The notes under the pieces: generated by a model
The model's database searches: none
What the model saw: the letters and a program-made list of their open reading frames with translations, nothing else
What the model was told of the DNA's origin: nothing
Shown here: piece after piece, positions 1 to 64,000 of the stretch
Position numbering within the stretch: position 1 is the stretch's first letter
Layout of the letters: every line of letters starts with the position of its first letter
Position numbers and translations under genes: made by a program
Assembly: GCA_965218285.1 (NCBI GenBank)
Contig: OZ244616.1
Span: forward strand, 1,472,133 to 1,536,132
Length of the DNA: 64,000 nucleotides
Source: Candidatus Poribacteria bacterium
Lineage (GTDB): Bacteria; Poribacteria; WGA-4E; WGA-3G
Reading direction: 5' to 3'

Positions 1-386
1 AATTGGTTAACAATAGTACCAAATTGAGTTTGCGCTGCGTCATAGTCTTTTTGGCGATAGGCGTGCATCCCGAGACGATAGTGTGCCTCTGCAGCTTCAT
101 CGCTTGTGGGTGCTTCAGCAATGACCGCTTCATAAGTTTCAATCCCTTGTTCGGGTTGATGTATATGCTCAATGTAGAGTTCACCTATTGCAAGTTGTGC
201 TGCGCGCGCGTCAGCAGTACCGGGTTTGGTATCTACAACATTTTGATAGACTTCTAATGCACCGCGATAGTCTTTCGTCTCACTTAATTTTTCCGCAGTA
301 CCCATCGCACCACCGGACAAACATCCGATTTGCATTACTGTTATAAGAACAAAAGTAGTAAACAGACAGAAGTTGACAAATTTCAT
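1..386 (-). CDS. TPR-like repeat lipoprotein / secreted protein, 3' end truncated at the window edge (start ATG at 386-384).
   Basis: Reverse-complement translation gives MKFVNFCLFTTFVLITVMQIGCLSGGAMGTAEKL... with no stop before position 1. AGGAGA lies 7 nt upstream. A signal peptide is followed by TPR-like helical repeats (AEAHYRLGMHAYRQKDYDAA). This gene is missing from the ORF track because it runs off the edge. Confidence 0.55.
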   Translation of the reverse strand, partial: MKFVNFCLFTTFVLITVMQIGCLSGGAMGTAEKLSETKDYRGALEVYQNVVDTKPGTADARAAQLAIGELYIEHIHQPEQGIETYEAVIAEAPTSDEAAEAHYRLGMHAYRQKDYDAAQTQFGTIVNQ

Positions 387-568
387 GATTTTTCTCCTTA
401 CCAAGTAGAAATTAACAGGGACGTTTAGAATTTAATTCACAAAACCAGATAGGAATGCTTGCAAACAGATGCTATTATTCTATGAGAGTTTTCTCTTATA
501 GATAGATTTAAGGGACAATTCCGCTAACAGAAAATTGGCATTTTACAACAGACCGCAGCGCGGTCGTA

Positions 569-1756
569 TCAAAAACCACTGATGAGTTTTCGGAGGTATC
601 CCGTATTCACATCCCACAGATGGACGCCATGCCTATTGGCACCTGCGATAGTCTTTCCATCCGGACTGAACACCACTGCAAAGATGCTGGGGTTTCCTAA
701 AATATGTCCGCTGAACCGGTCCCGACGCGGTGGGTTATTCTCCCGATACCCTGTGAGTGTTCGTAGGAGTTTTCCCGTGTTCACATCCCACAGATCAATA
801 TCCTTCCAATTGTTACATGCAATCATGCTTCCATCCGGACTAAATGCCAAGTTCTTACGATAAGGAGACGTGTTTCTTGCGATTGTTCGTAGTTGTTTTC
901 CCGTGTTCACATCCCACAGCCAAATAGTCTGGTCATCACCAACACTTGCGATCATCTTTCCATCAGGACTAAAAATTACGGTATTGAGAGGATGCTTGTG
1001 AGGATGCTTGGGCAGATGCGAATGCCATGTGATTGTTTGTAGGAGTTTACCTATGTCCGCATCCCACAGACAAATGGTCTGGTCTTGACTGCGACTTGCG
1101 ATAGTTTTTCCGTCCGGACTAAACGCCACGCTCCAGACAAAATCCGTATGCCCAGAGAGGGTGCGTACGAGTTTACCTGTGTCCGCATCCAACAGATAAA
1201 GGTTTTTGTCAGGACTGCCACCTACGATCATCTTTCCATCCGGGCTAAACGCGACGTCAAAGACCTGATACCTGAATGTTCGTAGGTTTCTTCCCGTGTT
1301 CACATCCCATATACGAATGGTCAGATCGTGAGTGACACCGGCACTTACGATAGTCTTTCCGTCTGGACGAAATGCCACGTTGTGGACTGTATAGGTATGT
1401 CCTGCGAATTGGACAAGTTCATGACCTGTCTGTGCATCATAGAGCCAAATACCGCTACCACCTGCCACCGCGAGCTTTGTGCCGTCTGGTGAATACGCTA
1501 TATCATTGATCCTGTCTTTCTTGATGCGCCCTTTCGCGCCTTCGGGTAAATGCTCTTGCTGCGGGGCTTGCTGTGGATCATGCAGCGGATCCTCCAATGA
1601 GCCGGGCGGGAGACTGCAGCTCAGAAATGTTAGTTTTATAAACAGTGCTGTGAAAATTGAAAACAATCTGTTTCTCATGGGTGTGTTCTCCTTTTGTGCT
1701 GTTCTAATACCGATTAACGTTGTGTTTATTCTACTATGTGTTGGATTAAATGTCAA
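569..1756 (-). CDS. WD40 repeat (beta-propeller) protein with N-terminal signal/TM segment.
   Basis: At least seven repeats ending in WD/YD dipeptides (IWDVNTG, LWDADIG, LWDVNTG) with the FSPDGK motif repeated. Confidence 0.8.
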   Translation of the reverse strand: MTFNPTHSRINTTLIGIRTAQKENTPMRNRLFSIFTALFIKLTFLSCSLPPGSLEDPLHDPQQAPQQEHLPEGAKGRIKKDRINDIAYSPDGTKLAVAGGSGIWLYDAQTGHELVQFAGHTYTVHNVAFRPDGKTIVSAGVTHDLTIRIWDVNTGRNLRTFRYQVFDVAFSPDGKMIVGGSPDKNLYLLDADTGKLVRTLSGHTDFVWSVAFSPDGKTIASRSQDQTICLWDADIGKLLQTITWHSHLPKHPHKHPLNTVIFSPDGKMIASVGDDQTIWLWDVNTGKQLRTIARNTSPYRKNLAFSPDGSMIACNNWKDIDLWDVNTGKLLRTLTGYRENNPPRRDRFSGHILGNPSIFAVVFSPDGKTIAGANRHGVHLWDVNTGYLRKLISGF

Positions 1757-1782
1757 AGGTTCTGTCTAAATCTCGGATTGTC

Positions 1783-2180
1783 TGAACCAGGATGGACAGG
1801 ATTATGGGATTATCAGGATTAGTATGCTTTTAGATGGATAGCTATCTTCTGCTAGTACCTATACTCCGCACTTCTGATTTCCGATTTCGGTATTTATTTC
1901 TCAAACCTGCGTGGTCCCTACATTGAGTAAGCAATTTCAGGTGAACCAGAAAAAAGACAAGTGGAAAATAGAATCTTAATTCACAACTCCAAATCTCCCC
2001 TATCCTGTGCGAATCCTTTCGTGACACGGGTTTGTCGTAAAAATACCAAAATGTGTCAAAACAAGTGCGGAGTGTAGGCTAGTATTATCTTCAAATCTAT
2101 ATTTCTCGACAAAGTCCTTGTTCATTTGAGGAAGTATCTATAATCCTGAAAATCTGATAATCCTGAAAATCCTGGTTCAG
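1783..2180. repeat. About 400-bp structure bounded by about 40-bp imperfect inverted repeats, with a second nested inverted-repeat pair inside. MITE-like or a large regulatory palindrome.
   Basis: The outer pair is CTGAACCAGGAT..CAGGATTAT..GATTATCAGGATT at 1783-1823 versus its reverse complement at 2138-2180. The inner pair is GCTAGTACCTATACTCCGCACTT at 1848-1870 versus AAGTGCGGAGTGTAGGCTAGTAT at 2063-2087. Confidence 0.5.
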
Positions 2181-2231
2181 ATAATATACGCGTATACATG
2201 TTACATGTCAACTTTTTCTGATAAAAAGAGA

Positions 2232-2260
2232 AGACAGGTAACCGCAAAGTTACCTGTCTA
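2232..2260 (-). terminator. Rho-independent terminator for the 2294-3058 gene.
   Basis: Perfect 11-bp stem AGACAGGTAAC/GTTACCTGTCT, followed on the minus strand by a T-rich run. Confidence 0.5.
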
Positions 2261-2293
2261 TTGTTATTCATACTGATAAATGTGACATAATTT

Positions 2294-3058
2294 TTAATCT
2301 AACGACACAGTCGCAGTATAAGTCTCTTCATACTGTGACATATCTGACCATCGATAAATGACCGCTGTTATCAGAAAACCTCCAGTATGCATTGCACCAC
2401 TTGGGAACGTGTAACTGAATGTAGATTCAGTTGTCGTGCCGTCACCTGAGTCACTCCCTATATATGATCCGCGTTCACTTGTCTCCCAAGGTGCCTTCAC
2501 ATACCAATACACATAGTAATAAGGTGCATCTGTGACAAGTCTGTACTCATGTGCTTCGCCGGGATAAGGAGTGTCATCTGGATCTACGGGGGATATGCCC
2601 AATTGTGGTTCGGGGTTGGTGGGGTTGGTGGCGGGTGGAGGATCAGGAGGAGGCATCGGCTCTGCAGTGTCGTCAGCGTAGGCGGTATACCAGGTTCTCC
2701 CTGTGTCTTGCCCACTAGCATATGCATAAACATAGCCTGAGTTTTCTTCAAACTGAAAATCACGGTGATCCCAAAGCCAGATGTGACTATCAACAGGATA
2801 TTCATTTTTACTATTGGACCATACGTTAGTTATCGCAAGATATATAGACAAGTAACCATTTCTCGCTCGGTCAGTACTAGAAGCCCTTGCATACAAATTG
2901 ACATGTAATCTGTTTTCATTTCCGCCAAAGCGACGGGCATCTACAGAAGCTTCATAGGGACCTTCACGCTGAAAATCTGCTGCTGAAATTTCACTAACTA
3001 CACCACCGAAGAGGATGCCTGAACAGAAAATTAGTAAAAGAACACGATACAATTTCAT
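2294..3058 (-). CDS. Secreted hypothetical protein (signal peptide, Pro-rich central region).
   Basis: N-terminal hydrophobic signal MKLYRVLLLIFCSGILFG and a PPPDPPPATNPTNPEP linker. No recognisable catalytic motif. Confidence 0.5.
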   Translation of the reverse strand: MKLYRVLLLIFCSGILFGGVVSEISAADFQREGPYEASVDARRFGGNENRLHVNLYARASSTDRARNGYLSIYLAITNVWSNSKNEYPVDSHIWLWDHRDFQFEENSGYVYAYASGQDTGRTWYTAYADDTAEPMPPPDPPPATNPTNPEPQLGISPVDPDDTPYPGEAHEYRLVTDAPYYYVYWYVKAPWETSERGSYIGSDSGDGTTTESTFSYTFPSGAMHTGGFLITAVIYRWSDMSQYEETYTATVSLD

Positions 3059-3068
3059 TTTATTTTCC

Positions 3069-3827
3069 TTACCTCGTTAAATCGAGGAATTTGTAGGGGT
3101 CTATACCCCTGTCTGGGTACTCATAAATCTTTATACCTGATGTCTCAGTGTCATGCGTTACGTCTGTGCGCTCAAACATACGGTCAGTAAGGTATAAGGA
3201 TTGCCACTTTTTAGCAGTATTTCCGTCACCGCTTACTCTACCGGCATACCGTCGCCCTACTAAATCTGGGTCACCTTCTTCAATGTAACGCCATTCTACG
3301 TAAAGGACACCAGGAATGGATGGATAAATGAGACCATTATTAGGATCAAACATGGCACCTTTAGTTTGTGTGCCTTGTTTCCATAACTTAACACGGACTC
3401 GGACTAACAACTCATGCTCTGGCGTGGCATTATCCCAAAGTTGTTCCTGAAACGGATAATCAGCGGGAACTTCAGGATACGCACCAAATCCAAAGGGAGA
3501 GATAGGAGCATCCGCAGTTAATTTTGTGTTTATCTCAAACGTGTCGGTTTTTTCTGTTGTCTTCTCTGTGGGAACCGACGTATCCCTAACAGATTCAGAC
3601 CTATTTTCTACAGATTCAAGGGATTCTATCAGCGGCACGTCTGTCTGAACGGTTTTTTGTGCCTTTTGAGATAGATCCCCTTGAAGGACAATATCACCGG
3701 TAGCCGATAACTGTTGTTGGAATGACGCTATATCGTGTTGGTACCAGAAGTAACACAGCACAGCGAAAACAATAAGAAAACCGAAGCCACCGATAAACCA
3801 TTTATTTGTCCAAATGTCGCGAAGCAT
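3069..3827 (-). CDS. Membrane-anchored hypothetical protein, possibly the anti-sigma partner of the upstream ECF sigma factor.
   Basis: A single N-terminal TM segment (WFIGGFGFLIVFAVLCYFW). It is tightly linked to the sigma factor gene, with a 1-bp gap. Confidence 0.4.
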   Translation of the reverse strand: MLRDIWTNKWFIGGFGFLIVFAVLCYFWYQHDIASFQQQLSATGDIVLQGDLSQKAQKTVQTDVPLIESLESVENRSESVRDTSVPTEKTTEKTDTFEINTKLTADAPISPFGFGAYPEVPADYPFQEQLWDNATPEHELLVRVRVKLWKQGTQTKGAMFDPNNGLIYPSIPGVLYVEWRYIEEGDPDLVGRRYAGRVSGDGNTAKKWQSLYLTDRMFERTDVTHDTETSGIKIYEYPDRGIDPYKFLDLTR

Positions 3828-3828
3828 A

Positions 3829-4608
3829 TTATCCTCCGTTTCGTGGCGTTTGCTTTGTGGATTTCTTCCACTGCTTTATCACACGTTTCACGCATACTTC
3901 AACATTAGTCAGGGAAACACCTAATTTTTCACTAATATATTCGAGAGGTTGATTATCTAAATACCGTTCCATTATTTTCCGTTCTTGAGATGGAAGGTTA
4001 TTAAGCAGTTCGTCTAATCGGTGAGCAATCGGGCTCAACCACTTGAGTATCCGCTCCCATCTTTTCTGAACTGCTTCCGGTGTGGAGTCTATCACTTCAG
4101 CAATCTGCTTCGGCTTTAGTCCATCTAATAGGTATTCTACAACCTCAAGATCCTTTCCTGAGAGAAGTCGCAGGAGACGAGTTAACAGATATTGATCAGT
4201 CTCAATCTGCTGTGCCTGCTGTACCGCAAGTATTGATGCGGCTGCAGCTTCTCTTTCACCGTCCAAATTATCAAGAGAGACTAATTCTGGCATCCTGTCA
4301 ACATCTCGTCGTCTGGCTCTTAATCGGTCAATCGCCGCATTTTTCGCGGTCTTATATAACCAACTCACGAGCTTCTCAGGATACTTGATCGTTTCTCTCT
4401 TATTGAAGGCTTTGAGGAAGGTTTCATTCGTAATTTCATCTGCATCTTGATGATCTTTCAAGATCACGAAAACGTGACTACAAATCGACTCATGGTACTT
4501 CTCCATAAGCAAACGCAGTGCTTTTTCGCTGCCTGTTTCCAAAAACCGCCGATGCAGCGCACCATCCTCAACTTCCCCTTCGCTGTAAAAATTTTCAAAT
4601 GTTTTCAT
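3829..4608 (-). CDS. ECF-type sigma-70 family RNA polymerase sigma factor with an extra C-terminal region-4-like HTH.
   Basis: Region 2 is ETFLKAFNKRETIKYPEKLVSWLYKTAKNAAIDRLR. Region 4 is LLRLLSGKDLEVVEYLLDGLKPKQIAEVIDSTPEAVQKR. A second HTH-like segment is LPSQERKIMERYLDNQPLEYISEKLGVSLTNVE. Confidence 0.75.
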   Translation of the reverse strand: MKTFENFYSEGEVEDGALHRRFLETGSEKALRLLMEKYHESICSHVFVILKDHQDADEITNETFLKAFNKRETIKYPEKLVSWLYKTAKNAAIDRLRARRRDVDRMPELVSLDNLDGEREAAAASILAVQQAQQIETDQYLLTRLLRLLSGKDLEVVEYLLDGLKPKQIAEVIDSTPEAVQKRWERILKWLSPIAHRLDELLNNLPSQERKIMERYLDNQPLEYISEKLGVSLTNVEVCVKRVIKQWKKSTKQTPRNGG

Positions 4609-4690
4609 TGGTAGTTACGTAAATTTGGGGACAACTCCGACATATAATCGTATATTTTTTTGATAATATTGATTTATACCCATATACATG

Positions 4691-4892
4691 CAGGGCTATT
4701 TAGTTTTAAGAATTATCAGTTGATGAGTGTTACTGAAAGTTTATATTGTAGGTTGGGTAGAGCGATAGCGAAACCCAACATTTGCGTATACTTGTTGGGT
4801 TTCGCTATCGCTCTACCCAACCTACGATACTATTATAAGCATTAACGTGTGTGATAAAATGCGTCAGAAATATAGAAAACTAAATAACCCTG
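4691..4892. mobile_element. MITE family A, 202 bp, with 17-bp terminal inverted repeats CAGGGYTATTTAGTTTT and a 9-bp target-site duplication ATATACATG.
   Basis: Perfect TIRs CAGGGCTATTTAGTTTT / AAAACTAAATAACCCTG. The flanks ATATACATG are duplicated at 4682-4690 and 4893-4901. The interior carries an about 33-bp-stem palindrome (GTAGGTTGGGTAGAGCGATAGCGAAACCCAACA...). A second copy lies at 49082-49653. Confidence 0.8.
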
Positions 4893-5236
4893 ATATACAT
4901 GGCTAATTTAACCAATACACATATCCCTAACGATACTGAATATCCATAGTAGATTTGACAACAAATGGAAAATAGAGTAAAATACGGTCAGAGTTGAAAC
5001 TCCTTATATCTCCTTATATAGTAGGACTTATGCAAAAGCCCGACATTAATTGACCAAACAGCGGTATACGACACCTTTCATAATTTTAAAGACACAGTAT
5101 TATTAATGACACAGTATTAGGTAGGAAAGGGTGCATAGTATGAAAAATATTGAGTCTCATCTCTAAAAATGGATATTGCGTAAATCCTAATATAAAAGGA
5201 AAATTGAGTTTGTATGACGAATCTGAGGAAGCATTT

Positions 5237-6286
5237 ATGCGTAAAACAAGAAAAGTTGTGATGAGAAATGATGCGGGTCGCATCTTGACAGAGGAGCAGG
5301 AAACACCTGCACCGAAACCGGGGCAGTTGCTGATTGAAGTTCACGCTTCAATGGTTAGTCCCGGCACAGAACTTGGCGGTATCAAACGGAGACGCGAAAA
5401 TCCAGGTTCCGAAACACAGAAGCATTCGTTCGGATATACTAATGCCGGCGTCGTCATCGGTAAAGAGGGAGATTGCGACGAGTTTGAGATTGGCGATAGG
5501 GTTGCAGGTATGGGCGGTGGTTATGCTCTGCACGCTACGTATGCTTGTGTGCCGCATAACTTATGCGCTAAGATACCTGAAAACGTCAAGGCTGAAGAAG
5601 CCGCATGCATTCACCTCGCGGCGACAGCATTGCATGCCGTGCAACGTGGACGTATCCGTATCGGCGAAAACATTGTCATTGCAGGATTAGGTGTTCTCGG
5701 GCAATTTGCGAGCCAGGTTGCCAAAACTGCTGGTGCGTATGTGATCGGTTTAGATCAGCTGCCTTTGCGGATAGGGATTGCTGAAAACGCGGGTATTGAT
5801 TTGGCAATAAATGTCTCTGAAACAGACCCGATTCCGATTGCAAAGGAATTCACCAGAGGATATGGGATGGATTGTGGGATTATCGCCTTTGGTGGGGATG
5901 CAACGAGTGCCTTTCAACAGATTCGCGCGATGTTGAAAACAGCACCGGATACACACAAAATGGGACGAATTGTTATTGTTGGCGGGGCAAGTATTACGCA
6001 CGGTTTTGCGGCGGGACTTGGGAATGTGGATGTTATCAGCGCGGCACGCACCGGACCGGGATACCACGATGAGGATTATGAACACGGTGCTGATTATCCG
6101 CCAGTACTTGTGCCGTGGCCAACACAACGCAACTTAGAACTCGCGTTACGATTGATAGCGGAAGGTAAAATCAAGGTGCAACCGTTGATAACGGATATTG
6201 TGTCAATTGACCAAGCCGCAGACGCATGCGAAAAATTAATTCAAACTCCAAATGAAGCTTTAGGCGTTATCTTCACTATGCAGTAA
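5237..6286 (+). CDS. Zn-dependent medium-chain dehydrogenase/reductase (sorbitol/threonine dehydrogenase-like).
   Basis: GroES-like N-terminal domain followed by a Rossmann glycine loop (VIAGLGVLGQ). The start is placed at the ATG at 5237, which has GAGGAAG 9 nt upstream. The ORF track begins earlier, at 5150. Confidence 0.65.
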   Translation: MRKTRKVVMRNDAGRILTEEQETPAPKPGQLLIEVHASMVSPGTELGGIKRRRENPGSETQKHSFGYTNAGVVIGKEGDCDEFEIGDRVAGMGGGYALHATYACVPHNLCAKIPENVKAEEAACIHLAATALHAVQRGRIRIGENIVIAGLGVLGQFASQVAKTAGAYVIGLDQLPLRIGIAENAGIDLAINVSETDPIPIAKEFTRGYGMDCGIIAFGGDATSAFQQIRAMLKTAPDTHKMGRIVIVGGASITHGFAAGLGNVDVISAARTGPGYHDEDYEHGADYPPVLVPWPTQRNLELALRLIAEGKIKVQPLITDIVSIDQAADACEKLIQTPNEALGVIFTMQ

Positions 6287-6305
6287 CTTTTGTTAGGACA
6301 CATAA

Positions 6306-7517
6306 ATGGAAATTAGAGCAGCTCAGGAATCAGAATTAGAACAAGTTGTCGAACTCAACTGCATGGCGTTCAATCCGAACCAACATGAACGCTATTGGCA
6401 ATATGTCCGAGGTGATAGTAGCTACAGACTCTCACAAACCCGTGTCGTTGTTGTGAATGATCGGGTTGTTTCGACTTTACGTGTTTGGGAACGAAGGATA
6501 AGGATTGGTGCGTCCCTCGTGACGATGGGTGGTATCGGTGGTGTCTGCACACATCCGAAATATCGTGGGGTGGGTTATGCGTCAGCACTCATGCAACAGA
6601 CAATCGCCTATCTAAAAACAACAGGATATGACCTCGGTGTGCTGTTTACTATCATTCCGGAGGAATTTTACCACAAATTCGGGTGGACAACATTTCCGCT
6701 AAATGGCTTCACGATAGCACTTGACTCGGCAACGTTAGATGAAAAACTATCGGACTGGCAGATTAGAGATTTCAACTTAGAAACGGATTTAGATGCTGTG
6801 GCATCAATACATGACATTGCTAACAGACAACAAAGTGGAACCCTTTCTCGGACACGCGCTTATTGGGATATGGAACCTTCGCGCATACGTGGTATTTTTC
6901 CAACCGTTGTCGCACATCAAGATGGGAACATCGGTGGCTATCTGAACTATCAGATCGATGGAAAGTGTGCGGAGGGGCGTGAAGTAGGGCATCTATCCGA
7001 TAATCCAGATGTTTTGGACGCGCTTGTCCACTACCTTTTGCAGGGGTGTGAAGCAGCACAAGTTAAAGAGATCAAGGGGATGTTCTCACCCCAACATCCG
7101 TTTGTCCAACGGCTCATAGCAACGGCCAACAGTGAGATTAGTTTCATCACAGATACAGCAATGATGCTCTATGTCGTCTGTCTACTCGTGCTTTTGCGTC
7201 GTCTCGTAGTAGAGTGGGAATCGCAAATTGCTGCTTCCGAGGAATCGTTTCCGCAAATCGCAGTAAAATTTCCGATTATCAACAACCAACAGGCAGTGTT
7301 GCGTTACAATGGTAATGACACGATCCAAATTGTGGAGGATGCCTCGGATGCGGTTAGTTTGGATATAAGCGAAGAGGATTTTTGGCAACTACTGTTCGGG
7401 GCAATAGGATGGGATCAGGTCAATTCGGATGTATCGGTTTCTGCGGAGGTTTCGGCATTTTTAGGGGCGTTGTTTCCGAAACGTGATGTAATTTTTTGGT
7501 ATCCAGATCGATATTGA
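6306..7517 (+). CDS. GNAT family N-acetyltransferase, Eis-like, with a C-terminal extension.
   Basis: Acetyl-CoA binding motif RGVGYASALMQ within an N-terminal GNAT fold. The about 400-aa length is typical of Eis-like two-domain acetyltransferases. Confidence 0.6.
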   Translation: MEIRAAQESELEQVVELNCMAFNPNQHERYWQYVRGDSSYRLSQTRVVVVNDRVVSTLRVWERRIRIGASLVTMGGIGGVCTHPKYRGVGYASALMQQTIAYLKTTGYDLGVLFTIIPEEFYHKFGWTTFPLNGFTIALDSATLDEKLSDWQIRDFNLETDLDAVASIHDIANRQQSGTLSRTRAYWDMEPSRIRGIFPTVVAHQDGNIGGYLNYQIDGKCAEGREVGHLSDNPDVLDALVHYLLQGCEAAQVKEIKGMFSPQHPFVQRLIATANSEISFITDTAMMLYVVCLLVLLRRLVVEWESQIAASEESFPQIAVKFPIINNQQAVLRYNGNDTIQIVEDASDAVSLDISEEDFWQLLFGAIGWDQVNSDVSVSAEVSAFLGALFPKRDVIFWYPDRY

Positions 7518-7531
7518 GGTACATAGAAAGT

Positions 7532-8446
7532 ATGGATAAATCAAACTCAGAATCTCAAAAGCAGGGCACCCAGACAAGCGCGTTCGGCACACCCGGAAGA
7601 ATCAACCATGACTCCACCGAATTTTATAAAGGGAAACTCTACGCAGAGCAGGAGATACCAGAACCTGATAATTGGATAGAAAACGCTATTCCACCTGAAA
7701 GTCTTGACCAACTCTATTGCACATCTAGCGATCAGATGTCTGCAATTCCAGATGCAAGCATCCATCTGATGGTTACCTCGCCACCCTACAATGCGAAAAA
7801 GGAGTACGACGACGATTTGTCACTGGATGCGTATAGGGAACTTCTCCGATCCGTGTTTGCTGAAACCTATAAAAAACTGGTGACTGGTGGCAGGGCGTGT
7901 ATTAATATCGCTAATTTAGGGCGAAAACCGTATATCCCGTTGCATAGTTACATCATAGAAGATATGTTAGAAATAGGCTACTATATGCGTGGTGAGATCA
8001 TCTGGGACAAAGCCGCAAGTGCGGGGAGTTCTACGGCATGGGGAAGTTGGTTATCGGCGGCGAACCCTGTGTTGAGAGATGTTCACGAATATATCCTCGT
8101 TTTTTCTAAAGATTCCTTTTCTCGAAAACGCAATGGTAAGGAAAATTCTATTCGCAAAGAAGATTTCTTAACGTGGACAAAAAGTGTCTGGACATTTCCT
8201 TCTGTTTCAGCGAAACGTATCGGGCATCCTGCTCCGTTTCCTGAAGAGCTGCCGCATCGCTTAATTCAACTCTATACTTACGTAGGGGATGTTGTTTTGG
8301 ATCCATTTTGTGGGAGTGGAACGACCTGTTTGAGTGCTGTAAAATCTGGTAGGCACTATATTGGTTATGATATTGAGGAAAAATATATTGAACTGGCAAA
8401 CGAACGGATCAGACAGTATACCGATCAACTTCGTTTGCCACTATAA
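7532..8446 (+). CDS. DNA methyltransferase (N6-adenine or N4-cytosine, beta-class). No cognate restriction gene is visible.
   Basis: Motif IV (V)TSPPY precedes motif I FDPFCGSGTT, which is the beta-class order. Start chosen at MDKSN. The ORF track M at 7496 overlaps the upstream gene. Confidence 0.75.
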   Translation: MDKSNSESQKQGTQTSAFGTPGRINHDSTEFYKGKLYAEQEIPEPDNWIENAIPPESLDQLYCTSSDQMSAIPDASIHLMVTSPPYNAKKEYDDDLSLDAYRELLRSVFAETYKKLVTGGRACINIANLGRKPYIPLHSYIIEDMLEIGYYMRGEIIWDKAASAGSSTAWGSWLSAANPVLRDVHEYILVFSKDSFSRKRNGKENSIRKEDFLTWTKSVWTFPSVSAKRIGHPAPFPEELPHRLIQLYTYVGDVVLDPFCGSGTTCLSAVKSGRHYIGYDIEEKYIELANERIRQYTDQLRLPL

Positions 8447-8545
8447 GCTGCCATAAACATTTCATCCTTTGAATCAACATGAGTCCGTCAAATTCGCGTG
8501 TTAATTACTTGGACACTGTGGTAGGTGCGGTTTCCTAACCGCACC

Positions 8546-8833
8546 ATTAGCGTCAATTTAAGGAAATAAACCTATATTTTGGATATCTTAGCCCCAGCGG
8601 GGCGGAATGTGTATAGACCACGATCCATACCAAACTCAAGCCCCAGCGGGGCGAAAGGTGTATATGGGCACATGTTGTCAGACACCTGTCACCCCGCTGG
8701 GGTTCAAGAGACTGTTGGATACCGTTTTCTATGTACCTGTCGCACCGCTGGTGCTAAGATGTGATTTACCAAAGCTCGGGTAGGCGAAAGATGTATCAGA
8801 CGCACTAACGTTACGCACTAAATTGACGCCTAT
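8546..8833. mobile_element. MITE family B, shortened copy. TIRs ATTAGCGTCAATTTA / TAAATTGACGCCTAT, interior made of REP-like GCCCCAGCGGGGC hairpin units, flanked by a duplicated 22-bp palindromic target.
   Basis: Direct repeats GGTGCGGTTTCCTAACCGCACC lie at 8524-8545 and 8834-8855. Full-length 357-bp copies lie at 49168-49524 and 59260-59616. Confidence 0.75.
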
Positions 8834-9100
8834 GGTGCGGTTTCCTAACCGCACCTACCGCGTTGGGGACCCCTAATTGGAGTTGAAGTGTTAGTGCGGG
8901 GGATTTCTCCCCCGCAAGGAGGAATACCAACTCATAATGAATTGTTATTCGGGGGATATTATTAGTATGCCAAATCAACGTCAAACGTATATAACGTATA
9001 TTTGGCATTCGTCGCCTCTCCCTATGGCGAGATGTTATGTCTTTTGCAACATCGTCATTTACACAGAACCCAAGATGATCTTGGACCTTGCTCTACATTC

Positions 9101-10348
9101 CTAAAGCGATTCAAGAAAAGCAATGACGGTTTGTTGTTCTGTCTCGGACAGGTTGAAAAATGCTTCTTTCGCGTTCTGAGCCTCACCACCATGCGCTCGA
9201 ATTGCGCCTTTAAGCGTAGTGGCGCGTCCATCATGAAGGTAAAACGGTGTGCCACCAAGGAATTTCGCTACTAAGCGAGTTCCCCAAAGCGGCGCAGTCC
9301 GCCATTCTCTACCTGTCGCTGCCCCATCAGGTCGGTTGTCCGCTAACTCCTCACCCATATCATGCAAAAGAAAATCAGAGTAGACGTGAGCATCCACTTT
9401 GTTCAATGCAGGAATAGAGGACGGACCGGTCTGCATTGTTGGGACGTGGCAAGTTGCACACTGAATTGTATCAAAAAGTTTCTCTCCCTGTCTAACTTCT
9501 TCTGTAATTATATCACGTGGGGGTGGTGGTGAAAGCAAACGCATAAATATAACAACATCCATAACGGTTGAACTATCAACTTCAGGGTCAGGAACCGTGT
9601 CTCCAATACTGGAGAGTTCATTTTCTAAAAACCCGTTGGTAATTCCCATGTCTTGTTGAAAAGCCGTTGCGGTCTGTTGTGCTAATGATGAAACAGATGC
9701 CTTTCGCCCGAATCTACCAAGTTGTTCTCCCGGTCCACCGCCAATTTCGGTAGTTGGAACAAAATCTGGAGCGATTACCCAGTGAGGTCTGCCTGAAATA
9801 CCGTCGCCATCAGCATCAAACTCGTCAGCGTAAGACAATATTGTTTCAACTGGTATATTTTCTATAAGTCCCACTCCAAAAACGGGTGGTGGAAGACGTG
9901 TTGATTTATCAACTCCCGTAGGAAGAACTTCGTAAGGAACATCGGATATGGCTTTATCTTGGAACTGAGGTCCGCCCATATCAAGCATAAGATTATGACC
10001 TCTGCTAAATCGGATGAGAGTTAAATCTGGTGTGCCTCTGCCATTTCCAGGGTGGCAACCTACACAACTGGTATTATTAAAAATTGGACCTAACCCTTCT
10101 TCCACTAAAAAATCCTTTTGAAATGCCTGCTCTCCTCGTATGAATGTAGCATTCAAATCATAAGAAAGCATACCAAAAGGTGTCATGTAATCATCGTTTT
10201 CTGTTTGAAGTTCAACATCGTCTTGAATTAATGGTTTCGAAAACTTAAAAACCATCTCATTACACCCACTCATGCTTATAAGTGTGATTAAGATAAGAAA
10301 TAGTGTGATTAAGATAAGAAATAGTGTGTACCAACTTTTCAATTCCAA
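9101..10348 (-). CDS. Di-haem c-type cytochrome, peroxidase or di-haem oxidoreductase family, secreted.
   Basis: Two CxxCH haem-binding motifs (CVGCHPG and CATCHVP) and an N-terminal signal/TM segment. Confidence 0.65.
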   Translation of the reverse strand: MELKSWYTLFLILITLFLILITLISMSGCNEMVFKFSKPLIQDDVELQTENDDYMTPFGMLSYDLNATFIRGEQAFQKDFLVEEGLGPIFNNTSCVGCHPGNGRGTPDLTLIRFSRGHNLMLDMGGPQFQDKAISDVPYEVLPTGVDKSTRLPPPVFGVGLIENIPVETILSYADEFDADGDGISGRPHWVIAPDFVPTTEIGGGPGEQLGRFGRKASVSSLAQQTATAFQQDMGITNGFLENELSSIGDTVPDPEVDSSTVMDVVIFMRLLSPPPPRDIITEEVRQGEKLFDTIQCATCHVPTMQTGPSSIPALNKVDAHVYSDFLLHDMGEELADNRPDGAATGREWRTAPLWGTRLVAKFLGGTPFYLHDGRATTLKGAIRAHGGEAQNAKEAFFNLSETEQQTVIAFLESL

Positions 10349-10835
10349 TCCTCCTATTATGTATTTGTTGATTTGTAGTGCTGCGGTTGATTTCGTGCAA
10401 AATGAACAATAATTTGTCTTTGCTAATCCGTAGAGACCTCTTTATCGGAAACTTTGAATCAAGTTAATTTGGTATAATAGCTTTGATATTTCTAAGTTCT
10501 AACTATACATATAAGCCATATCAAGACGAATAATTATGTTTAGCATATAATTATCATATACACGTCTTATTAGGGTTAATTATACTCAACTTCACCATAT
10601 ATGTCAATTAAATCTCACGAAAAATGTTAATCTACTGTAAATGTGTAAATGATTTATATCAAATTTCCGAATTTCAGGGTTTAGTCAACTTCCTGTCAAA
10701 TCAACGCTACATAGGTTTTGGCATTCGAAAAAATCGGGTTTACAAACCCTCCTACAAGAGACTGTAGTTGATGTTAGTAACTTTACACACCCAAAAGAAA
10801 AATTAATTTGATTAAAAAGAAAATATATTATATAA

Positions 10836-11282
10836 TTTATCGAGTTTCGGTGTCAAAACCCAATGCTTTAGCTTTGGGATGTAGACACCGCCCTCTTGTA
10901 TTAGACCAAAACTTTTTCTTGACATAAAACACGATTCTTGCTATAATCTCTTTTCGTAACTCCACGGGTTGTGAGCAGGCGTTCTGGGTGCTACATACCG
11001 AGTGAACTCACGTAAAGTTGCGACACAAGCGGTAGAAGTCTTTGACACCAGATAGTTGCTGATGGAAGCTTAGAGTGTAATGGGAAAGAGTGGTAGGACA
11101 CCATCCCGAAAACAGCACTCTCAAAAATGTTCATAAGACACCTTCGGGTGTGCAGGCGGGGCATCGTCTGTTGGAGTAGAGGGTGTTAGACTTGCTTAGC
11201 AAGCAACCCTTGTTGATACCACAATCTACACAGCAGGTGGGACAAAAGAACCCCACTGCTTTAGCTGTGGGAGTATGTCAGA
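10836..11282 (+). mobile_element. 447-bp ORF-less element with IS200/IS605-like subterminal hairpins and an internal consensus sigma70 promoter (copy A, intergenic).
   Basis: Identical to 47313-47759 across the shared 447 bp as read. Left hairpin CCCAATGCTTTAGCTTTGGG at 10859-10878 and right hairpin CCCACTGCTTTAGCTGTGGG at 11252-11271 share the loop TGCTTTAGC. No ORF longer than 60 aa. Confidence 0.7.
10919..10947 (+). promoter_or_regulatory. Consensus sigma70 promoter inside the 447-bp element: TTGACA, 17 bp, TATAAT.
   Basis: TTGACA at 10919-10924, a 17-nt spacer, and TATAAT at 10942-10947. The same promoter lies at 47396-47424 in copy B. It would drive an about 330-nt non-coding transcript toward the right end of the element. 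Confidence 0.6.
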
Positions 11283-11314
11283 ATTAACATTGTGGTACTA
11301 TGTTATACTAACTA

Positions 11315-11390
11315 TAGTTTGGACAATTTCTATCTGTTTCATGTTGTTTTCTCAAGTCCTTTCTATTTTTCTACGAGTTTTGTGTGAAGT
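11315..11390. repeat. Intergenic repeat family D (TTTGGACAATTT..TGTTTCATGTTG...TTTCTATTTTTCTACGAGTTTTGTG). Second copy at 17775-17870.
   Basis: About 75-90% identical stretches at 11315-11390 and 17775-17870. The motif AATTGTCCAAA recurs at least seven times in intergenic DNA (11700, 17775, 18061, 18275, 18541, 22068). Confidence 0.5.
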
Positions 11391-11414
11391 TGTAACCCAC
11401 AGAAAAACTATTAT

Positions 11415-11549
11415 AACGTGAGTTTGATAAAAACAAGATGTCGGGCTTCTCGTAGGGGCGAGGTCTTCTCCCCCGTAGGGGTTAGGTTACCTAACCCCTA
11501 CGAAAATGTCCATTTATGTTTAGAATTTGCTATATATCAAACTCACGTT
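11415..11549. mobile_element. MITE family E, about 135 bp, with 15-bp TIRs AACGTGAGTTTGATA / TATCAAACTCACGTT (copy 1).
   Basis: Perfect TIRs, flanking ATTAT duplicated, internal hairpin CGTAGGGGTTAGGTTACCTAACCCCTACG. Confidence 0.75.
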
Positions 11550-11569
11550 ATTATAGGTTCAGCAAAGGC

Positions 11570-11640
11570 AGCCCCAGCGGGGCGAAAGGTGTATAGAAAC
11601 GCGGGTGAACAACCCTCTTAGCCCCAGCGGGGCGAAAGGT
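11570..11640 (+). repeat. REP-like doublet: two direct copies of AGCCCCAGCGGGGCGAAAGGTGT separated by 21 bp.
   Basis: The same unit builds the interior of MITE-B. A second stand-alone doublet lies at 18420-18500 followed by the same about 90-bp downstream sequence (..TAAGGTGTTTCC.TTGACC..AAAAATTGTCCAAAG..). Confidence 0.7.
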
Positions 11641-11733
11641 GTCCCAATAAATCTTATATTGATGTCTAAGGTGTTTCCATTGACCTTGACTATCACTCAA
11701 GAACTCTAAAAATTGTCCAAAGTATAGTATACT

Positions 11734-11866
11734 AACGTGAGTTTGATAAAACAAGATGTCGGGCTTCTCGTAGGGGCGAGGTCTTCTCGCCCGTAGGGGT
11801 TAGGTAACCTAACCCCTATGAAAATGTCCGTTTATGTTTAGAATTTGCTATATATCAAACTCACGT
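11734..11866. mobile_element. MITE family E, copy 2, in direct orientation 185 bp from copy 1.
   Basis: Same TIRs, TATACT duplicated at the flanks, a few point differences from copy 1. A REP doublet lies between the two copies at 11570-11640. Confidence 0.75.
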
Positions 11867-11932
11867 TTATACTAAGTTAAAAATTGTATTTTGTTAGAAA
11901 CCGTGGTTTTCACACTTGTATTTGTTAAACTT

Positions 11933-13300
11933 ATGAATTCCTTGAAACATCTTATTCAACGTTGTCATGAACGGCACGAAAAACCACTTCGGCAGCGAAA
12001 GACAGTGGTAACACCTGCGCTGTACAATAAGGGTTCTCCTTATCTCTTTACAACTTATTGTGCACAGAGATACCCTGTGCTGCTCGTTGACTTGGAACAA
12101 GCCAACATCTCGTTTATGCCGATAGGACAGGCTCCTGATAATGATCGTGGACCTCGGACTTTGGGGGGTGAACGTTTCTTGAAACGTCAGAGGATACGAG
12201 ATTGGGGAATGAGACGGTGGCACGCATCGTGGGGGATTCAGATATATACCGGTATTCCTTCCGAGCTTGATGGTGCACGGTGGCACGACTTCAATTTTTC
12301 GTATAAAGCCTTATGTGACGCCCCTGATGCCGTTCTTACATGTTTAGAGGCTCTTATTGACGCTGTTCCGAATCCACTTTTGACGATGTCAAAATCTGGA
12401 GGGTTACGTTTTTCTTGCAGAGTGCCTGATTATCTCCATCCAAATAACAAAGAGGCGAAATATTACATCTACAAGCATGCCTCCACTGCTGAAAATCCAC
12501 ACAAACGAGATGTGTATCTTAGAGTCCGTGGTAAGGAAGGACATAATCGATGGGATGCGCGCAATGAGATTCTGCTTGGAAACTTATTAGAACCGCCCAT
12601 CATAGCCAAAGAAGTTGTCTTTGCACCTATTGATGCGCTTCGTGCTGTGCTTCATGAACCCGTTTCCGAAAAAATAAAACTGGTAAAATTTGTCCCTGCA
12701 GTACCAATCTCCCTCGGTTCATACAATCTCGATCTCGCAAAAGAAGCACTTATGAATCGAGGTTTTTCTTATCTTCGTCAAGAAAATGTCTCTCACCTAT
12801 GGAGACCACCCAACAGTGAAATTGACGACAGGCATATATTGCTATGGGAAAACGAAGGCACGGTGTGGTTACGCGCATCAGCACCTGATATAGGACTGCC
12901 CACGGTGTCCACACCAATTACGGATATATGGGACAACACCGGGATAATCGCCCTAAAACCTCTTGCTGGTATATCTATCTCTAATAAGATACTTACAGTC
13001 CAAAAAGGCAAACTTAGTCCGTTGGCAATAAAACGCCCCTCGCCTATGTTGCACAAGTCACAACAGAAAGATAAGGTTTATGAGACACTTGAAAAGAATG
13101 GTGTTGAAATCCAGAATATCTTTGAGCGAACGGACAGCATTATCGGACTGATTGCGGACACAAGGTCAAAGAAACACTATGAAGCAGTATCCTATGTCAG
13201 CAAAGGTAGTGCCACTTGCGTAAACATGCCAACCTATAGGCATGCAGAAAAGTTAGAAACCCGCTATCAAAACCGCAATATACCATTGTCCCAACGCTGA
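11933..13300 (+). CDS. Large hypothetical protein with weak archaeo-eukaryotic primase / PrimPol-like motifs.
   Basis: Candidate AEP motif I is VLLVDLEQ, candidate motif II is SKSGGLRFSCRVP, and candidate motif III region is RDVYLRVRGKEGH. The segment is Trp/Arg-rich. No P-loop. Start chosen at MNSLKH; the ORF track M at 11891 abuts the MITE. The assignment is tentative. Confidence 0.3.
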   Translation: MNSLKHLIQRCHERHEKPLRQRKTVVTPALYNKGSPYLFTTYCAQRYPVLLVDLEQANISFMPIGQAPDNDRGPRTLGGERFLKRQRIRDWGMRRWHASWGIQIYTGIPSELDGARWHDFNFSYKALCDAPDAVLTCLEALIDAVPNPLLTMSKSGGLRFSCRVPDYLHPNNKEAKYYIYKHASTAENPHKRDVYLRVRGKEGHNRWDARNEILLGNLLEPPIIAKEVVFAPIDALRAVLHEPVSEKIKLVKFVPAVPISLGSYNLDLAKEALMNRGFSYLRQENVSHLWRPPNSEIDDRHILLWENEGTVWLRASAPDIGLPTVSTPITDIWDNTGIIALKPLAGISISNKILTVQKGKLSPLAIKRPSPMLHKSQQKDKVYETLEKNGVEIQNIFERTDSIIGLIADTRSKKHYEAVSYVSKGSATCVNMPTYRHAEKLETRYQNRNIPLSQR

Positions 13301-13309
13301 AAACCGCGT

Positions 13310-15322
13310 ATGTACCTGTGGGAGCAGGTAAAGAATATACCTATTGACGTTCGTATGGTAACTCCGTTTCAATTGGGTAATGTCTGTGAAGATCCGGAAC
13401 GGTGTGATGCGCTTGAAGAAAAGGGCGGTGATGCGCGTAAAAGCATCTGTCCGCAGTGTCCTGTCTATACGCAATGTCAGCAACGTGGATTTTTATCACA
13501 ACCCTCCTCATTACAACTCGCCCAGACACAAATATTAGCACTCCCCCAACTCTTTTTTGACCCACAATACGCGGAAATGGCAGAAGAAATCCTCATGCAA
13601 ATGGATGAGACCGAAAGGCTTTGCATCATCGACAGAACACAAGCCTACAAACTGTTTCCCGAATGTACACTATCGAAAAAGACATTGAAGGAATGGAGTG
13701 CCAATTGGCACGGAGGTGCCTTGGGTAACTTTGCCAGAGCTTTATTGCATGCAGTAGAAATCAAGGACAAACCTCATGCAGGTGCTGTCAAGCGGATTCG
13801 TGCAGTGATACATGCCTTTGAATGGCAGCAAGAGAGACTCATTAAACAGATGTGCCAAGTTAATGTCATGGGTAGGGTTGTCACACGCGAGTTTATTGAT
13901 CCTGACACCGGAAAGCAATTAGCACGTTTTACCGTTGAGTTCAAAAGCGGAACATCTGCTTACGTTCCTCTAAACAATGACGCTGCAGAAAAACTCACAG
14001 CCAAAAGATTACCCATTTTTTCATTGCCATCACTTGCGCTTAACGAAGACCTGAAAATTTGCACGCCGATTTCCAAAGCCATCGAATTAGGTATCTTCGC
14101 TATAGAGGACGTTGAAGACATCCAGAAATTACCGACAACCTGTCCAAATCCAGACTGGACGTATTGGCATCAACTCAAAAATTTCTTCGCGCACTACACT
14201 CAAGATGCCGACGCTCCGATACGGTGGACTAACAAAACACTAAAATTCTGGGTGCCACCGGTTCTGCACCCCAACGTCAAACGGCTGTTGTTAATGTCTG
14301 AAAACCTCTCCGAACAACATCTCCGTAGAGCATTCCCAGAGAAGAAAATTGAGGTGCGCCGTACCGAACCGACTCCTTGGGTCGCTGGAAACCAGGTCTT
14401 TCAAATACGGACAGGTGTCTATCCGCGCAAAGCGATTTTAGATTACAACAGCAACTGGGACCTTGTCGGTATATCTAAACTGGGACAACGTTTTTTTCTC
14501 GGTATCCATAATGAGATTGAAAAAGATCCGAGCATTAAGCATGCGATTATCACCTATAAATCAGTTGCCACACGGTTAGCGGATCTCGCAAAAAAAGAAA
14601 ATGTTTGTCTCGTGACAAATTTCGATAAGATGGATGGATTGACTGACGCTTTTGAAGAAGCACATGTTGTCTGGATAGTCGGCACACCAACACTGAAACA
14701 AAGACTCATCTGGCAGCGAGCACAAGTTTTGTTTGGAAACGACAAAGAACCCCTCTCTTATGAAGAAGATACAGAATACGGACACTATAAAGACGAACGA
14801 GTACAAAGTGTTTATGAACACGGTATCATCCCCAAACTTTCTCGCGCTGTACAATGTGCTAAGTTGGACAAGTTACCGAACAAGAAGGTCGTATTAATCT
14901 CAAGTTTGGCACTTCCACAAATCACTGACAGACCTGAAACACTGCTTTTCGACTGGGAAGATTTTGAGGTTGCTGGTGGACTTGACAAACTCTCTGAAGT
15001 GATTGTGATACGCGAACGTTTTGAAACAGAACGTGACAATCTAACTGGCAAATCCAGTAGAGAAAAAGTGGAGTATATCTTGGGATGCTCCTCAAGACAA
15101 GCGAACCGAGTTTTACACAAACTCAGAGGGGGAAAACCGCTTCGTATACCTTTCCGCGAACAGATCCTATCTCTGCTTGCCGATGGCGAGAAGAGAACTG
15201 CAGAACTTATTGAAGCCATTGAGGGACATCCAAAAGCCGTAAAAAATGAACTCAGCCGCCTTGTAGAAGTTGGTGAAATTGCAAAGGTACAGTGGGGTGT
15301 TTATTCCCTTCCAAAAACGTAA
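13310..15322 (+). CDS. Large hypothetical protein (670 aa) with an N-terminal Cys4 zinc-ribbon-like cluster and a C-terminal winged-helix domain.
   Basis: Cys cluster C-x5-C...CPQCPVYTQC in the first 60 aa. C-terminal wHTH-like segment EKRTAELIEAIEGHPKAVKNELSRLVEVGEIAKVQWGVYSL. No NTPase motifs. Separated from the upstream gene by a 9-bp gap, so a likely operon. Confidence 0.35.
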   Translation: MYLWEQVKNIPIDVRMVTPFQLGNVCEDPERCDALEEKGGDARKSICPQCPVYTQCQQRGFLSQPSSLQLAQTQILALPQLFFDPQYAEMAEEILMQMDETERLCIIDRTQAYKLFPECTLSKKTLKEWSANWHGGALGNFARALLHAVEIKDKPHAGAVKRIRAVIHAFEWQQERLIKQMCQVNVMGRVVTREFIDPDTGKQLARFTVEFKSGTSAYVPLNNDAAEKLTAKRLPIFSLPSLALNEDLKICTPISKAIELGIFAIEDVEDIQKLPTTCPNPDWTYWHQLKNFFAHYTQDADAPIRWTNKTLKFWVPPVLHPNVKRLLLMSENLSEQHLRRAFPEKKIEVRRTEPTPWVAGNQVFQIRTGVYPRKAILDYNSNWDLVGISKLGQRFFLGIHNEIEKDPSIKHAIITYKSVATRLADLAKKENVCLVTNFDKMDGLTDAFEEAHVVWIVGTPTLKQRLIWQRAQVLFGNDKEPLSYEEDTEYGHYKDERVQSVYEHGIIPKLSRAVQCAKLDKLPNKKVVLISSLALPQITDRPETLLFDWEDFEVAGGLDKLSEVIVIRERFETERDNLTGKSSREKVEYILGCSSRQANRVLHKLRGGKPLRIPFREQILSLLADGEKRTAELIEAIEGHPKAVKNELSRLVEVGEIAKVQWGVYSLPKT

Positions 15323-15409
15323 AATATCGGATATCTCTGAAAGAATGGTTGTATCAATAAATTCGGTTCTATACCTTCCTAAATGTTTATACTGAATTAA
15401 TTCGTAGGT

Positions 15410-15505
15410 TATACCCAATTAACCCGATTTGTCTTATTTCCCGGCCAGTAGGTGCGGTTTCCTAACCGCACTTACCGATTGGAATCTCGTTAATTTGGTA
15501 TTATA
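15410..15505. mobile_element. MITE family C, about 96 bp, with TIRs TATACCCAATTAAC / GTTAATTTGGTATTATA and a central hairpin.
   Basis: TIRs at both ends. The central hairpin AGTAGGTGCGGTTTCCTAACCGCACTTACC is the same palindrome that is duplicated around the MITE-B copies at 8.5 and 59.3 kb. Other copies lie at 52753-52848 and, reverse-complemented, at 18595-18690. Confidence 0.65.
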
Positions 15506-15657
15506 TAATTTGGAAAATATAACCTCTCGGCAGGGGCACAAAAACCTCACACTTCAGGTTGATTCATTAGATTTATTAAACAAAATCTTCCTGAAGAACT
15601 ACTAAATTTCAATTATATTCACTGTTTTCATTTTCAAAATGACAACGAAAGTCGCAA

Positions 15658-16557
15658 ATGTTGATAAAACGTTTTCAAGTATCTTATTACATACTCATTC
15701 TCGGTTTCATTTTTGTGGTTGGCGGATGCCAAGATTCGACTTCTATTAACGGATCTGAGAATGATTCAGAAGTCGTGCTACAAGACTATCGGCTTTCAGG
15801 TGACGAAACTTGGGACCCAGAAAAAACCTATATTATACACGGAACATTGGAGATTCCATCTGATGTCTTGCTTGAGATATTGCCCGGAACGGTCGTTAAA
15901 TTCAATAGAAATGCGCAAATTAAGGTTAGCGGACTAAGAGCAATGCTGAAGATCGGAACTCCGTTATCACAAGAGAAGTTGGATGAACCAGTGTACTTGA
16001 CCTCGGATAACAGTAATCCACAATCTGGTGATTGGAATGGCGTCCTGTTTGACCTTACGCGCGATAGTGAGAGTTTCCTGAGAGGCGTAGTAGTAGAATA
16101 TGCGAAAATTGCACTTGACATCAAAACGACTTCTCCAAATGTGTTAGATTGCACGCTTCGTAATAATGAAACTGCAATTGCTTTAGATGGAAGTGACTCG
16201 ATAATCCAGCATAATGCAGTGCTTGATAATGAGATCGGTATTAGTACCATAGGCAGGCAAAATCGTCCACAAATTGAGAGTAATTATATTTCTAATAATG
16301 AATCGGGAATCATCTGTGAGAATGTTCAATCCATAATTCAGTACAATAACCTCGAAAATAACGATTACTCGCTAAAATTAGGGGTAAAATTTAATCTTGA
16401 TGTCAGAAATAATTGGTGGGGAACTCTCGCTAATGATGGAATTGACAAAATTATTCTGGATTCTGCTGACACAGACATTATAACGAAACAACTCGGCACA
16501 GTATTTTATGAACCTATTGCCCAAACACGGTTCTCAGATGCTGGTCCACGGGAATAA
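15658..16557 (+). CDS. Secreted right-handed parallel beta-helix repeat protein (NosD/pectate-lyase-like fold).
   Basis: Signal peptide followed by repeated N-x-I/L 22-residue beta-helix rungs (NNETAIALDGSDSIIQHN, NNESGIICENVQSIIQYNN). Confidence 0.5.
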   Translation: MLIKRFQVSYYILILGFIFVVGGCQDSTSINGSENDSEVVLQDYRLSGDETWDPEKTYIIHGTLEIPSDVLLEILPGTVVKFNRNAQIKVSGLRAMLKIGTPLSQEKLDEPVYLTSDNSNPQSGDWNGVLFDLTRDSESFLRGVVVEYAKIALDIKTTSPNVLDCTLRNNETAIALDGSDSIIQHNAVLDNEIGISTIGRQNRPQIESNYISNNESGIICENVQSIIQYNNLENNDYSLKLGVKFNLDVRNNWWGTLANDGIDKIILDSADTDIITKQLGTVFYEPIAQTRFSDAGPRE

Positions 16558-16562
16558 GCGAT

Positions 16563-17765
16563 ATGTTGACAGTCCTGAATATCTCACAAAATCATTTCAT
16601 TCGCGGTGGATCAGACCGTTACTTTTTTACGATGGCGGAGTTATTGCAAAAACATGGACATAACGTAATTCCATTTACCGCTGCGAACCCGAAAAATGAG
16701 CCGTCGGAATGGGAACAGTATTTTCCTCGCGCAGCCGATTTTGAAAAGCCGGGACCGATTGACCTACTACGTTTTATTTATTCACGCGATGCTGCTAAAT
16801 CAATTCAACGACTGTTGAAAAATACAAATGTGGATATTGCCCATTTTCATATCTACTATGGCAAGTTGACTGCATCAATTTTGGGAGGTTTAAAAAAAGC
16901 AGGTATACCACTTATACAAACATTACACGAATATAAAATAACATGTCCCGTGTATAGTCATCTCTCAAACGATGAGATTTGCGAGGCATGTGCTGGCAAA
17001 CACTTCTGGCGTGCCCTTCCGAAAAGGTGTAATAGAAACTCACTGGCACGCACTGCCCTGAGTGTTACTGAATCTTATGTATCACGTTCCCTTGGCTCCG
17101 TTGATAAGTTTGACCACTTTATCTCTGTCTCACATTTTCTTCGGAAAAAGATGATACAATACGGGATGCCTGAAGATAAGATTTCAACGGTTCATAACTT
17201 TACAGATGTTTCTGACATAACGCCAAATTTCTCTGAAGGAGATTATGTGCTTTATTTTGGGAGGGTGCATCGGAGTAAAGGGATCTTGACGCTTATAGAG
17301 GCTGCTGCACCACTGAAACAGGTTCCACTCTATATCGTCGGTGACGGTGAAGCGATGCCTGAAGTGAAGCAAATTATCAAGCAAAATAGGTATGAACATA
17401 TACACCTGTTAGGTTTTAAACGGGGTGAAGAACTTCAAGAACTGATCTTGAACAGCATCTGTACTGTTTTGCCATCAGAATGGTATGAAAACTGTCCTAT
17501 GTCCGTTTTAGAATCTTATGCTTATGGAAAACCGGTTATTGGTGCGGATATTGGCGGTATTCCTGAACTCATCGTGGATGGAGTTGATGGTTTTCTTGTG
17601 CCATCTGGAGAACATGAACCACTGCGCGACCGTCTGCTATGGATGTCCGAGCATAAAACTGAGGCTGCTGAGATGGGGAAAGCAGGACGCCGTAAAATGG
17701 AAACCGAATTTAACGCAGATATTCACTATCAAAAGATAATGGATGTCTATAAGCAGTTTTTGTAA
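16563..17765 (+). CDS. GT4-family glycosyltransferase.
   Basis: EX7E motif region PSEWYENCPMSVLESYAYGKPVIGADIGGIPELIVDG with a GT-B fold layout. Confidence 0.8.
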   Translation: MLTVLNISQNHFIRGGSDRYFFTMAELLQKHGHNVIPFTAANPKNEPSEWEQYFPRAADFEKPGPIDLLRFIYSRDAAKSIQRLLKNTNVDIAHFHIYYGKLTASILGGLKKAGIPLIQTLHEYKITCPVYSHLSNDEICEACAGKHFWRALPKRCNRNSLARTALSVTESYVSRSLGSVDKFDHFISVSHFLRKKMIQYGMPEDKISTVHNFTDVSDITPNFSEGDYVLYFGRVHRSKGILTLIEAAAPLKQVPLYIVGDGEAMPEVKQIIKQNRYEHIHLLGFKRGEELQELILNSICTVLPSEWYENCPMSVLESYAYGKPVIGADIGGIPELIVDGVDGFLVPSGEHEPLRDRLLWMSEHKTEAAEMGKAGRRKMETEFNADIHYQKIMDVYKQFL

Positions 17766-18106
17766 ATTATAATAAAGTTTGGACAATTTTTGTTTGTTTC
17801 ATGTTGAGTTTTCAAGTGTTTTTCTATTTTTCTACGAGTTTTGTGCGGGTCGAAACTCGTAGAAAAAGTCTGCTGTCTGAAACGCGTCTGCAAATAAACT
17901 ACCATTAGTCAGTGCGTCAGGTTTTTCGGTTATACTAATGGATACTGAGTGTGTGAAGCACTGCTTCAACCTCAAGTGGTGGGTCATCTTTTTGCGGGGA
18001 GACTTTCGATGTTGGTTTTGTTTTCTGAAAGGATAACCTCTTTTCGGCTTTCTGTTACGAAAATTATTAAAATTGTCCAAATTTTGATAATAGTTAGGTA
18101 ATCATT

Positions 18107-18195
18107 TTATCGAACTTCGGTGTCAAAACCCAATCCTTTGAATCAACGCTGAATGCACGCATGGCATTCAGCGGGTTTGGGATGTAGACACTGCC
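18107..18195 (+). repeat. Partial copy of the left end of the 447-bp IS200/IS605-like element.
   Basis: TTTATCGAACTTCGGTGTCAAAACCCAAT...TTTGGGATGTAGACAC matches the first about 60 bp of the element at 10836. An extra internal hairpin GCTGAATGC...GCATTCAGC is present. It lies about 500 bp upstream of a TnpB C-terminal remnant. Confidence 0.5.
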
Positions 18196-18594
18196 TTCGT
18201 GTCCCAGACCAAAGCGTGGGACAGAGAAAAAACAGTTGAGATATTTTATAGGTTTTGTTATAATATCTACTAAAGTTTGGACAATTTGTGTGATATTCAG
18301 GCAGCCCTTTCAAGCCGTAAGGCGTGCTTTGGCTCGAAAATCTGTCTAATATTCTGCGATTTTGTTTCTTTAAGACAACTCACAGAAAAAGCGACTTCGG
18401 ATCCAGCAAACAGCAGCCCCAGCAGGGCGACAGGTGTATAGAAAACCAAGCCCCTCACGACATTCAAGCCCCAGCGGGGCGATAGGTGTATAGAAAATCT
18501 TATACGAATGCATAAGGTGTTTTCGTTGACCCAGCCTATTGAACGAGAATTCTTAAAAATTGTCCAAAGCTTAGTAATATCTATAGCATTGCTA

Positions 18595-18690
18595 GTAATA
18601 CCAAATTAACTTGATTCAAAGTTTTCTAATAGCGGTTAGCATTGCGAGGCACGGGGACCTCGCACTACAAATCCCGTTAATTGGGTATAA
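18595..18690. mobile_element. MITE family C copy, reverse orientation, with a different central hairpin (GCGAGGCACGGGGACCTCGC).
   Basis: Ends TAATACCAAATTAACTTGATTC ... CCGTTAATTGGGTATAAT are the reverse complement of the family C TIRs. Confidence 0.55.
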
Positions 18691-18699
18691 TGTCTTAAG

Positions 18700-18900
18700 C
18701 ATGGTAGACATTTGTTGAAAGTTGATCGTTGGATAGCGACTACGAAGCCTTGTTCTGAGTGCGGATATAAAAATGAAAATCTCTCTCTTGAAGATAGACA
18801 TTGGATATGCCCCGAATGTGGTTCTCACCCGATAGAGATGTCAACGCTGCTATCAACATTTTCATGGCGGGCTTAGTCGCCACTGTGGAGCAGACATAAG
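18700..18900 (+). pseudogene. tnpB: Frameshifted C-terminal remnant of an IS200/IS605-family TnpB (RuvC-III / zinc-finger end).
   Basis: Reading-frame pieces KVDRWIASTKPCSECGYKNENLSLEDRHWICPECGS and then, in the +1 frame, DRDVNAAINIFMAGLVATVEQT*. This is the characteristic TnpB C-terminus. No intact N-terminal part is present. Confidence 0.65.
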
Positions 18901-19010
18901 ACCTTTTAAAGAAGGCGAACTGCGACGAAGCACAAGCACAACCCTCTGAGTTTGGGTACTATGACAAATAAGTGTAAAAGAATTACACCACTTCAGAACA
19001 TAGGAGTCAT

Positions 19011-21170
19011 ATGCTAATGAAGAAAAATATAATCTCAAAAAAGCAACAACCTACCGAAAAACGCGCTTTTACTCGACGTGATTTCCTTTCAACCAGTATG
19101 AAAGCTGGTGCTGCCGCTTTCACTACAAGTTTTTTACCAACACTTCACGCTTCTGCTGATGAACGATATAATGTCCTATTTATCATGGTTGATGATTTAA
19201 GTACTCTGCTTGGTTGCTATGGTCATCCAGAGATGCACACCCCTAACATTGACAAAATTGCTGATCAAGGCGTCGTCTTTGACCGGGCGTACTGCCAATA
19301 TCCACTTTGTGGCCCGTCACGAGCTTCGCTTCTGACTGGATTACGTCCTGACACAACGGGAATAATGGATAACTGGCCTAGTCCTGCAGATAGGTTACCG
19401 GGCATTACTATTCCTCAACATTTCAAAGATCAAGGTTATCACACACGCTCTGTCAGTAAAATTGCCCACTCGTGGTATGCATGGACAGATAGAGTTTCTT
19501 GGAGCAAACCGATATGGAAGCTGAGTTTTGAGGACGAGTATTTTGGTGCTAAACCAAGGGATTGGAAGATACTTGATGTTGCCGATGATGAACTCCGAGA
19601 TGGAAGAGCTGCCCGTGAGGCGGTAAAAGTGATGAATGAGATAAAAGAGTTGCCATTTTTTCTTGCCGTTGGTTTTGACAGGCCTCATACTCCCTACCAC
19701 GCGCCACGAAAATATTTCGATCTATATTCGCCAGAAGATTTCACCTTACCAACACATTCAAGTCTACCCGAAAATGCACCATTGTTCTCTATTTCTAATG
19801 AGTCGTTTAGGAATTCTGATGAGGTCACATTGCAATTTACGCATGCTTACGCTGCATGTATAAGTTATGTAGATGCTCAGGTTGGGTTATTGCTTGAACA
19901 GCTTGAGAATTTGGAGTTGGCTGAAAAGACAATCATCGTCCTGATGGGGGACCATGGCTATCACATCGGGGAGCATGCTCGGTGGCAAAAAGACACACTA
20001 TTTGAGGTAGGTGTGCGTTCCCCGTTGATTGTTAGCGTTCCCGGGCAGTCGCATGTTGGTGTCACAACAGATGCCCTCGTTGAACTCGTGGATATTTTTC
20101 CGACATTATGTGATGCATGCGAATTGCCGATTCCGAGCGAACTTGAAGGGCAAAGTTTTGTTCCGGTTATTGAAGAACCGACACGCCAGTGGAAATCTGC
20201 GGCGTTTAGCCAACTCAGACGGACGAATGCGGAAACTTGGTACAGGAGATATTCGCTATCATCTCTCACTGGGATTGAAATCACAGATAACAACAGTGTA
20301 GATGGTTACTCCATGCGCACTGATCGATATCGATACACCGAGTGGAGGGCATATTCTGAACATGGTGAGAAACTCGCCGATGTCGGTGTTGAACTCTACG
20401 ATTATCAGACTGATCCCGATGAAACCGTCAATATAGCGAATCTTCCGGAGAATGCAGAACTTGTCGTACAACTTAGTGAACAACTTCAATTGGGATGGCA
20501 ACATGCTTTGCCTGGAATGCAAGAAGGAAGCACTGCTGTTTCACCAAACTTTCCATGGGATATAAACGAGGATGGTATTGTGGATATTCAGGATCTGCTT
20601 CTCGTCTCGGAAAATTTTGGGATAGCAATTCAGGAATATCCTAAGGCTGACGTTAACCAAAATGGTAGCGTTGATATTATTGACCTCCTTTTAGTCGCAG
20701 CACATTTGGGTGAATCCAATAATCCATCAGCTCCGCTGGCGCACACCGAAATATTACCCGAACATTTTGACATTTTGCAGAAACGTCTTTCTGAAGCCCG
20801 TTTAGCCGATGATGGTTCTGCTCTTTTTCACAAGGGGATTTCGGTTTTAGAAACTCTGCTGAATGCTGCTATTCCAAAAAAGACTGTGTTACTGCCTAAC
20901 TATCCAAATCCTTTTAATCCAGAAACTTGGATACCCTATGATTTAGCACAGGATGCAGATGTAAAGATACACATCTATGATTTAAATGGCAAATCTATCC
21001 ATCAATTATCTCTTGGTTTCCAGACCGCTGGTACCTATCATTCTCAATCGCGTGCAGCGTATTGGGATGGAAAGAATTCTGCTGGAGAGTATGTTTCGAG
21101 CGGGGTCTATTTTTTTACACTATACGCTGGACAAATTCAAACTACACGCAAAATGGTTGTCAGAAAATAA
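19011..21170 (+). CDS. Formylglycine-dependent sulfatase with Tat-like signal, dockerin-like repeat pair and T9SS/FlgD-like C-terminal sorting domain.
   Basis: RRDFLSTSMKAGAAAF twin-arginine signal. Sulfatase signature CQYPLCGPSRASLLTG (C-x-P-x-R). Dockerin repeats DINEDGIVDIQDLLLV and DVNQNGSVDIIDLLLV. CTD LLPNYPNPFNPETWIPY...YWDGKNSAGEYVSSGVYFFTL. Confidence 0.85.
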   Translation: MLMKKNIISKKQQPTEKRAFTRRDFLSTSMKAGAAAFTTSFLPTLHASADERYNVLFIMVDDLSTLLGCYGHPEMHTPNIDKIADQGVVFDRAYCQYPLCGPSRASLLTGLRPDTTGIMDNWPSPADRLPGITIPQHFKDQGYHTRSVSKIAHSWYAWTDRVSWSKPIWKLSFEDEYFGAKPRDWKILDVADDELRDGRAAREAVKVMNEIKELPFFLAVGFDRPHTPYHAPRKYFDLYSPEDFTLPTHSSLPENAPLFSISNESFRNSDEVTLQFTHAYAACISYVDAQVGLLLEQLENLELAEKTIIVLMGDHGYHIGEHARWQKDTLFEVGVRSPLIVSVPGQSHVGVTTDALVELVDIFPTLCDACELPIPSELEGQSFVPVIEEPTRQWKSAAFSQLRRTNAETWYRRYSLSSLTGIEITDNNSVDGYSMRTDRYRYTEWRAYSEHGEKLADVGVELYDYQTDPDETVNIANLPENAELVVQLSEQLQLGWQHALPGMQEGSTAVSPNFPWDINEDGIVDIQDLLLVSENFGIAIQEYPKADVNQNGSVDIIDLLLVAAHLGESNNPSAPLAHTEILPEHFDILQKRLSEARLADDGSALFHKGISVLETLLNAAIPKKTVLLPNYPNPFNPETWIPYDLAQDADVKIHIYDLNGKSIHQLSLGFQTAGTYHSQSRAAYWDGKNSAGEYVSSGVYFFTLYAGQIQTTRKMVVRK

Positions 21171-21461
21171 ATTATTAAAACAAATTTACCTCATTTAAAC
21201 GAGGGGTGCGCATAAATTCTAATAACAAAATAGTCTGATATTTCTTACAATCGTGCAGGACCCAATAACAATCACCATAAAGAAGGTATAACGCCCTGAA
21301 AATGCGATTTGTTTTGTAGATTTTTCTTGATTTTTAGCGCATGAGATACCATCCTAATTAGATCTGATTATTAATGCTGGCTGCAAAGTAGTATTATTGA
21401 CACCTTCTTTTGAAGGCAGCATACACGACAAACGCATCGCTGATATACTATAGGATACTGT

Positions 21462-21700
21462 GTGCCAAGTGGCAGTGTATTGTATCAAGATTCCGGTTTT
21501 CAAGGTTTTACCCTTCCCGGAATAAACATCATTCAACCTCAAAATAAACCGAGAGGCGAGAACTCACTATTGAAGAAAAAAAGAATCGCGACATTGCGTT
21601 TGGACGCATATGTGTTGAACACGCGATTGCTGGTACCAAAAAATACCGTATCGTCCAAGATAGGTTGTGCAACTGGAAGAAAGGTTCAGTGATATAGTCA
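21462..21700 (+). pseudogene. Remnant of an IS4/IS5-family DDE transposase C-terminus, frameshifted.
   Basis: The pieces YQDSGFQGFTLPGINIIQPQNKPRGE and, in another frame, LTIEEKKNRDIAFGRICVEHAIAGTKKYRIVQDRLCNWKKG match the conserved IS5-type C-terminal block. Confidence 0.5.
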
Positions 21701-22212
21701 TCGAAACTTGTTACGGACTACATAACCTCCGACTAAACTTTAGACCCTGGTGTTATCAAACACCTTCGATTAAATCATTATAATGTCTAATGAATACCGA
21801 AGTCGTTGACAAATAACCTTAACGCTTATCCTTTCCGCTATGGGTTGTATTGTGAAGATTAGTTTTGTCAAACTTGCTGCAACGAAACTGAGCTGCACAA
21901 AACGATTGACGAACGCTTGGAAAGCGCAAAATATTGTTGGTTGAATAAACAACAAAAATCTGATAGAATTGTTTCTAAGCAGAGAAGGATGTCCATTTTA
22001 CTTTCTATTCAAAAAATCGTTGTTTCCGAAAGGGTGCCTCCTTTTCTGTTTTTTGTAACCATAATTCGTGAAAATTGTCCCAACTTAGTTTACGAATAGA
22101 TTGGATGTGTTAAAATACTTACAAAGTTTTGTAAGTCAATAGTGTTTGAAGGACACTGGAGACTACAAATATATTAACAAACTTAGACCTTCAAAGGTAA
22201 AGGATAATTAAC

Positions 22213-22824
22213 ATGACAAAATTTAAATTAACATTAATTGCTATTTTGATTGGCTCAGTTGTATTTGTATCGTGTGAACGCGCCCCACAAATCATGAAAC
22301 CCACGCTACAGGATATGGACGTCATGGATCCCCCAGACATGGTTGACCCCGATAAAATGATGGACGAAATTATGAAAGGGTCTCCTGTAGTGATTAACGA
22401 GCTGATGGCAGATAACGACAATACCGTTGCTGATCCACAAGAGGACTATGATGACTGGCTTGAGTTACACAATCTTACCGATAACGCTGTGCTGCTTGCA
22501 GGCATGTATCTTTCTGACAAAGAGGACGAACCCACGAAATGGCAATTTCCCGAAAATATAGAAATTCCTGCCAATGGGTACTTGATTGTGTGGTTAGATG
22601 AAAATGGTGAAGATGCTCCAGATGGGCTGCATGCCAACTTCAAACTGTCTAAAAATGGTGAAACCGTCATGCTTGTGGATACAGATGCCCGTGGAAATAT
22701 GGTGTTAGATCAAGTCACATTTGGAGAGCAGGAGACTGACGTTGCTTTTGGACGTTTGCCGAATGGCACTGGAGATTTCCAAGTTGTACAGGTGACACAT
22801 GGGGCAGAAAATAGGATTGAATAG
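22213..22824 (+). CDS. Lipoprotein with a lamin-tail domain (LTD).
   Basis: Lipobox VFVSC. LTD signature VVINELMADNDNTV...DYDDWLELHNLTDNAVLLAGMYLSD. Confidence 0.55.
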   Translation: MTKFKLTLIAILIGSVVFVSCERAPQIMKPTLQDMDVMDPPDMVDPDKMMDEIMKGSPVVINELMADNDNTVADPQEDYDDWLELHNLTDNAVLLAGMYLSDKEDEPTKWQFPENIEIPANGYLIVWLDENGEDAPDGLHANFKLSKNGETVMLVDTDARGNMVLDQVTFGEQETDVAFGRLPNGTGDFQVVQVTHGAENRIE

Positions 22825-23022
22825 AGTCATGGTTGTCACTTACAAAATACTTCAGTGAAGTCCACTAATTGAATGTATATCTAGGACAAGATCCAACTAT
22901 GGCGGATAGTGAAAGGCTGAGAGATTAGAAGATAGCGACAATTTGTTAGATTCTTTTATTCCTTTAGCCTTCCTCAATATGTATGTTTGTTTTCTATAGA
23001 CGATTAAGGAGTATAAAATCTC

Positions 23023-25323
23023 TTGAAACTTTTCACATTTTCCGAATCAACTCGTACACAGTCCTCAAGCCGGAACTTGGGACTCACTCATCTCATCAGT
23101 CTAATTTTCACTGTGTTCATGCTTTTTATTACACCACACTGGATAGCAACTGCACAGACCGTCCAGATTCCGGACCCCAATCTCCGTGCTGCCCTTGAGT
23201 TAGCATTAGACAAAGAAGCAGGTGCCGACATCACTCAGGCGGAGATGGCAAGTTTGGAATCACTCCAAGCTAGCAAATGTCGCTTTTTGATGTTGTCGGA
23301 AATTGGACGGTGGGTGGCACACCGATGGGAATGTCAGTCTCCTAAAGATGGAGAGGATGCTCTTCGTGAAGCGTTGATGCTCAGTTTTGAATCCGGTATT
23401 CAAAATTTAACAGGTCTTGAGTTTGCTACCAATCTAACACACCTCTCTCTTAGTCTCAATCGTATATCAGATTTGTCTCCACTCAAAAATTTGATAAATT
23501 TGACACACCTCTCTCTTGGTCTCAATCGTATATCAGATTTGTCTTCACTCAAAAATTTGACAAATTTGACACACCTCTCTCTCAGATACAACCGTATATC
23601 AGATTTGTATCCACTCAAAAATTTGACAAATTTGATAGAATTGGATATTCAAGACAATCATATATCAGATTTATCATCACTCCAAGATTTGACAAATTTG
23701 ACACACCTCTTTCTTAGAGGAAACCGGATATCTGATGTGTCCCCACTCGAAGATTTGACAGAATTGATAATGCTAGATCTTCAACTCAACGTGATATCTG
23801 ATGTGTCTCGACTCAAAAATTTGATAAAACTGAGACACCTTGATATTGACAACAATGAAATATCTAATGTGTCTCCATTCGAAAATTTGATAAACGTGGC
23901 ATTCTTGGATATTTCCGATAACCGTATTTCAGATTTGTCTCCACTCAAAAATTTGACAAATTTGTCGATAGTGCTGGATATTGACGACAACCAAATTTCA
24001 GATTTGTCTCCACTCAAAAATTTGACAGAGCTGCGTAAACTGGACGCTGACGACAACCAAATTTCAGATTTGTCTCCACTCAAAAATTTGACAAATCTAA
24101 CATGGCTGGATATTGACGACAACCAAATTTCAGATTTGTCTCCACTCAAAAATTTGACAAGACTGACATACCTTGATCTTAACGCAAATCAGATATTTGA
24201 CGTGTCTCCACTTGAAAACTTGATAAATCTAACGGAGTTAGATCTTGACAAGAACGAGATATTTGATGTGTCACCACTCAAAAACTTGACAAATCTGACC
24301 GTTATAGATCTTCATAACAACAAAATATCAGATGTGTCACCACTCAAAAATATGACAAATCTAACAGAATTAGATATTGATGACAATGATATATCAGATG
24401 TGTCACCACTCAAAAACTTGATAAATCTCACGATACTTGACCTTGATGGCAACGAAATATCGGATGTGTCACCACTCAAAAACTTGATAAATCTGACAGA
24501 ACTTGATCTTCACGACAACGAGATATCGGATATATTGCCACTCAAAAACTTAATAAAACTAACAGTGTTAGATCTTAGCGAAAACCAGATAGCGGATTTT
24601 TCACCTATTGCCGGATTAATAGTGAATTTAGTTGAATATGATGCCAGCAACCAATCAGTTCCAACCTACAAACCTGAAGATGTGAACCGAGATGGCACTG
24701 TAAATATAGCAGATCTTGTTTTAGTTGCATCAAATTTTGCCGATCCTGATTTGGAGGCTCTTGCAGGTACAAACATCTATCCGGATGTCAATCATGATGG
24801 TGTTGTTAATCTGATAGACTTGCTCCTTGTTGCGGTAGAGATGGGTTCTGATACTGCAGCCCCCGCACTCAGCAAAAGTCAAGTTGAAACATCTAATCTT
24901 ACTACAGAAAACCTCGTGCAGTGGATTCGACTCGCCAAGAAGATTGATGTCAAAGAGCCGCGTCTCCTAAACGGCATTGCGATCTTAGAGCAACTCTTAG
25001 CACTTCTTAGCACTGTTGAGACATTGCCGAAAGCGACAGCACTGCTGGCAAACTATCCAAATCCGTTTAACCCTGAGACGTGGATACCGTATCAGTTGGC
25101 AAAACCTGCAAAGGTTTGTGTCTCAATTCATTCTACAGATGGGAAACTTGTTAGGATATTGGAGTTGGGGCAGTTGTCTGCAGGCATATATCACAGCAAG
25201 TCCCGCGCGGCATATTGGGATGGTCGGAATGATTTGGGTGAGTCTGTAGCAAGTGGAGTCTATTTCTATACGTTTACCGCAGATGATTTTAGTGCTACCA
25301 GAAAAATGTTCATCCGAAAATAA
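23023..25323 (+). CDS. Leucine-rich-repeat (internalin-like, about 22-aa repeat) surface protein with dockerin-like repeats and a T9SS-like CTD.
   Basis: More than 20 tandem repeats of the LSPLKNLTNLTxLDLxxNxISDVSP type. DVNRDGTVNIADLVLV and DVNHDGVVNLIDLLLV. C-terminal ANYPNPFNPETWIPYQL...YWDGRNDLGESVASGVYFYTF. Confidence 0.8.
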   Translation: MKLFTFSESTRTQSSSRNLGLTHLISLIFTVFMLFITPHWIATAQTVQIPDPNLRAALELALDKEAGADITQAEMASLESLQASKCRFLMLSEIGRWVAHRWECQSPKDGEDALREALMLSFESGIQNLTGLEFATNLTHLSLSLNRISDLSPLKNLINLTHLSLGLNRISDLSSLKNLTNLTHLSLRYNRISDLYPLKNLTNLIELDIQDNHISDLSSLQDLTNLTHLFLRGNRISDVSPLEDLTELIMLDLQLNVISDVSRLKNLIKLRHLDIDNNEISNVSPFENLINVAFLDISDNRISDLSPLKNLTNLSIVLDIDDNQISDLSPLKNLTELRKLDADDNQISDLSPLKNLTNLTWLDIDDNQISDLSPLKNLTRLTYLDLNANQIFDVSPLENLINLTELDLDKNEIFDVSPLKNLTNLTVIDLHNNKISDVSPLKNMTNLTELDIDDNDISDVSPLKNLINLTILDLDGNEISDVSPLKNLINLTELDLHDNEISDILPLKNLIKLTVLDLSENQIADFSPIAGLIVNLVEYDASNQSVPTYKPEDVNRDGTVNIADLVLVASNFADPDLEALAGTNIYPDVNHDGVVNLIDLLLVAVEMGSDTAAPALSKSQVETSNLTTENLVQWIRLAKKIDVKEPRLLNGIAILEQLLALLSTVETLPKATALLANYPNPFNPETWIPYQLAKPAKVCVSIHSTDGKLVRILELGQLSAGIYHSKSRAAYWDGRNDLGESVASGVYFYTFTADDFSATRKMFIRK

Positions 25324-25453
25324 TACCAAATCACTTAATCCATTAAGTTTGGATTTCTGCGTCTCGCGGTTTGTTAAGTTGAAATGTTCTCTTAGAAGAT
25401 CAATATCATTGATGCTTGTAAACGCGTTTTAGGCATGTATATCACGAGGGAAA

Positions 25454-28120
25454 ATGCGAATTTTAATATTGTCATTAGTTGTTTTTTGTTTGCTCCCTAC
25501 AGCGTGGAGTGAAATTCAATTTGAAGATGTCTCACATCAGGTTGGAATCACACGTATTGGTGAAAGTTGGGGAAATGCGTGGGGTGATTTTGACGGAGAC
25601 GGTTACCTTGATTTATGGGTTACTAACCATAAGCACAAACCCAGTCTTTATCGAAATAATGGAAACGGCACTTTTACCGATATAATTGACGAAGTATGGA
25701 ATGCATATCCTTTTGCGGACACACACGGTGTCGCATGGGCAGACTTTGATAATGACGGGGACCAAGATTTGATTGCCTTATGTGGCGGAGGTGGTGGGAC
25801 TAATCGGTCAAACATAACACATTATAATCACTTCTATGTCAATGAAAATGGTAAACTTATTGAGCGCGCTGCTGAATTCGGTATTGACATGCCGTTGCTG
25901 CGAAGTAGGGCACCCCTCTGGTTTGATTGGAACAAGGACGGACTACTTGACTTGCTTGTCACAGGAAAAACCCAAACAGACCAAACAGGAGTGCTTGTGG
26001 CTTCAACGATATTTGAACAAACCCAGGGAACATTTAAGGATGTAAATGCGGAATCAGGGTGCCACATTGAAAAAGATGCCGCATTAGCACAACTTGCTGA
26101 TGTTACCGGTGATGGAACTATGGAAATCTTTGTAGATGGTAGTCTATATCCAGCACATATATATGATACGTCAATTACCCCCTTTAATGATTTAGCTGCT
26201 ACACTTAATTTTCCTAAAGTCTATAGCGTGCAAGATGCAACGTTTGCCGATTTTAATGGTGATCTGGTCCCAGATGCGTTTTTGGCACGTGGGGTGTATA
26301 GATCCTTCATTGATACTTCGGAAGCAGAAACTTTGCGGAACTCAGTCGATCCGCTTGATCCTGAGGTTAATTTTTACAAAATACAAGTAAATGTAAAGAT
26401 TAACACTGGGGAGAAAGGGTTAAGTTTTAAGACAGATGGAATTGTCAAGTTTGAAGTTCATTCCGATTGGGCATCTCAACTCCACCACTTAGCAATCGGA
26501 AAGAATGCGCATAACGTGTATGTTTTTGATGGAGAATACGTCCCAACAGATCGCGAACGAAATGTTTCTTCCTTCACATTTGTGCTTGACCCCGCAGACC
26601 CAAAGGTTGTTGGGTTGGCAGATCGTCCGAAAAACGAGAAATGGAGAACTTATGTGGGGTATGACCCTGATTCAAACCGATGGACAGTATTATACCATAC
26701 AATGCCTCCTATTGACACGAATTGGACAGGATTTGAGGCTCATATATCTGCGAAAAACCCGATAGCAGAAGTTGAACCAATTAATTTCAGCGGCTTTGAT
26801 CTTTCCTATGAACCGAAATCAATACTTTGTATAACAACTCCACCTAACAATTTCCGGAGAATTAATTTTTCTGAGACAGTTGAAGCACGTTCCGTGGCAG
26901 CGGGGGATTTTGACAACGATATGGATGTAGACCTCTATATTGTTCGTTCAAATAGTGCTGCTAATCTGCCCAACCAACTTTATGAAAACCAAGGTGATGG
27001 TTCTTTCATTCAAGTTGCTGGAGCAGGCGGTGCAGAAGCAAACACAGAAGGGAAAGGAATGAGCGTTACGATGGGAGACTACGACATGGATGGTTACCTT
27101 GACCTTTTTGTTACGAATGGTAGAGGGATCTATCCATATAACAATGGTCCGGATCAACTCTACCGTAACATCAGCAGTGGCAATAATTGGATACAGATTG
27201 ATTTGGAGGGGAAAGTTTCAAATAGAGATGGAATCGGTGCGAGATTGTTCGCAACAACACCTGATGGAAAGACTCAGCTTCGCGAACGTAATGGAGGAAT
27301 CCACTGGTCTCAGCAAGACCAGAAACGTATCCATTTTGGGCTTGGACAGAATGAGGTGGTCAGTGAATTGATTATCAATTGGCCAAGCGGCATTGTTCAA
27401 AAGTTAAAGAATGTTGAGGTGAACCAAGTGTTGCGTGTAGTTGAAGATGGAATTCAAACGTTACTCACGGGTGATGTTAATATGGATGGACAAGTTGATA
27501 TTATTGATCTACTTGTAATTGTCGCTCATTTTGGAGAAAGCCCCCCTTCAAATTCAAAGTATGATACAAATAAAGATGGAAAAGTGGATCTTCAAGATGT
27601 CATTTTGGTAATTAAGAGTATTGAAGAAAACCAGAATGGTACTGCAGCACCACCCCAAACACCCATTCCCAAAATTAAAGCCACCGATATCTACTCCCTT
27701 TCAGATCATCACATTGCACTCCTCCACGCATTTTACGAAAAAATTGAAGAATTGTCTGATGATACTACACAAATATCAATAGTGAAACGTTTTTTAGAGA
27801 ATCTGTTGATGCCTGCTGATGGTCCTCTGAAAACGAAACTTTTCGCAAACTATCCTAACCCGTTTAATCCGGAGACATGGATTCCTTATCAACTCGCTGA
27901 GAATGCAGAAATTACCATACGTGTATATAACACTGCTGGTAAGACAGTGCGGACACTCTTCACTGGGCATCAAACGTCAGGATTTTATATCAATCGTGAG
28001 CGAGCCGCATATTGGGATGGCTCTAACGAATTTGGAGAAGCTGCCGCAAGCGGTCTATACTTTTACGAATTGTCCACGCCTACATCTAAACAGACGAGAA
28101 AATTAGTCATCATAAAATAA
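25454..28120 (+). CDS. CRTAC1/ASPIC-UnbV-type FG-GAP repeat protein with dockerin-like repeats and a T9SS-like CTD.
   Basis: N-terminus FEDVSHQVGITRIGESWGNAWGDFDGDGYLDLWVTNH. Repeated FG-GAP Ca-binding loops DxDxDG. GDVNMDGQVDIIDLLVIVAH. C-terminal ANYPNPFNPETWIPYQL...YWDGSNEFGEAAASGLYFYEL. Confidence 0.75.
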   Translation: MRILILSLVVFCLLPTAWSEIQFEDVSHQVGITRIGESWGNAWGDFDGDGYLDLWVTNHKHKPSLYRNNGNGTFTDIIDEVWNAYPFADTHGVAWADFDNDGDQDLIALCGGGGGTNRSNITHYNHFYVNENGKLIERAAEFGIDMPLLRSRAPLWFDWNKDGLLDLLVTGKTQTDQTGVLVASTIFEQTQGTFKDVNAESGCHIEKDAALAQLADVTGDGTMEIFVDGSLYPAHIYDTSITPFNDLAATLNFPKVYSVQDATFADFNGDLVPDAFLARGVYRSFIDTSEAETLRNSVDPLDPEVNFYKIQVNVKINTGEKGLSFKTDGIVKFEVHSDWASQLHHLAIGKNAHNVYVFDGEYVPTDRERNVSSFTFVLDPADPKVVGLADRPKNEKWRTYVGYDPDSNRWTVLYHTMPPIDTNWTGFEAHISAKNPIAEVEPINFSGFDLSYEPKSILCITTPPNNFRRINFSETVEARSVAAGDFDNDMDVDLYIVRSNSAANLPNQLYENQGDGSFIQVAGAGGAEANTEGKGMSVTMGDYDMDGYLDLFVTNGRGIYPYNNGPDQLYRNISSGNNWIQIDLEGKVSNRDGIGARLFATTPDGKTQLRERNGGIHWSQQDQKRIHFGLGQNEVVSELIINWPSGIVQKLKNVEVNQVLRVVEDGIQTLLTGDVNMDGQVDIIDLLVIVAHFGESPPSNSKYDTNKDGKVDLQDVILVIKSIEENQNGTAAPPQTPIPKIKATDIYSLSDHHIALLHAFYEKIEELSDDTTQISIVKRFLENLLMPADGPLKTKLFANYPNPFNPETWIPYQLAENAEITIRVYNTAGKTVRTLFTGHQTSGFYINRERAAYWDGSNEFGEAAASGLYFYELSTPTSKQTRKLVIIK

Positions 28121-28232
28121 ATTAAGTTAATTTTTGCTACCATAAGGTATTTTTAACCCGTTATATTTATAAGGAAAGTCGGTTAACATTACGCGAGTAC
28201 ACGTCATTTAGTTGTTGTGAAGAGGTATTGCT

Positions 28233-29228
28233 ATGCAAATCTTGGTGCTTGACATAGGTTGTTCATATTCGAAAGGTTATCTGTTCAATAATACGTTAGA
28301 CATCATAGCAGAATATAAATTGCCCACCGATATTACATCACCAAGGACGCTTGAGGCATGTGTCCGAGATATTTTGTCTAAGTTTAACAATTACACATAT
28401 CAGGCAATCTTTCCGCTTAGTTTCGGAGAAGGCGTTGTTTATAACAATGTGCTTTATGAACCTACCCATAATCGTGTGCCTTTATCTGAGGATCATTATG
28501 AGTTGACAGGCACACCAACGGATGTCAAGCGGGATATCGGTTCAGCATTTCAATCGCTTCTAACGTTTCCTTCCTATTCTGACGGACCAGCATTACCTGT
28601 TTCAACCTATATCGCATCTCGGCTTGCAAATGCTGAAATAAATACTTGGGATTTGACACACGCTGGCAATAGTGGTATGTTAAACTTTTCTCAGCGACGT
28701 TGGGCTGTTGAACTTCTTAAGAAATATCAATGTGAACCCTTACCTTTTTCTTCTGAATTCATGAGTTCAGCATCAATCATTGGGAACACAGAAAGCGGCG
28801 TTGCGGTCTTTGCTGGCGGGCATGATCATAGTTGTATCTCTGTGTTTAATCCGAAGCCAATTATCATTGCGGGGACATGGGTGGTGATCAGTCAGCCAGA
28901 AATTTCATTCTTACCGAGACAAGATGAGAAATTGGAGGGGATACGTTGGACGATTACAGCAAACGGTAGTTTTCACAAACAGGTCGTCAAAAAAGTTTCC
29001 AATCCAATTACTATTTCTGAAATGAATTACATCATTTCGCTGTATGAGTTGATGCAGGTTCCCGAAAAATCAGAGATATACGTTATCGGTGGATACGGTG
29101 AAAAACTGGCTCCTGAACTGGATAAACTGGACAGTCCTTTCCACTTCAATTCTCCACAAAAGGCAGAGGTGTACCAACATCGGCAAACAGCCAAATATGC
29201 ATTTAGAGCATTGGAACTTCAAACGTGA
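28233..29228 (+). CDS. ASKHA-superfamily sugar kinase-like protein, first gene of the polysaccharide locus.
   Basis: N-terminal phosphate-1 motif ILVLDIGCSYSKGYLF. The later Gly-rich segment VAVFAGGHDHS is read as the adenosine motif. The specificity is unknown. Confidence 0.35.
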   Translation: MQILVLDIGCSYSKGYLFNNTLDIIAEYKLPTDITSPRTLEACVRDILSKFNNYTYQAIFPLSFGEGVVYNNVLYEPTHNRVPLSEDHYELTGTPTDVKRDIGSAFQSLLTFPSYSDGPALPVSTYIASRLANAEINTWDLTHAGNSGMLNFSQRRWAVELLKKYQCEPLPFSSEFMSSASIIGNTESGVAVFAGGHDHSCISVFNPKPIIIAGTWVVISQPEISFLPRQDEKLEGIRWTITANGSFHKQVVKKVSNPITISEMNYIISLYELMQVPEKSEIYVIGGYGEKLAPELDKLDSPFHFNSPQKAEVYQHRQTAKYAFRALELQT

Positions 29229-29626
29229 AGACTGTTTTAATTACCGGTTGTTTTGATCTATTTCATTATGGACATCTAAAATTTTTTGAGGCATCGGCTG
29301 CATGTGGTGATCGCCTCGTGGTCGGTGTTGCTGAGGATGATACGGTTCGACGCGTTAAAGGTGAAAATAGACCTATCTATCCACTTGAACACCGTATCGC
29401 ACTGATAGAAGCCTGTCGGTATGTGGATGCTGTAGAAATCTTTTCTTTGGAGTCGCAGCTGGACTTAGTTGCTCAGGTATCACCCGATATTTGTGTTGAA
29501 GGGGCAGATGGAAATGCAAGACTTCGAGAGATACTCCAAGAACTAGGATTAGAAATTCCTGTCCAAACGGTTTATACAGATTATATCCATACAACAGACA
29601 TTGTCCAGAAGATCCTCAACGAATAG
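29225..29626 (+). CDS. Cytidylyl/adenylyltransferase of the HxGH nucleotidyltransferase family (TagD / RfaE domain II-like).
   Basis: VLITGCFDLFHYGHLKFF contains the (T/H)xGH motif. The 133-aa length fits the family. The start overlaps the upstream gene by 4 bp. Confidence 0.7.
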   Translation: MKTVLITGCFDLFHYGHLKFFEASAACGDRLVVGVAEDDTVRRVKGENRPIYPLEHRIALIEACRYVDAVEIFSLESQLDLVAQVSPDICVEGADGNARLREILQELGLEIPVQTVYTDYIHTTDIVQKILNE

Positions 29627-29739
29627 CGTTGGCATCCTGCAAATTCTCAACAACTGGATTTTTAACTTTTGCTAATCACTAAAATCAACAAGTCAAAATT
29701 CTGGTTATCATTATAGGACATTTGAGAGACTATTAGAAC

Positions 29740-31107
29740 TTGAAGTGGACTCGCGAGCATAACTCGTTCCAAAAGATAGGTAAATTAGTAGAAAAGTTGA
29801 GACATTCTCCAACTCGTTGGGTGATGCTAATTACCTTTACAGGAATGGCGTTAAGTCTCTTATTCCATGTATTAATTCCCAAACATCTTGGCGCAAGTGA
29901 AACAGCGGATGCTTTAATTGCTACATTAAAGGTAGTTCTATTAGTTGATACTGTACTCAGAGAAGGTGCTAAATTTAGTCTTGTTCCGCTATTTATAAAT
30001 GAAGAGCAGTCGAGAAGTCCAACCGAATTTCAACGTTTTACAAGCGGCATCTTAAATTTTTCACTCTGTGTTGGTGTGGTTTTCATGCTGCTAATAGAGG
30101 TGTTTGCAACAGGGATCGCAAACATCTTGTTATCAAATAGTTCAATGGTAGCAAGGGCGGAGATGGCAACCTTTTTGCGGTTGTGTGCGCCTTTAGTCAT
30201 CTTCGGTAGTGGAAGCACAATACTGGGGGCGTTTCTCAATAGTCAGAGACGTTTCAAAACTGTTGCCTTTCGAAACGCGCTTCCACCGGGGATTGCTACT
30301 TTAGTTTTCCTCCTGCTGTCAGGTGCGGAAAACCTCGCAAATTCTGTTGCGATAGCCTACGCATGCGGATTTATGATATACTTCGTATGGTTATCCATCG
30401 GCATGCACCGAACTGGATATCAATACCGAATAACGTGGGTCTCACTTGATGTGCTACGTTCATTGAAGAATACAGTCACACTGCCGACACTCGGTTTCGC
30501 AATCCGACAGATGACTGCTCGTTTGTTTGTTGAAGTGTTCTTAGTAGGGAAACTTGGAAAAGGCGCAATTACACTTTACAACAGTGCCTTTCGGATTTTT
30601 TCTGCGATACAGACGCTTATTGGGATAAGCATTGCAACAACAGGATTGCCTGATATGGCAGCAGATAACGCTGAAGAGAATAAACAAAAGTTGAGACAGA
30701 CACTATTACGCAACTTGCGAACTGTATTATACATCGCAGTCCCAATTACGTTGTTACTTTTATTGGGTTCAACAAAAATGGCGCATATCCTTTATGGAAG
30801 GGGTGAACTTGCTGACCGATCTGTTCAACAGATTGGTCAAATCCTTTTCTGTTTAAGCATTGGTACAGTATTTTCTTGTTTGATTCCTGTTCTAAACGCT
30901 GGACTCTATGCGCAAAAAGCGTATGGACTCATTTTTAGAAACATGGTCACAATGGCGGTTTTAAACTTCGTTGTGGCGTACGGACTTGTGACGGTATGGG
31001 AACTAACAGGAATTGCGATTGCTATTGTGGTTACTGCAGTTCTTGCCGTGGCAAATTTAGTCTTTCTACTTAGAAAAACGGGTGTTTCTCTATATTCAAA
31101 AGGTTGA
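29740..31107 (+). CDS. Polysaccharide flippase of the MOP superfamily (Wzx/MurJ-like) with multiple TM helices.
   Basis: Twelve or more predicted TM helices. The MVK/RPK-like N-terminal region is typical of MurJ/Wzx. It begins with TTG in the ORF track, so the true start may be the downstream M at 29824. Confidence 0.55.
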   Translation: MKWTREHNSFQKIGKLVEKLRHSPTRWVMLITFTGMALSLLFHVLIPKHLGASETADALIATLKVVLLVDTVLREGAKFSLVPLFINEEQSRSPTEFQRFTSGILNFSLCVGVVFMLLIEVFATGIANILLSNSSMVARAEMATFLRLCAPLVIFGSGSTILGAFLNSQRRFKTVAFRNALPPGIATLVFLLLSGAENLANSVAIAYACGFMIYFVWLSIGMHRTGYQYRITWVSLDVLRSLKNTVTLPTLGFAIRQMTARLFVEVFLVGKLGKGAITLYNSAFRIFSAIQTLIGISIATTGLPDMAADNAEENKQKLRQTLLRNLRTVLYIAVPITLLLLLGSTKMAHILYGRGELADRSVQQIGQILFCLSIGTVFSCLIPVLNAGLYAQKAYGLIFRNMVTMAVLNFVVAYGLVTVWELTGIAIAIVVTAVLAVANLVFLLRKTGVSLYSKG

Positions 31108-31278
31108 GAATTTGTTTTTAGGAATAGTAGAGATTAACGTGAGTTCGACTAATATTCTATTGTTGGATTTCGCTTCGCTCTACCGAACCTATGAACTGTT
31201 TTGAAGTTGTTCCGTTTGTAGTCGCGCAATTCACGTACCGTGGGCGTTCAAGGAGTCGTTTTAGATTTAGATGGGAAT

Positions 31279-32316
31279 ATGTTAACTTCAACAAAAAAGG
31301 TCAGTGACTACCAATATCTGATTGTTGGCGGAACAACAAAAGCTGCGACGACATCGTTGTTTGCCTATCTTGCCGACCATCCATCAATTTGTGCTGCATC
31401 CTACAAGGAAACGCGATTCTTTCTTGACACCGATTATCCACTGCCTTCAAAATTTCGTTTCAAAGGCGACGTTGAAGAATATAATTTGCTGTTTTCAGAA
31501 TGTGATGAAAACCAATTCAGACTTGAATCTACGCCAGACTATCTGTATTGTCCAGCTGCGCTTGAGAGAATGGCAAAGTTTCTGCCACACGCAAAGTTAA
31601 TTTTTAGCCTCCGTGAACCGATTTCGCGTTTGATTTCGTGGTACCGATTCGCAAAACAGATTGGAAGATTGCCACAAAACATGAGTTTTGACGGTTATGT
31701 CGAAGAACTCTTCAATGTTGTAGATGCAAAACCACCTGATAGTGGACAAGTTGCCTACTCGCAAAAAGAAAAGACACAACCCACCGAAGAAAATGCAGAC
31801 CAGGAGACAGAGGACACTAAGGATAATTTAGGGACTGAACAATATTTTCAAACGCTCCAACAAGGACGTTACGCTACCTACCTGAAACACTATCTTGAAC
31901 GTTTTGGAAAAGAGCGCATCTACACACTTTTTTATGAAGACCTTGCCGAAAACCCATTGAAAGTATTGAGTGATTTATGTCGTTTTGCTGATATAGAACC
32001 TGATTATTATGAGGATTACACATTTAAAGTTACAAACCGCACCGAGACTATGAGAAGTTCAGATTTTCATCAGAAATATAGAGCATTTAGATTTCAGGTG
32101 CGCCGATGGACACACAACAAACCAATAATTCATAAATCGTTACGTGTAATGCGGCGAGCAATTGAACCCCTCTATCTCCTTTTGAACACCCGCCCTGATG
32201 AAAACGTCTCTGTTTCTGAAAAGGCGCAAAGTCGTTTAATTGACTATTACAAACAAGATGTGGACGATCTAAGAGAATTGATTGGTAAACAACCACCATG
32301 GCAACCTTTTTTATAG
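31279..32316 (+). CDS. PAPS-dependent sulfotransferase (1 of 4 in the locus).
   Basis: 5'-PSB motif IVGGTTKAATTSL and a 3'-PB-like block SLREPISRLISWY. Start taken at the internal ATG; the ORF track starts at a GTG at 31240. Confidence 0.7.
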   Translation: MLTSTKKVSDYQYLIVGGTTKAATTSLFAYLADHPSICAASYKETRFFLDTDYPLPSKFRFKGDVEEYNLLFSECDENQFRLESTPDYLYCPAALERMAKFLPHAKLIFSLREPISRLISWYRFAKQIGRLPQNMSFDGYVEELFNVVDAKPPDSGQVAYSQKEKTQPTEENADQETEDTKDNLGTEQYFQTLQQGRYATYLKHYLERFGKERIYTLFYEDLAENPLKVLSDLCRFADIEPDYYEDYTFKVTNRTETMRSSDFHQKYRAFRFQVRRWTHNKPIIHKSLRVMRRAIEPLYLLLNTRPDENVSVSEKAQSRLIDYYKQDVDDLRELIGKQPPWQPFL

Positions 32317-32325
32317 GTAGACAAC

Positions 32326-33234
32326 TTGATAAAAAAATATCAAACTAAAAACATTCAACTGATGATTGTGGGTTCGCAGAAGTCAGGAACGTCTTCGCTA
32401 TTGCGCTACTTAGCACAGCATCCTGAAATCTACACACATCCCCAACCAGAGATGACTTTTTTTCTTCAAGACCATGAATATACGCGTGGTTATGAATCGG
32501 CGTTCGTAAAATATTTCTCAAAATGTCCACCAGAGAAACAGTTGATCGCCAAAAATGTTATGGTAATGTCTTCACAAGAAATTATGCAACGGATATATGA
32601 ACACAACCCTGAAATACACCTTGTCGTTCTGCTACGCGAGCCTGTGGCGCGCGCCTACTCTGCATACTGGTGGGCACGCCGCAGAGGATGGGAAAATATA
32701 AAATCGTTTGAAGATGCACTTGCAGCGGAAGAAACACGTCTGAATGAAAATTGGTTCAAATGGCGACAGTGTGCATATAAATTCAATAGCAACTACTACC
32801 CACATGTCAAAAACTTGATTACACAGTTCGGAGAAGATCAAGTGCACTGCATCTTAACAGATGAATTGAAAACCGATGCTGAAAAAGTGTGCCAACGTCT
32901 CTTCAACCTAATTGGTGTCAGTGTCGATTTTGAACCGATAGTAGGACAGCGACACAATCAAGCGGCGGTACCACGGTCTGAAAAATTCGGCTTTCTGTTT
33001 ACGCAATTTCTTGCATCTCGTAATCCGCTAAGGCGTGCAATTCGGAAACTTGTCCCAGATGCAGCTGCTTACAAACTCAGAAAAGCGGTTTTGGACTTAA
33101 ACGAGAAACCTTTTACGCCTCCGCCACTGAATCCGAAGACGCGAGAGGAATTAACCCACTATTTTAAACCATATAATGAGCAATTAGCAGAATTATTGGG
33201 ACAAGATCTAACACATTGGCAAACGTCTAATTGA
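32326..33234 (+). CDS. PAPS-dependent sulfotransferase (2 of 4).
   Basis: 5'-PSB motif IVGSQKSGTSSL and 3'-PB block VLLREPVARAYSAYWW. Confidence 0.75.
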   Translation: MIKKYQTKNIQLMIVGSQKSGTSSLLRYLAQHPEIYTHPQPEMTFFLQDHEYTRGYESAFVKYFSKCPPEKQLIAKNVMVMSSQEIMQRIYEHNPEIHLVVLLREPVARAYSAYWWARRRGWENIKSFEDALAAEETRLNENWFKWRQCAYKFNSNYYPHVKNLITQFGEDQVHCILTDELKTDAEKVCQRLFNLIGVSVDFEPIVGQRHNQAAVPRSEKFGFLFTQFLASRNPLRRAIRKLVPDAAAYKLRKAVLDLNEKPFTPPPLNPKTREELTHYFKPYNEQLAELLGQDLTHWQTSN

Positions 33235-33243
33235 CATTGAACG

Positions 33244-34617
33244 TTGATTAACCGCTTAATAATTGATATGGCAATACTTTATTTTCTCACCGGATACTTT
33301 GCTTTTGAAGAGTTTGTGCTGAAGTTTTTACCTGTCAGCGATTCAGTCTATTCTTATTTAAGATTCTTAGGCGAAATTCTCATTTATGCTGCGTTCGGAA
33401 GGCTTGTTTTCCACAAACTATACAAAGGTATTCCGTTTGTCAAAACTCCCATAGATTTGCCGGTGATAGGCTTCTACATTGTGGTTTTCCTGTCAATAGT
33501 GATAAACCGTTCCCCGCTAATTGGAAGTTTATACAATATCCGTCCACTTGCCCGTTACATCGTACTTTTTTACCTTATTGTTAATTCCCCGCTATCCAAA
33601 CAACGGATTACCACCCTTTTGCGGATAATTTTAGGTATCGGTATAATCCAGATCGGGATAGGTTTAATCCAGTGGCATGGCGGTCCTACCTTATATGATT
33701 TATTCTTACCTCGTGCTTCCACACTTGAGGTCGCGGGGTTCACCAAAGAATATAGGTTACTTGAAATCGGCAGGGAAATCGGCAGCATCTATGGCACATT
33801 AGGCGATACCGTGATCTACGGTGTCTTCATGATTGTTATCCTTGTCATCTTTTTATCGCGTATCAAGCGACTTGAGTATCTGAATTTACTTGGTATAGCA
33901 ATACTATTGATGTTTATTGCACGTTCCTATTCACGGGCAGCAACATTTTCTGCGCTGCTTGCTTGTGTTGTGTGGTACTTTTTTCAATACGGATGGAAAA
34001 AAACACTCCGTATATCTCTGATATGCTTATTGATTTTCAGCGTTGTCTTAGCAATACTGAATCCGTTTGAATTGGATTACGTTAATCCCCGTAAAGCCAA
34101 GGTTGGACTTGTGGGTAACGTTACAGGTGTTTTTTCGGGTTCTTATGTGAAGGTTGCACAAAAGCAGCGTCTCGGTGCTCTAATTGGGAATGTTCCCACA
34201 GTCCTTGCGAACAAACCGATTTTAGGGTACGGTGCTGACCAAAACACCACGATTGAAAAACTCAACAAGAGTAAACGTACTTTTTTGCTAAAAATACTTA
34301 GTAAGAAGGGATTTAAAGATGTGTATTGGGTTGCAATTCTCTGTTTCTATGGCGTGTTAGGATTAGGGTTGTTCATGTTCATATTTTACCGACTCTTTAT
34401 GGCATCATTGAAACTTTACAAGCGGACATTAAGTAAATTTACAAAAGAGATGGCGATGGTAATGCTTTGTCTTGTCGTTGTCACTATGTTTCTGCTCTTT
34501 TTCAACAGGACACTTGAATTTCGTGGATACGGTTTCTACTTTTGGATGTGTGCTGGCTTAATGTTCGCAAGTGATAGTTCAATACAAACTTACAAAAGAA
34601 TACGAATAACTCTATGA
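33244..34617 (+). CDS. Polytopic membrane protein, O-antigen ligase / Wzy polymerase-like.
   Basis: Ten or more TM helices with a central periplasmic loop. The position between sulfotransferases and a glycoside hydrolase in a wzx-type locus supports the assignment. Confidence 0.4.
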   Translation: MINRLIIDMAILYFLTGYFAFEEFVLKFLPVSDSVYSYLRFLGEILIYAAFGRLVFHKLYKGIPFVKTPIDLPVIGFYIVVFLSIVINRSPLIGSLYNIRPLARYIVLFYLIVNSPLSKQRITTLLRIILGIGIIQIGIGLIQWHGGPTLYDLFLPRASTLEVAGFTKEYRLLEIGREIGSIYGTLGDTVIYGVFMIVILVIFLSRIKRLEYLNLLGIAILLMFIARSYSRAATFSALLACVVWYFFQYGWKKTLRISLICLLIFSVVLAILNPFELDYVNPRKAKVGLVGNVTGVFSGSYVKVAQKQRLGALIGNVPTVLANKPILGYGADQNTTIEKLNKSKRTFLLKILSKKGFKDVYWVAILCFYGVLGLGLFMFIFYRLFMASLKLYKRTLSKFTKEMAMVMLCLVVVTMFLLFFNRTLEFRGYGFYFWMCAGLMFASDSSIQTYKRIRITL

Positions 34618-36239
34618 GAATTAAGAACCCCGAGCGATCTGAGAAAAAGAACTCTTATCTACCTAAACTCTTCCTAATTTGCAGCCTAATTGTGGTATGT
34701 GTGCTATCCTTTATACTAATTAGAGGGTGTGAAAAGAAGGAGCCAATTTCCGATACTGTGCGATTAGAAATTGATACAAAAACCACAACGCCATTAAGAA
34801 AAGAACTCTACGGTTTCAATACGAACATGATCAGTGGGGATTACGGCTATCTTGATACAGATTTTATTGCTTTAACAAATGTGCTTCAACCGAAGACACT
34901 ACGTTTTCCCGGCGGAACAGTAGGCAATTTCTATCATTGGAAAACTGCGGGTTTCCTTGAAAATGAAATGACAACAACTCTTAGTTCTCAACTTAATAAA
35001 CGGAACAAGGGAAATTACGTTAAACTTCAAAAGCGGCGAAATGGAAAAATCTCTTTTGACGATTTTATGCAGCTGTGCAATGACTTAAGCATAACGCCAA
35101 TTGTAGTTGTCAACTTGTGGACCGGGAGTCCTGATGAAAGCGCAGCGTGGGTTCGCTATTCCAAAGAGATGGGATACGACGTTAATCACTGGGAACTTGG
35201 AAATGAGTACTATTTGGAACAATATGCCAACAAATTCCCTACTGCTGAAACCTATATGAAGGTAGCCAAAGAACACGCATTAGCAATGAAAGCGGTGAAT
35301 CCTGATATAAAGGTTTCTGTGTGTGCATCACCTATAGCATTCCACAGAGAAGGATGGCTGAAAAAGATAGCACAACGCAAATGGGATGAAAAGTTGGCTG
35401 AGGACAGTACTTCTTCAACGACTCACTGGTATGATGCTTATACTGTTCATGTCTACGCCTATAAAACTGTAAAGAAAGTTGAAATAGAAGAGATGCGAGG
35501 TTACCTCTTTGGTTGGATTCACAATGAATTTGAAGAGGCACTGGATTACTATCAAAAGTTATTTCCAAATAAAGAGATGTGGGTGACAGAATGGAATATA
35601 GCGAACCCTGCTAATCGTGTAGCTAACACACAACTTCACGCAATGTACGCAGGCGATTTTTTTCTTAGAATGCTTAGTAAACCGAACATAACCCAAGCAA
35701 ACTTTCATGTAATTGCGGGGCCGGGCAAAGGCTTCCCTGTCTTTTCACCAATTACCCCTCCATCACAACGTACCTTTTGGAAATATGGTGGTGAACCCGA
35801 ATCTGATTATGGCGACACAATTCGCCGCACTGTATACTTCTCTTTTCAATTAATTGGCGAGGCTTTTAAAGTGTCAGATACGCAGTTTGATGTTTCGCTA
35901 CCAAATCTGCCGATGTTTGAGGGAGGATTGGATTATAAAGGCAAGCAGATGCCCGGAATACAAGTTCAAGCCATCGGAAACACAGAAAACGTCTTCATTC
36001 TTGTAAGTAATCGAACAGGCACCGATCTCACGCCACAACTCTTTATTGATGAAAAACGAATGAATAGTGAAATAAACTATCGTTATGTTGCCAATGAACA
36101 ACTCACAGCAACGAATGGCGGCAATGCTGAGATGGAAGGTTCTGGAAAAATTGAGGTAGAAATCCAAGATTGGATTGGAAATGCGAAAGAACTAACAATT
36201 CCAAAAAACAGTTTTGGCGTGCTTGAGGTCAGAAAGTGA
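34614..36239 (+). CDS. Clan GH-A glycoside hydrolase (GH39/GH30/GH79-like).
   Basis: Catalytic acid motif WELGNEYY on beta-strand 4 and nucleophile region VTEWNIA (Glu on strand 7). Signal/TM N-terminus. Confidence 0.6.
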   Translation: MRIKNPERSEKKNSYLPKLFLICSLIVVCVLSFILIRGCEKKEPISDTVRLEIDTKTTTPLRKELYGFNTNMISGDYGYLDTDFIALTNVLQPKTLRFPGGTVGNFYHWKTAGFLENEMTTTLSSQLNKRNKGNYVKLQKRRNGKISFDDFMQLCNDLSITPIVVVNLWTGSPDESAAWVRYSKEMGYDVNHWELGNEYYLEQYANKFPTAETYMKVAKEHALAMKAVNPDIKVSVCASPIAFHREGWLKKIAQRKWDEKLAEDSTSSTTHWYDAYTVHVYAYKTVKKVEIEEMRGYLFGWIHNEFEEALDYYQKLFPNKEMWVTEWNIANPANRVANTQLHAMYAGDFFLRMLSKPNITQANFHVIAGPGKGFPVFSPITPPSQRTFWKYGGEPESDYGDTIRRTVYFSFQLIGEAFKVSDTQFDVSLPNLPMFEGGLDYKGKQMPGIQVQAIGNTENVFILVSNRTGTDLTPQLFIDEKRMNSEINYRYVANEQLTATNGGNAEMEGSGKIEVEIQDWIGNAKELTIPKNSFGVLEVRK

Positions 36240-37261
36240 ATGTAGAAAAAATGCTTTTTGTCGTCGGTAACAGTCGAAGTGGAACAACGATGATGGGGCG
36301 TATTTTGGGAAATCACCCAGACGTTTTTACTTTTGGTGAACTCCATTTTTTTGGACAATTATGGTCACCCGCGTTTCCATCCGAGTTAAATATGTCAGAA
36401 GCAGAAGAATTGGCTTCTAAACTGTTCTGCATTCAACGTGAAGGCTATCGCAAACAAGGAAATTCAAAAAGTTTTCTTGAAGATGCGCGAAAATTCTGTG
36501 AGACTTTGTCTGATTTTCCGTTAGCACCAACAGAACTTTTTTCTGCGTTCTTGCGTTATGAGGCATTGCTGAACGGTAAAACTATCCCTTGTGACCAGAC
36601 ACCGCGCAATGTCTTTTATATTGATGAAATTCTGAAATTCTATCCGCAAGCTAAAATAATAAATATGATTCGTGACCCACGTGATGTGCTTTTATCCCAA
36701 AAGCGCAAATGGAAACGTCGATTTCTTGGCGGCACAGATTTACCCATCAAGGAAAGTTTCCGAGATTGGATTAACTATCATCCTATCACGATCAGTCGAA
36801 TTTGGCACACAGCAGTTGCTGCTGCAGATAGATTTTCTAATAATGACAATGTTCTTTCAATATATTTTGAACAACTTCTTGCAAACCCCGAAACCACTGT
36901 TGAAAATATCTGTAAATTTGTAGATATGGACTATTCAACCGACCTACTTCGGGTACCACAAGTAGGTTCGTCTGTTAACGAAGACAACGTTGAAACACTT
37001 GGCATAAATCCAAATCGCGCTGGCAACTGGAACGAAAGCAATGTTAATGCAAGTAAACTTAATTCGTCAGAAATATACATTAGCCAAAAACTAAATGGAA
37101 CCTTGATGAAAAAGCACAACTATGATCCCATTTTAATTCGTCCTAACATCTTTAGTTTGTTGGTTAATTTGGTCTCATTCCCGATAAAATTAACGTTAGC
37201 ATTTCTCTGTAACCTTGACAGGATTAAGAATATCCGAGAAACCTTAAGAAGACGTTTGTAA
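36236..37261 (+). CDS. PAPS-dependent sulfotransferase (3 of 4).
   Basis: 5'-PSB VVGNSRSGTTMM. 3'-PB MIRDPRDVLLSQ. Confidence 0.75.
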   Translation: MNVEKMLFVVGNSRSGTTMMGRILGNHPDVFTFGELHFFGQLWSPAFPSELNMSEAEELASKLFCIQREGYRKQGNSKSFLEDARKFCETLSDFPLAPTELFSAFLRYEALLNGKTIPCDQTPRNVFYIDEILKFYPQAKIINMIRDPRDVLLSQKRKWKRRFLGGTDLPIKESFRDWINYHPITISRIWHTAVAAADRFSNNDNVLSIYFEQLLANPETTVENICKFVDMDYSTDLLRVPQVGSSVNEDNVETLGINPNRAGNWNESNVNASKLNSSEIYISQKLNGTLMKKHNYDPILIRPNIFSLLVNLVSFPIKLTLAFLCNLDRIKNIRETLRRRL

Positions 37262-37298
37262 GGAATTAGACTATTCCAAAGGTTTTTACTTAAAATAC

Positions 37299-38300
37299 AT
37301 GATTGCCCAGCTTAATTCACGCTACATCAAAACGCGACCAACAAAAGCACTAACTCGGCTTATTAGTTATGCCTTCTTTGAAGGACGTCCCGCAACTACA
37401 AAGGGACGATGGATTAACCCGCTTGTATTTTCTTTTCTAAAAAGTGTGTCGTCAAGTAAGAGACAATTCAAACCTGTTGAAAAACCGATCTTTATTTTGG
37501 GGACAGGTCGGAGCGGGACGACAATCCTTGGCATGATCCTCTCAATGCATCAAGATGTCGGCTATCTAAATGAACCGAAGGCGATATGGCACCTTATCCA
37601 TCCACAAGAAGATGTCATCGGTAGTTATAGTAAGGATAAAGGGATGTACCGTCTGACATCTGAAGATGTTACCGATGAAATGTGTCTACGCGCGGAACGG
37701 TTGTTCGGGGCTTATTTAAGCACCACATTTTCGCAACGCGTTGTAGACAAATACCCTGAACTTATTTTTAGAGTTGATTTTGTGCGTGCCCTTTTCCCTG
37801 ATGCACGTTTTATCTTTTTAGTCCGAAATGGATGGGATACATGCCATTCCATTGCTGCCTGGTCCGAACGACTTGGCGTTCAAGTCAATGGTGAAACGCA
37901 TGATTGGTGGGGTGTGAATAACCGTAAATGGCAGCTATTGGTGGAGCAATTAGTTGCCACAGACGTTGACTTGAAAGACATCGTCGAAGATGTGAAAAAT
38001 TGTGATCGGCATCTGGATAGAGCCGTTATTGAATGGATTGTGACAATGCGTGAAGGTCTAAATGTAAAACAAAACTTCCCTGATTGTACCTACACAGTTC
38101 GTTTTGAAGAGTTGACCACAAAGCCTGAGGAAACGCTGTCGCTTCTATGTGAGTTCTGCGAATTGCCGATAGACAAAACTTTTCTGGATTATGCGCGGCA
38201 TACCTTACATCCGGTGCCACCCAGAGTCCCGTTTGATTTACACCCAAAGATCGCACCTATTTTTAATGACACGATGAAGAGATTAGGATATAATAGTTAG
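37299..38300 (+). CDS. PAPS-dependent sulfotransferase (4 of 4).
   Basis: 5'-PSB ILGTGRSGTTIL. 3'-PB LVRNGWDTCHS. Confidence 0.75.
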   Translation: MIAQLNSRYIKTRPTKALTRLISYAFFEGRPATTKGRWINPLVFSFLKSVSSSKRQFKPVEKPIFILGTGRSGTTILGMILSMHQDVGYLNEPKAIWHLIHPQEDVIGSYSKDKGMYRLTSEDVTDEMCLRAERLFGAYLSTTFSQRVVDKYPELIFRVDFVRALFPDARFIFLVRNGWDTCHSIAAWSERLGVQVNGETHDWWGVNNRKWQLLVEQLVATDVDLKDIVEDVKNCDRHLDRAVIEWIVTMREGLNVKQNFPDCTYTVRFEELTTKPEETLSLLCEFCELPIDKTFLDYARHTLHPVPPRVPFDLHPKIAPIFNDTMKRLGYNS

Positions 38301-38370
38301 CGAGTGTGCCTATAACAATTGTTGTTTCTTCGGTAAAAGACACTTTCACTAAAAAAGGAACCATTCTATT

Positions 38371-40464
38371 ATGAAGCAAAAAATAATCTCACAAGCACAA
38401 GAACAATCTTCAAAAAATCGCTCTTTTACCCGACGTGATTTCCTTTCAACGAGTTTGAAAGCCGGTGCTGCTGCTGCTTTCACTACAAGTCTTTTACCGA
38501 CATTTAACGCTTCCGCTGATGAACGATATAATGTTCTATTTATCATGGTTGATGATTTACGTCCTCTGCTCGGTTGCTATGGTCATCCAGAAATGCATAC
38601 ACCTAACATTGATAGACTTGCCCAAAGGGGAACGCTCTTCAATCGTGCCTATTGTCAATATCCTCTCTGCAGCCCTTCCCGCACTTCAATGTTAACAGGT
38701 CTCAGACCAGATACAACCCGCGTTACAAATAATAGAGCCTTTTTTCGTCAGACTGCACCTAATACCGTTACGCTACCACAACATTTCAAAACTTACGGCT
38801 ACCATACACAATCGGTTGGTAGAGTATTCCATCTCCCAGAATTTCAGGACGATGCAAACTCTTGGAGTGTTCCATCATGGAGACCGAGGTGGAGACCCTT
38901 TGATCACGAGACGACTCCATCTTGGCAAGCACTTGAGGCAGAAGATGATGATCTTAGAGATGGCGAAACGGCAAAACGAACAGTTGAAGTGTTGGATAAG
39001 ATCAAAAACAAACAATTCTTTTTGACTATTGGATTTTATAAACCTCATTTACCCTACAACGCTCCAAAAAAGTATTTCGATTTATATGACATCGAAACCT
39101 TCAGTATACCTGACATTTTAGATGAATCCACAGCAGAGATAATACCACCCCATTGGAATGAAGTTAGACCTTTTGAAGATGTTCCATCAGGGGCAACACC
39201 GTTGACGTATGAAAAAATGTTGGAACTTATCCGCGCTTATGCTGCTGCAACAAGTTACACAGATGCGCAAATAGGACGGGTATTGGATCAACTTGATGCA
39301 CTTGGACTCACAGAAAATACAGTTATTGCTTTTTGTGGTGACCATGGATACCACCTTTCCGAAAACGGAACATGGGGCAAAAATATCATTTATGATGCGA
39401 CGTTACATTCACCTTTGATTGTCAGCATGCCCGGGCAAGGTACAATTGGCACTACAACAGATGCCCTTGTTGAGCTTGTTGATATTTTTCCTACATTTTG
39501 CGACGCATGTCAAATTCCAATTTTGGATGAATTGGAAGGATTTAGTATGGTTCCGGTCATTGAAGAACCTACACTCACGTGGAAAACAGCTGCTTTCAGT
39601 CAGTTCAAACAATCACGCTCCATCAGAACTGATCAATATAGATACACTGAAACTGGTAGACTTAAAGAACTTTATGATTACGGTACTAACACGAATTCTG
39701 AACAGAACATCGCTAATTTTCCTGAAAATGCAGATCTGGTTGCAAACCTCAGCGAACGCCTCCATGCTGGCTGGCAAGCAGCATTACCTGAAATCCCACC
39801 CCGTGTCCCTCATGCTCAAACGCTAACGTGGGACGTAAACAGTGATGGTGTTGTTGATATTCAAGATCTTCTTTTGGTTTCAAACAGTTTTGGGGCAGAT
39901 GTACTTGAAAATCCGAAAATAGATGTAAATAAAGATGGAACCGTTGATATTATCGATTTGCTTTTAGTCGCATCACATATAGGTGAACCCCGCAATGCAG
40001 CACCGAGTTTAAGTACACTCCCGCTTCAGTATGTTGACGACATTGAAGAATGGATTTCTGAAGCCCGTTTAGTTGATGATGGTTCTACCATTTTTCGCAA
40101 GGGAATTGCAAACTTAGAAACCTTGATAAATTCAGTTATACCAAAACAGAGCGTGCTTCTCCCCAACTTTCCAAACCCCTTTAATCCAGAGACATGGATA
40201 CCTTACGATTTGGCTGAAGATGCTGATGTCAATATCCACATCTACAATCTAAAAGGTGAATCTGTGAAACAACTTAGCATTGGCTTTCAAGCTGCTGGTA
40301 GTTATAGGACACAATCACGTGCAGCATTTTGGGATGGACGCAATTCTACTGGCGAACCTGTCGCCAGTGGAACCTATTTTTACGCATTGACAGCACGATA
40401 TAGAGATAACACCTTATCTCAAAACCCTCTTATAGCAACACGCCGAATGGTAATTGTAAAATAG
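38371..40464 (+). CDS. Formylglycine-dependent sulfatase with Tat signal, dockerin-like repeats and a T9SS-like CTD.
   Basis: RRDFLSTSLKAGAAAAF. CQYPLCSPSRTSMLTG. DVNSDGVVDIQDLLLV and DVNKDGTVDIIDLLLV. LLPNFPNPFNPETWIPY. The first about 200 nt are near-identical to the paralog at 19011, which suggests recent duplication or gene conversion. Confidence 0.85.
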   Translation: MKQKIISQAQEQSSKNRSFTRRDFLSTSLKAGAAAAFTTSLLPTFNASADERYNVLFIMVDDLRPLLGCYGHPEMHTPNIDRLAQRGTLFNRAYCQYPLCSPSRTSMLTGLRPDTTRVTNNRAFFRQTAPNTVTLPQHFKTYGYHTQSVGRVFHLPEFQDDANSWSVPSWRPRWRPFDHETTPSWQALEAEDDDLRDGETAKRTVEVLDKIKNKQFFLTIGFYKPHLPYNAPKKYFDLYDIETFSIPDILDESTAEIIPPHWNEVRPFEDVPSGATPLTYEKMLELIRAYAAATSYTDAQIGRVLDQLDALGLTENTVIAFCGDHGYHLSENGTWGKNIIYDATLHSPLIVSMPGQGTIGTTTDALVELVDIFPTFCDACQIPILDELEGFSMVPVIEEPTLTWKTAAFSQFKQSRSIRTDQYRYTETGRLKELYDYGTNTNSEQNIANFPENADLVANLSERLHAGWQAALPEIPPRVPHAQTLTWDVNSDGVVDIQDLLLVSNSFGADVLENPKIDVNKDGTVDIIDLLLVASHIGEPRNAAPSLSTLPLQYVDDIEEWISEARLVDDGSTIFRKGIANLETLINSVIPKQSVLLPNFPNPFNPETWIPYDLAEDADVNIHIYNLKGESVKQLSIGFQAAGSYRTQSRAAFWDGRNSTGEPVASGTYFYALTARYRDNTLSQNPLIATRRMVIVK

Positions 40465-40530
40465 AGTTAAATTAATCATTGAAGATAGCTTGTTAGCAGA
40501 ATTCAAAGTCTGTGAAGGGATAAGAATTTA

Positions 40531-42549
40531 GTGAAAAAAACAATAGAAAACCAGGTTATTCCACGTTCCTATACTCGGCGTGACTTTCTTTCAACGAGCC
40601 TCAAGGTTGGTGCGACTGCCTTTACAACAAGTTTGTTACCACGTCTAAATGCAAAAGCTGAAGGAAAGCATAATGTATTGTTCATGATTGTGGATGATTT
40701 GCGTCCTATGCTTGGTTGCTACGGCATTCCTGATATGCACACCTCAAACATTGACAGTTTAGCTGCACGTGGAACACTCTTCAATCGTGCCTATTGCCAA
40801 TACCCACTTTGTAATCCTTCTCGGGCTTCTATCCTAACAGGGTTGCGTCCGGAGACAACAGGAGTACACGACAATTCCGCAGATTATAAAATCACAGTGC
40901 CAGACGCGGTGGATGTGTACCAACATTTTATGGAACAAGGTTATAAAACATATACTGTAGGAAAAGTGGGGCACTATCCTGCCCCTTTTACTCATGGTCC
41001 ATCTTGGAATGCCCTTGATGTTTCAGACGACGAACTAAGTGATGGTAAAACTGCAAAACAGACAGAGGAACTTTTAGAAAATATTAAAGACCAACAATTT
41101 TTCTTAGCTGTTGGCTTCGACAAACCACATTTACCCTTACATGCCCCTCAAAAATATTTCGAATTATACAATCCAAATCCCTTTATATTACCCCCTACTT
41201 CAAGTTATCCACTTAATTCACCACCTGATGCCCACAACAAGATAGATTTATTTAGACTTTATCGGGATATTCCATCTGGTGACGAGCCTATTTCTGTTGA
41301 GAAAACATTAGAATTGATTCGCGCTTATGCGGCTTCAACAAGTTATATGGATGCACAAGTTGGTCGTGTCCTGCGTCAATTGGACACACTTGGGTTGACT
41401 AATAACACAGTTATTGTTTTCTGTGGTGATCACGGTTTTCATCTTGGTGAGCATGGGACATGGCGGAAAAATACACTTTTTGAGATTGGTGTTCGTTCAC
41501 CTTTACTTATCAGTGTTCCAGGACAACAGCCGTGCCAGACAAATTCCTTGGTAGAATTGGTAGACATCTATCCTACTTTGTGCGACGCATGTGAACTTCC
41601 AATTCCTTCACAGTTAGAAGGTTTAAGCTTAATGCCTTTAGTAGAAGAACCGACCCTCCCTTTGAAAAGTGCTGCTTTCAGTTATCTAACCCGAGCAGGA
41701 TCTAAATCCACTTCAATGCGTACCGAAAGATACCGATACACAGAATGGGGAAGGATAGGTAAATTCGGCAGTGAACTTTACGATTATCTTGATGATCCGA
41801 ATGAGACCGTTAATGTAGTCGATCTTCCAGAAAATGCAGAACTTGTTGAAGATCTAAGTAATCGGCTGCGTGCCGGTTGGAAAGAAGCAATGTCTAATGT
41901 TCAGGGACATATCCCAATTCCACATGCACTTCCTTGGGATATAAATAATGATGGGATTGTGGACATGCAAGACCTAATCCTCGTCTCAAACAGTTTTGAT
42001 GAAGAAACACTTGAATATCCGAAAGCAGATGTGAATAATGATGGAAATATTGATATTATTGATTTGCTCATAATAGCTGCACATCTTGGAGAATCCTGCA
42101 CCGCCTCAGCTCCGTCAACACCTTTATCTGTTTCCCCAAACCATCTTGACAGTATCGCAGAATGGCTCACTGAAGCCTACCAAGCAGATGATGGGTCCGA
42201 TGTCTATCGCCACGGGATTGTCAACTTAGAAGCTCTCTTTAATAACGTAGTCCCACAAAAAACTACTCTTCTACCGAACTTCCCAAATCCATTTAATCCG
42301 GAAACGTGGATACCTTACGACTTGGCACAGGATGCGAATGTGGACATCAAAATATATAATCTCAAGGGAGAAACTATCAGAGAACTCAAAATAGGATTCC
42401 AAAACGCGGGCACTTATCGCACCAAGGAACTGGCAGCATATTGGGATGGACGTAATTCAGCTGGTGAACCTGTCACAAGTGGGGTCTATTTTTATACCCT
42501 CTTTGCTGATCAGGTAAAAGCAACACGCCGAATGGTAATCCGCAAATAA
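40531..42549 (+). CDS. Formylglycine-dependent sulfatase with Tat signal, dockerin-like repeats and a T9SS-like CTD.
   Basis: RRDFLSTSLKVGATAF. CQYPLCNPSRASILTG. DINNDGIVDMQDLILV and DVNNDGNIDIIDLLII. LLPNFPNPFNPETWIPY. Confidence 0.85.
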   Translation: MKKTIENQVIPRSYTRRDFLSTSLKVGATAFTTSLLPRLNAKAEGKHNVLFMIVDDLRPMLGCYGIPDMHTSNIDSLAARGTLFNRAYCQYPLCNPSRASILTGLRPETTGVHDNSADYKITVPDAVDVYQHFMEQGYKTYTVGKVGHYPAPFTHGPSWNALDVSDDELSDGKTAKQTEELLENIKDQQFFLAVGFDKPHLPLHAPQKYFELYNPNPFILPPTSSYPLNSPPDAHNKIDLFRLYRDIPSGDEPISVEKTLELIRAYAASTSYMDAQVGRVLRQLDTLGLTNNTVIVFCGDHGFHLGEHGTWRKNTLFEIGVRSPLLISVPGQQPCQTNSLVELVDIYPTLCDACELPIPSQLEGLSLMPLVEEPTLPLKSAAFSYLTRAGSKSTSMRTERYRYTEWGRIGKFGSELYDYLDDPNETVNVVDLPENAELVEDLSNRLRAGWKEAMSNVQGHIPIPHALPWDINNDGIVDMQDLILVSNSFDEETLEYPKADVNNDGNIDIIDLLIIAAHLGESCTASAPSTPLSVSPNHLDSIAEWLTEAYQADDGSDVYRHGIVNLEALFNNVVPQKTTLLPNFPNPFNPETWIPYDLAQDANVDIKIYNLKGETIRELKIGFQNAGTYRTKELAAYWDGRNSAGEPVTSGVYFYTLFADQVKATRRMVIRK

Positions 42550-42588
42550 ATTAGTCATTTTACATTTATTTCAGGAGAAACTCAACAA

Positions 42589-44217
42589 ATGTCTCTACGC
42601 ATCGTACTTATATTATGCACAATTATTCATTTTTGCTATTTACCTTTTGGCGAAGCCGCATCTCTAATCAACGTCCCACTTAACCCTGATATATCCGACT
42701 TTAATACTGAAACCTACCGCTTTATTCATCGTTTACTTAATAAACGTGTGTTATCCGGTGTAGCGCGCGGTTCGCTGCCGTTTACGCGAAAACAGGTCGC
42801 CTCTTTCCTCATGGATGTCTCTCAAAAACAGGAAAAGGGTGAAATTGAATTGAGCGTCAATGACCAGAAAAGGTTAAATGCATTGTTAGCCTTTTATGCA
42901 GAGGCTGGAACACAAACCGCTCCCAATCGCCGCTTACATTTGATGACACTCACAGACGACTCTACCTATCGCTTCTCCTTCGATTTACGGGCTGCGCAGC
43001 AAGAAATCACACGGTTAGTTGATAACGTGTCCGATATGCCTGCTGATGAAGGGAATATGCACATTACAACACTGTATCCGCATTTATACGGACAGTTTGA
43101 GGAGAGTTTTGCATTCACAACAGATATGGCATACAGATTCTTGTATGGAGACATTTTTGATGATGTTTTCCGTGATGAATCAAAATATAGACAATTAGAG
43201 GGTGAACTCAAAAACAGAACTACTGTCAATAGTTATCTCAAATTCAAAATGCCTTGGTTTGAAATGCAGTTTGGGCAAGACAATCTGCAGTGGGGACCTG
43301 GTTATCACGGTAATCTAATGGTTTCACCAAACCCTACTGCTATTGACATGCTGAAGTTTCAAACGATATTCAAAACCGTATCTTTCACAGCATTCACAGG
43401 TGTTTTAGAAGACAGATCGGAAGACATTAATGAGAAATATATTTCTGGACACAGAATAGAAGGTTATTTCTGGGATAGGTTCGGTTTCGGGATGTCTGAG
43501 GTTGTTGTCTACGGTAACCGTTTTGAACCTGGATATTTGAATCCTGTTAACATCTACCTCATAAACGAGCAAACTATATCGCGGGCTGATAGTCGTGCCC
43601 CAGGTAGTGGAGACAATGTGCTTGCAAGTGTTGATCTGCGCCTCCGTCCCATAGACAATTTTGAGATATATGGTGAGGTGTTGGTTGACGATGGAAATCC
43701 TGCAGCGAGTTTTTATCATTGGGATACGAAGTTCGGTATCCTCGGTGGAATTTATCTTACGGATCCGTTTGGATTACCAGATACTGATTTCCACGTCGAA
43801 TATACTTTTATCAACCAATACACATATACACACGTCAATCCAGTAAACGTTTATAAACATTTTACCTCTGTTATAGGGCACCATATTGGTTCAGATGCGG
43901 ATAATCTATGGATTGAGTTACGCAGACGTTTTACGGATAAACTTGAAACCGTTTTTGGTTATGAATTGGAACGCCACGGTGAAGGGGATATAGATAAAAA
44001 CCATCCCGAAGACGCACCAAAAGATGACGTGTGGACACCACTATCTGGAATCACGGAAAGTGAGCATCGTTTGAGAATCGGGTTTAACTGGGTTGAAATT
44101 GGACATTATTCAATATACGGTGAATGGGCTCGGGTTTGGCGAAGAAACTTAGGAAATCGTCAGGACGTTCATGAAACCGGGAATGAAATTCAAGCAAAGG
44201 CACTTTATCGATTCTAA
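42589..44217 (+). CDS. Outer-membrane capsule-assembly Wzi-like protein.
   Basis: Signal peptide. The N-terminal helical motif ETYRFIHRLLNKRVLSG...FTRKQVASFLMDV is read as the Wzi signature Y..L.RL......TR.E.A. A Tyr/Gly/Phe-rich beta-barrel body follows, ending in a C-terminal aromatic residue (...YRF). It is adjacent to the initiating sugar transferase. Confidence 0.45.
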   Translation: MSLRIVLILCTIIHFCYLPFGEAASLINVPLNPDISDFNTETYRFIHRLLNKRVLSGVARGSLPFTRKQVASFLMDVSQKQEKGEIELSVNDQKRLNALLAFYAEAGTQTAPNRRLHLMTLTDDSTYRFSFDLRAAQQEITRLVDNVSDMPADEGNMHITTLYPHLYGQFEESFAFTTDMAYRFLYGDIFDDVFRDESKYRQLEGELKNRTTVNSYLKFKMPWFEMQFGQDNLQWGPGYHGNLMVSPNPTAIDMLKFQTIFKTVSFTAFTGVLEDRSEDINEKYISGHRIEGYFWDRFGFGMSEVVVYGNRFEPGYLNPVNIYLINEQTISRADSRAPGSGDNVLASVDLRLRPIDNFEIYGEVLVDDGNPAASFYHWDTKFGILGGIYLTDPFGLPDTDFHVEYTFINQYTYTHVNPVNVYKHFTSVIGHHIGSDADNLWIELRRRFTDKLETVFGYELERHGEGDIDKNHPEDAPKDDVWTPLSGITESEHRLRIGFNWVEIGHYSIYGEWARVWRRNLGNRQDVHETGNEIQAKALYRF

Positions 44218-44400
44218 ACTGTTAATCTTGACATTGGAATAACGTTTAAATGAAGATTCATATAGGTCAGAGCATCAAAGAAATTAGCATTTATCATATA
44301 AAATGATTACAATATATAGTGTGGATAAAGGTTTCATCTCCAAATAACGTAAGAAATAGTATTGTCGGAGCAGATACGCCACCATACGGAAGGATTTAAC

Positions 44401-45522
44401 ATGAGGATTCGGGTATTAGGCATTCGAGGACTTCCCGCAACCTATAGCGGTTCCGAGACAGTAATGAGTGAACTTGCCCCACGCTGGGTTGAAGCAGGAC
44501 ATGAAGTTATCATCTACTGCCGAAGCGGTTTTTTCAAGGAAAAACCAGCGGAATGGAAGGGCATAAAGTTAGTCTATTTACCTAGCATTGAACATAAAGT
44601 GTTTAGTACCCTGAGCCACAGTTTTCTCGCTTCTTTGCATGCTTCTTTTTCTCCATCTGATGTGATTTTCGTATGGAATGCTGGCAACGGTCCTTTTGGG
44701 TGGTTTTTTCGTATGACAGGTAAAAAAGCTGTTATCAATGTTGACGGCATGGAATGGCTTCGTCCAAAATGGAAAGGGATTGGTGCAGTCTATTTCAAAT
44801 GGGCAGCAAAAATGGCTACTTCCGCCTTTCCGCTTGTTATAACTGATGCTGAAGAAATGAAACGATTGTATCTTGAGGATTTAGGTGCTGAAACAACATA
44901 TATCGCTTATGGTGCTAACATTGAACCTTCTGAACATCCTGAAGTTATTGAGAATTATGGACTTGAATCGAGAGGGTACTATCTGATTGCCAGTCGTCTT
45001 GTCCCTGATAACAACGCTGACCTGATTTTGGAAGCATTTGTGAACTCAAACAGTAAGAAAAAACTCGCAATAGCAGGTGGGGCAGACTATAAAGGCAACA
45101 AACTTGAAAATGAATTTTTAGATAAATTGAAAAGCATCGCTAATGAAAACGTCATGTTTCTCGGACATATTGACAGTTCCGAACATGTAAAAGAACTTCA
45201 CCATCACTGTTTCGCATACATCCACGGGCATCAATTCGGCGGTATTAATCCTTCCATATTAAAAGCGTTAGGATTTTCTAACTGCATTCTTGCGCTAAAT
45301 ACACCGTTTAACCATGAAGTATTAGAAGGCGGCAATTACGGTGTACTCTTCGACAAAAACCCAGAAGCACTCAAAGCTGAGATTGAGGCATTAGAACAGG
45401 ACCCGGAGAGGGTTGAGAACTTTCGACGACGTGCCACAGAACAGATCCGAAAACGATTCAATTGGGATCACATTGCGGAACAATATATTGAAGTGTTTCA
45501 AAATCTACAAAAGAAAAAGTGA
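44401..45522 (+). CDS. GT4-family glycosyltransferase.
   Basis: GT-B fold. C-terminal E-x7-E-like motif region FAYIHGHQFGGINPSILKALGFSNCILALN. GGAAGGA RBS lies 8 nt upstream of the chosen ATG. Confidence 0.7.
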   Translation: MRIRVLGIRGLPATYSGSETVMSELAPRWVEAGHEVIIYCRSGFFKEKPAEWKGIKLVYLPSIEHKVFSTLSHSFLASLHASFSPSDVIFVWNAGNGPFGWFFRMTGKKAVINVDGMEWLRPKWKGIGAVYFKWAAKMATSAFPLVITDAEEMKRLYLEDLGAETTYIAYGANIEPSEHPEVIENYGLESRGYYLIASRLVPDNNADLILEAFVNSNSKKKLAIAGGADYKGNKLENEFLDKLKSIANENVMFLGHIDSSEHVKELHHHCFAYIHGHQFGGINPSILKALGFSNCILALNTPFNHEVLEGGNYGVLFDKNPEALKAEIEALEQDPERVENFRRRATEQIRKRFNWDHIAEQYIEVFQNLQKKK

Positions 45523-45604
45523 AATCAACGCATCTCATGTAGGATGAAGGACAAAGTCACATTTGCCAACTAAATTGTACGTCTCCAAAACAGACTTCTC
45601 ATAT

Positions 45605-46216
45605 ATGAATGACACAGGAACTCGAACTTCAGTTGAAAGACTTTCCTCCTTTTACGCAAAGCGAGGCAAATATCTATTCGATTTTGTAGCCTCATTTTTC
45701 CTGATTCTGATATTTTCCCCTTTGATGATTTTGATCGCGATACTGATAAAACTGTCTTCGCGTGGACCAGTCTTTTTCTCACATAAGAGAGTAGGATTAA
45801 ATAGTAAACTCTTTGTCATCCTCAAGTTCAGAAGTCTTCATATTGATACACCCTCCTATTCTGAAAAACCCGATTCTACAGAAGATGTCCGCATTACATC
45901 CATAGGGAAATGGATTCGCAAGACAAGTTTAGACGAATTGCCTCAACTTTTTAACGTGATTAAAGGCGAAATGAGTCTCGTCGGTCCACGTCCCGAAATG
46001 CCGTTCCTTGCTGAGAATTACGAGCCTTGGGAAAATCAACGCCATCTTGTACGTCCAGGAATGACTGGATTGTGGCAGTTGAGCCCGCGGCGCCGTGGTT
46101 CAATCCGTGAGGGAATACCTGTTGATTTGGAATACATTGAAAATTTGTCCCTATGGAACGATTTCAAGATACTGCTACGAACTTTCAAAGTTTTTTGGGA
46201 TGACAATACTTACTAA
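45605..46216 (+). CDS. Initiating polyprenyl-phosphate sugar phosphotransferase (bacterial sugar transferase, WbaP/WcaJ C-terminal type).
   Basis: Signature DELPQLFNVIKGEMSLVGPRPE plus a single TM. The ORF-track start is 45563. Confidence 0.8.
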   Translation: MNDTGTRTSVERLSSFYAKRGKYLFDFVASFFLILIFSPLMILIAILIKLSSRGPVFFSHKRVGLNSKLFVILKFRSLHIDTPSYSEKPDSTEDVRITSIGKWIRKTSLDELPQLFNVIKGEMSLVGPRPEMPFLAENYEPWENQRHLVRPGMTGLWQLSPRRRGSIREGIPVDLEYIENLSLWNDFKILLRTFKVFWDDNTY

Positions 46217-46291
46217 TCATCAACGAACATAGGTTCTGGCAGGAGGGTTTCAACCCCGATTTCCAACCAACACAGCAAAAGGTATAATGAA

Positions 46292-46645
46292 ATGCGTGAT
46301 AAACTCAGAAGAATCTTCAGGTGCGGTTTTGGACTTAAGTGTCCTCAATGTGGAGAAGGTAAACTCTTTCAAAAATGGTTCACTATGTTTTCGCATTGCA
46401 CCGTGTGTGAGTTGGAATTTGAACGCGAGCAGGGATATTTTATAGGGGCAATGTATATCAACTATGGTGCAACAGTATTCCTCGTCTTTCCGGGCTGTTT
46501 TGCCTTTGAACTTTTTACCGCTGTCCCTTTCCTTGTCAATTTTTGCATTTGGGGAACTGTTTCCGCAGTATTCCCAGTCTTTTTCTACCGCTATTCAAAA
46601 AGTTTGTGGCTAAACATAGACTACACACTGAACTCAAACTGTTAG
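46292..46645 (+). CDS. Small membrane protein with an N-terminal zinc ribbon (DUF983-like).
   Basis: CPQCGEG...CTVCELEF followed by two TM helices. Confidence 0.45.
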   Translation: MRDKLRRIFRCGFGLKCPQCGEGKLFQKWFTMFSHCTVCELEFEREQGYFIGAMYINYGATVFLVFPGCFAFELFTAVPFLVNFCIWGTVSAVFPVFFYRYSKSLWLNIDYTLNSNC

Positions 46646-46678
46646 CATCATCCGATCATACCGTATTCTTGAATTCAC

Positions 46679-47870
46679 CTATCTGGTGGAAATTTGCCCA
46701 CGCATATAAGAACCTTCATCGGAAGCCAGAAACGTCAGCACTCTCGCAACACCAGCGGGATCACCCAAGGATTTCACCGCATTGGCAACGGCTTCATCCG
46801 GGTCTTTTCCATCAAGTTTTGCAGACTGCGCAATTTGTCCGAGTTTAAGCGGTGTAGCGAGTCCACCAGGGCATATCGTGTGTATGCGGATGTTAAGTGA
46901 AGCGACTTGGTTTTCTACTGTCATCACAAGACCGTTAACACCGCCTTTGCTTGAAGCGTAAGCGATTGATGAACTTCCACCGCGAATCCCCGCCCCTGAA
47001 GCAATGCAGAGGATAACACCCCCGCCACTATTTCCCATTATAGGCACAGCATGTTTGAGCGCAAAAAAAGTGCCTTTAAGGTTAACATCAATTACTGAAT
47101 CAAAAGTTGCCGCATCAAAATCTTCTATACGGACACTTGCTCCCTGCAAGATACCCGCACAAGTCACTAAAGTATCAATTCGACCATACGTATCTTCAGC
47201 AGCATGCATTAGATTGGAGACGTCGACTTCAGAAGTGACATCGGTGTAACAGAATTTAGCATCACCGCCATTTTTCGTTATTATTTTTAACGTCTCTTGT
47301 CCATCAAGTCCGTTTATCGAGTTTCGGTGTCAAAACCCAATGCTTTAGCTTTGGGATGTAGACACCGCCCTCTTGTATTAGACCAAAACTTTTTCTTGAC
47401 ATAAAACACGATTCTTGCTATAATCTCTTTTCGTAACTCCACGGGTTGTGAGCAGGCGTTCTGGGTGCTACATACCGAGTGAACTCACGTAAAGTTGCGA
47501 CACAAGCGGTAGAAGTCTTTGACACCAGATAGTTGCTGATGGAAGCTTAGAGTGTAATGGGAAAGAGTGGTAGGACACCATCCCGAAAACAGCACTCTCA
47601 AAAATGTTCATAAGACACCTTCGGGTGTGCAGGCGGGGCATCGTCTGTTGGAGTAGAGGGTGTTAGACTTGCTTAGCAAGCAACCCTTGTTGATACCACA
47701 ATCTACACAGCAGGTGGGACAAAAGAACCCCACTGCTTTAGCTGTGGGAGTATGTCAGATCTCCCATAACAACTTTAGCCCCTGCTTCAGCGTATGCAAG
47801 GGCAGTCGCAGCACCGATACCTGTTGCCGCACCAATTACCGCAACCTTATCTGAGAGTTGGATATTCACT
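46679..47870 (-). pseudogene. Short-chain dehydrogenase/reductase gene interrupted by a 447-bp element inserted after codon about 40.
   Basis: The N-terminal Rossmann segment VNIQLSDKVAVIGAATGIGAATALAYAEAGAKVVMGD is encoded at 47870-47760. The rest (GLDGQETLK...YASSKGG...) is encoded at 47312-46679. The catalytic YxxxK is read as YASSK. Precise removal of 47313-47759 restores one continuous in-frame ORF. Confidence 0.75.
47313..47759 (+). mobile_element. 447-bp IS200/IS605-like ORF-less element, copy B, inserted in the SDR gene in antisense orientation.
   Basis: Identical to 10836-11282 across the shared 447 bp as read. Carries the consensus promoter at 47396-47424. No target duplication, which is consistent with IS200/IS605-type insertion. 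Confidence 0.7.
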
Positions 47871-48015
47871 TAATTTTCTCCGTAGTGGGTAAGGATATAA
47901 AAGAGTATAGAATTAATCTTTTTACAAGGCAAGTGATTTTTGTGAGGGAGAAACAAATGTGCGTAGAGGATAACAAGGTTGGAAAGTGAAGGTAATTGGG
48001 TAAGTGTGAATTAAT

Positions 48016-48927
48016 CTAACCTTTCAAACTGAAACGATACGGAATTCGGAGACGTTGACTAACAAAGATTTTGCCTTGCATTGCAGGTGCAAATGACGAG
48101 GATTTGAGTGCTTGAATTGCAGCTTCTTCACAACCGAGTCCGCTAATTTCAATTACTTCAACAACTTTGATCTTACGGGCTTTTCCATCTACACCAATTG
48201 TGGCTTCAAGAACAACTAAACCCTGTTGATGTGAAAGCCGTGCGGATTCGGGATATATCGGATCAACCTTTTTCAGGAAAGTTGCGTTTTGAGTCGGTTT
48301 AGTAAAGGTCGGTATGTCAAGCGGAACAGGAGTTAATTGAACCTGATCTGAGGTTAGTGAACTTATATCAGATATACGTTTCGTGCGTTGCAGCAATAGA
48401 TTAACTGATGAAACATAAACACACTTCTTTTCCACAGCGGCATAAAATGGACGTTGCATTCCTGATATAGTACTTTGTGAGTCGTCTAAGGCTAATATTC
48501 CATCTATAGGTGCAGGAGAGGTGATTGCTGGAATTTGTGGTATTTCTGTCTTAAGTACAACCGTGGATGTATGAACGATTTGATGTGTAGGACGATGCAG
48601 GTTAACGTGTTTCGGATGAACTGATTTAGAGATGCTTTTTTCTTTAGGGGGAAGTGTTAAAACACGTTTAGGCGATGGATTTGAGAGGATATCAATTTGC
48701 ATTGCAGTGGGATGAATATCTGTCGTTTTGATTGATGATAGACCAATAATTGATGCGCCTATCAGATGCAGACAGACCGACAACATGAGCGAGGTATTCG
48801 GTATCAAACTGCCTGAAAAAACACGCGCAAAAGGTTTTCCAATACCAGAAACGTTCTGCGTATTATGCAGTTGATTCCGCCTTGCGAAAAATAATAATTT
48901 GTTCATTAATTGGACAACACTGTTCAT
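48016..48927 (-). CDS. TonB-family energy transducer (N-terminal TM anchor, Pro/Thr-rich linker, TonB C-terminal domain).
   Basis: C-terminal domain ...YPESARLSHQQGLVVLEATIGVDGKARKIKVVEVIEISGLGCEEAAIQALKSSSFAPA. TM segment LIGASIIGLSSI. Confidence 0.65.
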   Translation of the reverse strand: MNSVVQLMNKLLFFARRNQLHNTQNVSGIGKPFARVFSGSLIPNTSLMLSVCLHLIGASIIGLSSIKTTDIHPTAMQIDILSNPSPKRVLTLPPKEKSISKSVHPKHVNLHRPTHQIVHTSTVVLKTEIPQIPAITSPAPIDGILALDDSQSTISGMQRPFYAAVEKKCVYVSSVNLLLQRTKRISDISSLTSDQVQLTPVPLDIPTFTKPTQNATFLKKVDPIYPESARLSHQQGLVVLEATIGVDGKARKIKVVEVIEISGLGCEEAAIQALKSSSFAPAMQGKIFVSQRLRIPYRFSLKG

Positions 48928-49081
48928 AATATTTACACCCGCTCACTAATCAGTTCTATGAAACCTCATATATAGACAATACACAACCGCATTGTTATGA
49001 TATTTTCGTCTGTTCTTAGGTTGGGTCCTTAAACTAAATGAGCAAATTTCGTGCCATTAAACTTTACACACCATCATCAAG

Positions 49082-49653
49082 CAGGGTTATTTAGTTTTAA
49101 GAATTATCAGTTGATGAGTGTTACTGATAGTTTATTTCGTAGGTCGGGTAGAGCGGTAGCGAAACCCATAGGCGTCAATTTAAGGAAATAAACCTATATT
49201 TTGGATATCTTAGCCCCAGCGGGGCGGAATGTGTATAGACCACGATCCATACCAAACTCAAGCCCCAGCGGGGCGAAAGGTGTATATGGGCACATGTTGT
49301 CAGACACCTGTCACCCCGCTGGGGTTCAAGAGACTGTTGGACACCGTTTTCTATATACCTGTCGCCCCGCTGGGGCTAAAGAGTTGTGGGTATCACTTTT
49401 TCTATACACCTGTCGCCCCGCTGGGGCTAAAGAGTTGTGGGTGCTTTCGTTGCTATAAACATATCGTCCCTACGGGACTAAAGAGGGTTTCTCGGACACG
49501 GAAAACCACTAAATTGACGCTTATGGGTAGAGCGGTAGCGAAACCCGACATGAACTAAACGTGTCGGGTTTCGCAAACTCTACCCAACGGACAGGTAGTT
49601 TATATAGAAATGTGAAAAAATATAGCAGAAAAACCGAAAACTAAATAACCCTG
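49082..49653. mobile_element. MITE family A, copy 2, with a 10-bp TSD CATCATCAAG, carrying a nested MITE family B insertion.
   Basis: TIRs CAGGGTTATTTAGTTTT / AAAACTAAATAACCCTG. CATCATCAAG at 49072-49081 and 49654-49663. The internal palindrome arm GGGTAGAGCGGTAGCGAAACCC is duplicated around the nested element. Confidence 0.8.
49168..49524 (+). mobile_element. MITE family B, full-length 357 bp, nested inside MITE-A. Interior is a tandem array of REP-like GCCCCAGCGGGGC hairpin units in both orientations.
   Basis: TIRs ATAGGCGTCAATTTA / TAAATTGACGCTTAT. A 22-bp direct repeat GGGTAGAGCGGTAGCGAAACCC flanks it at 49146-49167 and 49525-49546. Two about 40-bp tandem units TATACACCTGTCGCCCCGCTGGGGCTAAAGAGTTGTGGGT are present. 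The ORFs 49201-49458 and 49229-49558 from the ORF track are artefacts of this repeat. Confidence 0.8.
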
Positions 49654-49738
49654 CATCATCAAGAAAAAACTTGCAATATCCAAAAATATTTGGTAGAATT
49701 ATAATGAATTCGTTTCATATCAGGAGGAGATATACCAA

Positions 49739-49969
49739 GTGGACATTAGAATTGAGTACTGCACATCCTGAAACTATAAACCACGGGCAGCCAGTTTGGC
49801 AGAAGCCTTAGAAGAAAAATATAGTGGTCAGGTTGAAGACGTGAAACTCGTTGAAAGTAGTGGTGGGGCTTTTGAAGTATATTTAAACGAGGAGTTGCTC
49901 TACTCTAAGTTAGAAAGTCGACAATTTCCTACAACTGAGCAAATCACCAAATCTATTGACAAAGCATAA
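49739..49969 (+). CDS. selW: SelW-like (Rdx family) selenoprotein with an in-frame TGA (Sec) codon at 49769-49771.
   Basis: Translation gives VDIRIEYCTS-U-NYKPRAASLAEALEEKYSGQVEDVKLVESSGGAFEVYLNEELLYSKLESRQFPTTEQITKSIDKA. This matches the Rdx consensus IEYCxxU.Y..RA..LA..L....V..V.L..SSGGAFEV.L...L.YSK.....FP. RBS AGGAGG lies 10 nt upstream of the GTG start. A perfect terminator hairpin follows. Confidence 0.7.
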
Positions 49970-49976
49970 CTAATAG

Positions 49977-50010
49977 CAATGGGCATGGTAGTAGTTACCA
50001 TGCCCATTCT
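49977..50010. terminator. Bidirectional rho-independent terminator between the convergent selW-like and lactonase genes.
   Basis: Perfect hairpin ATGGGCATGGTAGTAGTTACCATGCCCAT followed by TTCTTCTT. Confidence 0.6.
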
Positions 50011-50031
50011 TCTTAACATTTCTCTACGTTT

Positions 50032-51093
50032 CTATACAAAAAGCACCCACATCGGGTTTTTCCCCACCGCATAACTTTCAATTAGTGATAGCAATCCACT
50101 TTCCCGATTGATACGGTAAGTAGCAAGTTTACCTGATCCTTGTCCACCAACAAATAGGTAGTTCCCAGTCTCGTCAATGTTAAAAACGCGAGGTGTTGGC
50201 TCTGTGAGTTGATGTCCCAAAGCGGTTAACTCTCCACTCTCATCATCAATTGAAAATATCGCAATGCTGTCATGCCCGCGATTAGAGACATAAAGAAACT
50301 TCCCGTGCGGATCAATGTGAATTTGCGCGCAGCTATTATGCTCATCAAAATCCTCAGGAAGCGTGGAAAACGTTTGAAATTGCCACAAAAGTCCGGGAGC
50401 ATCATGAACGGTGTAGTCGGGAGCACCTGATTTTGGGATTGATACCTCTGGATCACCTTTCTGAAGGTTGTAAGCAGAAACACTTGATCCCTGCTCATTT
50501 GAAAAATAAAAGATCGGTTTGTTCGGATGTTCGCAGTAGTGCCGAGGTCCATCTGGGTCATCAGGATTAAAATTCCCAAAAAAGTTTTGGGTCAACTTGC
50601 CAGTATCAGCATCAAAATGGAATTGGTAGATAGCGTTCCGAGGAACGGTGTGTGGGACAAAAGCAAAACGGTTTGATACGTCTGTTTCAATATAGTGGGC
50701 GTGTGGAGCTGTTTCAATGGTTTGGATCGGTTCACCTTGAGCAGTTTTATCATCACTGATCGCATGCACGGTAACCTTACCAGCACCGTAATACGCGGCA
50801 AGCAAAAAGTTACCCGTTTTGTCTGTTGCGATGTAGCATGTATCCGCATCCAGTTGAATAGTTCGCAAAAGTGAGAGACCTTTACTCTCCTCATCAATAC
50901 GGAAAGTGGCAATTTCTCGGCTGGAGCGAAGCCCCGCATATAAGTAGTTACCACACGGTGACAAAGTTAAAGGTCCAGGAGACCCATTAACATCAACATT
51001 TTCCTGTAACTCAATTGCACCATTAGATACATCAAACGTATAAATGGCGATTCTGTTTTCGCCAGCAATAGAAAGATAAACGTGAGATTGCAT
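50032..51093 (-). CDS. 7-bladed beta-propeller lactonase (6-phosphogluconolactonase / carboxy-muconate lactonizing enzyme family).
   Basis: Repeated blade motifs (LYVSNRGHDSIAIFSIDDESGEL, LFVGGQGSGKLATYRINRESGLL) characteristic of the lactonase propeller family. Confidence 0.6.
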   Translation of the reverse strand: MQSHVYLSIAGENRIAIYTFDVSNGAIELQENVDVNGSPGPLTLSPCGNYLYAGLRSSREIATFRIDEESKGLSLLRTIQLDADTCYIATDKTGNFLLAAYYGAGKVTVHAISDDKTAQGEPIQTIETAPHAHYIETDVSNRFAFVPHTVPRNAIYQFHFDADTGKLTQNFFGNFNPDDPDGPRHYCEHPNKPIFYFSNEQGSSVSAYNLQKGDPEVSIPKSGAPDYTVHDAPGLLWQFQTFSTLPEDFDEHNSCAQIHIDPHGKFLYVSNRGHDSIAIFSIDDESGELTALGHQLTEPTPRVFNIDETGNYLFVGGQGSGKLATYRINRESGLLSLIESYAVGKNPMWVLFV

Positions 51094-51197
51094 ATTATTT
51101 CCTCAAGTTATGGTTCTTATACATTTCTTTAGATTTGTAGCGTTTGTAGTCGCGCAATTCATTGCGTCTCGGACATTAACAGAAAATAACTACGGTG

Positions 51198-52181
51198 TCA
51201 TTTTTTGCCTTTATTGAGAGTAGATTCAATCATTGCATGGGTCTTTGGTTCGCTACATAGACTCAGAAAAACCTCGTGTTCAAGGTCCAGTAAGTACTGT
51301 TCAGTAACAAACTGCGGTGCTGAAAGCATACCTCCACAAAACACGTAAGCCAATTTCTCAGCAAGAAACATCTCATAACCATTGATCGTATCATCCTGAT
51401 GTAATTCCTGAAGGTACTGTTTTAGTCGGTTCGCCCCTTCCTCTCCTAATACAAACACTTGCCGAGGTTGAGGCGGTTGATAACCGCTATTCCAAAGTGA
51501 GAGGACTAATTGTTTGGCATCATGGAGGTGATTGTCTCTTTGCGTAGAGATAAGGTCAGTTTTGCGAAGATAACCGAGTCCTACCGCATCTGCAGCATCT
51601 TTCGAAACCTTTGCTTGACGAATAGCTTCAAGTGCCGTAAGCACAGGTGCAATTAGCTGCTGAATTGGTGCTGATGTGTGTTGACCGTCTAAACAGCGAA
51701 ATGCCATCTCAGTTGTTCCGCCTCCGCCGGGGATCAATCCAACGCGAAGTTCAACAAGTCCCAGTTTGCTACTACTGAAAGCTTGCACCGCATCTGCACC
51801 GAATGCAAGTTCGCATCCACCACCGAGTGCCATGCCTGCCGTTGCTGCAACGACAGGTTTTTTCGAATAACGTAGGCGGGTGCAAACCTGCTGCAGATTT
51901 CTAAGTGTTTGTGAAATTGCATCCCAGTTTTTGCTTCGGGCGCGTTCCTGTAAAAGAATGAGGTTCAGTCCTACAGAAAAATTGTCCGCTTCTGTACCGA
52001 TCACCATCCCCGAGTAATTCGTTTCGACCTCATCCAATGCAGAATCGAGAATCTCCAACGTGCTATCTTCTATAATGTTCAATTTTCCATGTAGTTCCAA
52101 ATAAGTGATACCATCACCTATATCAATTAGACTGGCTTCTGCGTTGGAAATGATAGGTTTTGTATCTGCTGTTTTGAACAT
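51198..52181 (-). CDS. Enoyl-CoA hydratase/isomerase (crotonase) family protein with a C-terminal extension.
   Basis: Oxyanion-hole signature VVAATAGMALGGGCELAFGAD and LVELRVGLIPGGGGT. Confidence 0.65.
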   Translation of the reverse strand: MFKTADTKPIISNAEASLIDIGDGITYLELHGKLNIIEDSTLEILDSALDEVETNYSGMVIGTEADNFSVGLNLILLQERARSKNWDAISQTLRNLQQVCTRLRYSKKPVVAATAGMALGGGCELAFGADAVQAFSSSKLGLVELRVGLIPGGGGTTEMAFRCLDGQHTSAPIQQLIAPVLTALEAIRQAKVSKDAADAVGLGYLRKTDLISTQRDNHLHDAKQLVLSLWNSGYQPPQPRQVFVLGEEGANRLKQYLQELHQDDTINGYEMFLAEKLAYVFCGGMLSAPQFVTEQYLLDLEHEVFLSLCSEPKTHAMIESTLNKGKK

Positions 52182-52228
52182 ACTAAAATTACCTCAATAG
52201 TGAAACTCAAGCTGCTTTGAACAAGAGG

Positions 52229-52621
52229 TTACGCATCAAAAATGTAGTTGATTTGGTCGAAAGAATCTCGAGGAAAGGTGAATATAAAAACCAGCGGTTC
52301 AGTTCCAGTGCAACTGACAGTATGCTTAGCATTGGGAGGGATGTAGACTGCTGAACCGGGACCGAGCTCTGCTTCACAATCTTCAATCTTCATGTGTCCA
52401 TAGCCACTGATGACATAATACGTTTCTTCAGGTTCGTGGTGGTGAAGCAAAAGTGAAGCACCGGGCGGCACCTCTGCTATACCTGTGACAAGACCGCTGC
52501 TTGGTCCGCGTTCACCTGTGATAAGAAGTTTCCAACGAACCGGACTTTTGGCGGCGATGTCTGGGTCATCCCAACCTTCCCAGTCAAGATCCGACTGATT
52601 GATTATTATAGGTTTTAGCAT
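52229..52621 (-). CDS. Cupin-domain protein.
   Basis: Cupin motif 1 G..LLLHHHEPEETYYVISG and motif 2 GSAVYIPPNAKH. Confidence 0.65.
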   Translation of the reverse strand: MLKPIIINQSDLDWEGWDDPDIAAKSPVRWKLLITGERGPSSGLVTGIAEVPPGASLLLHHHEPEETYYVISGYGHMKIEDCEAELGPGSAVYIPPNAKHTVSCTGTEPLVFIFTFPRDSFDQINYIFDA

Positions 52622-52752
52622 AATTATAACTGCTCCTTCTGTTTGGACAAGCGTATATCTAATCAGATTAATTCAAGCAACCTTACATGACACGCTAATT
52701 TATTTTCTGGGTGCATGTCTTTTCGATTGACAATCGCAACTCTTTGCGTTAT

Positions 52753-52848
52753 TATACCCAATTAACCCGATTTGTAGTGTGAGGTCCCCGTGCCTCACAA
52801 TGCCGACTGTATCCGAAGACGTCGAATCAAGTTAATTTGGTATTATAC
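52753..52848. mobile_element. MITE family C copy, immediately upstream of the MazG-like gene.
   Basis: TTATACCCAATTAACCCGATTTGT ... GAATCAAGTTAATTTGGTATTATA with central hairpin TGTGAGGTCCCCGTGCCTCACA. Its right end supplies a TATTATA -10-like box 15 nt upstream of the MazG RBS. Confidence 0.6.
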
Positions 52849-52863
52849 AGGAAAAGGAGAATT

Positions 52864-53148
52864 ATGACAATTCAAAAATTTCAGGAACAGATTGAAGCTA
52901 TCTATTACACGCGGGATGCTGAACGTGGAGTGCCATTAACGTTCACATGGTTTGTTGAAGAGGTAGGGGAATTAGCCAAAGAGATTCGCAAACAACCGCA
53001 GGACATGGAACGTTTGCGTGAAGAATTCGCCGATGTTTTGGCATGGCTGTCTACATTAGCAAGTCTGCTTGATATTTCTCTTGAGGATGCAGCACAAATC
53101 TATGCAGAGGGGTGCCCGAAGTGCAACGCTATACCCTGCAGATGTTAA
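52864..53148 (+). CDS. Small MazG-like nucleoside triphosphate pyrophosphohydrolase with a C-terminal Cys cluster.
   Basis: MazG core TFTWFVEEVGELAKEIRK...EEFADVLAWLSTLASLL with the EExxE/D metal-binding pattern. C-terminal CPKCNAIPCRC. RBS AAAGGAGA lies 6 nt upstream. Confidence 0.65.
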   Translation: MTIQKFQEQIEAIYYTRDAERGVPLTFTWFVEEVGELAKEIRKQPQDMERLREEFADVLAWLSTLASLLDISLEDAAQIYAEGCPKCNAIPCRC

Positions 53149-53174
53149 TTTATTATAGATTCTCTAATTTGTTG

Positions 53175-54545
53175 TCATTCAGGGAGTGGACAGACACCCT
53201 CAAATTCAAGTAGCGCGGAATCTTCGTTTATATCATATTGAAAACGCTGCCCTTTAAATTTAACTTGTAATGCTGTTGGATTGAGTAGTTTCAAATCTAA
53301 TTGGAGTATATCTTCAACCGTGTTTGATAACTTCAAATATAGTACAGAAATTAAACGGGCGAACTTCTCAAATGTTTCTGGCGTTCTTTTGAAATGTTGG
53401 TAGAGTTCAGGGATAGGTGAAGTAAGGGCTTGGAGTCTATTTCCATATTGTGATGAGAGTTCACCCCGGATCTGAACCTCTAACAGCATCTGATCAAAGA
53501 CATTTGCTTGCATTAGGGATGAACTAACTGTTTCTAACTTTTCATCAAGGAGGAGACGTTTAGCACGCGTATTAGCAATCTGATCTAATGTAAGATATTC
53601 AAAATTAACTTTCTCTGTTTGATGCTTAAATGTCTTTCCTGTCGTGTCCTCAATGAGAATAAGTTTCCACACAGTCTCCTCTTCAGTCGAAATTTGTGTT
53701 ACCTCTCGCGGCTTTATCCATGCCGCATCTTCTTTATGTGCGAAAGCAAGTAGATCATGTTGATCTTTCCGCAATGAACATAGAAAAGCAGCATGTTCAG
53801 ATGAAGTAGGGGTAAGTGTTATAGAAATCTCCTTTGAATCCCACTGCACCTCTTGAAACGGAATGAAATAATGCTGTCCTTCTACTGAGCGAAATAAAAC
53901 GCAGTTATCGTTTTCCTTTTCTTTATTGCCTGCAGCGTTTACAGGTTCAGAAAATTCGGATGGTATAACGTCAAGAATCTTCTGAATACCAATATCCCAG
54001 TCCTCATGAAGATTAACATATTGAAGATCTTGTAGAGTTACACCCTCTCCAATATTAATATCAGGAATCTCACATTCGTTCAATTTTACAGGGATAAACC
54101 AAACCTTATCAACAGGTTTTTGTTGAAGTTTATCAATTGCGATTGACAGTTCTTCATTCATGTAAGTCTTGTCGCGAACGTTATATTCCTTTGAAAAACA
54201 TGCAATAAAGAAATCTCCGTGATGAATTGCTTGTTGAATCGCTTGTTTCCAGGGCGTTCCAGGGTTTAAATTATCCCAATCCACCCAAACAGTGACGTTA
54301 TTTGAGGTAAGGGCATTGCAAAGTTGGTCTACAGCAGCCTTGTTCTCATGGCAGTAGGAGATAAAGACATGCCGCATTTCTCTGGCGTGTTTAATCTCCA
54401 TGTTAACATGGTTGATTAAGCGTGCTCGGAAAACTTCACGACGTCTTTTATGTGCTTCGGGTCCTCGTCGGATTTGGGACGGATCGGGTGCGTTATCACG
54501 CGTATAGGCTTCATAGTCGAATTCAACTTCTTTTGTAGTATGCAT
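53175..54545 (-). CDS. TIR-domain protein of 456 aa: a short N-terminal segment, a TIR domain, then an about 250-aa uncharacterised C-terminal domain.
   Basis: TIR_2-type core RHVFISYCHENKAAVDQLCNALTSNNVTVWVDWDNLNPGTPWKQAIQQAIHHGDFFIACFSKEYNVRDKTYMNEELSIAIDKLQ. A conserved Glu sits in the NEEL helix. The start codon lies inside the 3' end of the upstream BrnT-like gene, a 23-nt overlap. Confidence 0.75.
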   Translation of the reverse strand: MHTTKEVEFDYEAYTRDNAPDPSQIRRGPEAHKRRREVFRARLINHVNMEIKHAREMRHVFISYCHENKAAVDQLCNALTSNNVTVWVDWDNLNPGTPWKQAIQQAIHHGDFFIACFSKEYNVRDKTYMNEELSIAIDKLQQKPVDKVWFIPVKLNECEIPDINIGEGVTLQDLQYVNLHEDWDIGIQKILDVIPSEFSEPVNAAGNKEKENDNCVLFRSVEGQHYFIPFQEVQWDSKEISITLTPTSSEHAAFLCSLRKDQHDLLAFAHKEDAAWIKPREVTQISTEEETVWKLILIEDTTGKTFKHQTEKVNFEYLTLDQIANTRAKRLLLDEKLETVSSSLMQANVFDQMLLEVQIRGELSSQYGNRLQALTSPIPELYQHFKRTPETFEKFARLISVLYLKLSNTVEDILQLDLKLLNPTALQVKFKGQRFQYDINEDSALLEFEGVCPLPE

Positions 54546-54801
54546 TTAGAATTTTTCCTTTAGCCTCATAAGCGGTAATTAAACGATGGAATTCTTCACC
54601 TTCCGCGATGTAAATAATTATTAAAACCCGATTAGTAACAGTTTTTCCTACATACATCCATTGATCTGGATGTCCTTGCGGATCTGGGGCATCGAATCCA
54701 TGGTGATCATCAAAAGCAGAAACAACTTCATAGAACTGGACGTTATGTTTACTTTGAACCTTCGCATACTTATCAGCATCCCATATAAATCCAATATCCA
54801 T
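54523..54801 (-). CDS. brnT: BrnT-like (DUF497) ribonuclease toxin family protein.
   Basis: FIWDADKYAKVQSKHNVQFYEVVSAFDD...NRVLIIIYIAEGEEFHRLITAYEAKGKILNAYYK follows the DUF497 pattern FxWDxxKxxxNxxKHxVxFxEAxxVF...RIISAR+A. Length is 92 aa. Confidence 0.65.
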   Translation of the reverse strand: MDIGFIWDADKYAKVQSKHNVQFYEVVSAFDDHHGFDAPDPQGHPDQWMYVGKTVTNRVLIIIYIAEGEEFHRLITAYEAKGKILNAYYKRS

Positions 54802-54867
54802 TCAGCGGACTCCATACGTTTACACGAGAAGCAGAAATGTAAATGCGCCTTTAGACAGTCAAACCAG

Positions 54868-56148
54868 TTAGTTTCCATTCAAAAACCGATCGAAATTACC
54901 GCCGAACAGGTTATTAACATCTCGCTCAATTTCTGACTTCGTAAGTGTCCATTGCACATCCAGGAGAGATTGATATTTTTCCACCAAAACGTCCGCAATG
55001 ATCTGGCGCGAGTGCTTCCACTTGTAGACGAGCTGATCTAATATTCGCGCATCCGAATGTTGTGGGATGACACTCAATCCAAGCAACTCAATCCGCTCAC
55101 GGGTGATTTCTTCAATAACACTCGGATTGTTCATAAACCACCAACATCCAAATATCATCAGATTTTTGAATTTTCGTCCTATCACGCACAACTCATGTTG
55201 GTTTTCGCGAGAGAGAAGCGTCACAAGGAATTTATTGTCAGGGTTTTCACGGAGAAGTGTTTCCAGACTCGTCAAGTCAGCCTTTCCAGTGCCATCACCT
55301 GCCATTCGGAGTTGAGGATTCACAGCACGTTTAACACCAATCATCAGCGCAAATGGGACGTTGAATTCACGCGAAATAGGTAAAATGCAGTTGTCAAACA
55401 ACCGTCCGAGTATACCATCATCACGGTATTGGAAGTCTGGTGGGAGAGAGACTGCCATGTATTTTGGGTTCATCCGCTGAATCCACGTCTCTAAAAATCT
55501 GCACACCTCTTTATAACTTTTCTCTGATGAAAGTGTTGGATCTACGTCGTAACCAAGACTTTTGAGATGTTCATACGCAGTTTCTTGATAGTTATTGATA
55601 AGTACATCCATCCGAAGCGCAGCCTCAAAACGTTCATCGCCCGTATCTTCCGATTCCCATACGGGTGCCTCTGCAGGATCAAACGGGTCATTCGTCATAA
55701 CGACTTTAGAGACATTCGAACTTTCAAAAACTGTGTCAATAAATGCGTCAACTGTAGTATCAGCAAAATAGTCTCGGTAGTCTTGTAGATTTCGCGAACC
55801 AACATCCAATCCTAAAGCATTCAAAGTTGTCACAACCCCGCGGCACGCCTCACTAATCGGTGAGTTTTCAATAAAAAGCGTCTGCCAAATCAGCTCCGCT
55901 TGCTGCGATTTTGTCATAGCCCAAAATTCCGGATATGAGACGTCTGACTTACGGAATACCTCTGCTATGAGATAGTGATAGGTCAGAAGTTCATCAATCC
56001 CCCACAACAAGAGTTCACCAAAAGGCTGACTAAAAAGATGTGTGTGAATATCTGTAATGCTCTGGGTGTGGACTACTTCTGAGATGATAGTTTGAAGTTG
56101 ATCAACAGTTTTTATTATCTGATTGTGATTCGGTTGTGGGGCTCTCAT
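54868..56148 (-). CDS. uxaC: Glucuronate isomerase family protein (UxaC-like, amidohydrolase superfamily).
   Basis: N-terminal ITDIHTHLF...LTYHYL corresponds to the UxaC D-x-H-x-HL...GDHYKWR region. C-terminal FGCWWFMN...LGLSVIPQHSDARILDQLVYKWKHSRQII parallels the UxaC FGSGWWFND...[30 protein letters not shown] block. Confidence 0.55.
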   Translation of the reverse strand: MRAPQPNHNQIIKTVDQLQTIISEVVHTQSITDIHTHLFSQPFGELLLWGIDELLTYHYLIAEVFRKSDVSYPEFWAMTKSQQAELIWQTLFIENSPISEACRGVVTTLNALGLDVGSRNLQDYRDYFADTTVDAFIDTVFESSNVSKVVMTNDPFDPAEAPVWESEDTGDERFEAALRMDVLINNYQETAYEHLKSLGYDVDPTLSSEKSYKEVCRFLETWIQRMNPKYMAVSLPPDFQYRDDGILGRLFDNCILPISREFNVPFALMIGVKRAVNPQLRMAGDGTGKADLTSLETLLRENPDNKFLVTLLSRENQHELCVIGRKFKNLMIFGCWWFMNNPSVIEEITRERIELLGLSVIPQHSDARILDQLVYKWKHSRQIIADVLVEKYQSLLDVQWTLTKSEIERDVNNLFGGNFDRFLNGN

Positions 56149-56626
56149 CTTGCGACTCCGAGTTCAGTTTGTGGTGAATAAAATTTACTATTTCTTCAGG
56201 AGGGTGTTTGCCAAATCTGACGTAAACGCCACGGAAGTTTTCAAGACGTGTCGGTTTAGAAAAGGGGCTTAATAGCACACCGTTTCTGTCAACATAATAA
56301 CTACGGAACGTTGACCAAGCGCGTTCCATCTTATGGCAACATGCTGTGACAACTAAACTTTCTATTCCGCAGTGGTAATGAAAAGGTATAAAATATTTGT
56401 AGAGTGGACCGATCAGAAGAATTGCTGATAACAAACTAACGAAAAACGACTTAAACCCAAAATAGATACCAACAAGAATAAGAGACAGAAACAGAAATAA
56501 CAGCACGGACCGCTTCCAACTTTCAGCAAGCGGATGCACACGCCACGAGATTACTCTGGCGCGAGTCTGTTCAGATACAAAATCCATAGAATCCGTATCT
56601 TCAACGGTCCGATGTTTTTCTAGCAC
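56102..56626 (-). CDS. Hypothetical membrane protein with two TM helices.
   Basis: LLFLFLSLILVGIYFGFKSFFVSLLSAILLIGPLY. Overlaps the uxaC-like gene by 47 bp, so the true start may be an internal Met. Confidence 0.35.
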   Translation of the reverse strand: MLEKHRTVEDTDSMDFVSEQTRARVISWRVHPLAESWKRSVLLFLFLSLILVGIYFGFKSFFVSLLSAILLIGPLYKYFIPFHYHCGIESLVVTACCHKMERAWSTFRSYYVDRNGVLLSPFSKPTRLENFRGVYVRFGKHPPEEIVNFIHHKLNSESQDESPTTESQSDNKNC

Positions 56627-56757
56627 GGGTTACTCTGTATCTTCTGTAGGTTCAATGGTGCCTTTTGAATCTTCATCAGGCGTTTCTGCTGGAGTTTCCT
56701 CACCGTTTTCTTCTTTGGTCATGATAGTGTCTTTTGGATCGTCTTCAGTCGTATCCT

Positions 56758-57093
56758 CTACTCCTCTACAACTTCCCCAGCGTTTTCTGTTTCAGCAGGT
56801 TCTTGAGCATTTTCGGTTTCTTGTTTGATAGGTGCAAGGGTACTAGTATCTGTTTCTCCATAAAAACGCATCAAGAAAAGTGAGATAACCATAAATCCGA
56901 TAGCTACCCAAGTGGTGAGTTTGCTTAGAAATGTTGCTGCACCGTGTCCACCAAGGACAGATTGTATCCCTGACCCCCCAAAAGCACTGGATGAAAGCCC
57001 TTCGCCTTTGCTATCCTGTAAAAGAATAATCAACGTCAGGAGAACACATACTGGGACGAAGAGAATGACCGCCATGATTACTACGATTCCCAT
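56758..57093 (-). CDS. secG: Preprotein translocase subunit SecG.
   Basis: LLQDSKGEGLSSSAFGGSGIQSVLGGHGAATFLSKLT matches the SecG Gly-rich loop between its two TM helices. A Glu-rich C-terminal tail is present. Confidence 0.8.
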   Translation of the reverse strand: MGIVVIMAVILFVPVCVLLTLIILLQDSKGEGLSSSAFGGSGIQSVLGGHGAATFLSKLTTWVAIGFMVISLFLMRFYGETDTSTLAPIKQETENAQEPAETENAGEVVEE

Positions 57094-57137
57094 GAAAAAA
57101 TCCTCTCTGTTTTTGCCTATAAGGCTGGAATAATAAA

Positions 57138-57904
57138 TTATAAAGCGCGTTTAACGATTTGTGCGAATGATTCAGCTGCAAGGCTTGCGCCTCCAACGAG
57201 AGCACCGTCTACGTCCGGTTGTGACATCAGTTCTGCTACATTCTCAGGTTTCACACTACCGCCGTATTGAATACATATCTGAGATGCGACTTCATCTGAA
57301 AACGCATTCTTTAGCAAATCTCTGATAAATTTGTGAACATCTTGTGCTTGATCGGGAGTAGCGGTTTTTCCTGTTCCGATTGCCCAGACCGGTTCATAAG
57401 CAATTATGCAAGACAACATTTCAGTGGCAGATAGTTCTGCAATGCCGCCAGTAACATGGTTTTCAATAACTGATTCTGTGCGACCTGCTTCCCGTTCTTC
57501 AAGCCTCTCACCAACACAGATGATCGGTTTCAAGTCGTGGGATAACGATGCTTTTACCTTTAGGTTGACGGTATCGTTTGTCTCTCCGAAGTATTGCCGA
57601 CGTTCTGAATGACCGATAATTACATAGTCGCAGCCTATATCTTTTAGCATTGGTGCAGAAACTTCACCTGTAAATGCACCACTATCCTCCCAATAAACAT
57701 CCTGTGCAGCGAGACAAATGTTACTGTCTTTTATGACTTTACTAACGGCATCAAGTGCTGTAAAGGTCGGTGCGACTACAATTCTAATGCCGCTGCATCC
57801 CGAAACTAAATCCTTTAACTCAGTTGTGAGCGTAACCGCCTCTGAAATTGTGTTATTAAGTTTCCAATTTCCTGCAATGATAGGTGTTTGCATAGTCCTT
57901 CCCA

Positions 57905-57905
<1 letters not shown>
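57138..57905 (-). CDS. tpiA: Triosephosphate isomerase.
   Basis: IIAGNWKLN, IIGHSERR, IAYEPVWAIGTGKTA, IQYGGSV: the complete TIM signature set. Confidence 0.9.
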
Positions 57906-58951
<1,046 letters not shown>

Positions 58952-59259
58952 TCAATGTTCAATGTATACATCTACAATCTCCCGTACCGATGATGAATTT
59001 ACAACACAAAAAATATTGGGAGATATAACAATTCTTTGGTCCCCGTAAGATGTGCTAAGAGATGAAAACTTATGAGATATGGTAACCAAATAATATCTTT
59101 TGAATTTCAGAATTACCCTGTTTTAAACATTAATCTTCTTAATTATACCTTAAAATACACCAAATTGCAACTATACCTGTGCTAAAGGCAGAGCCATTCA
59201 ATTTCCATTTTCGGTCTGGCTTTACCCGGATCCGGTAGATGTGGTTTCCTAACCGCACC

Positions 59260-59616
59260 ATAGGCGTCAATTTAGTGGTTTTCCGTGTCCGAGAAACCCT
59301 CTTTAGTCCCGTAGGGACGATATGTTTATAGCAACGAAAGCACCCACAACTCTTTAGCCCCAGCGGGGCGACAGGTGTATAGAAAAAGTGATACCCACAA
59401 CTCTTTAGCCCCAGCGAGGCGACAGGTATATAGAAAACGGTGTCCAACAGTCTCTTGAACCCCAGCGGGGTGACAGGTGTCTGACAACATGTGCCCATAT
59501 ACACCTTTCGCCCCGCTGGGGCTTGAGTTTGGTATGGATCGTGGTCTATACACATTCCGCCCCGCTGGGGCTAAGATATCCAAAATATAGGTTTATTTCC
59601 TTAAATTGACGCCTAT
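59260..59616 (-). mobile_element. MITE family B, full-length copy in inverse orientation relative to 49168-49524.
   Basis: Same 357 bp with a handful of point differences. Flanked by 20-22-bp direct repeats TGTGGTTTCCTAACCGCACC / GATGCGGTTTCCTAACCGCACC. The ORF-track ORFs 59139-59555 and 59326-59583 are artefacts. Confidence 0.8.
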
Positions 59617-59728
59617 GATGCGGTTTCCTAACCGCACCTTCCAGGCAGCAGGTTCTTAGCGCGTAACTCTTTTCTCAAATTGATACTGATGGGTTGAACA
59701 ACGGTTAACTTAGATAGTGAAGTGAGAA

Positions 59729-62700
59729 CTATTCGCCAAATTGGCTTACCTCAGCAAAAGCACCGACACGGCAGGATCGCTTATATGCACAATAGTTACA
59801 AGGTTCAGTTTTATCTTTAGGGACAACCGGAGTATCGCCTTCTTCTTCAGAATTCACAAATGTATCAACGCGCGTGATAAGGGGAAAGGTTCCTTCAGAT
59901 ATGCTTTCAACGTACTGGTCAACGTAACCTGAAACGCGAGTAAGAATTTCGTAAAACACTTCTTCATCTAATAATTGTCTACTGGTTGCACCACACTTTC
60001 CCCACTCTGAACCGTTGTATTTTTTATACCTAATTCCGTTTAAATCTTTCCTTCCAATACCGAGTTCAACTTCGCATTCTGCCAGTCTGATTTTATGAAA
60101 AAGTCCCGCTGTAAGTTCTAATCCAGTTTTTCCCTTTTCATCTAACAGTTTCTTTACGATTTGTAGGTAGATAGGGATTTGGAGTGCGCGCCCTTCAAGA
60201 ATATTTTGCTTTTTAGGTAATGTGCTTCCGGTTTTGTAGTCAACTACATTAAAATATCCTTCTCCGATGTCAATGCGGTCAATTTTGCCTTCCATTTGCA
60301 CGTTGCCGATAGGAATTTGATCAGGACAACTGAGTTCCGGGTCTCTTTGTCCAGGCGATCTGCCAAAACAGACTTCAAAGTAGCGTGGCATAACAGGCAG
60401 ATCGTAGGCGCGCTCCGCTTCAATCCATTTATGCAGTGCAGCCCGAAGTTTTTCTATTTCTATTTTCCAGAATAGATTGTTTTCGTCAATTTCGCTACGT
60501 TTGTCACGTTTTTCTTCAGATTTGGTAACTAAAATATCGTTTAATTGGTTTTTAGCTTTTGTGAAGGTATCATCACAACATTGTGTGATTGGTGGATCTT
60601 CGTTGTTCCGACGATTTTTGTAGAATTCGTAGAGAACTTCATGAATCAACGACCCTTTTTCAGGGCTAGAAGGTTCGTCCTCATCCTCATCCGCTTTCAC
60701 TTTGGGCATCAGTACTTTTGAAACAAAGTACTGGAACGGGCATTTAGCGTAAGTCTCTAATTCTGTCACTGAATAAGGTTTATCACGGAGTTTTTCCAAA
60801 TCAGACCGACCTTCAGGAGTGAGTTCATCTTTAACTAAAAATCCTTCATACGGAGAATGATTGTCTATTTGCTCGCGGCTCTTTTCAACTTCAACTGCAT
60901 GCTTTATCAGAGGGCGCATGCCCGCGATTTCTGCAGGAAATTCCTCTTCAGATGGATTCTCTGTTGTCCATACATGGTTGCCGTATACACTGAGGAATCC
61001 CGGGATGCTCCCTAATGAAGAATCCGTAACCTCTGTTGTCGTGATGTCGGCGATTGCCTTTAATTGTGTTAAGAACAGAGAAGGGATAAGTTCGGATACA
61101 CCTTCACGCTCAGGTGCAAGGAGATACAACTGTTTGCGAAAAGACTTGAGAACCCGATAGAATAGGAATCGGTTGTCGTGCAGTTGTTCATCTTCAGTAC
61201 GATACGGGGTTTCTGGAAGCAGCGGATCCGGACGATAATTCTGTGGGAATCCACCGTCTACAAAATCACCTAAAAAGACAGTATTAAACTCTAAACTACT
61301 AAGTTCACCGAGTGTCGCAATCTTGACAACTTCACCTTTTGTCAGCGCACTATTTTGATAGTGTGTGTGCTTTGTAATGTAGTGAAGTTTTTTAATATAA
61401 TAATTAAGTTGATGTGACTCATCCCCTTCCGACTTCAATACATCACAAAATTCTTTAACTATTCTAATAAATTGATGATAAGCGTTTATCTCGCCTTCAA
61501 CAATCTCCGGATTTTTCTTAAGCATTGAGTTTAGAATTCGTTGAAGAACTTCGCCAGTATTAAGTAAATTGTCAACATAGTCCTGAAATTCATTGGGTTG
61601 AAATGTGCGCGTGTGGGATGTAGGTTCAACATCAGAGAAATAGGAATCGCCTATAGATTCTCGGTTTGATGAAAGCCGGGAAAAGATCGCTTTGACCACC
61701 TCTGATTTCGTCAATGGGATGCTTTCTGAAAGTGAATAAGGGATATCAAAAGAGGAAAATGTTTCCGCAATGCGCTGTTGATATTGACTGAAGTTGTAAT
61801 AAGCAACACAAATATCCCCTAAGTTACACTTCCCAGTTGATACGCGTTGCTGGATTAGATGCGCAATCTGCTCTACCTCGTCGGATCGATCAGCAGGTCT
61901 CAAAAATGTAATCTCATCTGTTAGATCACTTTTGTGATCCGAAACAGCATTCGATCGGAACAGATTATCGGCAAAATGTTGGTGTCGGTTCGGATCGCGT
62001 TCATAATCTGAATCTATGTGAGCTTCCACATCTTTGAAATGTGAGACAAGTTCAATAATATTCTTATAGAGGTCCCCATTCTCCTCAACACAGTCAGTGC
62101 GGAACCACATCTCAATGTCAGACATTTCAGCAATACGTTTCAACAATTTAATGTCGGCTTTTGAAAGCACAGTGAAACCCTCAACAACAACCATGTCGAC
62201 ACTTGGAAATGCGTGCTTGAAGAACTCATCTTGGAAATTGTTTGCAAGGTAAAGGTGTTTTCCTTTCTCATCTATCCAGCCATTCTGAAGTTTCGCTTCA
62301 TATTCATTATAAATGTGAGCAAGGTCAGTCGTGGTATTATTATCTGTTACAAAACTCAGTTCGGTTTCACCTTGATCTCTTAGGTGATTTATCGTGTCAG
62401 TGATGAGGGAGAGTGTGCTATCGGGAACATCACTGTTTTCAATTGGGCGAAATGCGTTATATCGGTAGGTATCGGCTGAGTCCGGATCCGCTATTTCTTG
62501 GATCCATAGGCTTTGAAGTCCTGATGAAATGTGTTGTCTTGATGGACGAACTTGATTGTATAGTCTCTGCACGAAATTTTCAATGTCATACACCAGCAAA
62601 TTGGCAACTGCTCGGTTGGGGTGATAACTAATCAACTCGCGTTGGCGTTTCAAACGCGCTGCATCATTAGGCACAACAACAACAAAAGTTGCTGCCTCAT

Positions 62701-62743
62701 CATTCTGGATACGGGTTTTAAGGGTGGTTTCTATATCATGCAT
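59729..62743 (-). CDS. AddB/RexB-like PD-(D/E)xK nuclease-helicase-related protein (1004 aa) with a C-terminal Fe-S cysteine cluster. No addA partner is visible.
   Basis: C-terminal nuclease motif IDRIDIGEGYFNVVDYKTGS (D...DYK) and a Cys cluster C-x2-C-x5-C (CNYCAYKRSCR) as in AddB/Cas4-like nucleases. The N-terminal ATPase motifs look degenerate (FVVVVPNDAARLKRQ). Confidence 0.55.
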   Translation of the reverse strand: MHDIETTLKTRIQNDEAATFVVVVPNDAARLKRQRELISYHPNRAVANLLVYDIENFVQRLYNQVRPSRQHISSGLQSLWIQEIADPDSADTYRYNAFRPIENSDVPDSTLSLITDTINHLRDQGETELSFVTDNNTTTDLAHIYNEYEAKLQNGWIDEKGKHLYLANNFQDEFFKHAFPSVDMVVVEGFTVLSKADIKLLKRIAEMSDIEMWFRTDCVEENGDLYKNIIELVSHFKDVEAHIDSDYERDPNRHQHFADNLFRSNAVSDHKSDLTDEITFLRPADRSDEVEQIAHLIQQRVSTGKCNLGDICVAYYNFSQYQQRIAETFSSFDIPYSLSESIPLTKSEVVKAIFSRLSSNRESIGDSYFSDVEPTSHTRTFQPNEFQDYVDNLLNTGEVLQRILNSMLKKNPEIVEGEINAYHQFIRIVKEFCDVLKSEGDESHQLNYYIKKLHYITKHTHYQNSALTKGEVVKIATLGELSSLEFNTVFLGDFVDGGFPQNYRPDPLLPETPYRTEDEQLHDNRFLFYRVLKSFRKQLYLLAPEREGVSELIPSLFLTQLKAIADITTTEVTDSSLGSIPGFLSVYGNHVWTTENPSEEEFPAEIAGMRPLIKHAVEVEKSREQIDNHSPYEGFLVKDELTPEGRSDLEKLRDKPYSVTELETYAKCPFQYFVSKVLMPKVKADEDEDEPSSPEKGSLIHEVLYEFYKNRRNNEDPPITQCCDDTFTKAKNQLNDILVTKSEEKRDKRSEIDENNLFWKIEIEKLRAALHKWIEAERAYDLPVMPRYFEVCFGRSPGQRDPELSCPDQIPIGNVQMEGKIDRIDIGEGYFNVVDYKTGSTLPKKQNILEGRALQIPIYLQIVKKLLDEKGKTGLELTAGLFHKIRLAECEVELGIGRKDLNGIRYKKYNGSEWGKCGATSRQLLDEEVFYEILTRVSGYVDQYVESISEGTFPLITRVDTFVNSEEEGDTPVVPKDKTEPCNYCAYKRSCRVGAFAEVSQFGE

Positions 62744-62781
62744 TTTGAGAGTTTACGGCACGTGGGATATGCCTACTACTT

Positions 62782-64000
62782 TTACTTTACTTGTGTGCCA
62801 AGTGGGACTTCCATTTCTGGCGTTAGCAATACCACAGAATCACTACTCGCAGCGAGAATCATGCCGTGTGATTTAACATTGCGAATCGTAGCAGGTTCTA
62901 AGTTTACGACCAAAATCACCTGTTTTCCTATCAAGTCATCCGACTTATAGTGCTCTGCAATTCCTGCAACCACTTGCCGTTTCTCTGTGCCGAGGTCTAC
63001 TTGCATTTTGAATAAGCGGTCAGCACTTTCAATCGGATCAACTGCAATGACGCACCCAACCCGCAAATCCAGTTTTTGAAACTCGGCAAAGGAGATAAGA
63101 TCAGTCGTTTTATCTGCCGACTTCTGTTTGGGTTTAGTTGTTTTTGGCTCTGATTGTTTCTGCTTTTTGATGTCAACACGTGGGAAAATCGGTTCACCTC
63201 TACTAACTTTTTGATCCACAGGTAAACGTCCCCATGCCACAACGGTATCAAATTCCGTTAAACCGATCTGTTTCTGTATTTTCTCAGCAGTATCCGGAAT
63301 AAACGGAAAAAGCAGAACAGAGATGAATCGCAATGCTTCTAAACTATTGTAAAGGATAGTTCCCATTCTCGGTTTTGTCTCTGGCTTCGCAAGGGTCCAG
63401 ACTTCGGTCTGTTGCACATAGCGGTTAATCCGACGAACAAACTCCCAGATAGTCTCCAACGCGCTGTCAAATGCAAACACCTTCATATACGCCTCTACAT
63501 TATCAAGTGTCTCTTGCGCCATCGTCGCAATCTCGTCGTCAAATTCACCCGGGGTTGTCGGTGCTGGTATCCCATCAAAGTTTTTATTGACCAACCCGAG
63601 GACACGATTCAGCAGATTACCTAAATCGTTTGCAAGGTCTGCATTGTAGCGTTCATGCAAACGAGCAGGACGGTAGTCACCATCGTTCCCAAAGCTAAAC
63701 TCGCGCAGCAGATAATAACGGAACGCGTCCACACCATAAGTCGCAATGTCGGTATCCATATCAATGGAAATACCACGCGTTTTGCTCAACGCCTCGCCAT
63801 CCTTTGTCAGCCAACCGTGTCCGACGATCTGCTTCGGAAGTGGTAAGTTAGCAGACATTAACATCGCAGGCCAAAGCAACGCGTGAAAACGGGTGATGTC
63901 CTTCGCCATCATGTGTACATCAGCAGGCCAAAACGTTTGGTAACGCTCACTTTCGGTTTCATAACCAAGTGCTGTCATATAGTTACTCAAAGCCTCTATC
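62782..64000 (-). CDS. metG: Methionyl-tRNA synthetase, C-terminal two-thirds. The 5' end lies beyond the window.
   Basis: Anticodon-binding helical domain plus a C-terminal EMAP/Trbp111-like tRNA-binding domain (LDLRVGCVIAVDPIESADRLFKMQVDLGTEKRQVVAGIAEHY). A KMSKS-like ALSKTRG is present. The ORF continues upstream of the first Met to the window edge. Confidence 0.75.
   Translation of the reverse strand, partial: IEALSNYMTALGYETESERYQTFWPADVHMMAKDITRFHALLWPAMLMSANLPLPKQIVGHGWLTKDGEALSKTRGISIDMDTDIATYGVDAFRYYLLREFSFGNDGDYRPARLHERYNADLANDLGNLLNRVLGLVNKNFDGIPAPTTPGEFDDEIATMAQETLDNVEAYMKVFAFDSALETIWEFVRRINRYVQQTEVWTLAKPETKPRMGTILYNSLEALRFISVLLFPFIPDTAEKIQKQIGLTEFDTVVAWGRLPVDQKVSRGEPIFPRVDIKKQKQSEPKTTKPKQKSADKTTDLISFAEFQKLDLRVGCVIAVDPIESADRLFKMQVDLGTEKRQVVAGIAEHYKSDDLIGKQVILVVNLEPATIRNVKSHGMILAASSDSVVLLTPEMEVPLGTQVK

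Follow-up and report, generated by a model that had tools for sequence, protein, structure and literature searches.

Within a 64,000-nucleotide stretch of a Candidatus Poribacteria chromosome (hereafter, the window), two co-directional ORFs 9 bp apart had been noted in a preliminary description, which read them as a two-gene unit bracketed by MITEs. The coordinates were confirmed. ORF1 lies at 11933-13300 and encodes 455 amino acids counted from its ATG, or 469 from an alternative TTG start at 11891, and ORF2 lies at 13310-15322 and encodes 670 amino acids. The supposed gap is instead part of a single frame: 13310 - 11933 = 1377 = 3 × 459, so ORF1 and ORF2 are in phase, and all that parts them is a single TGA, the sole stop within more than 1,120 codons. 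The region is evidently one gene of 1,126 codons, not two (Table 1). Most homologues are one fused protein of ~1,130 amino acids (range, ~1,080-1,150) with Trp at the TGA codon. Gene callers annotated two proteins in every assembly, and TGA is used normally as a stop elsewhere in the window, where it terminates 11 of 36 long ORFs. dN/dS was 0.07-0.22 in both halves of the gene at protein divergences of up to ~35%, showing that both halves are under purifying selection.

Table 1. Features of the locus, in window coordinates
Feature	Position	Strand	Basis or remark
Two MITE-E copies (11405-11559 and 11728-11870) with REP doublet between	11405-11870		Intergenic repeats
Reading frame, 1,126 sense codons and one internal TGA	11933-15322	+	Poribacteria-specific primase-helicase-like protein
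Divergent AEP/PrimPol-like domain, residues ~40-245	12050-12667	+	Structure model
Degenerate XPD/DinG-like SF2 helicase region, spanning the UGA	13085-14989	+	
In-frame UGA, candidate recoding site	13298-13300	+	TGA at identical codon in 16 sequences
12-nt spacer: codons K-P-R and supposed ORF2 start codon	13301-13312	+	pS/pN
18-nt RNA hairpin UACCUGU-GGGA-GCAGGUA, SECIS-like or readthrough-stimulating	13313-13330	+	dG, synonymous constraint
Five-Cys cluster C-x5-C-x14-C-x2-C-x5-C	13385-13477	+	Between helicase motifs I and II
Predicted C-terminal HTH and winged-helix DNA-binding module	15059-15319	+	
MITE-C-type repeat, core 15451-15471	15400-15505		Downstream of gene

The repeats said to bracket the gene are present. 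MITE-E, which is ~140 bp long and whose terminal inverted repeats are ACGTGAGTTTGATA, occurs in two copies upstream, with a doublet of a REP 23-mer between them (11570-11592 and 11620-11642), and a MITE-C-type repeat lies downstream. They are not specific to the gene, however: the REP 23-mer occurs 17 times and MITE-C five times in the window, the 27-nt end motif of the MITE-C-type repeat recurs at 10453-10479, and the two sides carry different elements. Nor are the flanks conserved in related genomes, where orthologous loci lack the upstream MITE-E. The MITEs are ordinary intergenic litter outside the gene unit. The preliminary description had regarded a conserved core-genome setting as evidence against its proposal, and such a setting is partly found, since the locus is syntenic across the TGA-carrying clade and many species, with a DHOR-like gene upstream. 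Its neighbours are this DHOR-like cytochrome gene, a methyltransferase gene and glycosyltransferase genes. The preliminary description had advised looking for an integrase or att site further upstream; within 6 kb there is neither an integrase gene nor an att-like repeat, nor any other gene of such an element.

Predicted domains and relatives of the protein

Structure models indicate, in order, a divergent AEP/PrimPol fold, an SF2 helicase fold of XPD/DinG type that contains five Cys, and a winged helix. The N-terminal fold bears out the proposal that ORF1 is PrimPol-like, and the Arg noted in place of the motif II His is invariant. The helicase region starts near residue 385 of ORF1 and takes in most of ORF2, and the UGA falls inside helicase domain 1, between a Walker-A remnant (ADTRSKKH, in ORF1) and the Cys cluster. 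In the window's protein, helicase motifs I, II, III, and VI have degenerated, and the ATPase motifs have been lost from this copy. The reported absence of an NTPase motif is thus true of this copy, but the protein is a degenerate SF2 helicase, and ORF2 cannot be described as a Zn ribbon plus winged helix alone. The C-terminal winged helix of ORF2 was confirmed. The Cys cluster at the start of ORF2, described as Cys4, contains five Cys, which are invariant or nearly so in 79 sequences. It gave a weak match to WhiB, in a part of the structure model of low confidence. It occupies the place of the XPD/DinG Fe-S domain and is presumably metal-binding.

As previously stated, neither ORF could be assigned to a nameable family: curated families gave no match to ORF1 or ORF2, and all identifiable homologues are from Candidatus Poribacteria. 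XPD and DinG helicases carry a 4Fe-4S domain between motifs I and II. The window's protein resembles the XPD/Rad3/DinG group, including CasDinG of type IV-A CRISPR, in having a Cys cluster at this place; it differs in its degenerate motifs and its fusion to an AEP-like domain and a winged helix, and it did not match Pfam DEAD_2 or Helicase_C_2. AEPs fused to remote SF2-like helicases have previously been noted in mobile genetic elements (MGEs) (Kazlauskas et al. 2018, PMC5862659). The order AEP, helicase, winged helix is also that of pRN1 ORF904 and other MGE replication proteins (PDB 1ro2 and 3m1m). No sequence-profile similarity to ORF904-type proteins was detectable, and unlike them the Poribacteria protein has an SF2 XPD/DinG-like rather than an SF3 helicase, an invariant Arg for the motif II His, no remaining ATPase motifs in the window's copy, and a chromosomal, syntenic, multi-paralogue gene. 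MGE ancestry is nevertheless common to both. Motif-intact relatives of the family sit in the replication modules of temperate phages and of an element bearing integrase, ParA and TrwB, which points to an origin in such modules. A group of distant relatives (P0294) carries PF08800 and PF08707, as in BT4734-like AEP and PriCT-2 primases of MGEs, ahead of the same helicase-winged helix body. The Poribacteria protein lacks a PriCT domain, and hhalign of its N-terminal domain against BT4734-like_N detected no homology (probability 0.2). This N-terminal domain looks like a domain replacement or a case of extreme divergence.

The in-frame UGA and the downstream hairpin

At least 16 sequences, drawn from independent assemblies, have TGA at this codon (among them OZ241980.1, OZ244563.1, OY763324.1, OZ243938.1, and the window's own chromosome), and TAA or TAG was never seen there. 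Within a monophyletic, syntenic clade of orthologues (16 sequences), the TGA has become fixed. Paralogues have Trp (TGG), Arg, Gln, or Tyr at this codon. The sole orthologue without TGA, L038, branches within the clade and encodes Cys (TGC) instead; a neighbor-joining tree places one change of TGG to TGA, followed by TGA to TGC in L038. The third base of the TGA changed once, not significantly less often than expected under neutrality (one change or none is seen at 11% of fourfold sites). The base 3' of the UGA is always A.

The three codons after the TGA (KPR) had a pS of 0.67 and a pN of 0.008 in the 16 sequences, indicating that they are translated. The fourth codon, the supposed start of ORF2, is ATG in just nine sequences (ATC in four, and ATA, TCA, and ACG in the others) and is therefore not a conserved start. 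An ATG at codon +19 is fully conserved, and the peptide leading up to it is conserved.

An RNA hairpin begins 12 nt downstream of the UGA; its dG lies between -7.5 and -8.3 kcal/mol in every sequence with the TGA. L038 has lost it (dG, -2.4) through a synonymous CTG-to-CTA change, and the mean dG at this site in 65 non-TGA paralogues is -2.3. Synonymous variation at codons 460-465 (13310-13327), which hold most of the hairpin, is 0.012, less than in any other of 1,110 six-codon windows; the mean for the gene is 0.40. The hairpin is thus constrained, although its energy is unexceptional (z = -1.6) and a similar stem is possible in 11 of the 65 non-TGA paralogues because these encode YLWEQV. It is invariant save for one variant, an amino-acid change (GAG to GGA) in L086 that keeps the hairpin, and so provides almost no covariation evidence. 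The loop GAG is retained in 15 of 16 sequences even though GAA would make the stem stronger, which suggests sequence-specific recognition, as by SelB. The region had no match in Rfam families, including SECIS.

Probable decoding of the UGA and origin of the gene

These observations make it probable that the UGA is decoded and translation continues in frame, by recoding of some kind. We give almost no credence to a nonsense mutation in a dying paralogue or an assembly artefact. Other family copies are visibly broken (an insertion in L058, TAA at codon 283 in L076, and late stops in L087, on a 4x-coverage contig) and the TGA clade has lost its helicase motifs, but the recurrence of one TGA across independent assemblies, with no other stop in frame, and the low dN/dS of both halves at considerable divergence refute this explanation. 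The original proposal, in which two MITE-delimited genes belong to a decayed integrative element or form an independent two-gene system, is very improbable. Its suggestion of a mobile replication module is right as to ancestry, given the motif-intact relatives, and the degenerate helicase motifs and the small mobile repeats of the surrounding intergenic DNA would also fit. The proposal nonetheless fails in large part on synteny and purifying selection: the dN/dS values argue against decay, no element gene was found among the neighbours within 6 kb, and the flanking repeats belong to different families found throughout the window and missing from orthologous loci. True fission is improbable as well. 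Here the TGA would end ORF1, and ORF2 would arise by termination-reinitiation at the ATG, ATC, or ATA codon or at the conserved Met 19 codons on, giving a split primase-helicase-like complex of two polypeptides. The two proteins called in every assembly, the ATG 9 nt past the stop in 9 of 16 sequences, the conserved ATG at +19, and selection on both halves, as expected of a two-subunit protein, all suit this reading. Against it, KPR evolves as translated sequence before the first possible restart, two lineages have TCA or ACG and five have ATC or ATA where the restart should lie, and the peptide up to Met +19 is still conserved. The stop splits helicase domain 1 and would leave each half with an incomplete fold; the lineage with a sense codon in place of TGA is still intact, which shows that the fused protein works; and the hairpin constraint and its loss in L038 are left unexplained.

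As to which amino acid enters at the UGA, we tentatively favor selenocysteine, by SelB/SECIS-type insertion, as the most likely mechanism. The minimal SECIS of E. coli is 17 nt long and begins 11 nt past the UGA, and the SelB proteins of E. coli and Moorella bind a GU dinucleotide in the loop, which the loop here lacks. The 12-nt spacer, the small apical loop with G at positions 1 and 2, and its distance of 18-19 nt from the UGA fit the bacterial SECIS consensus, which demands G at loop position 1 or 2 (PMC13582414). Bacterial selenoprotein genes such as E. coli fdhF and those of Sec-type [NiFeSe] hydrogenases (PMC13582414) share with this gene a conserved in-frame UGA, a short stem-loop that begins ~11-12 nt past it and has G at apical-loop positions 1 and 2, and a Cys-codon orthologue with a decayed hairpin. 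The last of these is the pattern described for Sec-to-Cys reversions (PMC13582414), and L038 was counted for selenocysteine on this account; against this, two of the three possible changes of the TGA third base give Cys. Sec machinery exists in the phylum, as in the hosts of known selenoprotein genes: Ca. Poribacteria WGA-3G has SelA, SelB, and SelD (PMC5649159, Table S4), and Sec-type hydrogenases have been reported in Poribacteria MAGs. A search of ~1.3 Mb of Poribacteria DNA yielded no gene for tRNA-Sec, SelD, or any further candidate selenoprotein. Unlike in known selenoprotein genes, the ancestor had Trp and paralogues have Trp, Arg, Gln, or Tyr, not Cys, the site has no recognizable redox motif, and the predicted product is a primase-helicase-like DNA-binding protein rather than an oxidoreductase.

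Programmed readthrough by ordinary near-cognate tRNA-Trp, with the hairpin raising its frequency and the same two isoforms made without selenium, is a possible but less likely alternative. Because the sister paralogue group has TGG at the codon, the UGA came about by a single G-to-A transition, and reading it as Trp would give back the ancestral protein. With W, R, Q, Y, and C all accepted at the site in one family member or another, it does not look catalytic. UGA-A, the context found here, is a leaky stop in E. coli, and translation past the UGA and the hairpin constraint apply equally. The A1 protein of phage Qbeta is likewise made by tRNA-Trp reading of UGA, with no hairpin needed to our knowledge. 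However, viral readthrough stimulators usually lie ~8 nt from the stop rather than 12, and we know of no bacterial chromosomal gene for which hairpin-stimulated readthrough is established. The retained GAG, suggestive of SelB-like recognition, the Cys rather than Trp in the sole revertant, and the Sec machinery of the phylum also speak for selenocysteine instead.

We conclude that the gene is a domesticated primase-helicase descendant with programmed UGA recoding. We trace its product to the replicative primase-helicase that phages and integrative elements carry; the family has multiplied across Poribacteria chromosomes, with loss of the helicase ATPase motifs in this orthologue group and change of a Trp codon from TGG to TGA at its base. 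Ribosomes would decode the UGA and go on in frame, aided by the hairpin. Stopping there would yield a 455-amino-acid, AEP-only product and recoding the 1,126-amino-acid protein, so that the site would set the ratio of two isoforms. Qbeta A1 and the tau/gamma products of dnaX, which arise by -1 frameshifting at a slippery site with an upstream SD, offer parallels, since we propose that here too a cis RNA element determines the ratio of a short N-terminal and a long product; unlike dnaX, a single frame with a UGA and no frameshift is involved. As a guess at its cellular role, the protein may bind DNA or act in priming independently of ATP, having evolved from a replication protein that bound origins.

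One reading frame interrupted by a single TGA

The two open reading frames named in the preliminary description, ORF1 and ORF2, were both recovered. Their first bases lie 1377 nt apart (13310-11933 = 1377 = 3x459), and they are therefore in one frame, parted by a single TGA in the context CGC TGA AAA CCG CGT ATG. No other pair of long frames within the window is split by a TGA. TGA also ends 11 of the 36 long ORFs in the window, as a normal stop, and genome-wide reassignment of TGA was rejected for this reason.

Every locus was translated in frame to check for stops. TGA occupied the identical codon in the window and in 12 other genomes, and it was the sole stop among >1,120 codons in these loci. 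Three additional members from metagenomes, of which one came from Tara Oceans, and two JGI contigs had it as well. Complete chromosomes with the TGA allele include OZ241980.1, OZ244563.1, OY763324.1, and OZ243938.1, besides the 6.07-Mb contig to which the window belongs. TAA or TAG was found at this codon in no locus translated. In a neighbor-joining (NJ) tree, the TGA sequences formed one clade (the TGA clade), the sister group of which has TGG, and one nested orthologue, L038 (OZ242381.1), has TGC (Cys). From this topology, TGG changed to TGA once, and TGA then changed to TGC once. TGA was retained while the clade proteins diverged to ~65% identity; as evidence of selection on the stop itself, this retention was not significant (p about 0.11). 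Within the clade, dN/dS was 0.07-0.22 in both halves, indicating purifying selection, which rules out a pseudogene. A scan for a second TGA-split long frame across the collected Poribacteria DNA gave no convincing other candidate selenoprotein.

The codons next to the TGA evolve as coding sequence. Among the 16 sequences, the K-P-R codons immediately downstream use 2, 4, and 5 different synonymous codons, respectively, with pS of 0.67, pN of 0.008, and essentially no amino-acid change. The codon that follows, which is the "ORF2 start" of the window, is ATG in 9 of 16 sequences, ATC in 4, and ATA, TCA, or ACG in the rest, and the peptide is conserved up to the next conserved Met (+19) even where any start codon is lacking. 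This pattern argues for zero-frame translation of the codons after the UGA, and hence for decoding of the UGA itself, and the proposed division into two genes was replaced by one frame with a single TGA. Frameshifting by +1 or -1 at the stop was rejected because the zero frame is the one conserved downstream.

Repeats and neighborhood of the gene

Coordinates of the gene and of other features in the window are listed in the table.

Features of the window (coordinates within the 64,000-nt stretch)
Feature	Coordinates	Strand	Remarks
ORF1	11933-13300	+	455 aa counted from ATG
TGA	13298-13300	+	in-frame stop between ORF1 and ORF2
ORF2	13310-15322	+	670 aa
Hairpin	13313-13330	+	starts 12 nt past the UGA
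MITE-E elements	11405-11559; 11728-11870		two, ~140 bp each, upstream of the gene
MITE-C core	15451-15471		
447-bp element	10836-11282; 47313-47759		two copies, 100% identity
Sigma-70 promoter in 447-bp element	10919-10947		TTGACA-17-TATAAT with TG; perfect; directed toward the gene
Further sigma-70 promoter matches	10856-10827; 10607-10579	-	perfect, 12/12
DHOR-like gene	9101-10348		
Clusters of REP-like 23-nt palindrome	8590-8704; 18415-18489; 49212-49428; 59356-59572		both orientations
TAG between same-frame long open frames	32314-32316	+	364+305 codons
TAA between same-frame long open frames	42547-42549	+	677+555 codons

The repeats said to bracket the gene are present as described: the two MITE-E elements have terminal inverted repeats ACGTGAGTTTGATA, a doublet of the 23-mer AGCCCCAGCGGGGCGAAAGGTGT sits between them, and a MITE-C core follows the gene. 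They are dispersed, with 17 copies of the 23-mer (vs 0 expected) and five of the MITE-C core in the window; they differ between the two flanks, and MITE-E is absent upstream of orthologues in other genomes. The flanking repeats are ordinary intergenic litter. Within the TGA clade, synteny is conserved, with the DHOR-like cytochrome gene or a conserved ~810-aa gene on the upstream side and a conserved gene block on the downstream side, so the gene was vertically inherited and is no recently inserted element. No integrase was found near the gene. The MITE-bounded integrative module suggested earlier was abandoned on these three grounds: unlike, dispersed repeats on the two flanks, no nearby integrase, and conserved synteny.

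Several other features of the window were recorded. The 447-bp element contains ~330 nt of structured-looking sequence and carries the hairpin motif AAaCCCAaTGCTTTAGCTtTGGGA at both ends; a related end motif occurs in locus L003 beside a TnpB/OrfB_IS605 gene. It had no Rfam match and is possibly a non-autonomous element of the IS200/IS605 type whose transcript resembles an omega-RNA. The two minus-strand promoter matches fall in the AT-rich gap upstream of the DHOR-like gene. The same-frame pairs separated by TAG and TAA, each with one stop between the long frames, are perhaps merely adjacent genes.

A hairpin downstream of the UGA and probable decoding of the stop

Synonymous sites in TAC CTG TGG GAG CAG GT(N), just downstream of the stop, were invariant in all TGA sequences, whereas the same codon positions vary freely in paralogues. 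In a sliding-window analysis, codons 460-465 had the lowest synonymous variation of 1,110 windows (0.012 vs a gene mean of 0.40). The segment folds as UACCUGU-GGGA-GCAGGUA, a 7-bp stem with a GGGA loop. For each of the TGA sequences the predicted dG lay between -7.5 and -8.3 kcal/mol, and the mean over 65 non-TGA paralogues was -2.3 kcal/mol. In L038, with Cys in place of the stop, a synonymous CTG->CTA change abolishes the hairpin (dG -2.4). In L086 the stem survives a GAG->GGA substitution that alters the amino acid; a U-A pair closes it, and the loop reads GGGG. The case for the hairpin is made by this synonymous constraint and by the loss of the structure once the stop was gone; its energy alone is unremarkable (z = -1.6), and no classical covariation was found in it. 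When metagenomes were scanned by pattern for members of the TGA clade with altered hairpins, only two sequences proved to be true members, and each had the standard hairpin. Rfam searches of the whole window at the gathering threshold, and of 10300-13600 at an E-value threshold, returned no SECIS and no other family. The minimal SECIS geometry of E. coli also fits the hairpin. A Shine-Dalgarno-like role for the loop sequence GGGAG was rejected, as no start codon is suitably spaced from it.

We tentatively favor selenocysteine (Sec) insertion at the UGA. The hairpin is SECIS-like: its 12-nt spacer and the G at apical-loop positions 1-2 match the bacterial consensus, which has G at apical-loop position 1 or 2 (PMC13582414). 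L038, the sole orthologue with a sense codon, has Cys there and its hairpin has decayed, as has been described for genes that reverted from Sec to Cys (PMC13582414). The machinery is known in the phylum, both from Candidatus Poribacteria WGA-3G (SelA 2, SelB 1, SelD 1; PMC5649159 Table S4) and from Sec-type hydrogenases reported in Poribacteria MAGs (PMC13582414). With an in-frame UGA and coding sequence conserved on both sides in all 16 sequences, the site appears to have the usual bioinformatic hallmarks of a selenoprotein gene, except that the wider family carries Trp, not Cys. Against Sec, the aligned residue is, apart from L038, W, R, Q, or Y in all 65 other homologues, and the ancestral and paralogous residues are not Cys; moreover, no redox motif surrounds the site, and the Rfam SECIS families were unmatched. 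Nor were sel genes found in the ~1.3 Mb of collected Poribacteria DNA: tRNA-Sec was absent from the 88 loci examined, and an approximate E. coli SelD query had no tblastn match. No tRNA genes were found in the window.

It is somewhat less probable that ordinary tRNA-Trp decodes the UGA, with the hairpin 12 nt downstream as a dedicated readthrough stimulator. A single transition made UGA out of TGG, near-cognate decoding would bring back the ancestral residue, and the base 3' of the UGA is always A. To our knowledge, however, hairpin-stimulated readthrough is not established in bacteria, and the strict conservation of the loop base in GAG suggests a sequence-specific reader. True fission with reinitiation is improbable: the UGA interrupts helicase domain 1, with the Walker-A remnant before it in ORF1 and the Cys cluster after it in ORF2, so neither half would be a complete fold alone. 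All remaining readings, even taken together, have a similarly small probability.

Domains, relatives, and significance of the protein

As the preliminary description had found, neither ORF could be placed with confidence in a named family: searches of Pfam, NCBIfam, PHROGs, and PADLOC with both gave only weak matches to a C-terminal winged helix (wHTH; HTH_5, AbiEi) and to WhiB-like families. The PrimPol-like character proposed for ORF1 held at the level of fold, which the structure model supports. The AF2 model (pLDDT 66, core ~75-80) has the AEP catalytic-core fold, and AEPs topped the Foldseek list against the PDB, none significantly. Sequence comparison gave no support. The motif II His is absent, no curated AEP family in Pfam, NCBIfam, or PHROGs was matched, profile searches against PDB sequences gave nothing significant, and hhalign of the N-terminal profile with the bona fide AEP (BT4734-like) N-terminus of protein cluster P0294 returned a probability of 0.2, no match.

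Invariant residues of the domain are E55, H118, D119, G156, G157, R159, R163, D208, R210, and E212. Motif I has two candidates among 79 sequences: V-D53-L-E55, in which E55 is invariant and position 53 is D, E, N, or A, and W-H118-D119-x-121, in which D119 is invariant and position 121 is D, E, N, H, or Y (N in the window). Spacing to motifs II and III favors the latter as the putative motif I over VLLVDLE, the earlier choice. In place of the motif II sxH there is SGGLR159F; the Arg already seen at the His position proved invariant, and H118 is an invariant His elsewhere in the same domain. Motif III candidates are D193 (RDVYL), which is D in 59 of 79 sequences, and the near-invariant D208 (WDAR).

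In the structure model, the following region has two RecA-like domains with XPD/DinG topology, as in an SF2 helicase. The helicase motifs are degenerate in the window: ADTRSKKH and IDRT stand in place of motifs I (GxGK[ST]) and II (DExH), and AVQCAKLD in place of motif VI (QxxGRxxR). The entire TGA clade lacks GK[ST] and has D-R in motif II, and motifs I, II, and VI are lost throughout it. Paralogues that retain motifs I and II have AETGAGKS and DEV/DEA, active-looking paralogues have IIGRxGLN as motif VI, and distant relatives keep the canonical SF2 motifs (GPGEGKT/APTGAGKD, DEVH, SAT, and QAIGRARL). Five Cys between motifs I and II are invariant in 79 sequences, in a segment with model pLDDT <50. 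XPD and DinG have an Fe-S domain at the equivalent position, between motifs I/Ia and II; sequence alone cannot separate Fe-S from Zn here.

Database homologues are all unnamed or "hypothetical," and those with an organism name are without exception Candidatus Poribacteria, which are sponge-associated and marine bacteria. Most homologues of ORF2 span ORF1 as well, in one protein of ~1,080-1,150 aa, with Trp aligned to the TGA (..RWKPRMHLWEQVK..). A scan of species-representative genomes gave 306 loci, all in Poribacteria MAGs or chromosomes, with several diverged paralogues per genome (58-78% identity), some in tandem, and an exhaustive profile search gave 606 clusters. Some Poribacteria paralogues retain AETGAGKS/DEV/IGRxGL. 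One distant group has BT4734-like_N and PriCT_2 at the N-terminus, and distant members with intact motifs were found in the replication regions of temperate phages, in the company of S24 repressor, RuvC, and terminase genes, and in an element that carries integrase, ParA, and TrwB. A universal partner gene was rejected, as neighbor clustering of 80 loci found no gene shared by all paralogue groups.

Further observations concern individual loci. Tandem same-strand paralogues occur in L013, L016, L032, L036, L051, L054, L055, L057, L058, L059, L067, and L078. The upstream of the two L059 copies (2114-5596) shares 60% identity with protein cluster P0140; one copy in L059 has AETGAGKS and DEV and the other is degenerate (GAGKN, IDD), perhaps an active/inactive pair. 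Widespread shorter members (P0099, 783 aa; P0036, 737 aa; and similar clusters) have large internal deletions that remove most of the helicase and leave the AEP-like N-terminus and a C-terminal part with the wHTH; several such clusters are large, with many sequences on multi-Mb contigs. The paralogue at L058 4000-9094 is broken by a ~1.7-kb insertion and one in L076 by TAA at codon 283, and late stops in L087, a 4x-coverage contig, are possibly assembly errors. In the Trp-type sister group and a few others (L004-L016, L021, L022, L032, L036, L050, L055, L067), a conserved SNF2-family helicase (~640 aa) and a VWA-domain protein (~328 aa) lie downstream on the opposite strand; 18-19 loci have this arrangement. 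The VWA gene of L003 adjoins a HaeII-type restriction-modification pair. These neighbors could reflect functional linkage or a defense-island context. The ENA metagenome contigs L084 and L085 are related temperate-phage-like genomes with a motif-intact AEP(BT4734-like)-PriCT2-helicase-wHTH gene beside S24 repressor, RuvC, DUF5131, methylase, and terminase genes. The L084 sample accession is in the ERZ250xxxxx range, as are several Poribacteria assemblies, and the two may be phages of the same community.

The protein resembles pRN1 ORF904-type replication proteins in module order and XPD/DinG in helicase fold, and it has a likeness to the AEP-SF2 fusions noted previously (Kazlauskas et al., PMC5862659); sequence comparison placed it in none of the three. 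We regard the gene as a new case of recoding and its product as a new branch among primase-helicase fusions. We propose that the protein is a domesticated descendant of a replicative primase-helicase of mobile genetic elements. It would have lost ATP hydrolysis while retaining its AEP-like domain, its metal cluster, and a wHTH that binds DNA, and it may be expressed as a 455-aa N-terminal form and, by hairpin-dependent UGA recoding, as the full-length protein.

The locus is annotated as two hypothetical genes in every assembly, and recognition of the conserved recoding site corrects this for a family of >1,000 database entries. If the UGA encodes Sec, the protein would be an unprecedented type of selenoprotein, a primase-helicase-like DNA-binding protein, with a Sec that originated in a Trp codon and lies in no redox motif, which would call into question the view that catalytic Cys is the source of Sec. 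In a replication-type protein, this would be nearly as unusual as Trp readthrough. If Trp is inserted, this bacterial chromosomal gene would undergo programmed readthrough stimulated by RNA structure, a rare case in bacteria, with AEP-only and full-length isoforms in a fixed ratio maintained across a whole clade of Poribacteria. Under either reading, L038 is a natural experiment in which a sense codon replaced the stop and the hairpin decayed afterwards. The family would represent a phage or ICE replicative primase-helicase that became domesticated within a single candidate phylum, where it multiplied and was in part inactivated.

Follow-up and report, generated by a model that had tools for sequence, protein, structure and literature searches.

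We analysed a window of 64,000 nt from Candidatus Poribacteria, a phylum of sponge symbionts. All 15 open reading frames of the co-directional run listed in the original prediction (28233-46216, + strand) were present, and its gene calls were backed by Pfam, NCBIfam, PDB and fold searches, with a weak FGGY_N match and a Wzy_C match below cut-off (Table 1). The borders given there missed the 5' part, and the conserved locus also comprises 15658-17765 upstream and 46292-46645 downstream. Intergenic gaps across the run ranged from -4 to 144 bp, an operon-like spacing, and GC content was even along the locus (0.40-0.42).

Table 1. Features of the poribacterial locus and the evidence for each.
Feature	Coordinates	Strand	Evidence
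Right-handed beta-helix lipoprotein, conserved 5' boundary	15658..16557	+	Pfam Beta_helix 4e-8, NosD 5e-8
GT4 glycosyltransferase (GT4up)	16563..17765	+	Glycos_transf_1 5e-30, Glyco_transf_4 3e-20
Non-coding stretch, MITE-like repeats and TnpB/OrfB_IS605 remnant, upstream insertion hot spot	17775..18880	.	
Sulfatase C, Tat-like signal, C-G-P-S-R, dockerin, T9SS type A C-terminal domain	19011..21170	+	Sulfatase 1e-45
Lamin-tail-domain (LTD) protein, signal peptide, variable cargo	22213..22824	+	LTD 1e-14
LRR protein, dockerin and C-terminal sorting domain, variable cargo	23023..25323	+	LRR_4 2e-73, Dockerin_1, FlgD_ig
FG-GAP/ASPIC protein, dockerin and C-terminal sorting domain, variable cargo	25454..28120	+	FG-GAP_3 2e-37, UnbV_ASPIC, Dockerin_1
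FGGY-like (ASKHA) kinase	28233..29228	+	FGGY_N 2e-7, weak, barely over Pfam cut-off
Small nucleotidyltransferase, H-Y-G-H, RfaE domain II closest	29225..29626	+	CTP_transf_like 1e-19
MOP-superfamily flippase (MurJ-like)	29740..31107	+	Pfam MurJ 3e-41
Sulfotransferase 1 (Sulfotransfer_1 type, K-A-A-T-T variant)	31240..32316	+	PDB 3rnl 1e-18
Sulfotransferase 2 (Sulfotransfer_1 type)	32326..33234	+	PDB 3rnl 1e-35
Wzy_C-like polytopic membrane protein (polymerase or ligase)	33244..34617	+	Wzy_C 2.5e-6, below Pfam cut-off
Membrane-anchored clan GH-A glycoside hydrolase (GH51/GH79-like fold)	34614..36239	+	PDB, model, Foldseek, motifs
Sulfotransferase 3 (Sulfotransfer_3 type)	36236..37261	+	Hydrophobic segment at C terminus
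Sulfotransferase 4 (Sulfotransfer_3 type)	37299..38300	+	Pfam and motif alignment
Sulfatase A (S1_7-like), Tat-like signal, C-S-P-S-R, dockerin, C-terminal sorting domain	38371..40464	+	PDB 6hhm 2e-81
Sulfatase B, C-N-P-S-R, architecture as Sulfatase A	40531..42549	+	TIGR04183 28.3 bits vs cut-off 23
Wzi-family outer-membrane protein	42589..44217	+	Caps_assemb_Wzi 2.5e-29, 103 bits vs cut-off 30
GT4 glycosyltransferase with DUF1972, Cps2T/WchF rhamnosyltransferase closest	44362..45522	+	NF046071 match
Initiating polyprenyl-phosphate hexose-1-phosphate transferase (short form)	45563..46216	+	Bac_transf 2.5e-63
DUF983 small membrane or zinc-ribbon protein, conserved 3' end	46292..46645	+	DUF983 6e-11

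The gene cluster was kept in at least 80 Poribacteria species; the best 80 genome loci were all from Candidatus Poribacteria (80/80), and homologs of the locus genes were co-directional in every one of them. The full ordered core (MOP flippase, sulfotransferase, sulfotransferase, Wzy-like protein, GH-A hydrolase, sulfotransferase, sulfotransferase, Wzi, GT4, initiating transferase, DUF983) was found in 72 of the 74 species-level genomes with enough flank, and median cross-species identities were 60-84%. At the 3' end, the DUF983 gene occurred in 30 species (58-75% identity), always 3' of the initiating transferase. At the 5' end, the beta-helix gene, whose product has a lipobox-like V-G-G-C close to its N terminus, was contiguous with GT4up in relatives L055, L058, L069, L081 and L085-L088, and in L086 and L088 it was preceded by an unrelated Hen1-Pnkp RNA repair pair. 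GT4up stood immediately beside the flippase in eight poribacterial species.

The flippase has 10 TM-like segments, and its identification as a housekeeping MurJ was rejected (TIGR01695, 127 bits, below the 235.6 cut-off). The Wzy_C-like protein, with 8 TM-like segments, was 69-98% identical over 79 species; the Wzy_C domain is common to O-antigen ligases (WaaL) and protein O-oligosaccharyltransferases. The Wzi-family protein carries a Sec-type signal, and in group 1 systems Wzi is linked to keeping the capsule on the cell. The DUF1972 GT4 scored 181 bits against NF046071, under the 500-bit cut-off, and the initiating transferase scored 269 bits against EPS_sugtrans and 233 bits against WcaJ, both under cut-off because it has the C-terminal domain only. 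The two sugar-activation genes, which overlap by 4 bp, were restricted to a subclade: the FGGY-like kinase occurred in 17 of 80 species, with no match in NCBIfam or PDB and with an NAD-dependent epimerase in its place in relative L003, while the nucleotidyltransferase reached 105 bits against rfaE_dom_II, below the 181-bit cut-off. A PCP/Wzc or OPX/Wza gene for export was found neither in the window nor, in relatives, up to 10 kb away, and the window held no genes for PAPS synthesis or for a formylglycine-generating enzyme.

The four sulfotransferases (ST1 to ST4) matched Sulfotransfer_1 or Sulfotransfer_3 in Pfam at 1e-13, 3e-10, 1e-30 and 1e-25. The nearest characterised enzymes to ST1 and ST2 were NDST and 3-OST; after 3rnl, PDB matches for ST1 were heparan sulfate N- and 3-O-sulfotransferases (7e-8 to 1e-4), and ST2 matched heparan sulfate 3-O-sulfotransferases at 5e-14 to 1e-5. 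For ST3 and ST4, the nearest solved structures were polyketide and tyrosine sulfotransferases. The claim that all four carry intact motifs stood for the 3'-PB and fell short for the 5'-PSB of ST1, where K-A-A-T-T misfits the pattern G-x-x-[RK]-[ST]-G-[ST]-[ST]; this variant (G-T-T-K-A-A-T-T) was invariant in 75-76 of 76 species. The 5'-PSB Lys/Arg and the 3'-PB Arg and Ser were invariant or nearly so in all four proteins across 75-80 species, as was a putative catalytic Glu that lines up with the catalytic base in CurM/OLS-type enzymes and TPST. None of the four looks dead; catalytically dead enzymes were what would have overturned the original prediction. All four lack a signal peptide, and their N termini are not hydrophobic.

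The hydrolase encoded between the two sulfotransferase pairs has a single N-terminal TM helix. It matched GH51 structures in the PDB at 3e-10, and the top Foldseek matches of its AlphaFold model (pLDDT 71, pTM 0.75) were clan GH-A enzymes, GH51 followed by GH44 and GH79, at 12-16% identity. E198 (in G-N-E) and E326 (in T-E-W) were invariant. Among 284 homologs found, the best 120 were all at least 66% identical, and the few named ones were poribacterial.

Both of the secreted sulfatases originally called (A and B) are real, and a third of like architecture (C), 52% identical to each, lies further upstream. Sulfatases A and B combine Sulfatase, SGSH_C, Dockerin_1 and FlgD_ig/Por_Secre_tail domains (1e-47 and 6e-40), Sulfatase C also has SGSH_C, Dockerin_1 and Por_Secre_tail (TIGR04183 31.6 bits vs cut-off 23), and Sulfatase A matched human iduronate-2-sulfatase at 1e-63. 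With their Tat-like R-R-D-F-L signals, they are predicted to be exported formylglycine enzymes of S1_7 type, and we think that their substrates are sulfated glycans outside the cell. The genes run in one direction from ST4 through the sulfatases to Wzi, 39-70 bp apart. In 58 closed ST4-Wzi intervals there were no sulfatases in 11, one in 17, two in 14 and three in 16, and 8 further loci had at least four. Of the 11 sulfatase-free loci, 10 had 68-726 bp between ST4 and Wzi, and the eleventh (L058) had a 4.6-kb insert there, also without a sulfatase. The array differed between relative L005 and the window despite core proteins that were 95-98% identical. For 107 of 109 sulfatases the nearest relative was in another species (median 84% identity, vs 62% to same-locus paralogs), their order in the slot was conserved, and the three sampled closest relatives of the Sulfatase A tail (3/3) also came from this slot. 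Their sequences indicate old paralog lineages, long resident in the slot, with sulfatase genes repeatedly inserted into the locus. The sulfatases are accessory and lie outside the core pathway, as their number varies from 0 to at least four while the core is constant; thus, of the earlier proposal that the cell makes and also trims a multiply sulfated polysaccharide, the glycan pathway held and trimming or remodelling of its own product is optional at best.

Upstream of the flippase lies a second slot, occupied by LRR, FG-GAP and LTD proteins and by the third sulfatase, which bears the T9SS-type C-terminal tag seen on the other two. The upstream neighbour of the flippase was an LRR homolog in 12 species and an FG-GAP/ASPIC protein in 31, and the LTD protein kept its position in L085, L086 and L124. 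The dockerin and C-terminal sorting tag, whose presence on sulfatases beside biosynthetic genes had been considered unusual, also occurs on LRR, FG-GAP, WD40 and cohesin proteins and is generic in Poribacteria rather than sulfatase-specific. C-terminal domain (CTD) genes numbered 0.25 and 0.36 per kb in the two slots vs 0 in the core (658 kb) and 0 in the downstream flank (67 kb). There are two fixed slots in which genes for dockerin/CTD-tagged surface proteins gather and turn over. The repeats in the non-coding stretch were present in 7 copies each (chance expectation 0 and 0.39), and intact OrfB_IS605 genes lay inside the locus in L001 and L002.

Homologous arrangements were also found outside Poribacteria. 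Compact, sulfatase-free cassettes of the order flippase-ST-ST-Wzy-GT4-ST-ST occurred on unrelated metagenome contigs, among them a GC-rich, non-poribacterial one (L092, 29-53% identity). ST4 homologs (41-55% identity) adjoined GT4up-like genes on many metagenome contigs, such pairs being present on ~20 non-poribacterial contigs besides L092. The L092 cassette and these pairs lend independent support to a glycan-sulfation cassette.

We consider it likely (probability about 0.7) that the locus is a phylum-wide poribacterial Wzx/Wzy-type route to a polysulfated cell-surface glycan, with the sulfatases outside its core; most likely it builds a heavily sulfated cell-surface sugar polymer, a product rare in bacteria. 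The alternative of a lipid or antibiotic tailoring cluster is excluded by the initiating transferase, two GT4s, MOP flippase, Wzy_C-like protein and Wzi, and the locus contains no PKS or NRPS. Our reading is built on protein families, motif integrity, topology signals, gene order and conservation, from which we infer substrate, order of steps and product. Points that weigh against it are the lack of nearby PCP and OPX genes, the Wzy_C match under cut-off, the closeness of ST3 and ST4 to polyketide and tyrosine sulfotransferases, and the lack of PAPS-synthesis and formylglycine-generating genes in the window. The short Bac_transf enzyme would load hexose-1-phosphate onto polyprenyl phosphate at the inner membrane face, and the two GT4s, one rhamnosyltransferase-like, would extend the chain. 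The four cytoplasmic PAPS-type enzymes, a heparan-sulfate-ST-like Sulfotransfer_1 pair and a Sulfotransfer_3 pair of which one has a C-terminal membrane-seeking segment, could then place up to four O-sulfates on the lipid-linked unit, the stage at which sulfation is expected because PAPS is cytoplasmic only. With three glycosyl-transferring enzymes for four sulfotransferases, either sulfation would be unusually dense or there are other acceptors. The sulfated unit would be flipped outward by the MOP flippase and polymerised or ligated by the Wzy_C-like protein, the periplasm-facing, membrane-anchored hydrolase would trim or free chains in a PslG-like manner, and Wzi would retain the product at the outer membrane. 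The product may be a capsule, an O-antigen-like glycan or a protein-linked glycan. The topology fits cytoplasmic sulfation (no sulfotransferase signal peptide) and desulfation outside (sulfatase R-R-D-F-L signals). Poribacteria reportedly encode assimilatory sulfate reduction (PMC8546597).

The role of the sulfatases can be read in several ways. That they are hitch-hikers which digest sulfated glycans of the sponge matrix or of algae, the slot being a recombination or insertion hot spot, is a real possibility at clearly less than even odds: copy number turns over fast from 0 to at least four, IS605 and MITE remnants lie in and beside the slots, the secretion/display tag is generic, and PMC8546597 describes poribacterial carbohydrate- and sulfate-ester-degrading gene sets aimed at host matrix; yet a single sulfatase family occupies one slot phylum-wide in ancient, order-conserved lineages with tight operon-like spacing, and the slot has no transporter or catabolic partner genes. 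Slightly less probable is that the in-locus sulfatases and the hydrolase act specifically on the locus's own exported glycan, either tuning sulfation as the heparan sulfate Sulf enzymes do or clearing and recycling it as AlgL/PslG-type enzymes do. The co-directional, closely spaced genes, the filled slot in 47 of 58 closed intervals, with paralog lineages that are old and keep their order, the slot-resident relatives of the Sulfatase A tail, the invariant hydrolase already in the operon, and the endo action on polymers described for P18_S1_7 (6HHM; PMC9096561), the closest sulfatase of solved structure, all speak for such self-editing, whereas the four sulfotransferases stay invariant in the 11 species in which ST4 adjoins Wzi without an in-slot sulfatase, array content varies at 95-98% core identity, cassettes outside Poribacteria have no sulfatase, and non-enzymatic LRR and FG-GAP proteins bear the identical tag type in the second slot. 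The sulfatase substrate may be a glycan of the cell itself or of the host, or a structure common to both; the genes are most probably placed here so that surface-displayed proteins are expressed together with the surface glycan.

In our estimation it is unlikely that the Wzy_C-like protein instead transfers a short sulfated oligosaccharide onto lipid A-core, giving a sulfated LPS, or onto surface proteins by PglL-type O-glycosylation. The single initiating transferase with only two glycosyltransferases, the weak match to a domain shared by WaaL and O-oligosaccharyltransferases, the lack of Wza and Wzc nearby, and LpxI, LpxA and LpxC genes (lipid A) a few kb downstream in relatives would suit such a product, but the Wzi family (PF14052) is tied to group 1 capsule retention, a chain-trimming hydrolase is better suited to a polymer, and OPX is unlinked in the synechan system too (PMC8205485). 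It is highly improbable that the sulfatase-fold proteins add sulfate, as VNG1056C and VNG1057C of a Halobacterium N-glycosylation cluster reportedly do. In that glycan-assembly cluster, sugar sulfation requires sulfatase-fold proteins, which also suffice for it, and one of them is structurally closest to 6HHM, the top match here too (PMC11980604); however, the poribacterial locus already has four intact canonical PAPS-type sulfotransferases, export signals and surface tag put its sulfatases where no activated sulfate donor is known, and 11 species lack them in the slot.

The preferred reading, a route to a polysulfated surface glycan, can be set beside several known systems. Group 1 capsule loci (E. 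coli K30 / Klebsiella; wzi-wza-wzb-wzc with wzx/wzy) share Wzi, a WbaP/WcaJ-type initiating transferase, glycosyltransferases, a flippase and a Wzy-type protein; the poribacterial locus, in contrast, has no wza, wzb or wzc nearby, a short, single-domain initiating transferase, and sulfotransferases, a hydrolase and sulfatases. PslG of the Pseudomonas psl operon is a single-pass, N-terminally anchored, periplasm-facing GH-A type hydrolase encoded with its biosynthetic genes, a location, anchor and clan type that the poribacterial protein shares, although the latter is a predicted hydrolase of another GH family (GH51, GH44 and GH79 best, 12-16% identity). In animal heparan/dermatan sulfate synthesis, PAPS-dependent sulfotransferases likewise act inside the cell, ST1 and ST2 are near NDST/3-OST and the sulfatases are iduronate-2-sulfatase-like, but the assembly machinery is unrelated and the resemblance is one of logic and enzyme families only.

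In Porphyromonas gingivalis, where T9SS cargo is anchored to anionic LPS, surface proteins likewise carry type A C-terminal domains (TIGR04183), and a flippase, a polymerase and a ligase produce the anionic lipid-linked glycan (PMC8545088); the poribacterial sulfatases differ in their Tat-like rather than Sec signals, and genomes of Poribacteria yielded no structural genes of a Por/T9SS system (PMC3909097). The comparison with sulfated EPS loci recommended in the original prediction yielded two that are similar in part, neither of them identical. Pontiella sulfatireligans F21, a marine sulfatase-rich heterotroph that reportedly both degrades and makes sulfated polysaccharide, has a PF13469 sulfotransferase in a GT-rich putative sulfated glycosaminoglycan cluster (PMC7356697), but that cluster has one sulfotransferase, many GT2/GT4 enzymes, no embedded sulfatases and no ST-ST-Wzy-GH-ST-ST order. 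In Synechocystis sp. PCC 6803, the xss cluster for synechan (PMC8205485) resembles the poribacterial locus as a Wzx/Wzy-type extracellular polysaccharide cluster with its own sulfotransferases, an OPX gene elsewhere and sulfation presumed on the lipid-linked repeat unit. Whereas xss has 2 sulfotransferases, 8 glycosyltransferases, a PCP and three regulators on a megaplasmid, the poribacterial locus has 4 sulfotransferases and 3 glycosyl-transferring enzymes, lacks a PCP and regulators, has a GH-A hydrolase, Wzi and secreted-sulfatase slots in addition, and is chromosomal and conserved across another phylum.

The co-directional run tabulated below comprises 15 open reading frames with intergenic gaps of -4 to 144 bp and encodes, in order, an FGGY-type kinase, a nucleotidyltransferase, a MOP flippase, two sulfotransferases (ST1 and ST2), a Wzy_C-like protein, a glycoside hydrolase, two further sulfotransferases (ST3 and ST4), two sulfatases, a Wzi protein, a GT4 glycosyltransferase and an initiating transferase (Bac_transf). 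Pfam agreed with this gene list, which the original prediction had read as a sulfated-polysaccharide locus, with weak matches for the kinase and Wzy_C. The locus had been taken to begin with the kinase-containing run at 28233, and this boundary had to be moved upstream to 15658. Where a GT4 is the upstream neighbor of the flippase in relatives, a beta-helix lipoprotein gene and that GT4 abut the flippase, which identifies the 17.8-28.2 kb segment as inserted DNA within the locus. The region 5' of the beta-helix gene in relatives holds an unrelated Hen1-Pnkp pair.

Coordinates of features in the window (5'-PSB and 3'-PB, PAPS-binding motifs; Glu, motif carrying the conserved glutamate).
Feature	Coordinates	Strand	Details
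WD40 beta-propeller protein	569-1756	-	window left edge
ECF-type sigma factor	3829-4608	-	window left edge
DNA methyltransferase	7496-8446	+	type II N6/N4; PADLOC MTase_II 3e-125
Dispersed intergenic repeats	11315-11724, 17775-18571, 22072, 49347-49426, 59358-59437		apparent family
Adjacent cytoplasmic ORFs	11891-13300, 13310-15322	+	469 and 670 aa
Upstream GT4	16563-17765
Insertion inside locus	17.8-28.2 kb		third sulfatase, LTD, LRR, FG-GAP
TnpB/OrfB_IS605 zinc-ribbon remnant	~18700-18880	+	CSECGYKNENLSLEDRHWICPECGSH
Sulfatase C	19011-21170		PF00884 157 bits; C-G-P-S-R
Co-directional run	28233-46216	+	15 ORFs
Locus core	15658-17765, 29740-38300, 42589-46645	+	three segments
ST1	31240-32316	+	51.4 bits; 5'-PSB K-A-A-T-T; 3'-PB R-E-P-I-S-R-L-I-S; Glu K-E-T-R-F-F
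ST2	32326-33234	+	40.5 bits; 5'-PSB K-S-G-T-S; 3'-PB R-E-P-V-A-R-A-Y-S; Glu P-E-M-T-F-F
ST3	36236-37261	+	107.8 bits; 5'-PSB R-S-G-T-T; 3'-PB R-D-P-R-D-V-L-L-S; Glu G-E-L-H-F-F
ST4	37299-38300	+	91.6 bits; 5'-PSB R-S-G-T-T; 3'-PB R-N-G-W-D-T-C-H-S; Glu N-E-P-K
Sulfatase A	38371-40464	+	PF00884 163 bits; C-S-P-S-R
Sulfatase B	40531-42549	+	PF00884 138 bits; C-N-P-S-R
SDR	46679-47209	-	176 aa
TIR-domain protein	53175-54545	-	PADLOC matches to TIR effectors Aga TIR, bSEFIR, ThsB-like
ORF without family	54868-56148	-	426 aa; adjoins TIR-domain gene

Homologs of ST3 comprised >120 cluster representatives at 61-95% identity, and those with names were all Candidatus Poribacteria. A scan of species-representative genomes returned 364 relatives; the best 80 of the 364 loci all came from poribacterial MAGs or SAGs, several with isolate names that we take to be sponge- or coral-derived. 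When the window proteins were compared to these 80 loci by tblastn, the recurring order was flippase, ST1, ST2, Wzy, GH, ST3, ST4, variable sulfatases, Wzi, GT4, initiating transferase and DUF983. This order was complete in 72 of the 74 loci with enough flank, homologs were co-directional in 80/80, and median protein identities across loci were 60-84%; independent gene calls on ENA contigs gave the same order. Uniform GC content and phylum-wide synteny ruled out recent horizontal acquisition of the locus. Downstream of it, the window SDR may be truncated, since its counterparts in three relatives (L165, L166 and L167) measure 249-250 aa. These relatives carry TonB and the lipid A genes LpxI, LpxA and LpxC/FabZ within a few kb downstream, and in the window TonB is followed instead by a lactonase and an enoyl-CoA hydratase.

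All four sulfotransferases scored above the Pfam cut-offs of 22-27 bits, ST1 and ST2 as Sulfotransfer_1 and ST3 and ST4 as Sulfotransfer_3 types. The canonical 5'-PSB pattern, originally reported for all four, held for ST2, ST3 and ST4 and failed for ST1, in which Gly is replaced by Ala; this Ala-Ala variant is itself invariant across poribacterial species. The 5'-PSB Lys/Arg and Thr/Ser and the 3'-PB Arg and Ser (Arg-x7-Ser) are invariant or nearly so in each enzyme across 75-80 poribacterial species, as is a Glu after the 5'-PSB, which aligns to P-E-L-H-L-L of PDB 4gox and G-E-E-T-R of TPST1 and is the putative catalytic base. With the 5'-PSB and 3'-PB residues and this putative base conserved in all four proteins, none of them looks catalytically dead, and that objection fails. 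The nearest relatives of ST1 and ST2 were an uncharacterized bacterial enzyme (3rnl) and then heparan sulfate N- and 3-O-sulfotransferases, and those of ST3 and ST4 were CurM/OLS-type and tyrosylprotein enzymes, with weak similarity to NoeE; NCBIfam matched neither ST1 nor ST2, and its matches for ST3 and ST4 were weak and NoeE-like. None of the four carries a signal peptide, and ST3 has a C-terminal hydrophobic segment. The window encodes no APS kinase for PAPS supply; PAPS would come from the assimilatory sulfate reduction that Poribacteria are reported to encode (PMC8546597). The four enzymes might find use in the enzymatic sulfation of glycans.

The kinase, whose Pfam match to the FGGY type was weak, had no PDB or NCBIfam match that would name its sugar. 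The nucleotidyltransferase (133 aa, H-x-G-H) was nearest in NCBIfam to RfaE domain II, below the equivalog cut-off, and the GT4 with DUF1972 was nearest to the Cps2T/WchF rhamnosyltransferase, again below the equivalog cut-off. The flippase (Pfam MurJ, 3e-41; 10 TM-like segments) reached 127 bits against a cut-off of 235.6 for the housekeeping-MurJ equivalog, and this shortfall together with its fixed place in the locus ruled out a housekeeping MurJ. An initiating polyprenyl-phosphate sugar-phosphate transferase (Bac_transf, 2.5e-63) accompanies two GT4s. The Wzy_C-like protein is polytopic and scored 27.8 bits versus a Pfam cut-off of 31.7; it could be either a Wzy polymerase or a WaaL/PglL-type ligase. 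Pfam also supported the Wzi-family protein encoded in the run.

The hydrolase carries a single N-terminal TM helix and matched GH51 structures (3e-10) over its N-terminal half only, with its G-N-E aligned to the G-N-E of GH51. Its predicted model (pLDDT 71, pTM 0.75) was closest to GH51, then GH44 and GH79, and Foldseek against GH51 gave 2e-18 with TM-scores of 0.56-0.60. These matches place the protein in clan GH-A, as a predicted (beta/alpha)8 barrel whose acid/base and nucleophile residues would both be Glu; the putative catalytic glutamates, E198 and E326, do not vary among 25 orthologs. Membership in GH51 itself was not supported, with identities of 13-15% and 47 bits for the ArfA model against a cut-off of 625, and GH44, GH79 and GH86 scored nearly equal to GH51.

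We read the run as a Wzx/Wzy-type pathway; the families, motifs, topology and conservation of its proteins are observed, and its substrates, step order and product are inferred. Synthesis would be initiated on polyprenyl phosphate and extended by the two GT4s, after which up to four O-sulfations would take place in the cytoplasm, because PAPS is there; the lipid-linked unit would then be flipped and polymerized or ligated, the anchored hydrolase would trim the glycan, and Wzi would retain the product. The sulfotransferase genes sit inside the Wzx/Wzy cluster, as in synechan-type (xss) sulfated EPS clusters. A lipid or antibiotic tailoring cluster, the alternative raised with the original prediction, was ruled out by gene content. 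Against the Wzx/Wzy-type reading stand the weak Wzy_C match and sulfotransferases that outnumber the sugars; Poribacteria are uncultured, and we found no compositional data on a product in the literature on Poribacteria or sponge symbonts and sulfation. A further point against it is that the whole 64 kb of the window, and a range of 10 kb in relatives, contained no PCP (Wzc) or OPX (Wza) gene. They may be encoded elsewhere in the genome, by analogy with synechan, whose OPX gene is likewise unlinked to its cluster (PMC8205485). Synechan has been expressed in a Synechococcus host (PMC13125312).

The prediction of two secreted formylglycine sulfatases was borne out by Pfam and extended by a third of the same architecture, sulfatase C. 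All three combine a Tat-like T-R-R-D-F-L signal, C-x-P-S-R, SGSH_C, a type I dockerin and a FlgD_ig/Por_Secre_tail C-terminal sorting domain (CTD). The best PDB matches were 6hhm (P18_S1_7; 2e-81) and human iduronate-2-sulfatase (1e-63), which makes the sulfatases S1_7-like in sequence under the subfamily labels of PMC9096561. 6HHM is an endo-2-sulfo-xylose ulvan sulfatase (PMC9096561), and a view of S1_7 enzymes as exo-acting only was dropped on the same source. No formylglycine-generating enzyme (FGE or anSME) is encoded within the window. Sulfatases B and C passed TIGR04183, the sorting-domain model of T9SS type A cargo (28.3 and 31.6 bits; cut-off 23), and the tail of sulfatase A passed Pfam FlgD_ig only (35.2 versus a cut-off of 27). 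The dockerin and CTD tail is a generic poribacterial tag, also carried by WD40, cohesin, Big_1 and EF-hand proteins. Cohesin (PF00963), dockerin and CTD are combined in poribacterial proteins P0282, P0286, P0292, P0303 and P0310, none of them in the window; these five could act as docking partners of the sulfatases, LRR and FG-GAP proteins that bear dockerins. Por structural genes for T9SS were not found in poribacterial single-cell genomes (Kamke et al. 2014, PMC3909097).

Tagged genes are concentrated at two variable slots. In slot 1, the ST4-Wzi interval, 0, 1, 2 and 3 sulfatases occurred in 11, 17, 14 and 16 species, respectively (58 closed intervals), and at least four in 8 further loci. 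Of the 11 sulfatase-free loci, ten have ST4 and Wzi separated by 68-726 bp, and the eleventh (L058) has a 4.6-kb insert with no sulfatase. Slot 1 content differed even where core proteins were 95-98% identical (L005). At slot 2, on the 5' side of the flippase, the adjoining gene encoded an FG-GAP protein in 31 species, an LRR protein in 12 and a GT4 in 8; in 17 species the kinase/nucleotidyltransferase pair took this place. The density of CTD motifs was 0.36/kb in slot 1 and 0.25/kb in slot 2, versus zero in 658 kb of core and 67 kb of downstream flank; within the window none lay outside 19-42.5 kb. All 109 in-locus sulfatase ORFs extracted had C-x-P-S-R, and 97 had all three tags. The nearest relative was in a different species for 107/109 (median 84% identity, versus ~62% for same-locus paralogs), which ruled out recent tandem duplication, and the order of sulfatase lineages is conserved between loci; the sulfatases are therefore old residents subject to differential loss.

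This ancient residence, with the operon-like placement, argues for a link between the sulfatases and the product of the locus. That the sulfatases are dispensable, turn over fast, bear a generic tag and have same-tagged non-enzymatic neighbors argues instead for the slots as a hub of surface-protein genes. Sulfatase-fold proteins can be read as sulfotransferases (PMC11980604), which is unlikely here. By analogy with Porphyromonas, in which anionic LPS (A-LPS) anchors T9SS cargo (PMC8545088), the polysulfated glycan might serve as a cell-surface anchor or scaffold for dockerin/CTD proteins, and the same glycan could mimic sponge matrix so that the symbiont goes uneaten; we consider this a long shot. 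If true, such anchoring would explain the pile-up of CTD-tagged sulfatase, LRR, FG-GAP and LTD genes at two fixed slots, and the handling of CTD proteins in Poribacteria, for which no Por secretion genes were found (PMC3909097).

Mobile-element remnants were also seen at slot 2. The dispersed repeats include a 29-nt unit, CCCCAGCRGGGCGAYAGGTGTATAGAAAA (7 copies versus 0 expected), mostly paired ~51 bp apart, and a motif, AAGTTTGGACAATTT (7 copies versus 0.39 expected), in convergent pairs resembling MITE terminal inverted repeats. Two MITE-like elements of the AAGTTTGGACAATTT type lie directly 3' of the upstream GT4, and the TnpB remnant lies in an ORF-free 1.2-kb gap. Two close relatives (L001 and L002) carry intact OrfB_IS605 between ST1 and ST2 and between the GT4 and the initiating transferase. 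Elsewhere in the window, the adjacent cytoplasmic ORFs matched no Pfam, NCBIfam or PADLOC family, with only a faint C-terminal winged-helix/AbiEi-like signal, and are absent at this position in relatives, which have other genes there; the pair may be a mobile or defense insertion. A lack of TM segments and family matches, together with the different genes in relatives, excluded them as Wzc/Wza. The TIR-domain gene and the adjoining ORF may form a defense pair, and the ORFs neighboring the methyltransferase hold no obvious restriction partner. WD40 beta-propellers, one of which lies at the left edge, are eukaryote-like repeat proteins typical of sponge symbionts. Scanning the window for Rfam families and tRNAs gave no match, and promoter and terminator scans gave chance-level, uninformative counts.

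Related cassettes occur outside the phylum. With the upstream GT4 as query, a scan of metagenomes recovered a GC-rich, non-poribacterial contig (L092; GC 0.52-0.65) that encodes at 1592-9523 an outer-membrane protein, flippase, two sulfotransferases, Wzy-like protein, GT4 and two sulfotransferases at 29-53% identity, and another non-poribacterial contig (L089) with five or six sulfotransferases and two GT4s at 1938-11197. An ST4-like gene was paired with a gene resembling the upstream GT4 in ~20 further metagenome contigs. No sulfatase or CTD-tagged protein was present in the 76 loci of that scan without poribacteria-level identity, and the four-sulfotransferase cassette is therefore an older unit, to which the GH, Wzi and cargo slots are poribacterial additions.

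Sulfated polysaccharides are considered uncommon in bacteria. We found no prior description of the locus in the literature on Poribacteria or sponge symbionts with sulfotransferases, sulfated (exo)polysaccharide or sulfatase-dockerin, with subscription literature covered in part. Poribacteria are usually discussed as degraders of the host sulfated matrix, and here they apparently have the means to build their own sulfated coat, a route by which host mimicry or phagocytosis evasion could be tested; the locus is also a lead on what handles TIGR04183-tagged proteins in the phylum. Its nearest known counterparts are the synechan xss cluster (PMC8205485) and a putative Pontiella cluster (PMC7356697). 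The locus would contribute a second architecture, one that sulfates more heavily, with four sulfotransferases acting on a very short repeat. It would also show this architecture to be vertically inherited and a core trait throughout a sponge-symbiont phylum, and would connect it with the related compact cassettes of unrelated, uncultured bacteria.

Follow-up and report, generated by a model that had tools for sequence, protein, structure and literature searches.

Gene content and insertion sites

The window (the whole stretch of Candidatus Poribacteria DNA that was analysed, 64,000 nt) contains two copies of a short element that lacks a protein-coding gene, one intergenic (copy A) and the other lying antisense within a gene for a short-chain dehydrogenase (SDR), which it splits in two (copy B, Table 1). 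The intervals 10836–11282 and 47313–47759, described in an earlier note on this DNA as identical, indeed match at 100% identity over 447 bp, with flanks that differ at the −1 and +1 positions. A homologue search with the reconstructed SDR gene returned dozens of 250-aa Poribacteria orthologues (best 98% and 95% identity), in loci sharing a syntenic TonB_C / SDR / Bac_transf arrangement. The comparison with empty SDR alleles that the earlier note had suggested was made with these orthologues, which come from relatives and lack the insert; the possibility that the element is a conserved part of the SDR gene was rejected. An exact look-up of a 415-aa neighbour protein of the window found none on record, and inverted-repeat MITE-type elements are present nearby.

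In the orientation of the window, the orthologue DNA reads ...CATCAAGTTCGTTTAT|ATCTCCCATAAC... across the insertion site, while the filled site reads ...GTTTAT(CGAGTTTCGG...GTATGTCAG)ATCTCC..., the inserted DNA (in parentheses) being CGAG...GTCAG, 441 bp in length. Since the empty-site DNA of the orthologues joins GTTTAT directly to ATCTCC, we place the element at 441 bp and not 447 bp, and the comparison of window and orthologue DNA indicates that no bases were duplicated and none lost on insertion of copy B. The proposal that deletion of exactly 447 bp rejoins the SDR gene in frame is correct as far as the frame is concerned, but this holds only because the extra 6 bp are a multiple of three; removing 447 bp would also take out the conserved I38-N39 of the SDR protein, and the intact, syntenic orthologues (at 98% and 95% identity) have VVMGDINELDGQ at this point, with N39 invariant. 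The extra 6 bp consist of the left target TTTAT and one A on the right, the latter being identical in both copies by chance.

For copy A, an empty site was found in a relative (L035) in which the neighbouring gene is 94% identical, reading ...ATAATTTAT|AATTAGCATTGTGG... (also given as ATAATTTAT|AATTAGCATTG), and the boundaries of this copy therefore follow from the empty site and the same rule. With GTTTAT|ATCTCC at the copy B site and AATTTAT|AATTA at the copy A site of close relatives, insertion therefore took place 3′ of TTAT without target duplication, and TTAT was found directly 5′ of 27/29 independent left ends. A TTATC target with the element starting at GAG was considered and rejected, as the orthologue DNA puts the C in the element and the final A in the flank. 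Two identical copies, at sites that are both empty in relatives 94–98% identical, indicate that the element has recently been mobile.

Table 1. Positions of the element, its parts, the host gene and a decayed relative within the window
Feature	Position	Strand	Basis and remarks
Copy A, same 441-bp element as copy B, intergenic	10841–11281	+	Identical to copy B; empty site in L035
Copy A, target TTTAT	10836–10840
Copy A, promoter	10919–10947
Copy A, scaffold	11146–11281
Copy A, predicted guide	11282 onwards	+	AATTAACATTGTGGTA...
Decayed TnpB-encoding relative	18111–18965	+	Enlarged left hairpin loop, promoter, nested TIR-type insertion, right end ...GTTTGGGTACTATGAC
SDR (short-chain dehydrogenase) gene, interrupted by copy B	46679–47869	−	Pieces 47869–47759 and 47317–46679; reconstruction and orthologue alignment
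Target / transposon-adjacent motif TTTAT (core TTAT)	47313–47317	+	Flanking SDR-gene DNA; empty site keeps GTTTAT
Copy B, 441-bp ORF-less IS200/IS605-type element (PATE)	47318–47758	+	Empty-site comparison; antisense in SDR gene
Left-end imperfect palindrome	47326–47366	+	Lower stem GGTGTC/GACACC, upper hairpin 47336–47355
σ70-type promoter TTGACA-17-TATAAT, TG extended −10	47396–47424	+	12/12 in scan; reads towards right end
5′ RNA domain	47431–47622	+	Conserved in ORF-less relatives; ends in CAC-loop-GUG hairpin
omegaRNA-scaffold homologue, ending at right end	47623–47758	+	Covariance model R1
Right-end hairpin CCCAC-TGCTTTAGCT-GTGGG (47729–47748) plus 10 nt	47729–47758	+	Cleavage motif TCAG 47755–47758
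Predicted guide segment of read-through RNA	47759–47778	+	ATCTCCCATAACAACTTTAG; no terminator before; role from TnpB model (PMC10055086)

End hairpins and transposition signals

Both ends of the element carry a subterminal hairpin (CCCAA-T-GC-TTTA-GC-T-TTGGG on the left, CCCAC-T-GC-TTTA-GC-T-GTGGG on the right), and the identical loops noted previously are accompanied by stems that differ by one base pair. The hairpins are in direct orientation on one strand rather than forming inverted repeats, and both covary in the relatives. Identity as an inverted-repeat MITE was rejected. As single-stranded DNA the left end folds at −11.9 kcal/mol, far better than its shuffled versions (z −3.7), and its upper stem covaries between GC..GC and CC..GG in other genomes.

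In IS608 of Helicobacter pylori, a 4-nt DNA guide situated 5′ of each hairpin recognises the tetranucleotide that is cleaved (PMC3201880). The Poribacteria element resembles IS608 in its top-strand subterminal hairpins, in insertion 3′ of a tetranucleotide without duplication and in the spacing of the cleavage sites, with 18 nt between the left site and the hairpin foot 3′ of it, and 10 nt between the right hairpin foot and the site 3′ of it (IS608: ~19 and 10 nt). It also has four-base guides 5′ of the hairpins, which at their final position are complementary to the final base of the motif that is cleaved: AAAA (47332–47335) lies immediately 5′ of the foot of the left upper hairpin, in the position of the IS608 left DNA guide, and GAAC (47725–47728) lies 5′ of the right hairpin foot. 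It differs from IS608 in its target (TTAT, not TTAC) and left guide (AAAA, not AAAG), in the location of the left hairpin inside a longer palindrome (GGTGTC/GACACC) and in having neither tnpA nor tnpB in cis.

The AAAA/TTAT combination of guide and cleaved motif is that of the left end of the Poribacteria elements, while three combinations were found at right ends: GAAG/TCAC in the TnpB elements and most ORF-less units, GAAC/TCAG in the window element and two relatives (L007 and L011), and GAAT/TCAA in a further relative (L018), the end of which was placed from spacing only. Together with AAAG/TTAC of IS608, the last guide/motif position covers all four Watson-Crick combinations, and among the right-end types a change in the base just 5′ of the hairpin goes together with a change in the final base of the motif. 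As read from these sequences, the end geometry and the covariation of guide and cleavage site follow the rules of IS608.

TnpB-encoding parents and ORF-less relatives

When one genome per species was scanned for exact matches to the left-end pattern, 23 loci were obtained, all in Candidatus Poribacteria and from at least 12 genomes, and a metagenome scan added 7 further loci; most of the loci have only the first ~75 nt in common with the window element. The left end and promoter of the window element match those of TnpB elements of ~1.47 kb, which at least 12 Poribacteria genomes contain, and 12 genome loci have the order left end, TTGAC-17-TATAAT, a leader of ~100 nt, an ORF of ~375–405 aa and a right end ...CCCAAGTCTTTAGGCTTGGGTCTATCAC, ~1.47 kb in total. 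The ~400-aa ORF is regarded as TnpB because it carries the OrfB_IS605 and Cas12f1-like_TNB domains. No tnpA was present in cis in ~20 copies of this parent family, which encodes tnpB only, a correction to the earlier suggestion that the element had lost both tnpA and tnpB.

The promoter, previously described as a perfect TTGACA-17-TATAAT pointing at the right end, scored accordingly in our scan (Table 1), and the promoter at the same position drives tnpB in the full-length relatives. No terminator-like site was found between it and the flank by a scan of both copies. The element had also been described as free of ORFs, in agreement with a longest ORF of 57 aa; the relatives carry different short ORFs, and no ORF is common to eight family members. 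Eight further distinct loci contain ORF-less units of 428–539 bp that are related to the window element over most of its length, and a second ORF-less class combines the same left end and promoter with a different interior. The right-end type of the window element was otherwise seen only on other ORF-less elements, and on none of the TnpB elements found.

A third, partial left end followed by a decayed TnpB C-terminus, as pointed out before, is present as well: the related element starts at 18111 and its tnpB C-terminal remnant covers 18691–18896 (Pfam Cas12f1-like_TNB; tblastn; nhmmer E 1e-26), while its right end resembles that of L017. This pseudogene is the only tnpB in the window, where no intact TnpB was found, and neither the window nor ~300 kb of related loci contained TnpA as searched by motif regular expression and by tblastn with an IS608 TnpA sequence as the query. 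As no intact TnpB or TnpA was found in the window or the related loci, we assume that the cognate protein is encoded in the genome from which the window derives, and the absence of TnpA from the window and related loci suggests that mobilisation occurs in trans, which has likewise been proposed for most TnpB-only elements (PMC10055086).

The Poribacteria parents share with TnpB-only elements of the IS1341 group (for example ISDra2 and ISGst2) the succession of left end, promoter, tnpB, omegaRNA and right end, and the window element keeps all of these but the ORF and leader; it differs in the lack of a nuclease gene and in a shortened scaffold, with one truncated hairpin and one replaced helix.

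A guide-RNA scaffold at the right end

A covariance model, R1, was derived exclusively from nine TnpB elements, with no ORF-less sequence included. It covers their 3′ 169 nt, the stretch between the codons for ...NILKEGVASFGLGVVRP and the right end, in which TnpB guide RNAs are encoded. The nine 3′ regions gave a consensus structure of 48 pairs, 12 of which showed compensatory changes. A covariance search for omegaRNA had been proposed in the earlier note, and when R1 was run on the whole window with filters off, both copies came out as the top matches (47623–47756 and 11146–11279, + strand, each 25.3 bits, E ~1e-5), with the full model aligned and ending at the right end; the next match scored 12 bits. 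R1 also finds all class-1 ORF-less relatives (E 1e-10 to 1e-24), and the link is supported by a chain through one of the related loci, since the window matches L004 (blastn 1.5e-47) and L004 matches R1 (61 bits). A sequence-only profile of the 3′ ends of TnpB elements found the pseudogene (18706–18904) in the window and missed the 441-bp element; the scaffold link needed the structure-aware model or the chain through L004.

In the combined alignment, 94.8% of the cells are paired and 32/48 pairs show a compensatory change, compared with 14.9 ± 2.2 in shuffles and 9–11 in slid controls, although these pair counts lean towards R1, to which the alignment had been fitted. In the first stem, the TnpB elements have AAGGAAG/CTTCCTT, whereas L004 has GGGTTG/CAACCC and the window CAGGCG/CGTCTG, and this retention of the helix across ORF-less lineages despite its changed sequence argues that the RNA is still under selection. 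The window scaffold is nevertheless far from the TnpB-linked ones (25 bits versus at least 190), with one hairpin shortened (CTTGC-TTA-GCAAG) and the penultimate helix of R1 not kept.

The proposed structured omega-like RNA of ~330 nt is supported for its 3′ 135 nt, which R1 recognises, but not for its 5′ 190 nt, which is not omegaRNA-like. Folding of the single sequence, suggested as a check on the same proposal, gave unremarkable energies (z −0.7 for the + strand, −1.9 for the − strand); the evidence for structure is comparative. Rfam at gathering thresholds gave no matches in the window and none in nine related loci, and when matches up to E 10 were allowed on the element, the best was HgcC (18.8 bits, threshold 50), with HEARO not among the weak matches. 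An intron or IStron in the SDR gene was also considered, and was rejected since the RNA strand of the element is antisense to the SDR gene and no intron model matched.

The 441-bp unit has the left end and promoter of the TnpB elements, and in both structure and sequence its 3′ 135 nt are homologous to their guide-RNA region. Judged by sequence comparison, its descent is from a Poribacteria lineage of TnpB-only elements, and it retains transposon ends, the scaffold of the guide RNA and a strong promoter. The left end, the end geometry and target, and the R1 match all support the earlier proposal of a PATE-like, ORF-less IS200/IS605 derivative with a promoter and an omega-like RNA.

Among other explanations, the one that survives best is that of a relic which can still be mobilised but is otherwise inert, its internal RNA being a decaying leftover of the tnpB 3′ end that is unused by TnpB. 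The weak match to the TnpB-linked scaffold (25.3 bits) with its lost helix would fit this, as would the pseudogene state of the sole tnpB in the window and the failure to find, among the loci compared, a TnpB element with the right-end type of the window. We nonetheless consider it unlikely, since the ORF-less lineages keep the scaffold helices by compensatory changes in the absence of coding constraint, the consensus promoter is intact, and interior blocks are 100% conserved between genomes in which the remainder is ~70% identical.

A conserved 5′ domain specific to ORF-less elements

Other genomes have the 190 nt between promoter and scaffold conserved in their ORF-less relatives of the element (nhmmer E 1e-47 to 1e-72), including a 30-nt block that is identical between genomes. 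At the borders of this 5′ domain lie two conserved motifs, GGUUGUGAG and UGUUCAUAAG, which are able to pair and are joined by RNAalifold as a closing helix, in which only one-sided changes occur. It falls into two sequence subgroups with interiors that cannot be aligned to each other, and has a consensus energy of −5 kcal/mol. No counterpart was found in the TnpB-encoding elements by nhmmer with --max, and a covariance model of the tnpB leader pseudoknot did not match the domain. The conserved block ACATACCGAGTGAACTCACGTAAAG had no matches in metagenome contigs, and a shorter version had none in viral contigs. Pairing of GGUUGUGAG with the conserved CCACAA strand of the scaffold was also considered, for which the data are thin.

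The domain could be read as a functional cargo gained by ORF-less elements, either as a non-coding RNA of a new kind or as an extension by which the use of the omegaRNA is altered. In line with such a role are its conservation across several genomes in elements without an ORF, the presence of invariant motifs capable of pairing, its absence from TnpB-encoding elements and the lack of relation to the tnpB leader. With two subgroups only, interiors that do not align between them, almost no compensatory support at a consensus of −5 kcal/mol, and no independent context in the metagenome and viral contig scans, we give this reading very little credence. The restriction of the domain to ORF-less elements, together with the existence of the second ORF-less class, suggests a more general notion, in which the IS605 ends would serve as a shuttle for self-expressed non-coding RNAs and the 5′ domain would be a gained functional module rather than deletion debris; this we regard as improbable. 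If gained, the domain might stand in, in cis, for the omegaRNA portion that normally lies within tnpB; other possible roles would be in the control of processing or stability, or as a small RNA in its own right.

A probable guide-RNA-only element and its proposed activity

Taken as a whole, the 441-bp unit is probably a protein-less PATE, which would be mobilised in trans by TnpA and would express its own omegaRNA for a TnpB likewise provided in trans. The two components of this reading differ in strength, as the structural identification as a PATE of a TnpB-type IS200/IS605 family is, from the sequence comparisons, close to certain, while the functional reading, in which the omegaRNA is used in trans, is somewhat better than an even bet.

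The mechanism that we propose follows Meers et al. (PMC10055086). A Y1 TnpA encoded elsewhere would excise and insert the top strand, rejoining TTTAT to the right flank, and would use the DNA guides AAAA and GAAC for recognition of TTAT and TCAG. The internal promoter would transcribe ~330 nt of the element together with the first 16–20 nt of the right flank, and TnpB acting in trans would trim this transcript to the omegaRNA. After excision, TnpB would cut the empty allele, recognisable by TTTAT followed by the guide-matching flank (ATCTCCCATAACAACTTTAG in the orthologues), and recombination following the cut would reinstate the element. The empty alleles L031 and L032 read TTTAT-ATCTCCCATAACAACTTTAG, which is equal to the predicted guide segment, and the predicted cut substrate for a Poribacteria TnpB carrying this RNA is TTTAT-ATCTCCCATAACAACT.

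The antisense read-out into the SDR gene, which the earlier note had raised as a possible activity, has the direction that was proposed, but on the TnpB model it would simply be the guide segment expected of such an RNA. That the element acts mainly as a mobile outward promoter or antisense generator altering expression of flanking genes is a remote prospect, even though the 12/12 promoter has no terminator before the right end and its read-through points at an ORF starting at 11891 in copy A and, in copy B, runs antisense to the SDR gene in its 5′ part. In the parent elements this promoter simply serves tnpB, the insertion by itself has already destroyed the SDR gene, and the interior is conserved as a structured RNA that a bare promoter would not need.

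Many HEARO RNAs occur without an adjacent ORF. Orphan HEARO RNAs, the omegaRNAs of IscB, are comparable to the window element as guide-RNA genes of IS200/IS605 relatives that lack a nuclease gene, but the HEARO RNA is encoded 5′ of iscB and carries its guide 5′-terminally, and no HEARO match was obtained here with Rfam. The closest comparison is with PATEs (palindrome-associated transposable elements), known as protein-less IS200/IS605 derivatives from Haloquadratum (PMC3119063), those of Geobacillus stearothermophilus "often" encoding omegaRNAs that are used in trans (PMC10055086). The window element shares with PATEs the IS200/IS605 ends, the absence of a protein gene, insertion by the target motif of the family, an omegaRNA-type scaffold at the right end and, as far as can be deduced for the window element, dependence on TnpA and TnpB in trans. 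It differs by its Poribacteria host, by a full consensus promoter that stems from the parent tnpB and lies 200 nt upstream of the scaffold, by the extra conserved 190-nt 5′ domain, and by a right end that is related to, but not of, the type found on the TnpB elements sharing its left end.

This kind of element is already known, and the 441-bp unit is a well-documented further example which leaves the understanding of how IS200/IS605 elements work unchanged. It represents a cleanly bounded, natural guide-RNA-only IS200/IS605 element from an uncultivated phylum of sponge symbionts, for which both empty sites, the TAM (TTAT), the pairs of DNA guide and cleavage site and a covariance-supported scaffold are in hand, and from it the TAM, guide and scaffold sequences of compact TnpB nucleases of Poribacteria can be predicted. 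The element also documents the recent knockout of a gene by a guide-RNA-only element. Apart from the insertion, the SDR gene of the window has an E40G change and a 3-nt deletion by which T13 of the TGxxxGIG motif is lost, and with one codon of this motif missing, the split gene is decaying.

Conserved pseudoknot in the tnpB mRNA leader

The Poribacteria relatives of about 1.47 kb that encode only TnpB, and have their left end and promoter in common with the ORF-less element of the window, carry a conserved pseudoknot of approximately 100 nt as the tnpB mRNA leader (Table). It consists of helices P1, P2 and P3 and a 7-bp pseudoknot helix, with (U/C)ACCCA and GGGGUUAAAG as single strands. When the leaders were aligned by MAFFT alone, paired cells made up 98.4% of the total and compensatory change was present in 18/33 pairs, and a model of the leader matched 16 copies, several of which were outside the set used to build it. 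The two leader-bearing loci scanned against Rfam at gathering score, L005 and L017, gave zero family matches. Since the 3′ arm of P1 recurs immediately 5′ of the tnpB ATG, the leader may be a switch controlling TnpB translation. Searching with the leader model detected no pseudoknot in the window or in any ORF-less element.

Second class of ORF-less elements

Some ORF-less elements form a class of their own: they have the left end and promoter of the window element, combined with a different, well conserved interior (e.g. GTTCTGAAGTAGGAGATACCTACCAGAAGTATCGGTCG and ACTTCACGTGGAAGTGGTGCTAAAACCTAAAGAACC) and a right end of the type GGGAGcGGTCAG, which resembles that of the window element. Three members were identified (Table), with L021 possibly representing a further one. 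These elements were matched neither by R1, the omegaRNA covariance model built from the 3′ ends of TnpB elements alone, nor by Rfam.

Features and their positions (loci with L-numbers are from other Poribacteria genomes or metagenomes)
Feature	Locus	Position	Strand	Length
tnpB leader pseudoknot	L001, L005, L008-L010, L012-L015, L017, L020, L023, L025, L029, L006	between left-end promoter and tnpB ATG		
Leader pseudoknot, example	L005	3207-3312	-	
Second-class ORF-less element	L007			589 bp
Second-class ORF-less element	L011			577 bp
Second-class ORF-less element	L018			578 bp
Ends related to the 11310-11866 insert	window	near 17770-17790, 18065-18085, 18268-18290, 18555-18580		
Large repeats	window	8519-8870, 49167-49526, 59223-59643		
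Paralogous large ORFs (several)	window	19011-21170, 23023-28120, 38371-42549		

Surroundings of copy A and other features of the window

Approximately 557 bp (11310-11866), starting 28 bp 3′ of copy A of the ORF-less element, are missing in L035, a relative with an empty copy A site, which by sequence comparison marks this segment as another insertion. It has inverted ends (ACTATAGTTTGGACAATTT / AAATTGTCCAAAGTATAGT) flanked by TTATACT, and contains 120-nt direct repeats and CCCCAGCGGGGCGAAAGGTGTATAGAAA units; its ends are also present within the decayed TnpB element at 18111-18965.

Within the left end of copy A, GGTGTCAA supplies a minus-strand TTGACA that, together with a TATAAT in the flank, 18 nt away, gives a second 12/12 promoter-like site (10827-10856, minus strand), directed out of the left end. 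As its -10 part is flank sequence, this site is probably a chance hybrid.

The large repeats of the window, a putative further family of small repeated elements, comprise a 360-nt inverted pair (99%) and copies of 214-239 nt (95-97%); they consist of units of 51 nt arranged in tandem (..CCCCGCTGGGGC..), together with GGTGCGGTTTCCTAACCGCACC hairpins. Unrelated to the ORF-less element finding are the paralogous large ORFs, which display sulfatase-like N-termini, dockerin-like DVN.DG..DI.DLL repeats and a common C-terminal sorting-type tail (PNYPNPFNPETWIPY...YF); such ORFs are typical of Poribacteria.

Follow-up and report, generated by a model that had tools for sequence, protein, structure and literature searches.

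The window, meaning here the whole 64-kb stretch of DNA that was analysed, carries several families of MITEs, and in one place a MITE of one family (MITE-B) lies within the palindrome of a MITE of another (MITE-A), each bounded by a target duplication of its own (Table 1). This nesting had been proposed in a sequence-only reading of the locus, and all of its coordinates and sequences were confirmed. The perfect 17-bp TIR of MITE-A, CAGGGYTATTTAGTTTT, matches four times in the window as compared with 0.52 matches expected by chance, and the left part of the filled copy is 90% identical to the MITE-A at 4691. Outside the left TIR, too, the MITE-A copies of the window resemble each other over about 18 bp.

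Table 1. Repeat elements of the 64-kb window, with their target duplications and target sites
Feature	Position	Strand	Details
MITE-A, filled copy carrying MITE-B, 572 bp	49082..49653	+	17-bp TIRs at 49082-49098 and 49637-49653
MITE-A target duplication, left, 10 bp	49072..49081	.	CATCATCAAG, read off the sequence
MITE-A target duplication, right, 10 bp	49654..49663	.	CATCATCAAG, read off the sequence
MITE-A, empty copy, 202 bp	4691..4892	+	9-bp TSD ATATACATG at 4682-4690 and 4893-4901
MITE-B nested in MITE-A, 359 bp including terminal C and G	49167..49525	+	ends CATAGGCGTCAATTTAAGGA and CATAAGCGTCAATTTAGTGG; from TIR search
MITE-B target duplication, left, 20 bp	49147..49166	.	GGTAGAGCGGTAGCGAAACC; apparent 22-mer 49146-49167
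MITE-B target duplication, right, 20 bp	49526..49545	.	apparent 22-mer 49525-49546
Unoccupied MITE-B target (paralogous empty site)	4755..4776	+	GGGTAGAGCGATAGCGAAACCC; left arm of MITE-A palindrome
MITE-B copy in REP-like hairpin, 290 bp	8545..8834	+	20-bp TSD at 8525-8544 and 8835-8854
MITE-B copy in REP-like hairpin, 359 bp	59259..59617	-	20-bp TSD at 59239-59258 and 59618-59637, 1 mismatch
MITE-C copy with unoccupied hairpin as core	15410..15505	+	hairpin GGTGCGGTTTCCTAACCGCACT (15451-15472)
MITE-C copy with same TIRs and other core	52751..52847	+	without GGTGCGG hairpin
MITE-C, third copy, different core	18596..18691	-	

Nested repeats of the window

Pairs of the MITE-B TIR ATAGGCGTCAATTTA occur three times in the window (8546/8833, 49168/49524 and 59260/59616), and the nested pair occupies the left arm of the MITE-A palindrome. 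There, GGGTAGAGCGGTAGCGAAACCC is found on either side of the element (49146-49167 and 49525-49546), and in the empty MITE-A it is found once per arm, at 4755-4776 on the plus strand and 4797-4818 on the minus strand. The copies at 8546 and 59260 are instead flanked by GGTGCGGTTTCCTAACCGCACC, a sequence that also stands alone at 15451-15472. In shuffled sequences, the number of flanking 22-mers such as those of the window MITE-B copies expected by chance is 0.00. The copy at 59259-59617 runs in the opposite direction to the other two and shares 99.4% identity with the nested one, and such identity between two 357-bp copies indicates recent movement of MITE-B.

From TIR to TIR, the window copies of MITE-B are 288-357 bp long, and lengths of 105-658 bp occur at other loci. 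All three window copies are intergenic and without an ORF, and the MITE-B interior is made up of 51-bp REP-like hairpin units (GCCCCAGCGGGGCG-AAGGTGTATAG) that are found outside MITE-B in the window as well. MITE-B and one further MITE of the window have 96-99% matches in MAG OZ250160.1, and no Rfam family matched anywhere in the window. It had also been suggested that the hairpin targeted by MITE-B forms the core of MITE-C; this is so at 15410-15505, but the hairpin is no fixed part of MITE-C, given the two further copies with a different core.

The interpretation of the B segment as an insertion into MITE-A is borne out by empty MITE-A-type copies, one in the window and two at other loci (L071 3286-3423 and L082 443-705). 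Furthermore, three separate sites of MAG CBDCOJ each hold an A-type MITE with a 9-bp duplication of its own, and three different B-family MITEs are inserted in the same internal hairpin of these three elements. As to an autonomous partner bearing the TIRs of either family, which the sequence-only reading had envisaged, one was found for MITE-B (described below) and none for MITE-A: the A-type TIR pairs, from the loci as well as from a scan of metagenomes, all measure 140-700 bp.

An IS4-family partner and a duplication of about 20 bp

The MITE-B TIR was used to scan one genome per species, which returned at least 105 blocks of at most 8 kb; the counts that follow refer to this sample only. About three quarters of the at least 105 blocks listed belong to Candidatus Poribacteria MAGs, the poribacterial host being a sponge symbiont. 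Full-length partners with the same TIR and the same type of flank were found at three loci (L095 708-2193, L036 6393-7839 and L020 1885-3352). They measure 1447-1486 bp and are bounded by terminal inverted repeats of 16 bp, 5'-CATAGGCGTCAATTTA; each encodes one protein of 429-442 aa, which matches the Pfam model PF01609 DDE_Tnp_1 at 80-85 bits (cut-off 23, E 1e-22 to 1e-24) and the NCBIfam model NF033592 transpos_IS4_1 at 196-212 bits (cut-off 115). Among the NCBIfam matches, which were to IS4, IS1634, IS701 and IS982 types, IS4_1 alone was above its cut-off. The residues D109, D181 and E314 (numbered in the L036 protein) are invariant, with gaps of 72 and 133 residues that lie within the IS4 range D(60-110)D(100-150)E. 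Of the Y(2)R(3)E(6)K signature, R, E and K are invariant (RWQ[IV]ELxFKxxK), and the Y position is taken by A or I in Poribacteria, L in Herpetosiphon and Y in Chlorohelix. Tn5 transposase is the only solved-structure relative of the partner transposase, with a weak profile match at the YREK region. The closest protein relatives are annotated generically, as "IS4 family transposase", and none bears the name of an ISfinder element.

The 64-kb window has no autonomous copy of the MITE-B partner. MITE-B is small and multi-copy, has no transposase ORF, and shares the TIRs and flank type of the IS. Just inside the TIR the two ends of the IS differ (…TTTAAGGA versus …TTTAGTGnTTTT), and MITE-B has one of each, although its interior is unrelated to that of the IS. 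The IS4-type transposase would mobilise MITE-B in trans. MITE-B copies are very probably non-autonomous deletion derivatives of a 1.45-1.49 kb poribacterial IS of the IS4 family that makes a duplication of about 20 bp at a palindromic target.

Usable flanks were available for at least 62 TIR pairs (listed loci and window). Direct flanking repeats were present in 42 of the 62 listed pairs, with lengths of 20 bp (1), 21 bp (12), 22 bp (28) and 23 bp (1), that is, with a mode of 22 bp and with 40 of the 42 flanked copies among the matches listed at 21-22 bp. Palindromic targets account for 24 of the 42 listed, mostly variants of a GGTGCGGTT-loop-AACCGCACC hairpin, and the other 18 are non-palindromic with end stems of at most 5 bp (for example GGTTATAATAACAAAACTATCC, GGTATAATGTCCGTTTAACACC and GGGTACTAGGCACATCAACACC). 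The proposal that the flanks are copy-specific and do not belong to the element was therefore upheld, with at least 18 unrelated non-hairpin sequences among the 42 flanked copies.

Two insertions of the autonomous element are instructive. At L095 the IS interrupts an SF2-helicase-like gene, and when the IS is deleted together with exactly 22 bp, an open frame of 686 aa is regained that runs through …DEGVDVPSTQTAYILASSSNPKEFIQRRGRILRK…, whereas the other deletion lengths tested gave ORFs of 623 aa or less. At L036 the IS lies in the hairpin of a MITE-C-like element, and the homologous hairpin at L101, in the same genome, is empty. These cases bear on the idea that the 22-bp flanks belong to the element itself, or are att-like cores of a hairpin-recognising recombination of the kind known from IS200/IS605, integron attC sites or REP/RAYT. 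Such a reading would account for the identity of both sides in each copy, the recurrence of one hairpin at many copies and the REP-like units that fill the MITE-B interior. However, the flanks vary between copies and are often unrelated, single-copy empty sites exist, removal of the IS and one flank restores a reading frame, the autonomous copies encode only a DDE transposase of IS4 type, and the elements have classical TIRs and no orientation bias. The census and the empty sites refute the flanks as part of the element, and the probability of this explanation as a whole is negligible.

No clean repeat was present in 20 of the 62 listed pairs, mostly where unlike hairpin variants stand on the two sides or where copies are nested or in tandem, and later recombination is needed to explain them. 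As these non-matching variants show that hairpin copies do recombine, it may be asked if the long flanks arose after insertion, by extension of a short duplication through gene conversion or homologous recombination. Perfect repeats of 20-22 bp at unique targets (L095, L085, L028, L007 and L113) argue against this, as does a length distribution that is too sharp for it, and post-insertional extension is accordingly considered highly improbable.

The apparent repeat of 22 bp cannot be taken at face value. Mismatches between the paired 22-mers fall on the outermost base in 11 and 10 of the 42 listed copies, compared with at most three at each inner position, and three independent comparisons with empty sites agree with this. 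Five empty units of a REP array in L015 read TGTTGACG…, and the right-hand copy beside the insert begins with GGTTGACG…; the L046 empty site and the L069 right copy end in …T, and the left copy ends in …C beside the TIR; and L083 compared with L100 shows the same behaviour of the end bases. The base adjoining each TIR is absent from the paralogous empty sites (L015, L046 and L100) and so belongs to the element. It follows that the outer base of the 22-mer is the terminal C or G of the element and that the true duplication is about 20 bp (19-21), not 22; in the "21" class the duplicated segment is 19 bp after the same correction. As read from these sequences, the element termini are 5'-CATAGGCGTCAATTTA…TAAATTGACGCCTATG-3', i.e., 5'-CAT...ATG-3'. 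Thus the unusual length of 20-22 bp first put forward for MITE-B holds, with the exact figure of 22 bp giving way to a TSD of 20 bp. Such scars suggest a staggered cut of about 20 bp.

Outside the duplicated segment there is usually a G before and a C after. Since the terminal C and G are supplied by the element, the full 22-bp palindromic motif is rebuilt on both sides, and as both insertion products are then full targets, tandem MITE arrays can form. Arrays of the form target-MITE-target-MITE-target are seen at L026, L082, L054, L111 and L112.

Target choice and the role of hairpins

The target motif is roughly T-N-G|G-K-K ... M-M-C|C-N-A, in which the vertical bars mark the ends of the duplicated segment. 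At non-hairpin targets, the flanking base is G in 69%, the first duplicated base is G in 92% and position -2 is T in 72%, and the second duplicated base is T or G in 97%, followed by G or T. Target choice can be described as a preference for the palindrome G|GTG...CAC|C, the half-sites of which are separated by about two turns of the helix. GG..CC ends as such are not sufficient for targeting, for 248 suitably spaced GG..CC sites are present in the window and 3 insertions, and the perfect 21-bp GG..CC hairpins of MITE-D (11478-11498 and 11796-11816) are empty. Relative to the asymmetric loop of the hairpin, the orientation of the element is unbiased (6:3 and 5:4), which fits a symmetric complex on duplex DNA, unlike a single-strand hairpin mechanism; strand-specific hairpin targeting is ruled out by this absence of bias. 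The same kinds of target, REP-like hairpins and the arms of the MITE-A palindrome, recur in several genomes (L013, L014 and L054).

How far the hairpins themselves direct insertion was weighed separately. A transposase with the ordinary spacing of its active sites could attack at the base of a cruciform or hairpin, and the whole palindrome of 21-22 bp would be duplicated as a result. The palindromic targets in the majority of the listed copies speak for this, as do the occupation of two of the three C-type hairpin sites of the window and a duplication that tracks hairpin size, being 21 bp where the loop has 3 nt and 22 bp where it has 4 nt. However, the targets with end stems of at most 5 bp (18 of 42 listed) include the helicase insertion at L095 and a glycosyltransferase insertion in H. 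llansteffanensis, non-hairpin sites show the same length of 19-22 bp, the half-site preference holds in the absence of a hairpin, and the perfect MITE-D hairpins are unoccupied. A structure-directed attack is therefore regarded as unlikely. Insertion is guided by the symmetry of the target sequence, not by a hairpin-specific mechanism. Cruciform extrusion is not required, because 43% of the targets cannot form a hairpin, although DNA structure or extrusion may contribute at hairpin targets, which are heavily over-used.

The earlier suggestion that MITE-B targets stem-loops is correct insofar as hairpins are favoured, but is better put as a preference for the palindromic motif. The hairpin-directed mechanism offered as its alternative is not supported, in view of the DDE partner, the non-hairpin targets and the random orientation with respect to the loop.

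A mechanism for the preferred reading, insertion at a symmetric sequence, can be outlined. The IS and MITE-B would move by cut-and-paste, as in IS231A, Tn5 and Tn10, and a symmetric multimer of the transposase would read two inverted GGTG half-sites. The two 3' ends would be joined to phosphates about 20 bp apart, which is two helical turns as compared with the usual one of the family, and repair of the gaps after joining would leave 20 bp duplicated. The abundant REP-like hairpins and the MITE-A palindrome arms are hot spots because they present both half-sites at the right spacing, and the nesting of B in A and of B in C follows from this.

Relation to known transposons and implications

Long duplications are also found in relatives of the poribacterial elements. 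Poribacterial homologs that are 58% identical share both the TIR and the targets, and the nearest annotated relatives are on Chloroflexota plasmids, with 34% protein identity to the Poribacteria transposase. The copy on pHAU01 of Herpetosiphon aurantiacus (ends ATAGGCATCAACCTTA) has a perfect flanking repeat of 21 bp, and that of Chlorohelix allophototropha (ends CATGGTCGTCAATTTAA) a perfect repeat of 20 bp, GGGTGCTAAAACCAGTGCCC; the Chlorohelix transposase keeps the Y of YREK and its element also makes the 20-bp repeat. In H. llansteffanensis a copy with ends CATG…CATG lies inside a glycosyltransferase gene between repeats of 19 bp, and two metagenomic relatives have flanking repeats of 21-23 bp. 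Repeats of 19-23 bp are thus seen in relatives that are 34% identical to the Poribacteria transposase or are homologs of the Herpetosiphon one. Homologs number in the thousands, all named merely "IS4 family transposase". On balance it is probable that a large, uncatalogued IS4 clade, comprising elements of Poribacteria, Herpetosiphon and Chlorohelix and thousands of metagenomic homologs, has strand-transfer sites two turns apart.

The partner transposases resemble those of the IS4 family (IS4, IS10/Tn10 and IS50/Tn5) in the DDE_Tnp_1 domain, a D-D-E spacing within range and the R(3)E(6)K residues. However, every subgroup of the family has a duplication of 7-13 bp, with "about one helix turn" as a hallmark (PMC2266710, Table 1), and the 19-23 bp of the Poribacteria/Chloroflexota clade is approximately double the usual length.

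A close parallel is IS231A, which has an 11-bp TSD and the target motif GGGNNNNNCCC (PMC2577343, Table 1, the source of the IS231 target consensus used here). The ends of the IS231 and ISH8 subgroups read CAT-------AA--TAA (PMC2266710), and in the end CATAGGCGTCAATTTAA, likewise, positions 1-3 are CAT, 11-12 are AA and 15-17 are TAA. As with IS231A, a single ORF encodes a DDE transposase of IS4_1 type, a G-rich and a C-rich half-site delimit the palindromic target, and insertions tend to lie in other mobile elements. In addition, non-autonomous derivatives of IS231A, namely MIC231 and MITEs, are mobilised in trans (PMC6199540), and MITE-B is their counterpart. The differences lie in the duplication, which is 10-12 bp in IS231A and about 20 bp here with the half-sites one extra helical turn apart, and in the transposases. 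Members of the IS231 subgroup, with the target GGG(N)5CCC and 10-12 bp, are often more than 50% identical to one another, whereas the Poribacteria transposase is 27-28% identical to IS231-like proteins of Bacillus and Clostridium; the IS231-like proteins have a 16-aa segment between the second D and the E which the Poribacteria-type transposase is without, and in Poribacteria and Herpetosiphon another residue takes the place of the Y of YREK. The hosts also differ, being the Bacillus cereus group for IS231 and Poribacteria and Chloroflexota here. In plasmid copies of IS231 from Bacillus and Clostridium, no clean repeat pairs were recovered for the target, and GGG(N)5-6CCC is matched by the right flanks GGGACGGCCCC and GGGTACTACCCC. 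The Poribacteria elements look like IS231 with the half-sites moved one more helical turn apart.

Fixed long duplications that differ between clades by about one helical turn have a precedent within one family in IS1202, the subgroups of which have direct repeats of 5-6, 15-17 or 27-28 bp (bioRxiv 10.1101/2022.12.17.520857), although that is another transposase family and the proteins here match IS4-type models only. Long repeats are also made by the IS4-related IS1634/IS1549, but these vary from 8 to 514 bp by copy (PMC2266710), in contrast to a length fixed within 1-2 bp either way here, and the partner transposases score 29-39 bits against the IS1634 model (cut-off 100). In the P element, the TIR ends restore a palindromic target motif (PMC2577343). 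The staggered-cut model for that element (Linheiro and Bergman, 2008) resembles the present case in a motif wider than the duplication, in the lack of strand bias and in the restoration of the motif by the terminal nucleotides of the TIRs after insertion; here, however, the motif is about 22-26 bp, the stagger 20 bp and both sides are fully restored, giving rise to tandem MITE arrays. The IS200/IS605, REP/RAYT and PATE elements have no TIRs and no duplication, use a Y1 (HUH) transposase and insert strand-specifically beside a hairpin, unlike MITE-B and its IS, which have TIRs, duplications, a DDE partner and an unbiased orientation. In the literature searched, no paper was found on IS4-family elements with repeats of about 20-22 bp or on the IS or MITEs of Poribacteria, although a relative with a 20-bp duplication may be catalogued in ISfinder.

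The length of the duplication is taken to be constant within a family and serves in the classification of IS, as it reflects the geometry of the complex of transposase and target. The elements described here form a branch of the IS4 family which, along with its MITEs, duplicates 20 bp at a palindromic target that is restored by the insertion. A well-populated branch with a fixed 20-bp duplication offers a natural comparison of one-turn and two-turn spacing within one fold, suited to asking how target length is gauged by DDE transposases. If the two-turn spacing is true, target capture would be unlike that of Tn5 and Tn10 and could involve, for example, a synaptic complex of greater width, or target DNA that is strongly bent or wrapped. 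A transposase with a long and fairly specific palindromic target could also serve as a tool.

These findings are relevant to transposon biology and to the annotation of repeat-rich symbiont genomes, where pipelines that look for repeats of 7-13 bp will misplace the ends of Poribacteria-type elements. The layered repeats of Poribacteria genomes, with MITEs nested in MITEs and tandem arrays, are explained by an IS4 branch that duplicates 20 bp. Since the palindromic target is rebuilt on both sides, each insertion would double its own hot spot, so that repeat-rich genomes would build self-extending arrays in which the MITEs are separated by a single short palindrome.

B-family MITEs within A-type MITEs and other elements

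The B family, made up of non-autonomous derivatives of an IS4-family IS, recurs inside A-type MITEs, the palindrome-bearing family to which MITE-A belongs. In MAG CBDCOJ, three A-type MITEs occupy separate sites and have individual 9-bp duplications; they hold three different B-family MITEs of 181, 204 and 275 bp. The second internal hairpin is the one occupied in all three and the first is empty in all three, a shared occupancy that may reflect a hot spot or, alternatively, an exchange of B interiors between the elements.

Several unusual copies were also found among the loci (L-numbers) gathered in the census of MITE-B TIRs. For example, L049 contains a 1406-bp element (3657-5062) that has B TIRs and a 22-bp flank and lacks a transposase ORF, its interior consisting of repeated units. 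L207 (238-1783) has a full-length variant of the IS that is not bounded by a direct repeat; its two flanks are opposite arms of an A-type palindrome, as if two insertions had undergone inversion or recombination with each other. In L037, a B-family MITE (1438-1671) has inserted into a second B-family element, within the latter's terminal repeat, where its target GGTGATCCTAAAATYGACACC overlaps ...AAATTGACACCTAT; this resembles the way in which IS231A favours the ends of transposons.

REP-like units, MITE-D and other repeats

The REP-like unit GCCCCAGCGGGGCG(A/G)NAGGTGTATAG occurs 14 times in the window against none expected by chance, and its conserved tail begins with GGTG, the transposase half-site. 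The free-standing units are those that fill the interior of MITE-B, and in L015 such units form a 50-bp tandem array interrupted by insertion of a B element. Two free units also lie between the window copies of MITE-D, a fourth MITE family, which are 318 bp apart and have a 21-bp GG..CC hairpin (GGGGTTAGGTTACCTAACCCC) as their core. MITE-D is also nested in an A-type MITE in L082 (443-705), immediately internal to that element's TIR.

Coordinates of repeat features in the window and in MAG CBDCOJ
Feature	Position	Details
MITE-D	window 11415-11555; 11734-11867	about 135 bp; TIR AACGTGAGTTTGATA
Free-standing pairs of REP-like units	window 11571-11648; 18416-18495	units about 50 bp apart
447-bp repeat	window 10836-11282; 47313-47759	100% identity between both positions
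Large paralogous genes	window 19011-21170; 38371-40464; 40531-42549; also 25027-25327; 27473-28065	common repeated DNA segments
A-type MITEs carrying B-family MITEs	L018 3713-4133; L021 5337-5780; L065 4478-4994	MAG CBDCOJ

A shorter segment related to the 447-bp repeat is present at 18176-18234. Translated by eye, the repeated segments of the large paralogous genes look like candidate motifs of the dockerin type (DVNxDGxVDIxDL) and of the C-terminal sorting type (YPNPFNPETWIPY), and the ORF at 23023-25323 carries approximately 12 tandem 66-bp coding repeats (23390-24616).

Left flanks of MITE-A

Outside the TIR, the left flanks of both MITE-A copies (4673-4690 and 49063-49081) are alike over about 18 bp (TTTAYACMCAT...). 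On the other strand, at 49049-49072, this similarity corresponds to the motif GGTGTGTAAAGTTT...CAC. In other genomes (L039, L066 and L041), that motif itself repeatedly serves as a target of the B family. MITE-A may prefer this motif as its target, or the true left boundary of MITE-A may sit further out.
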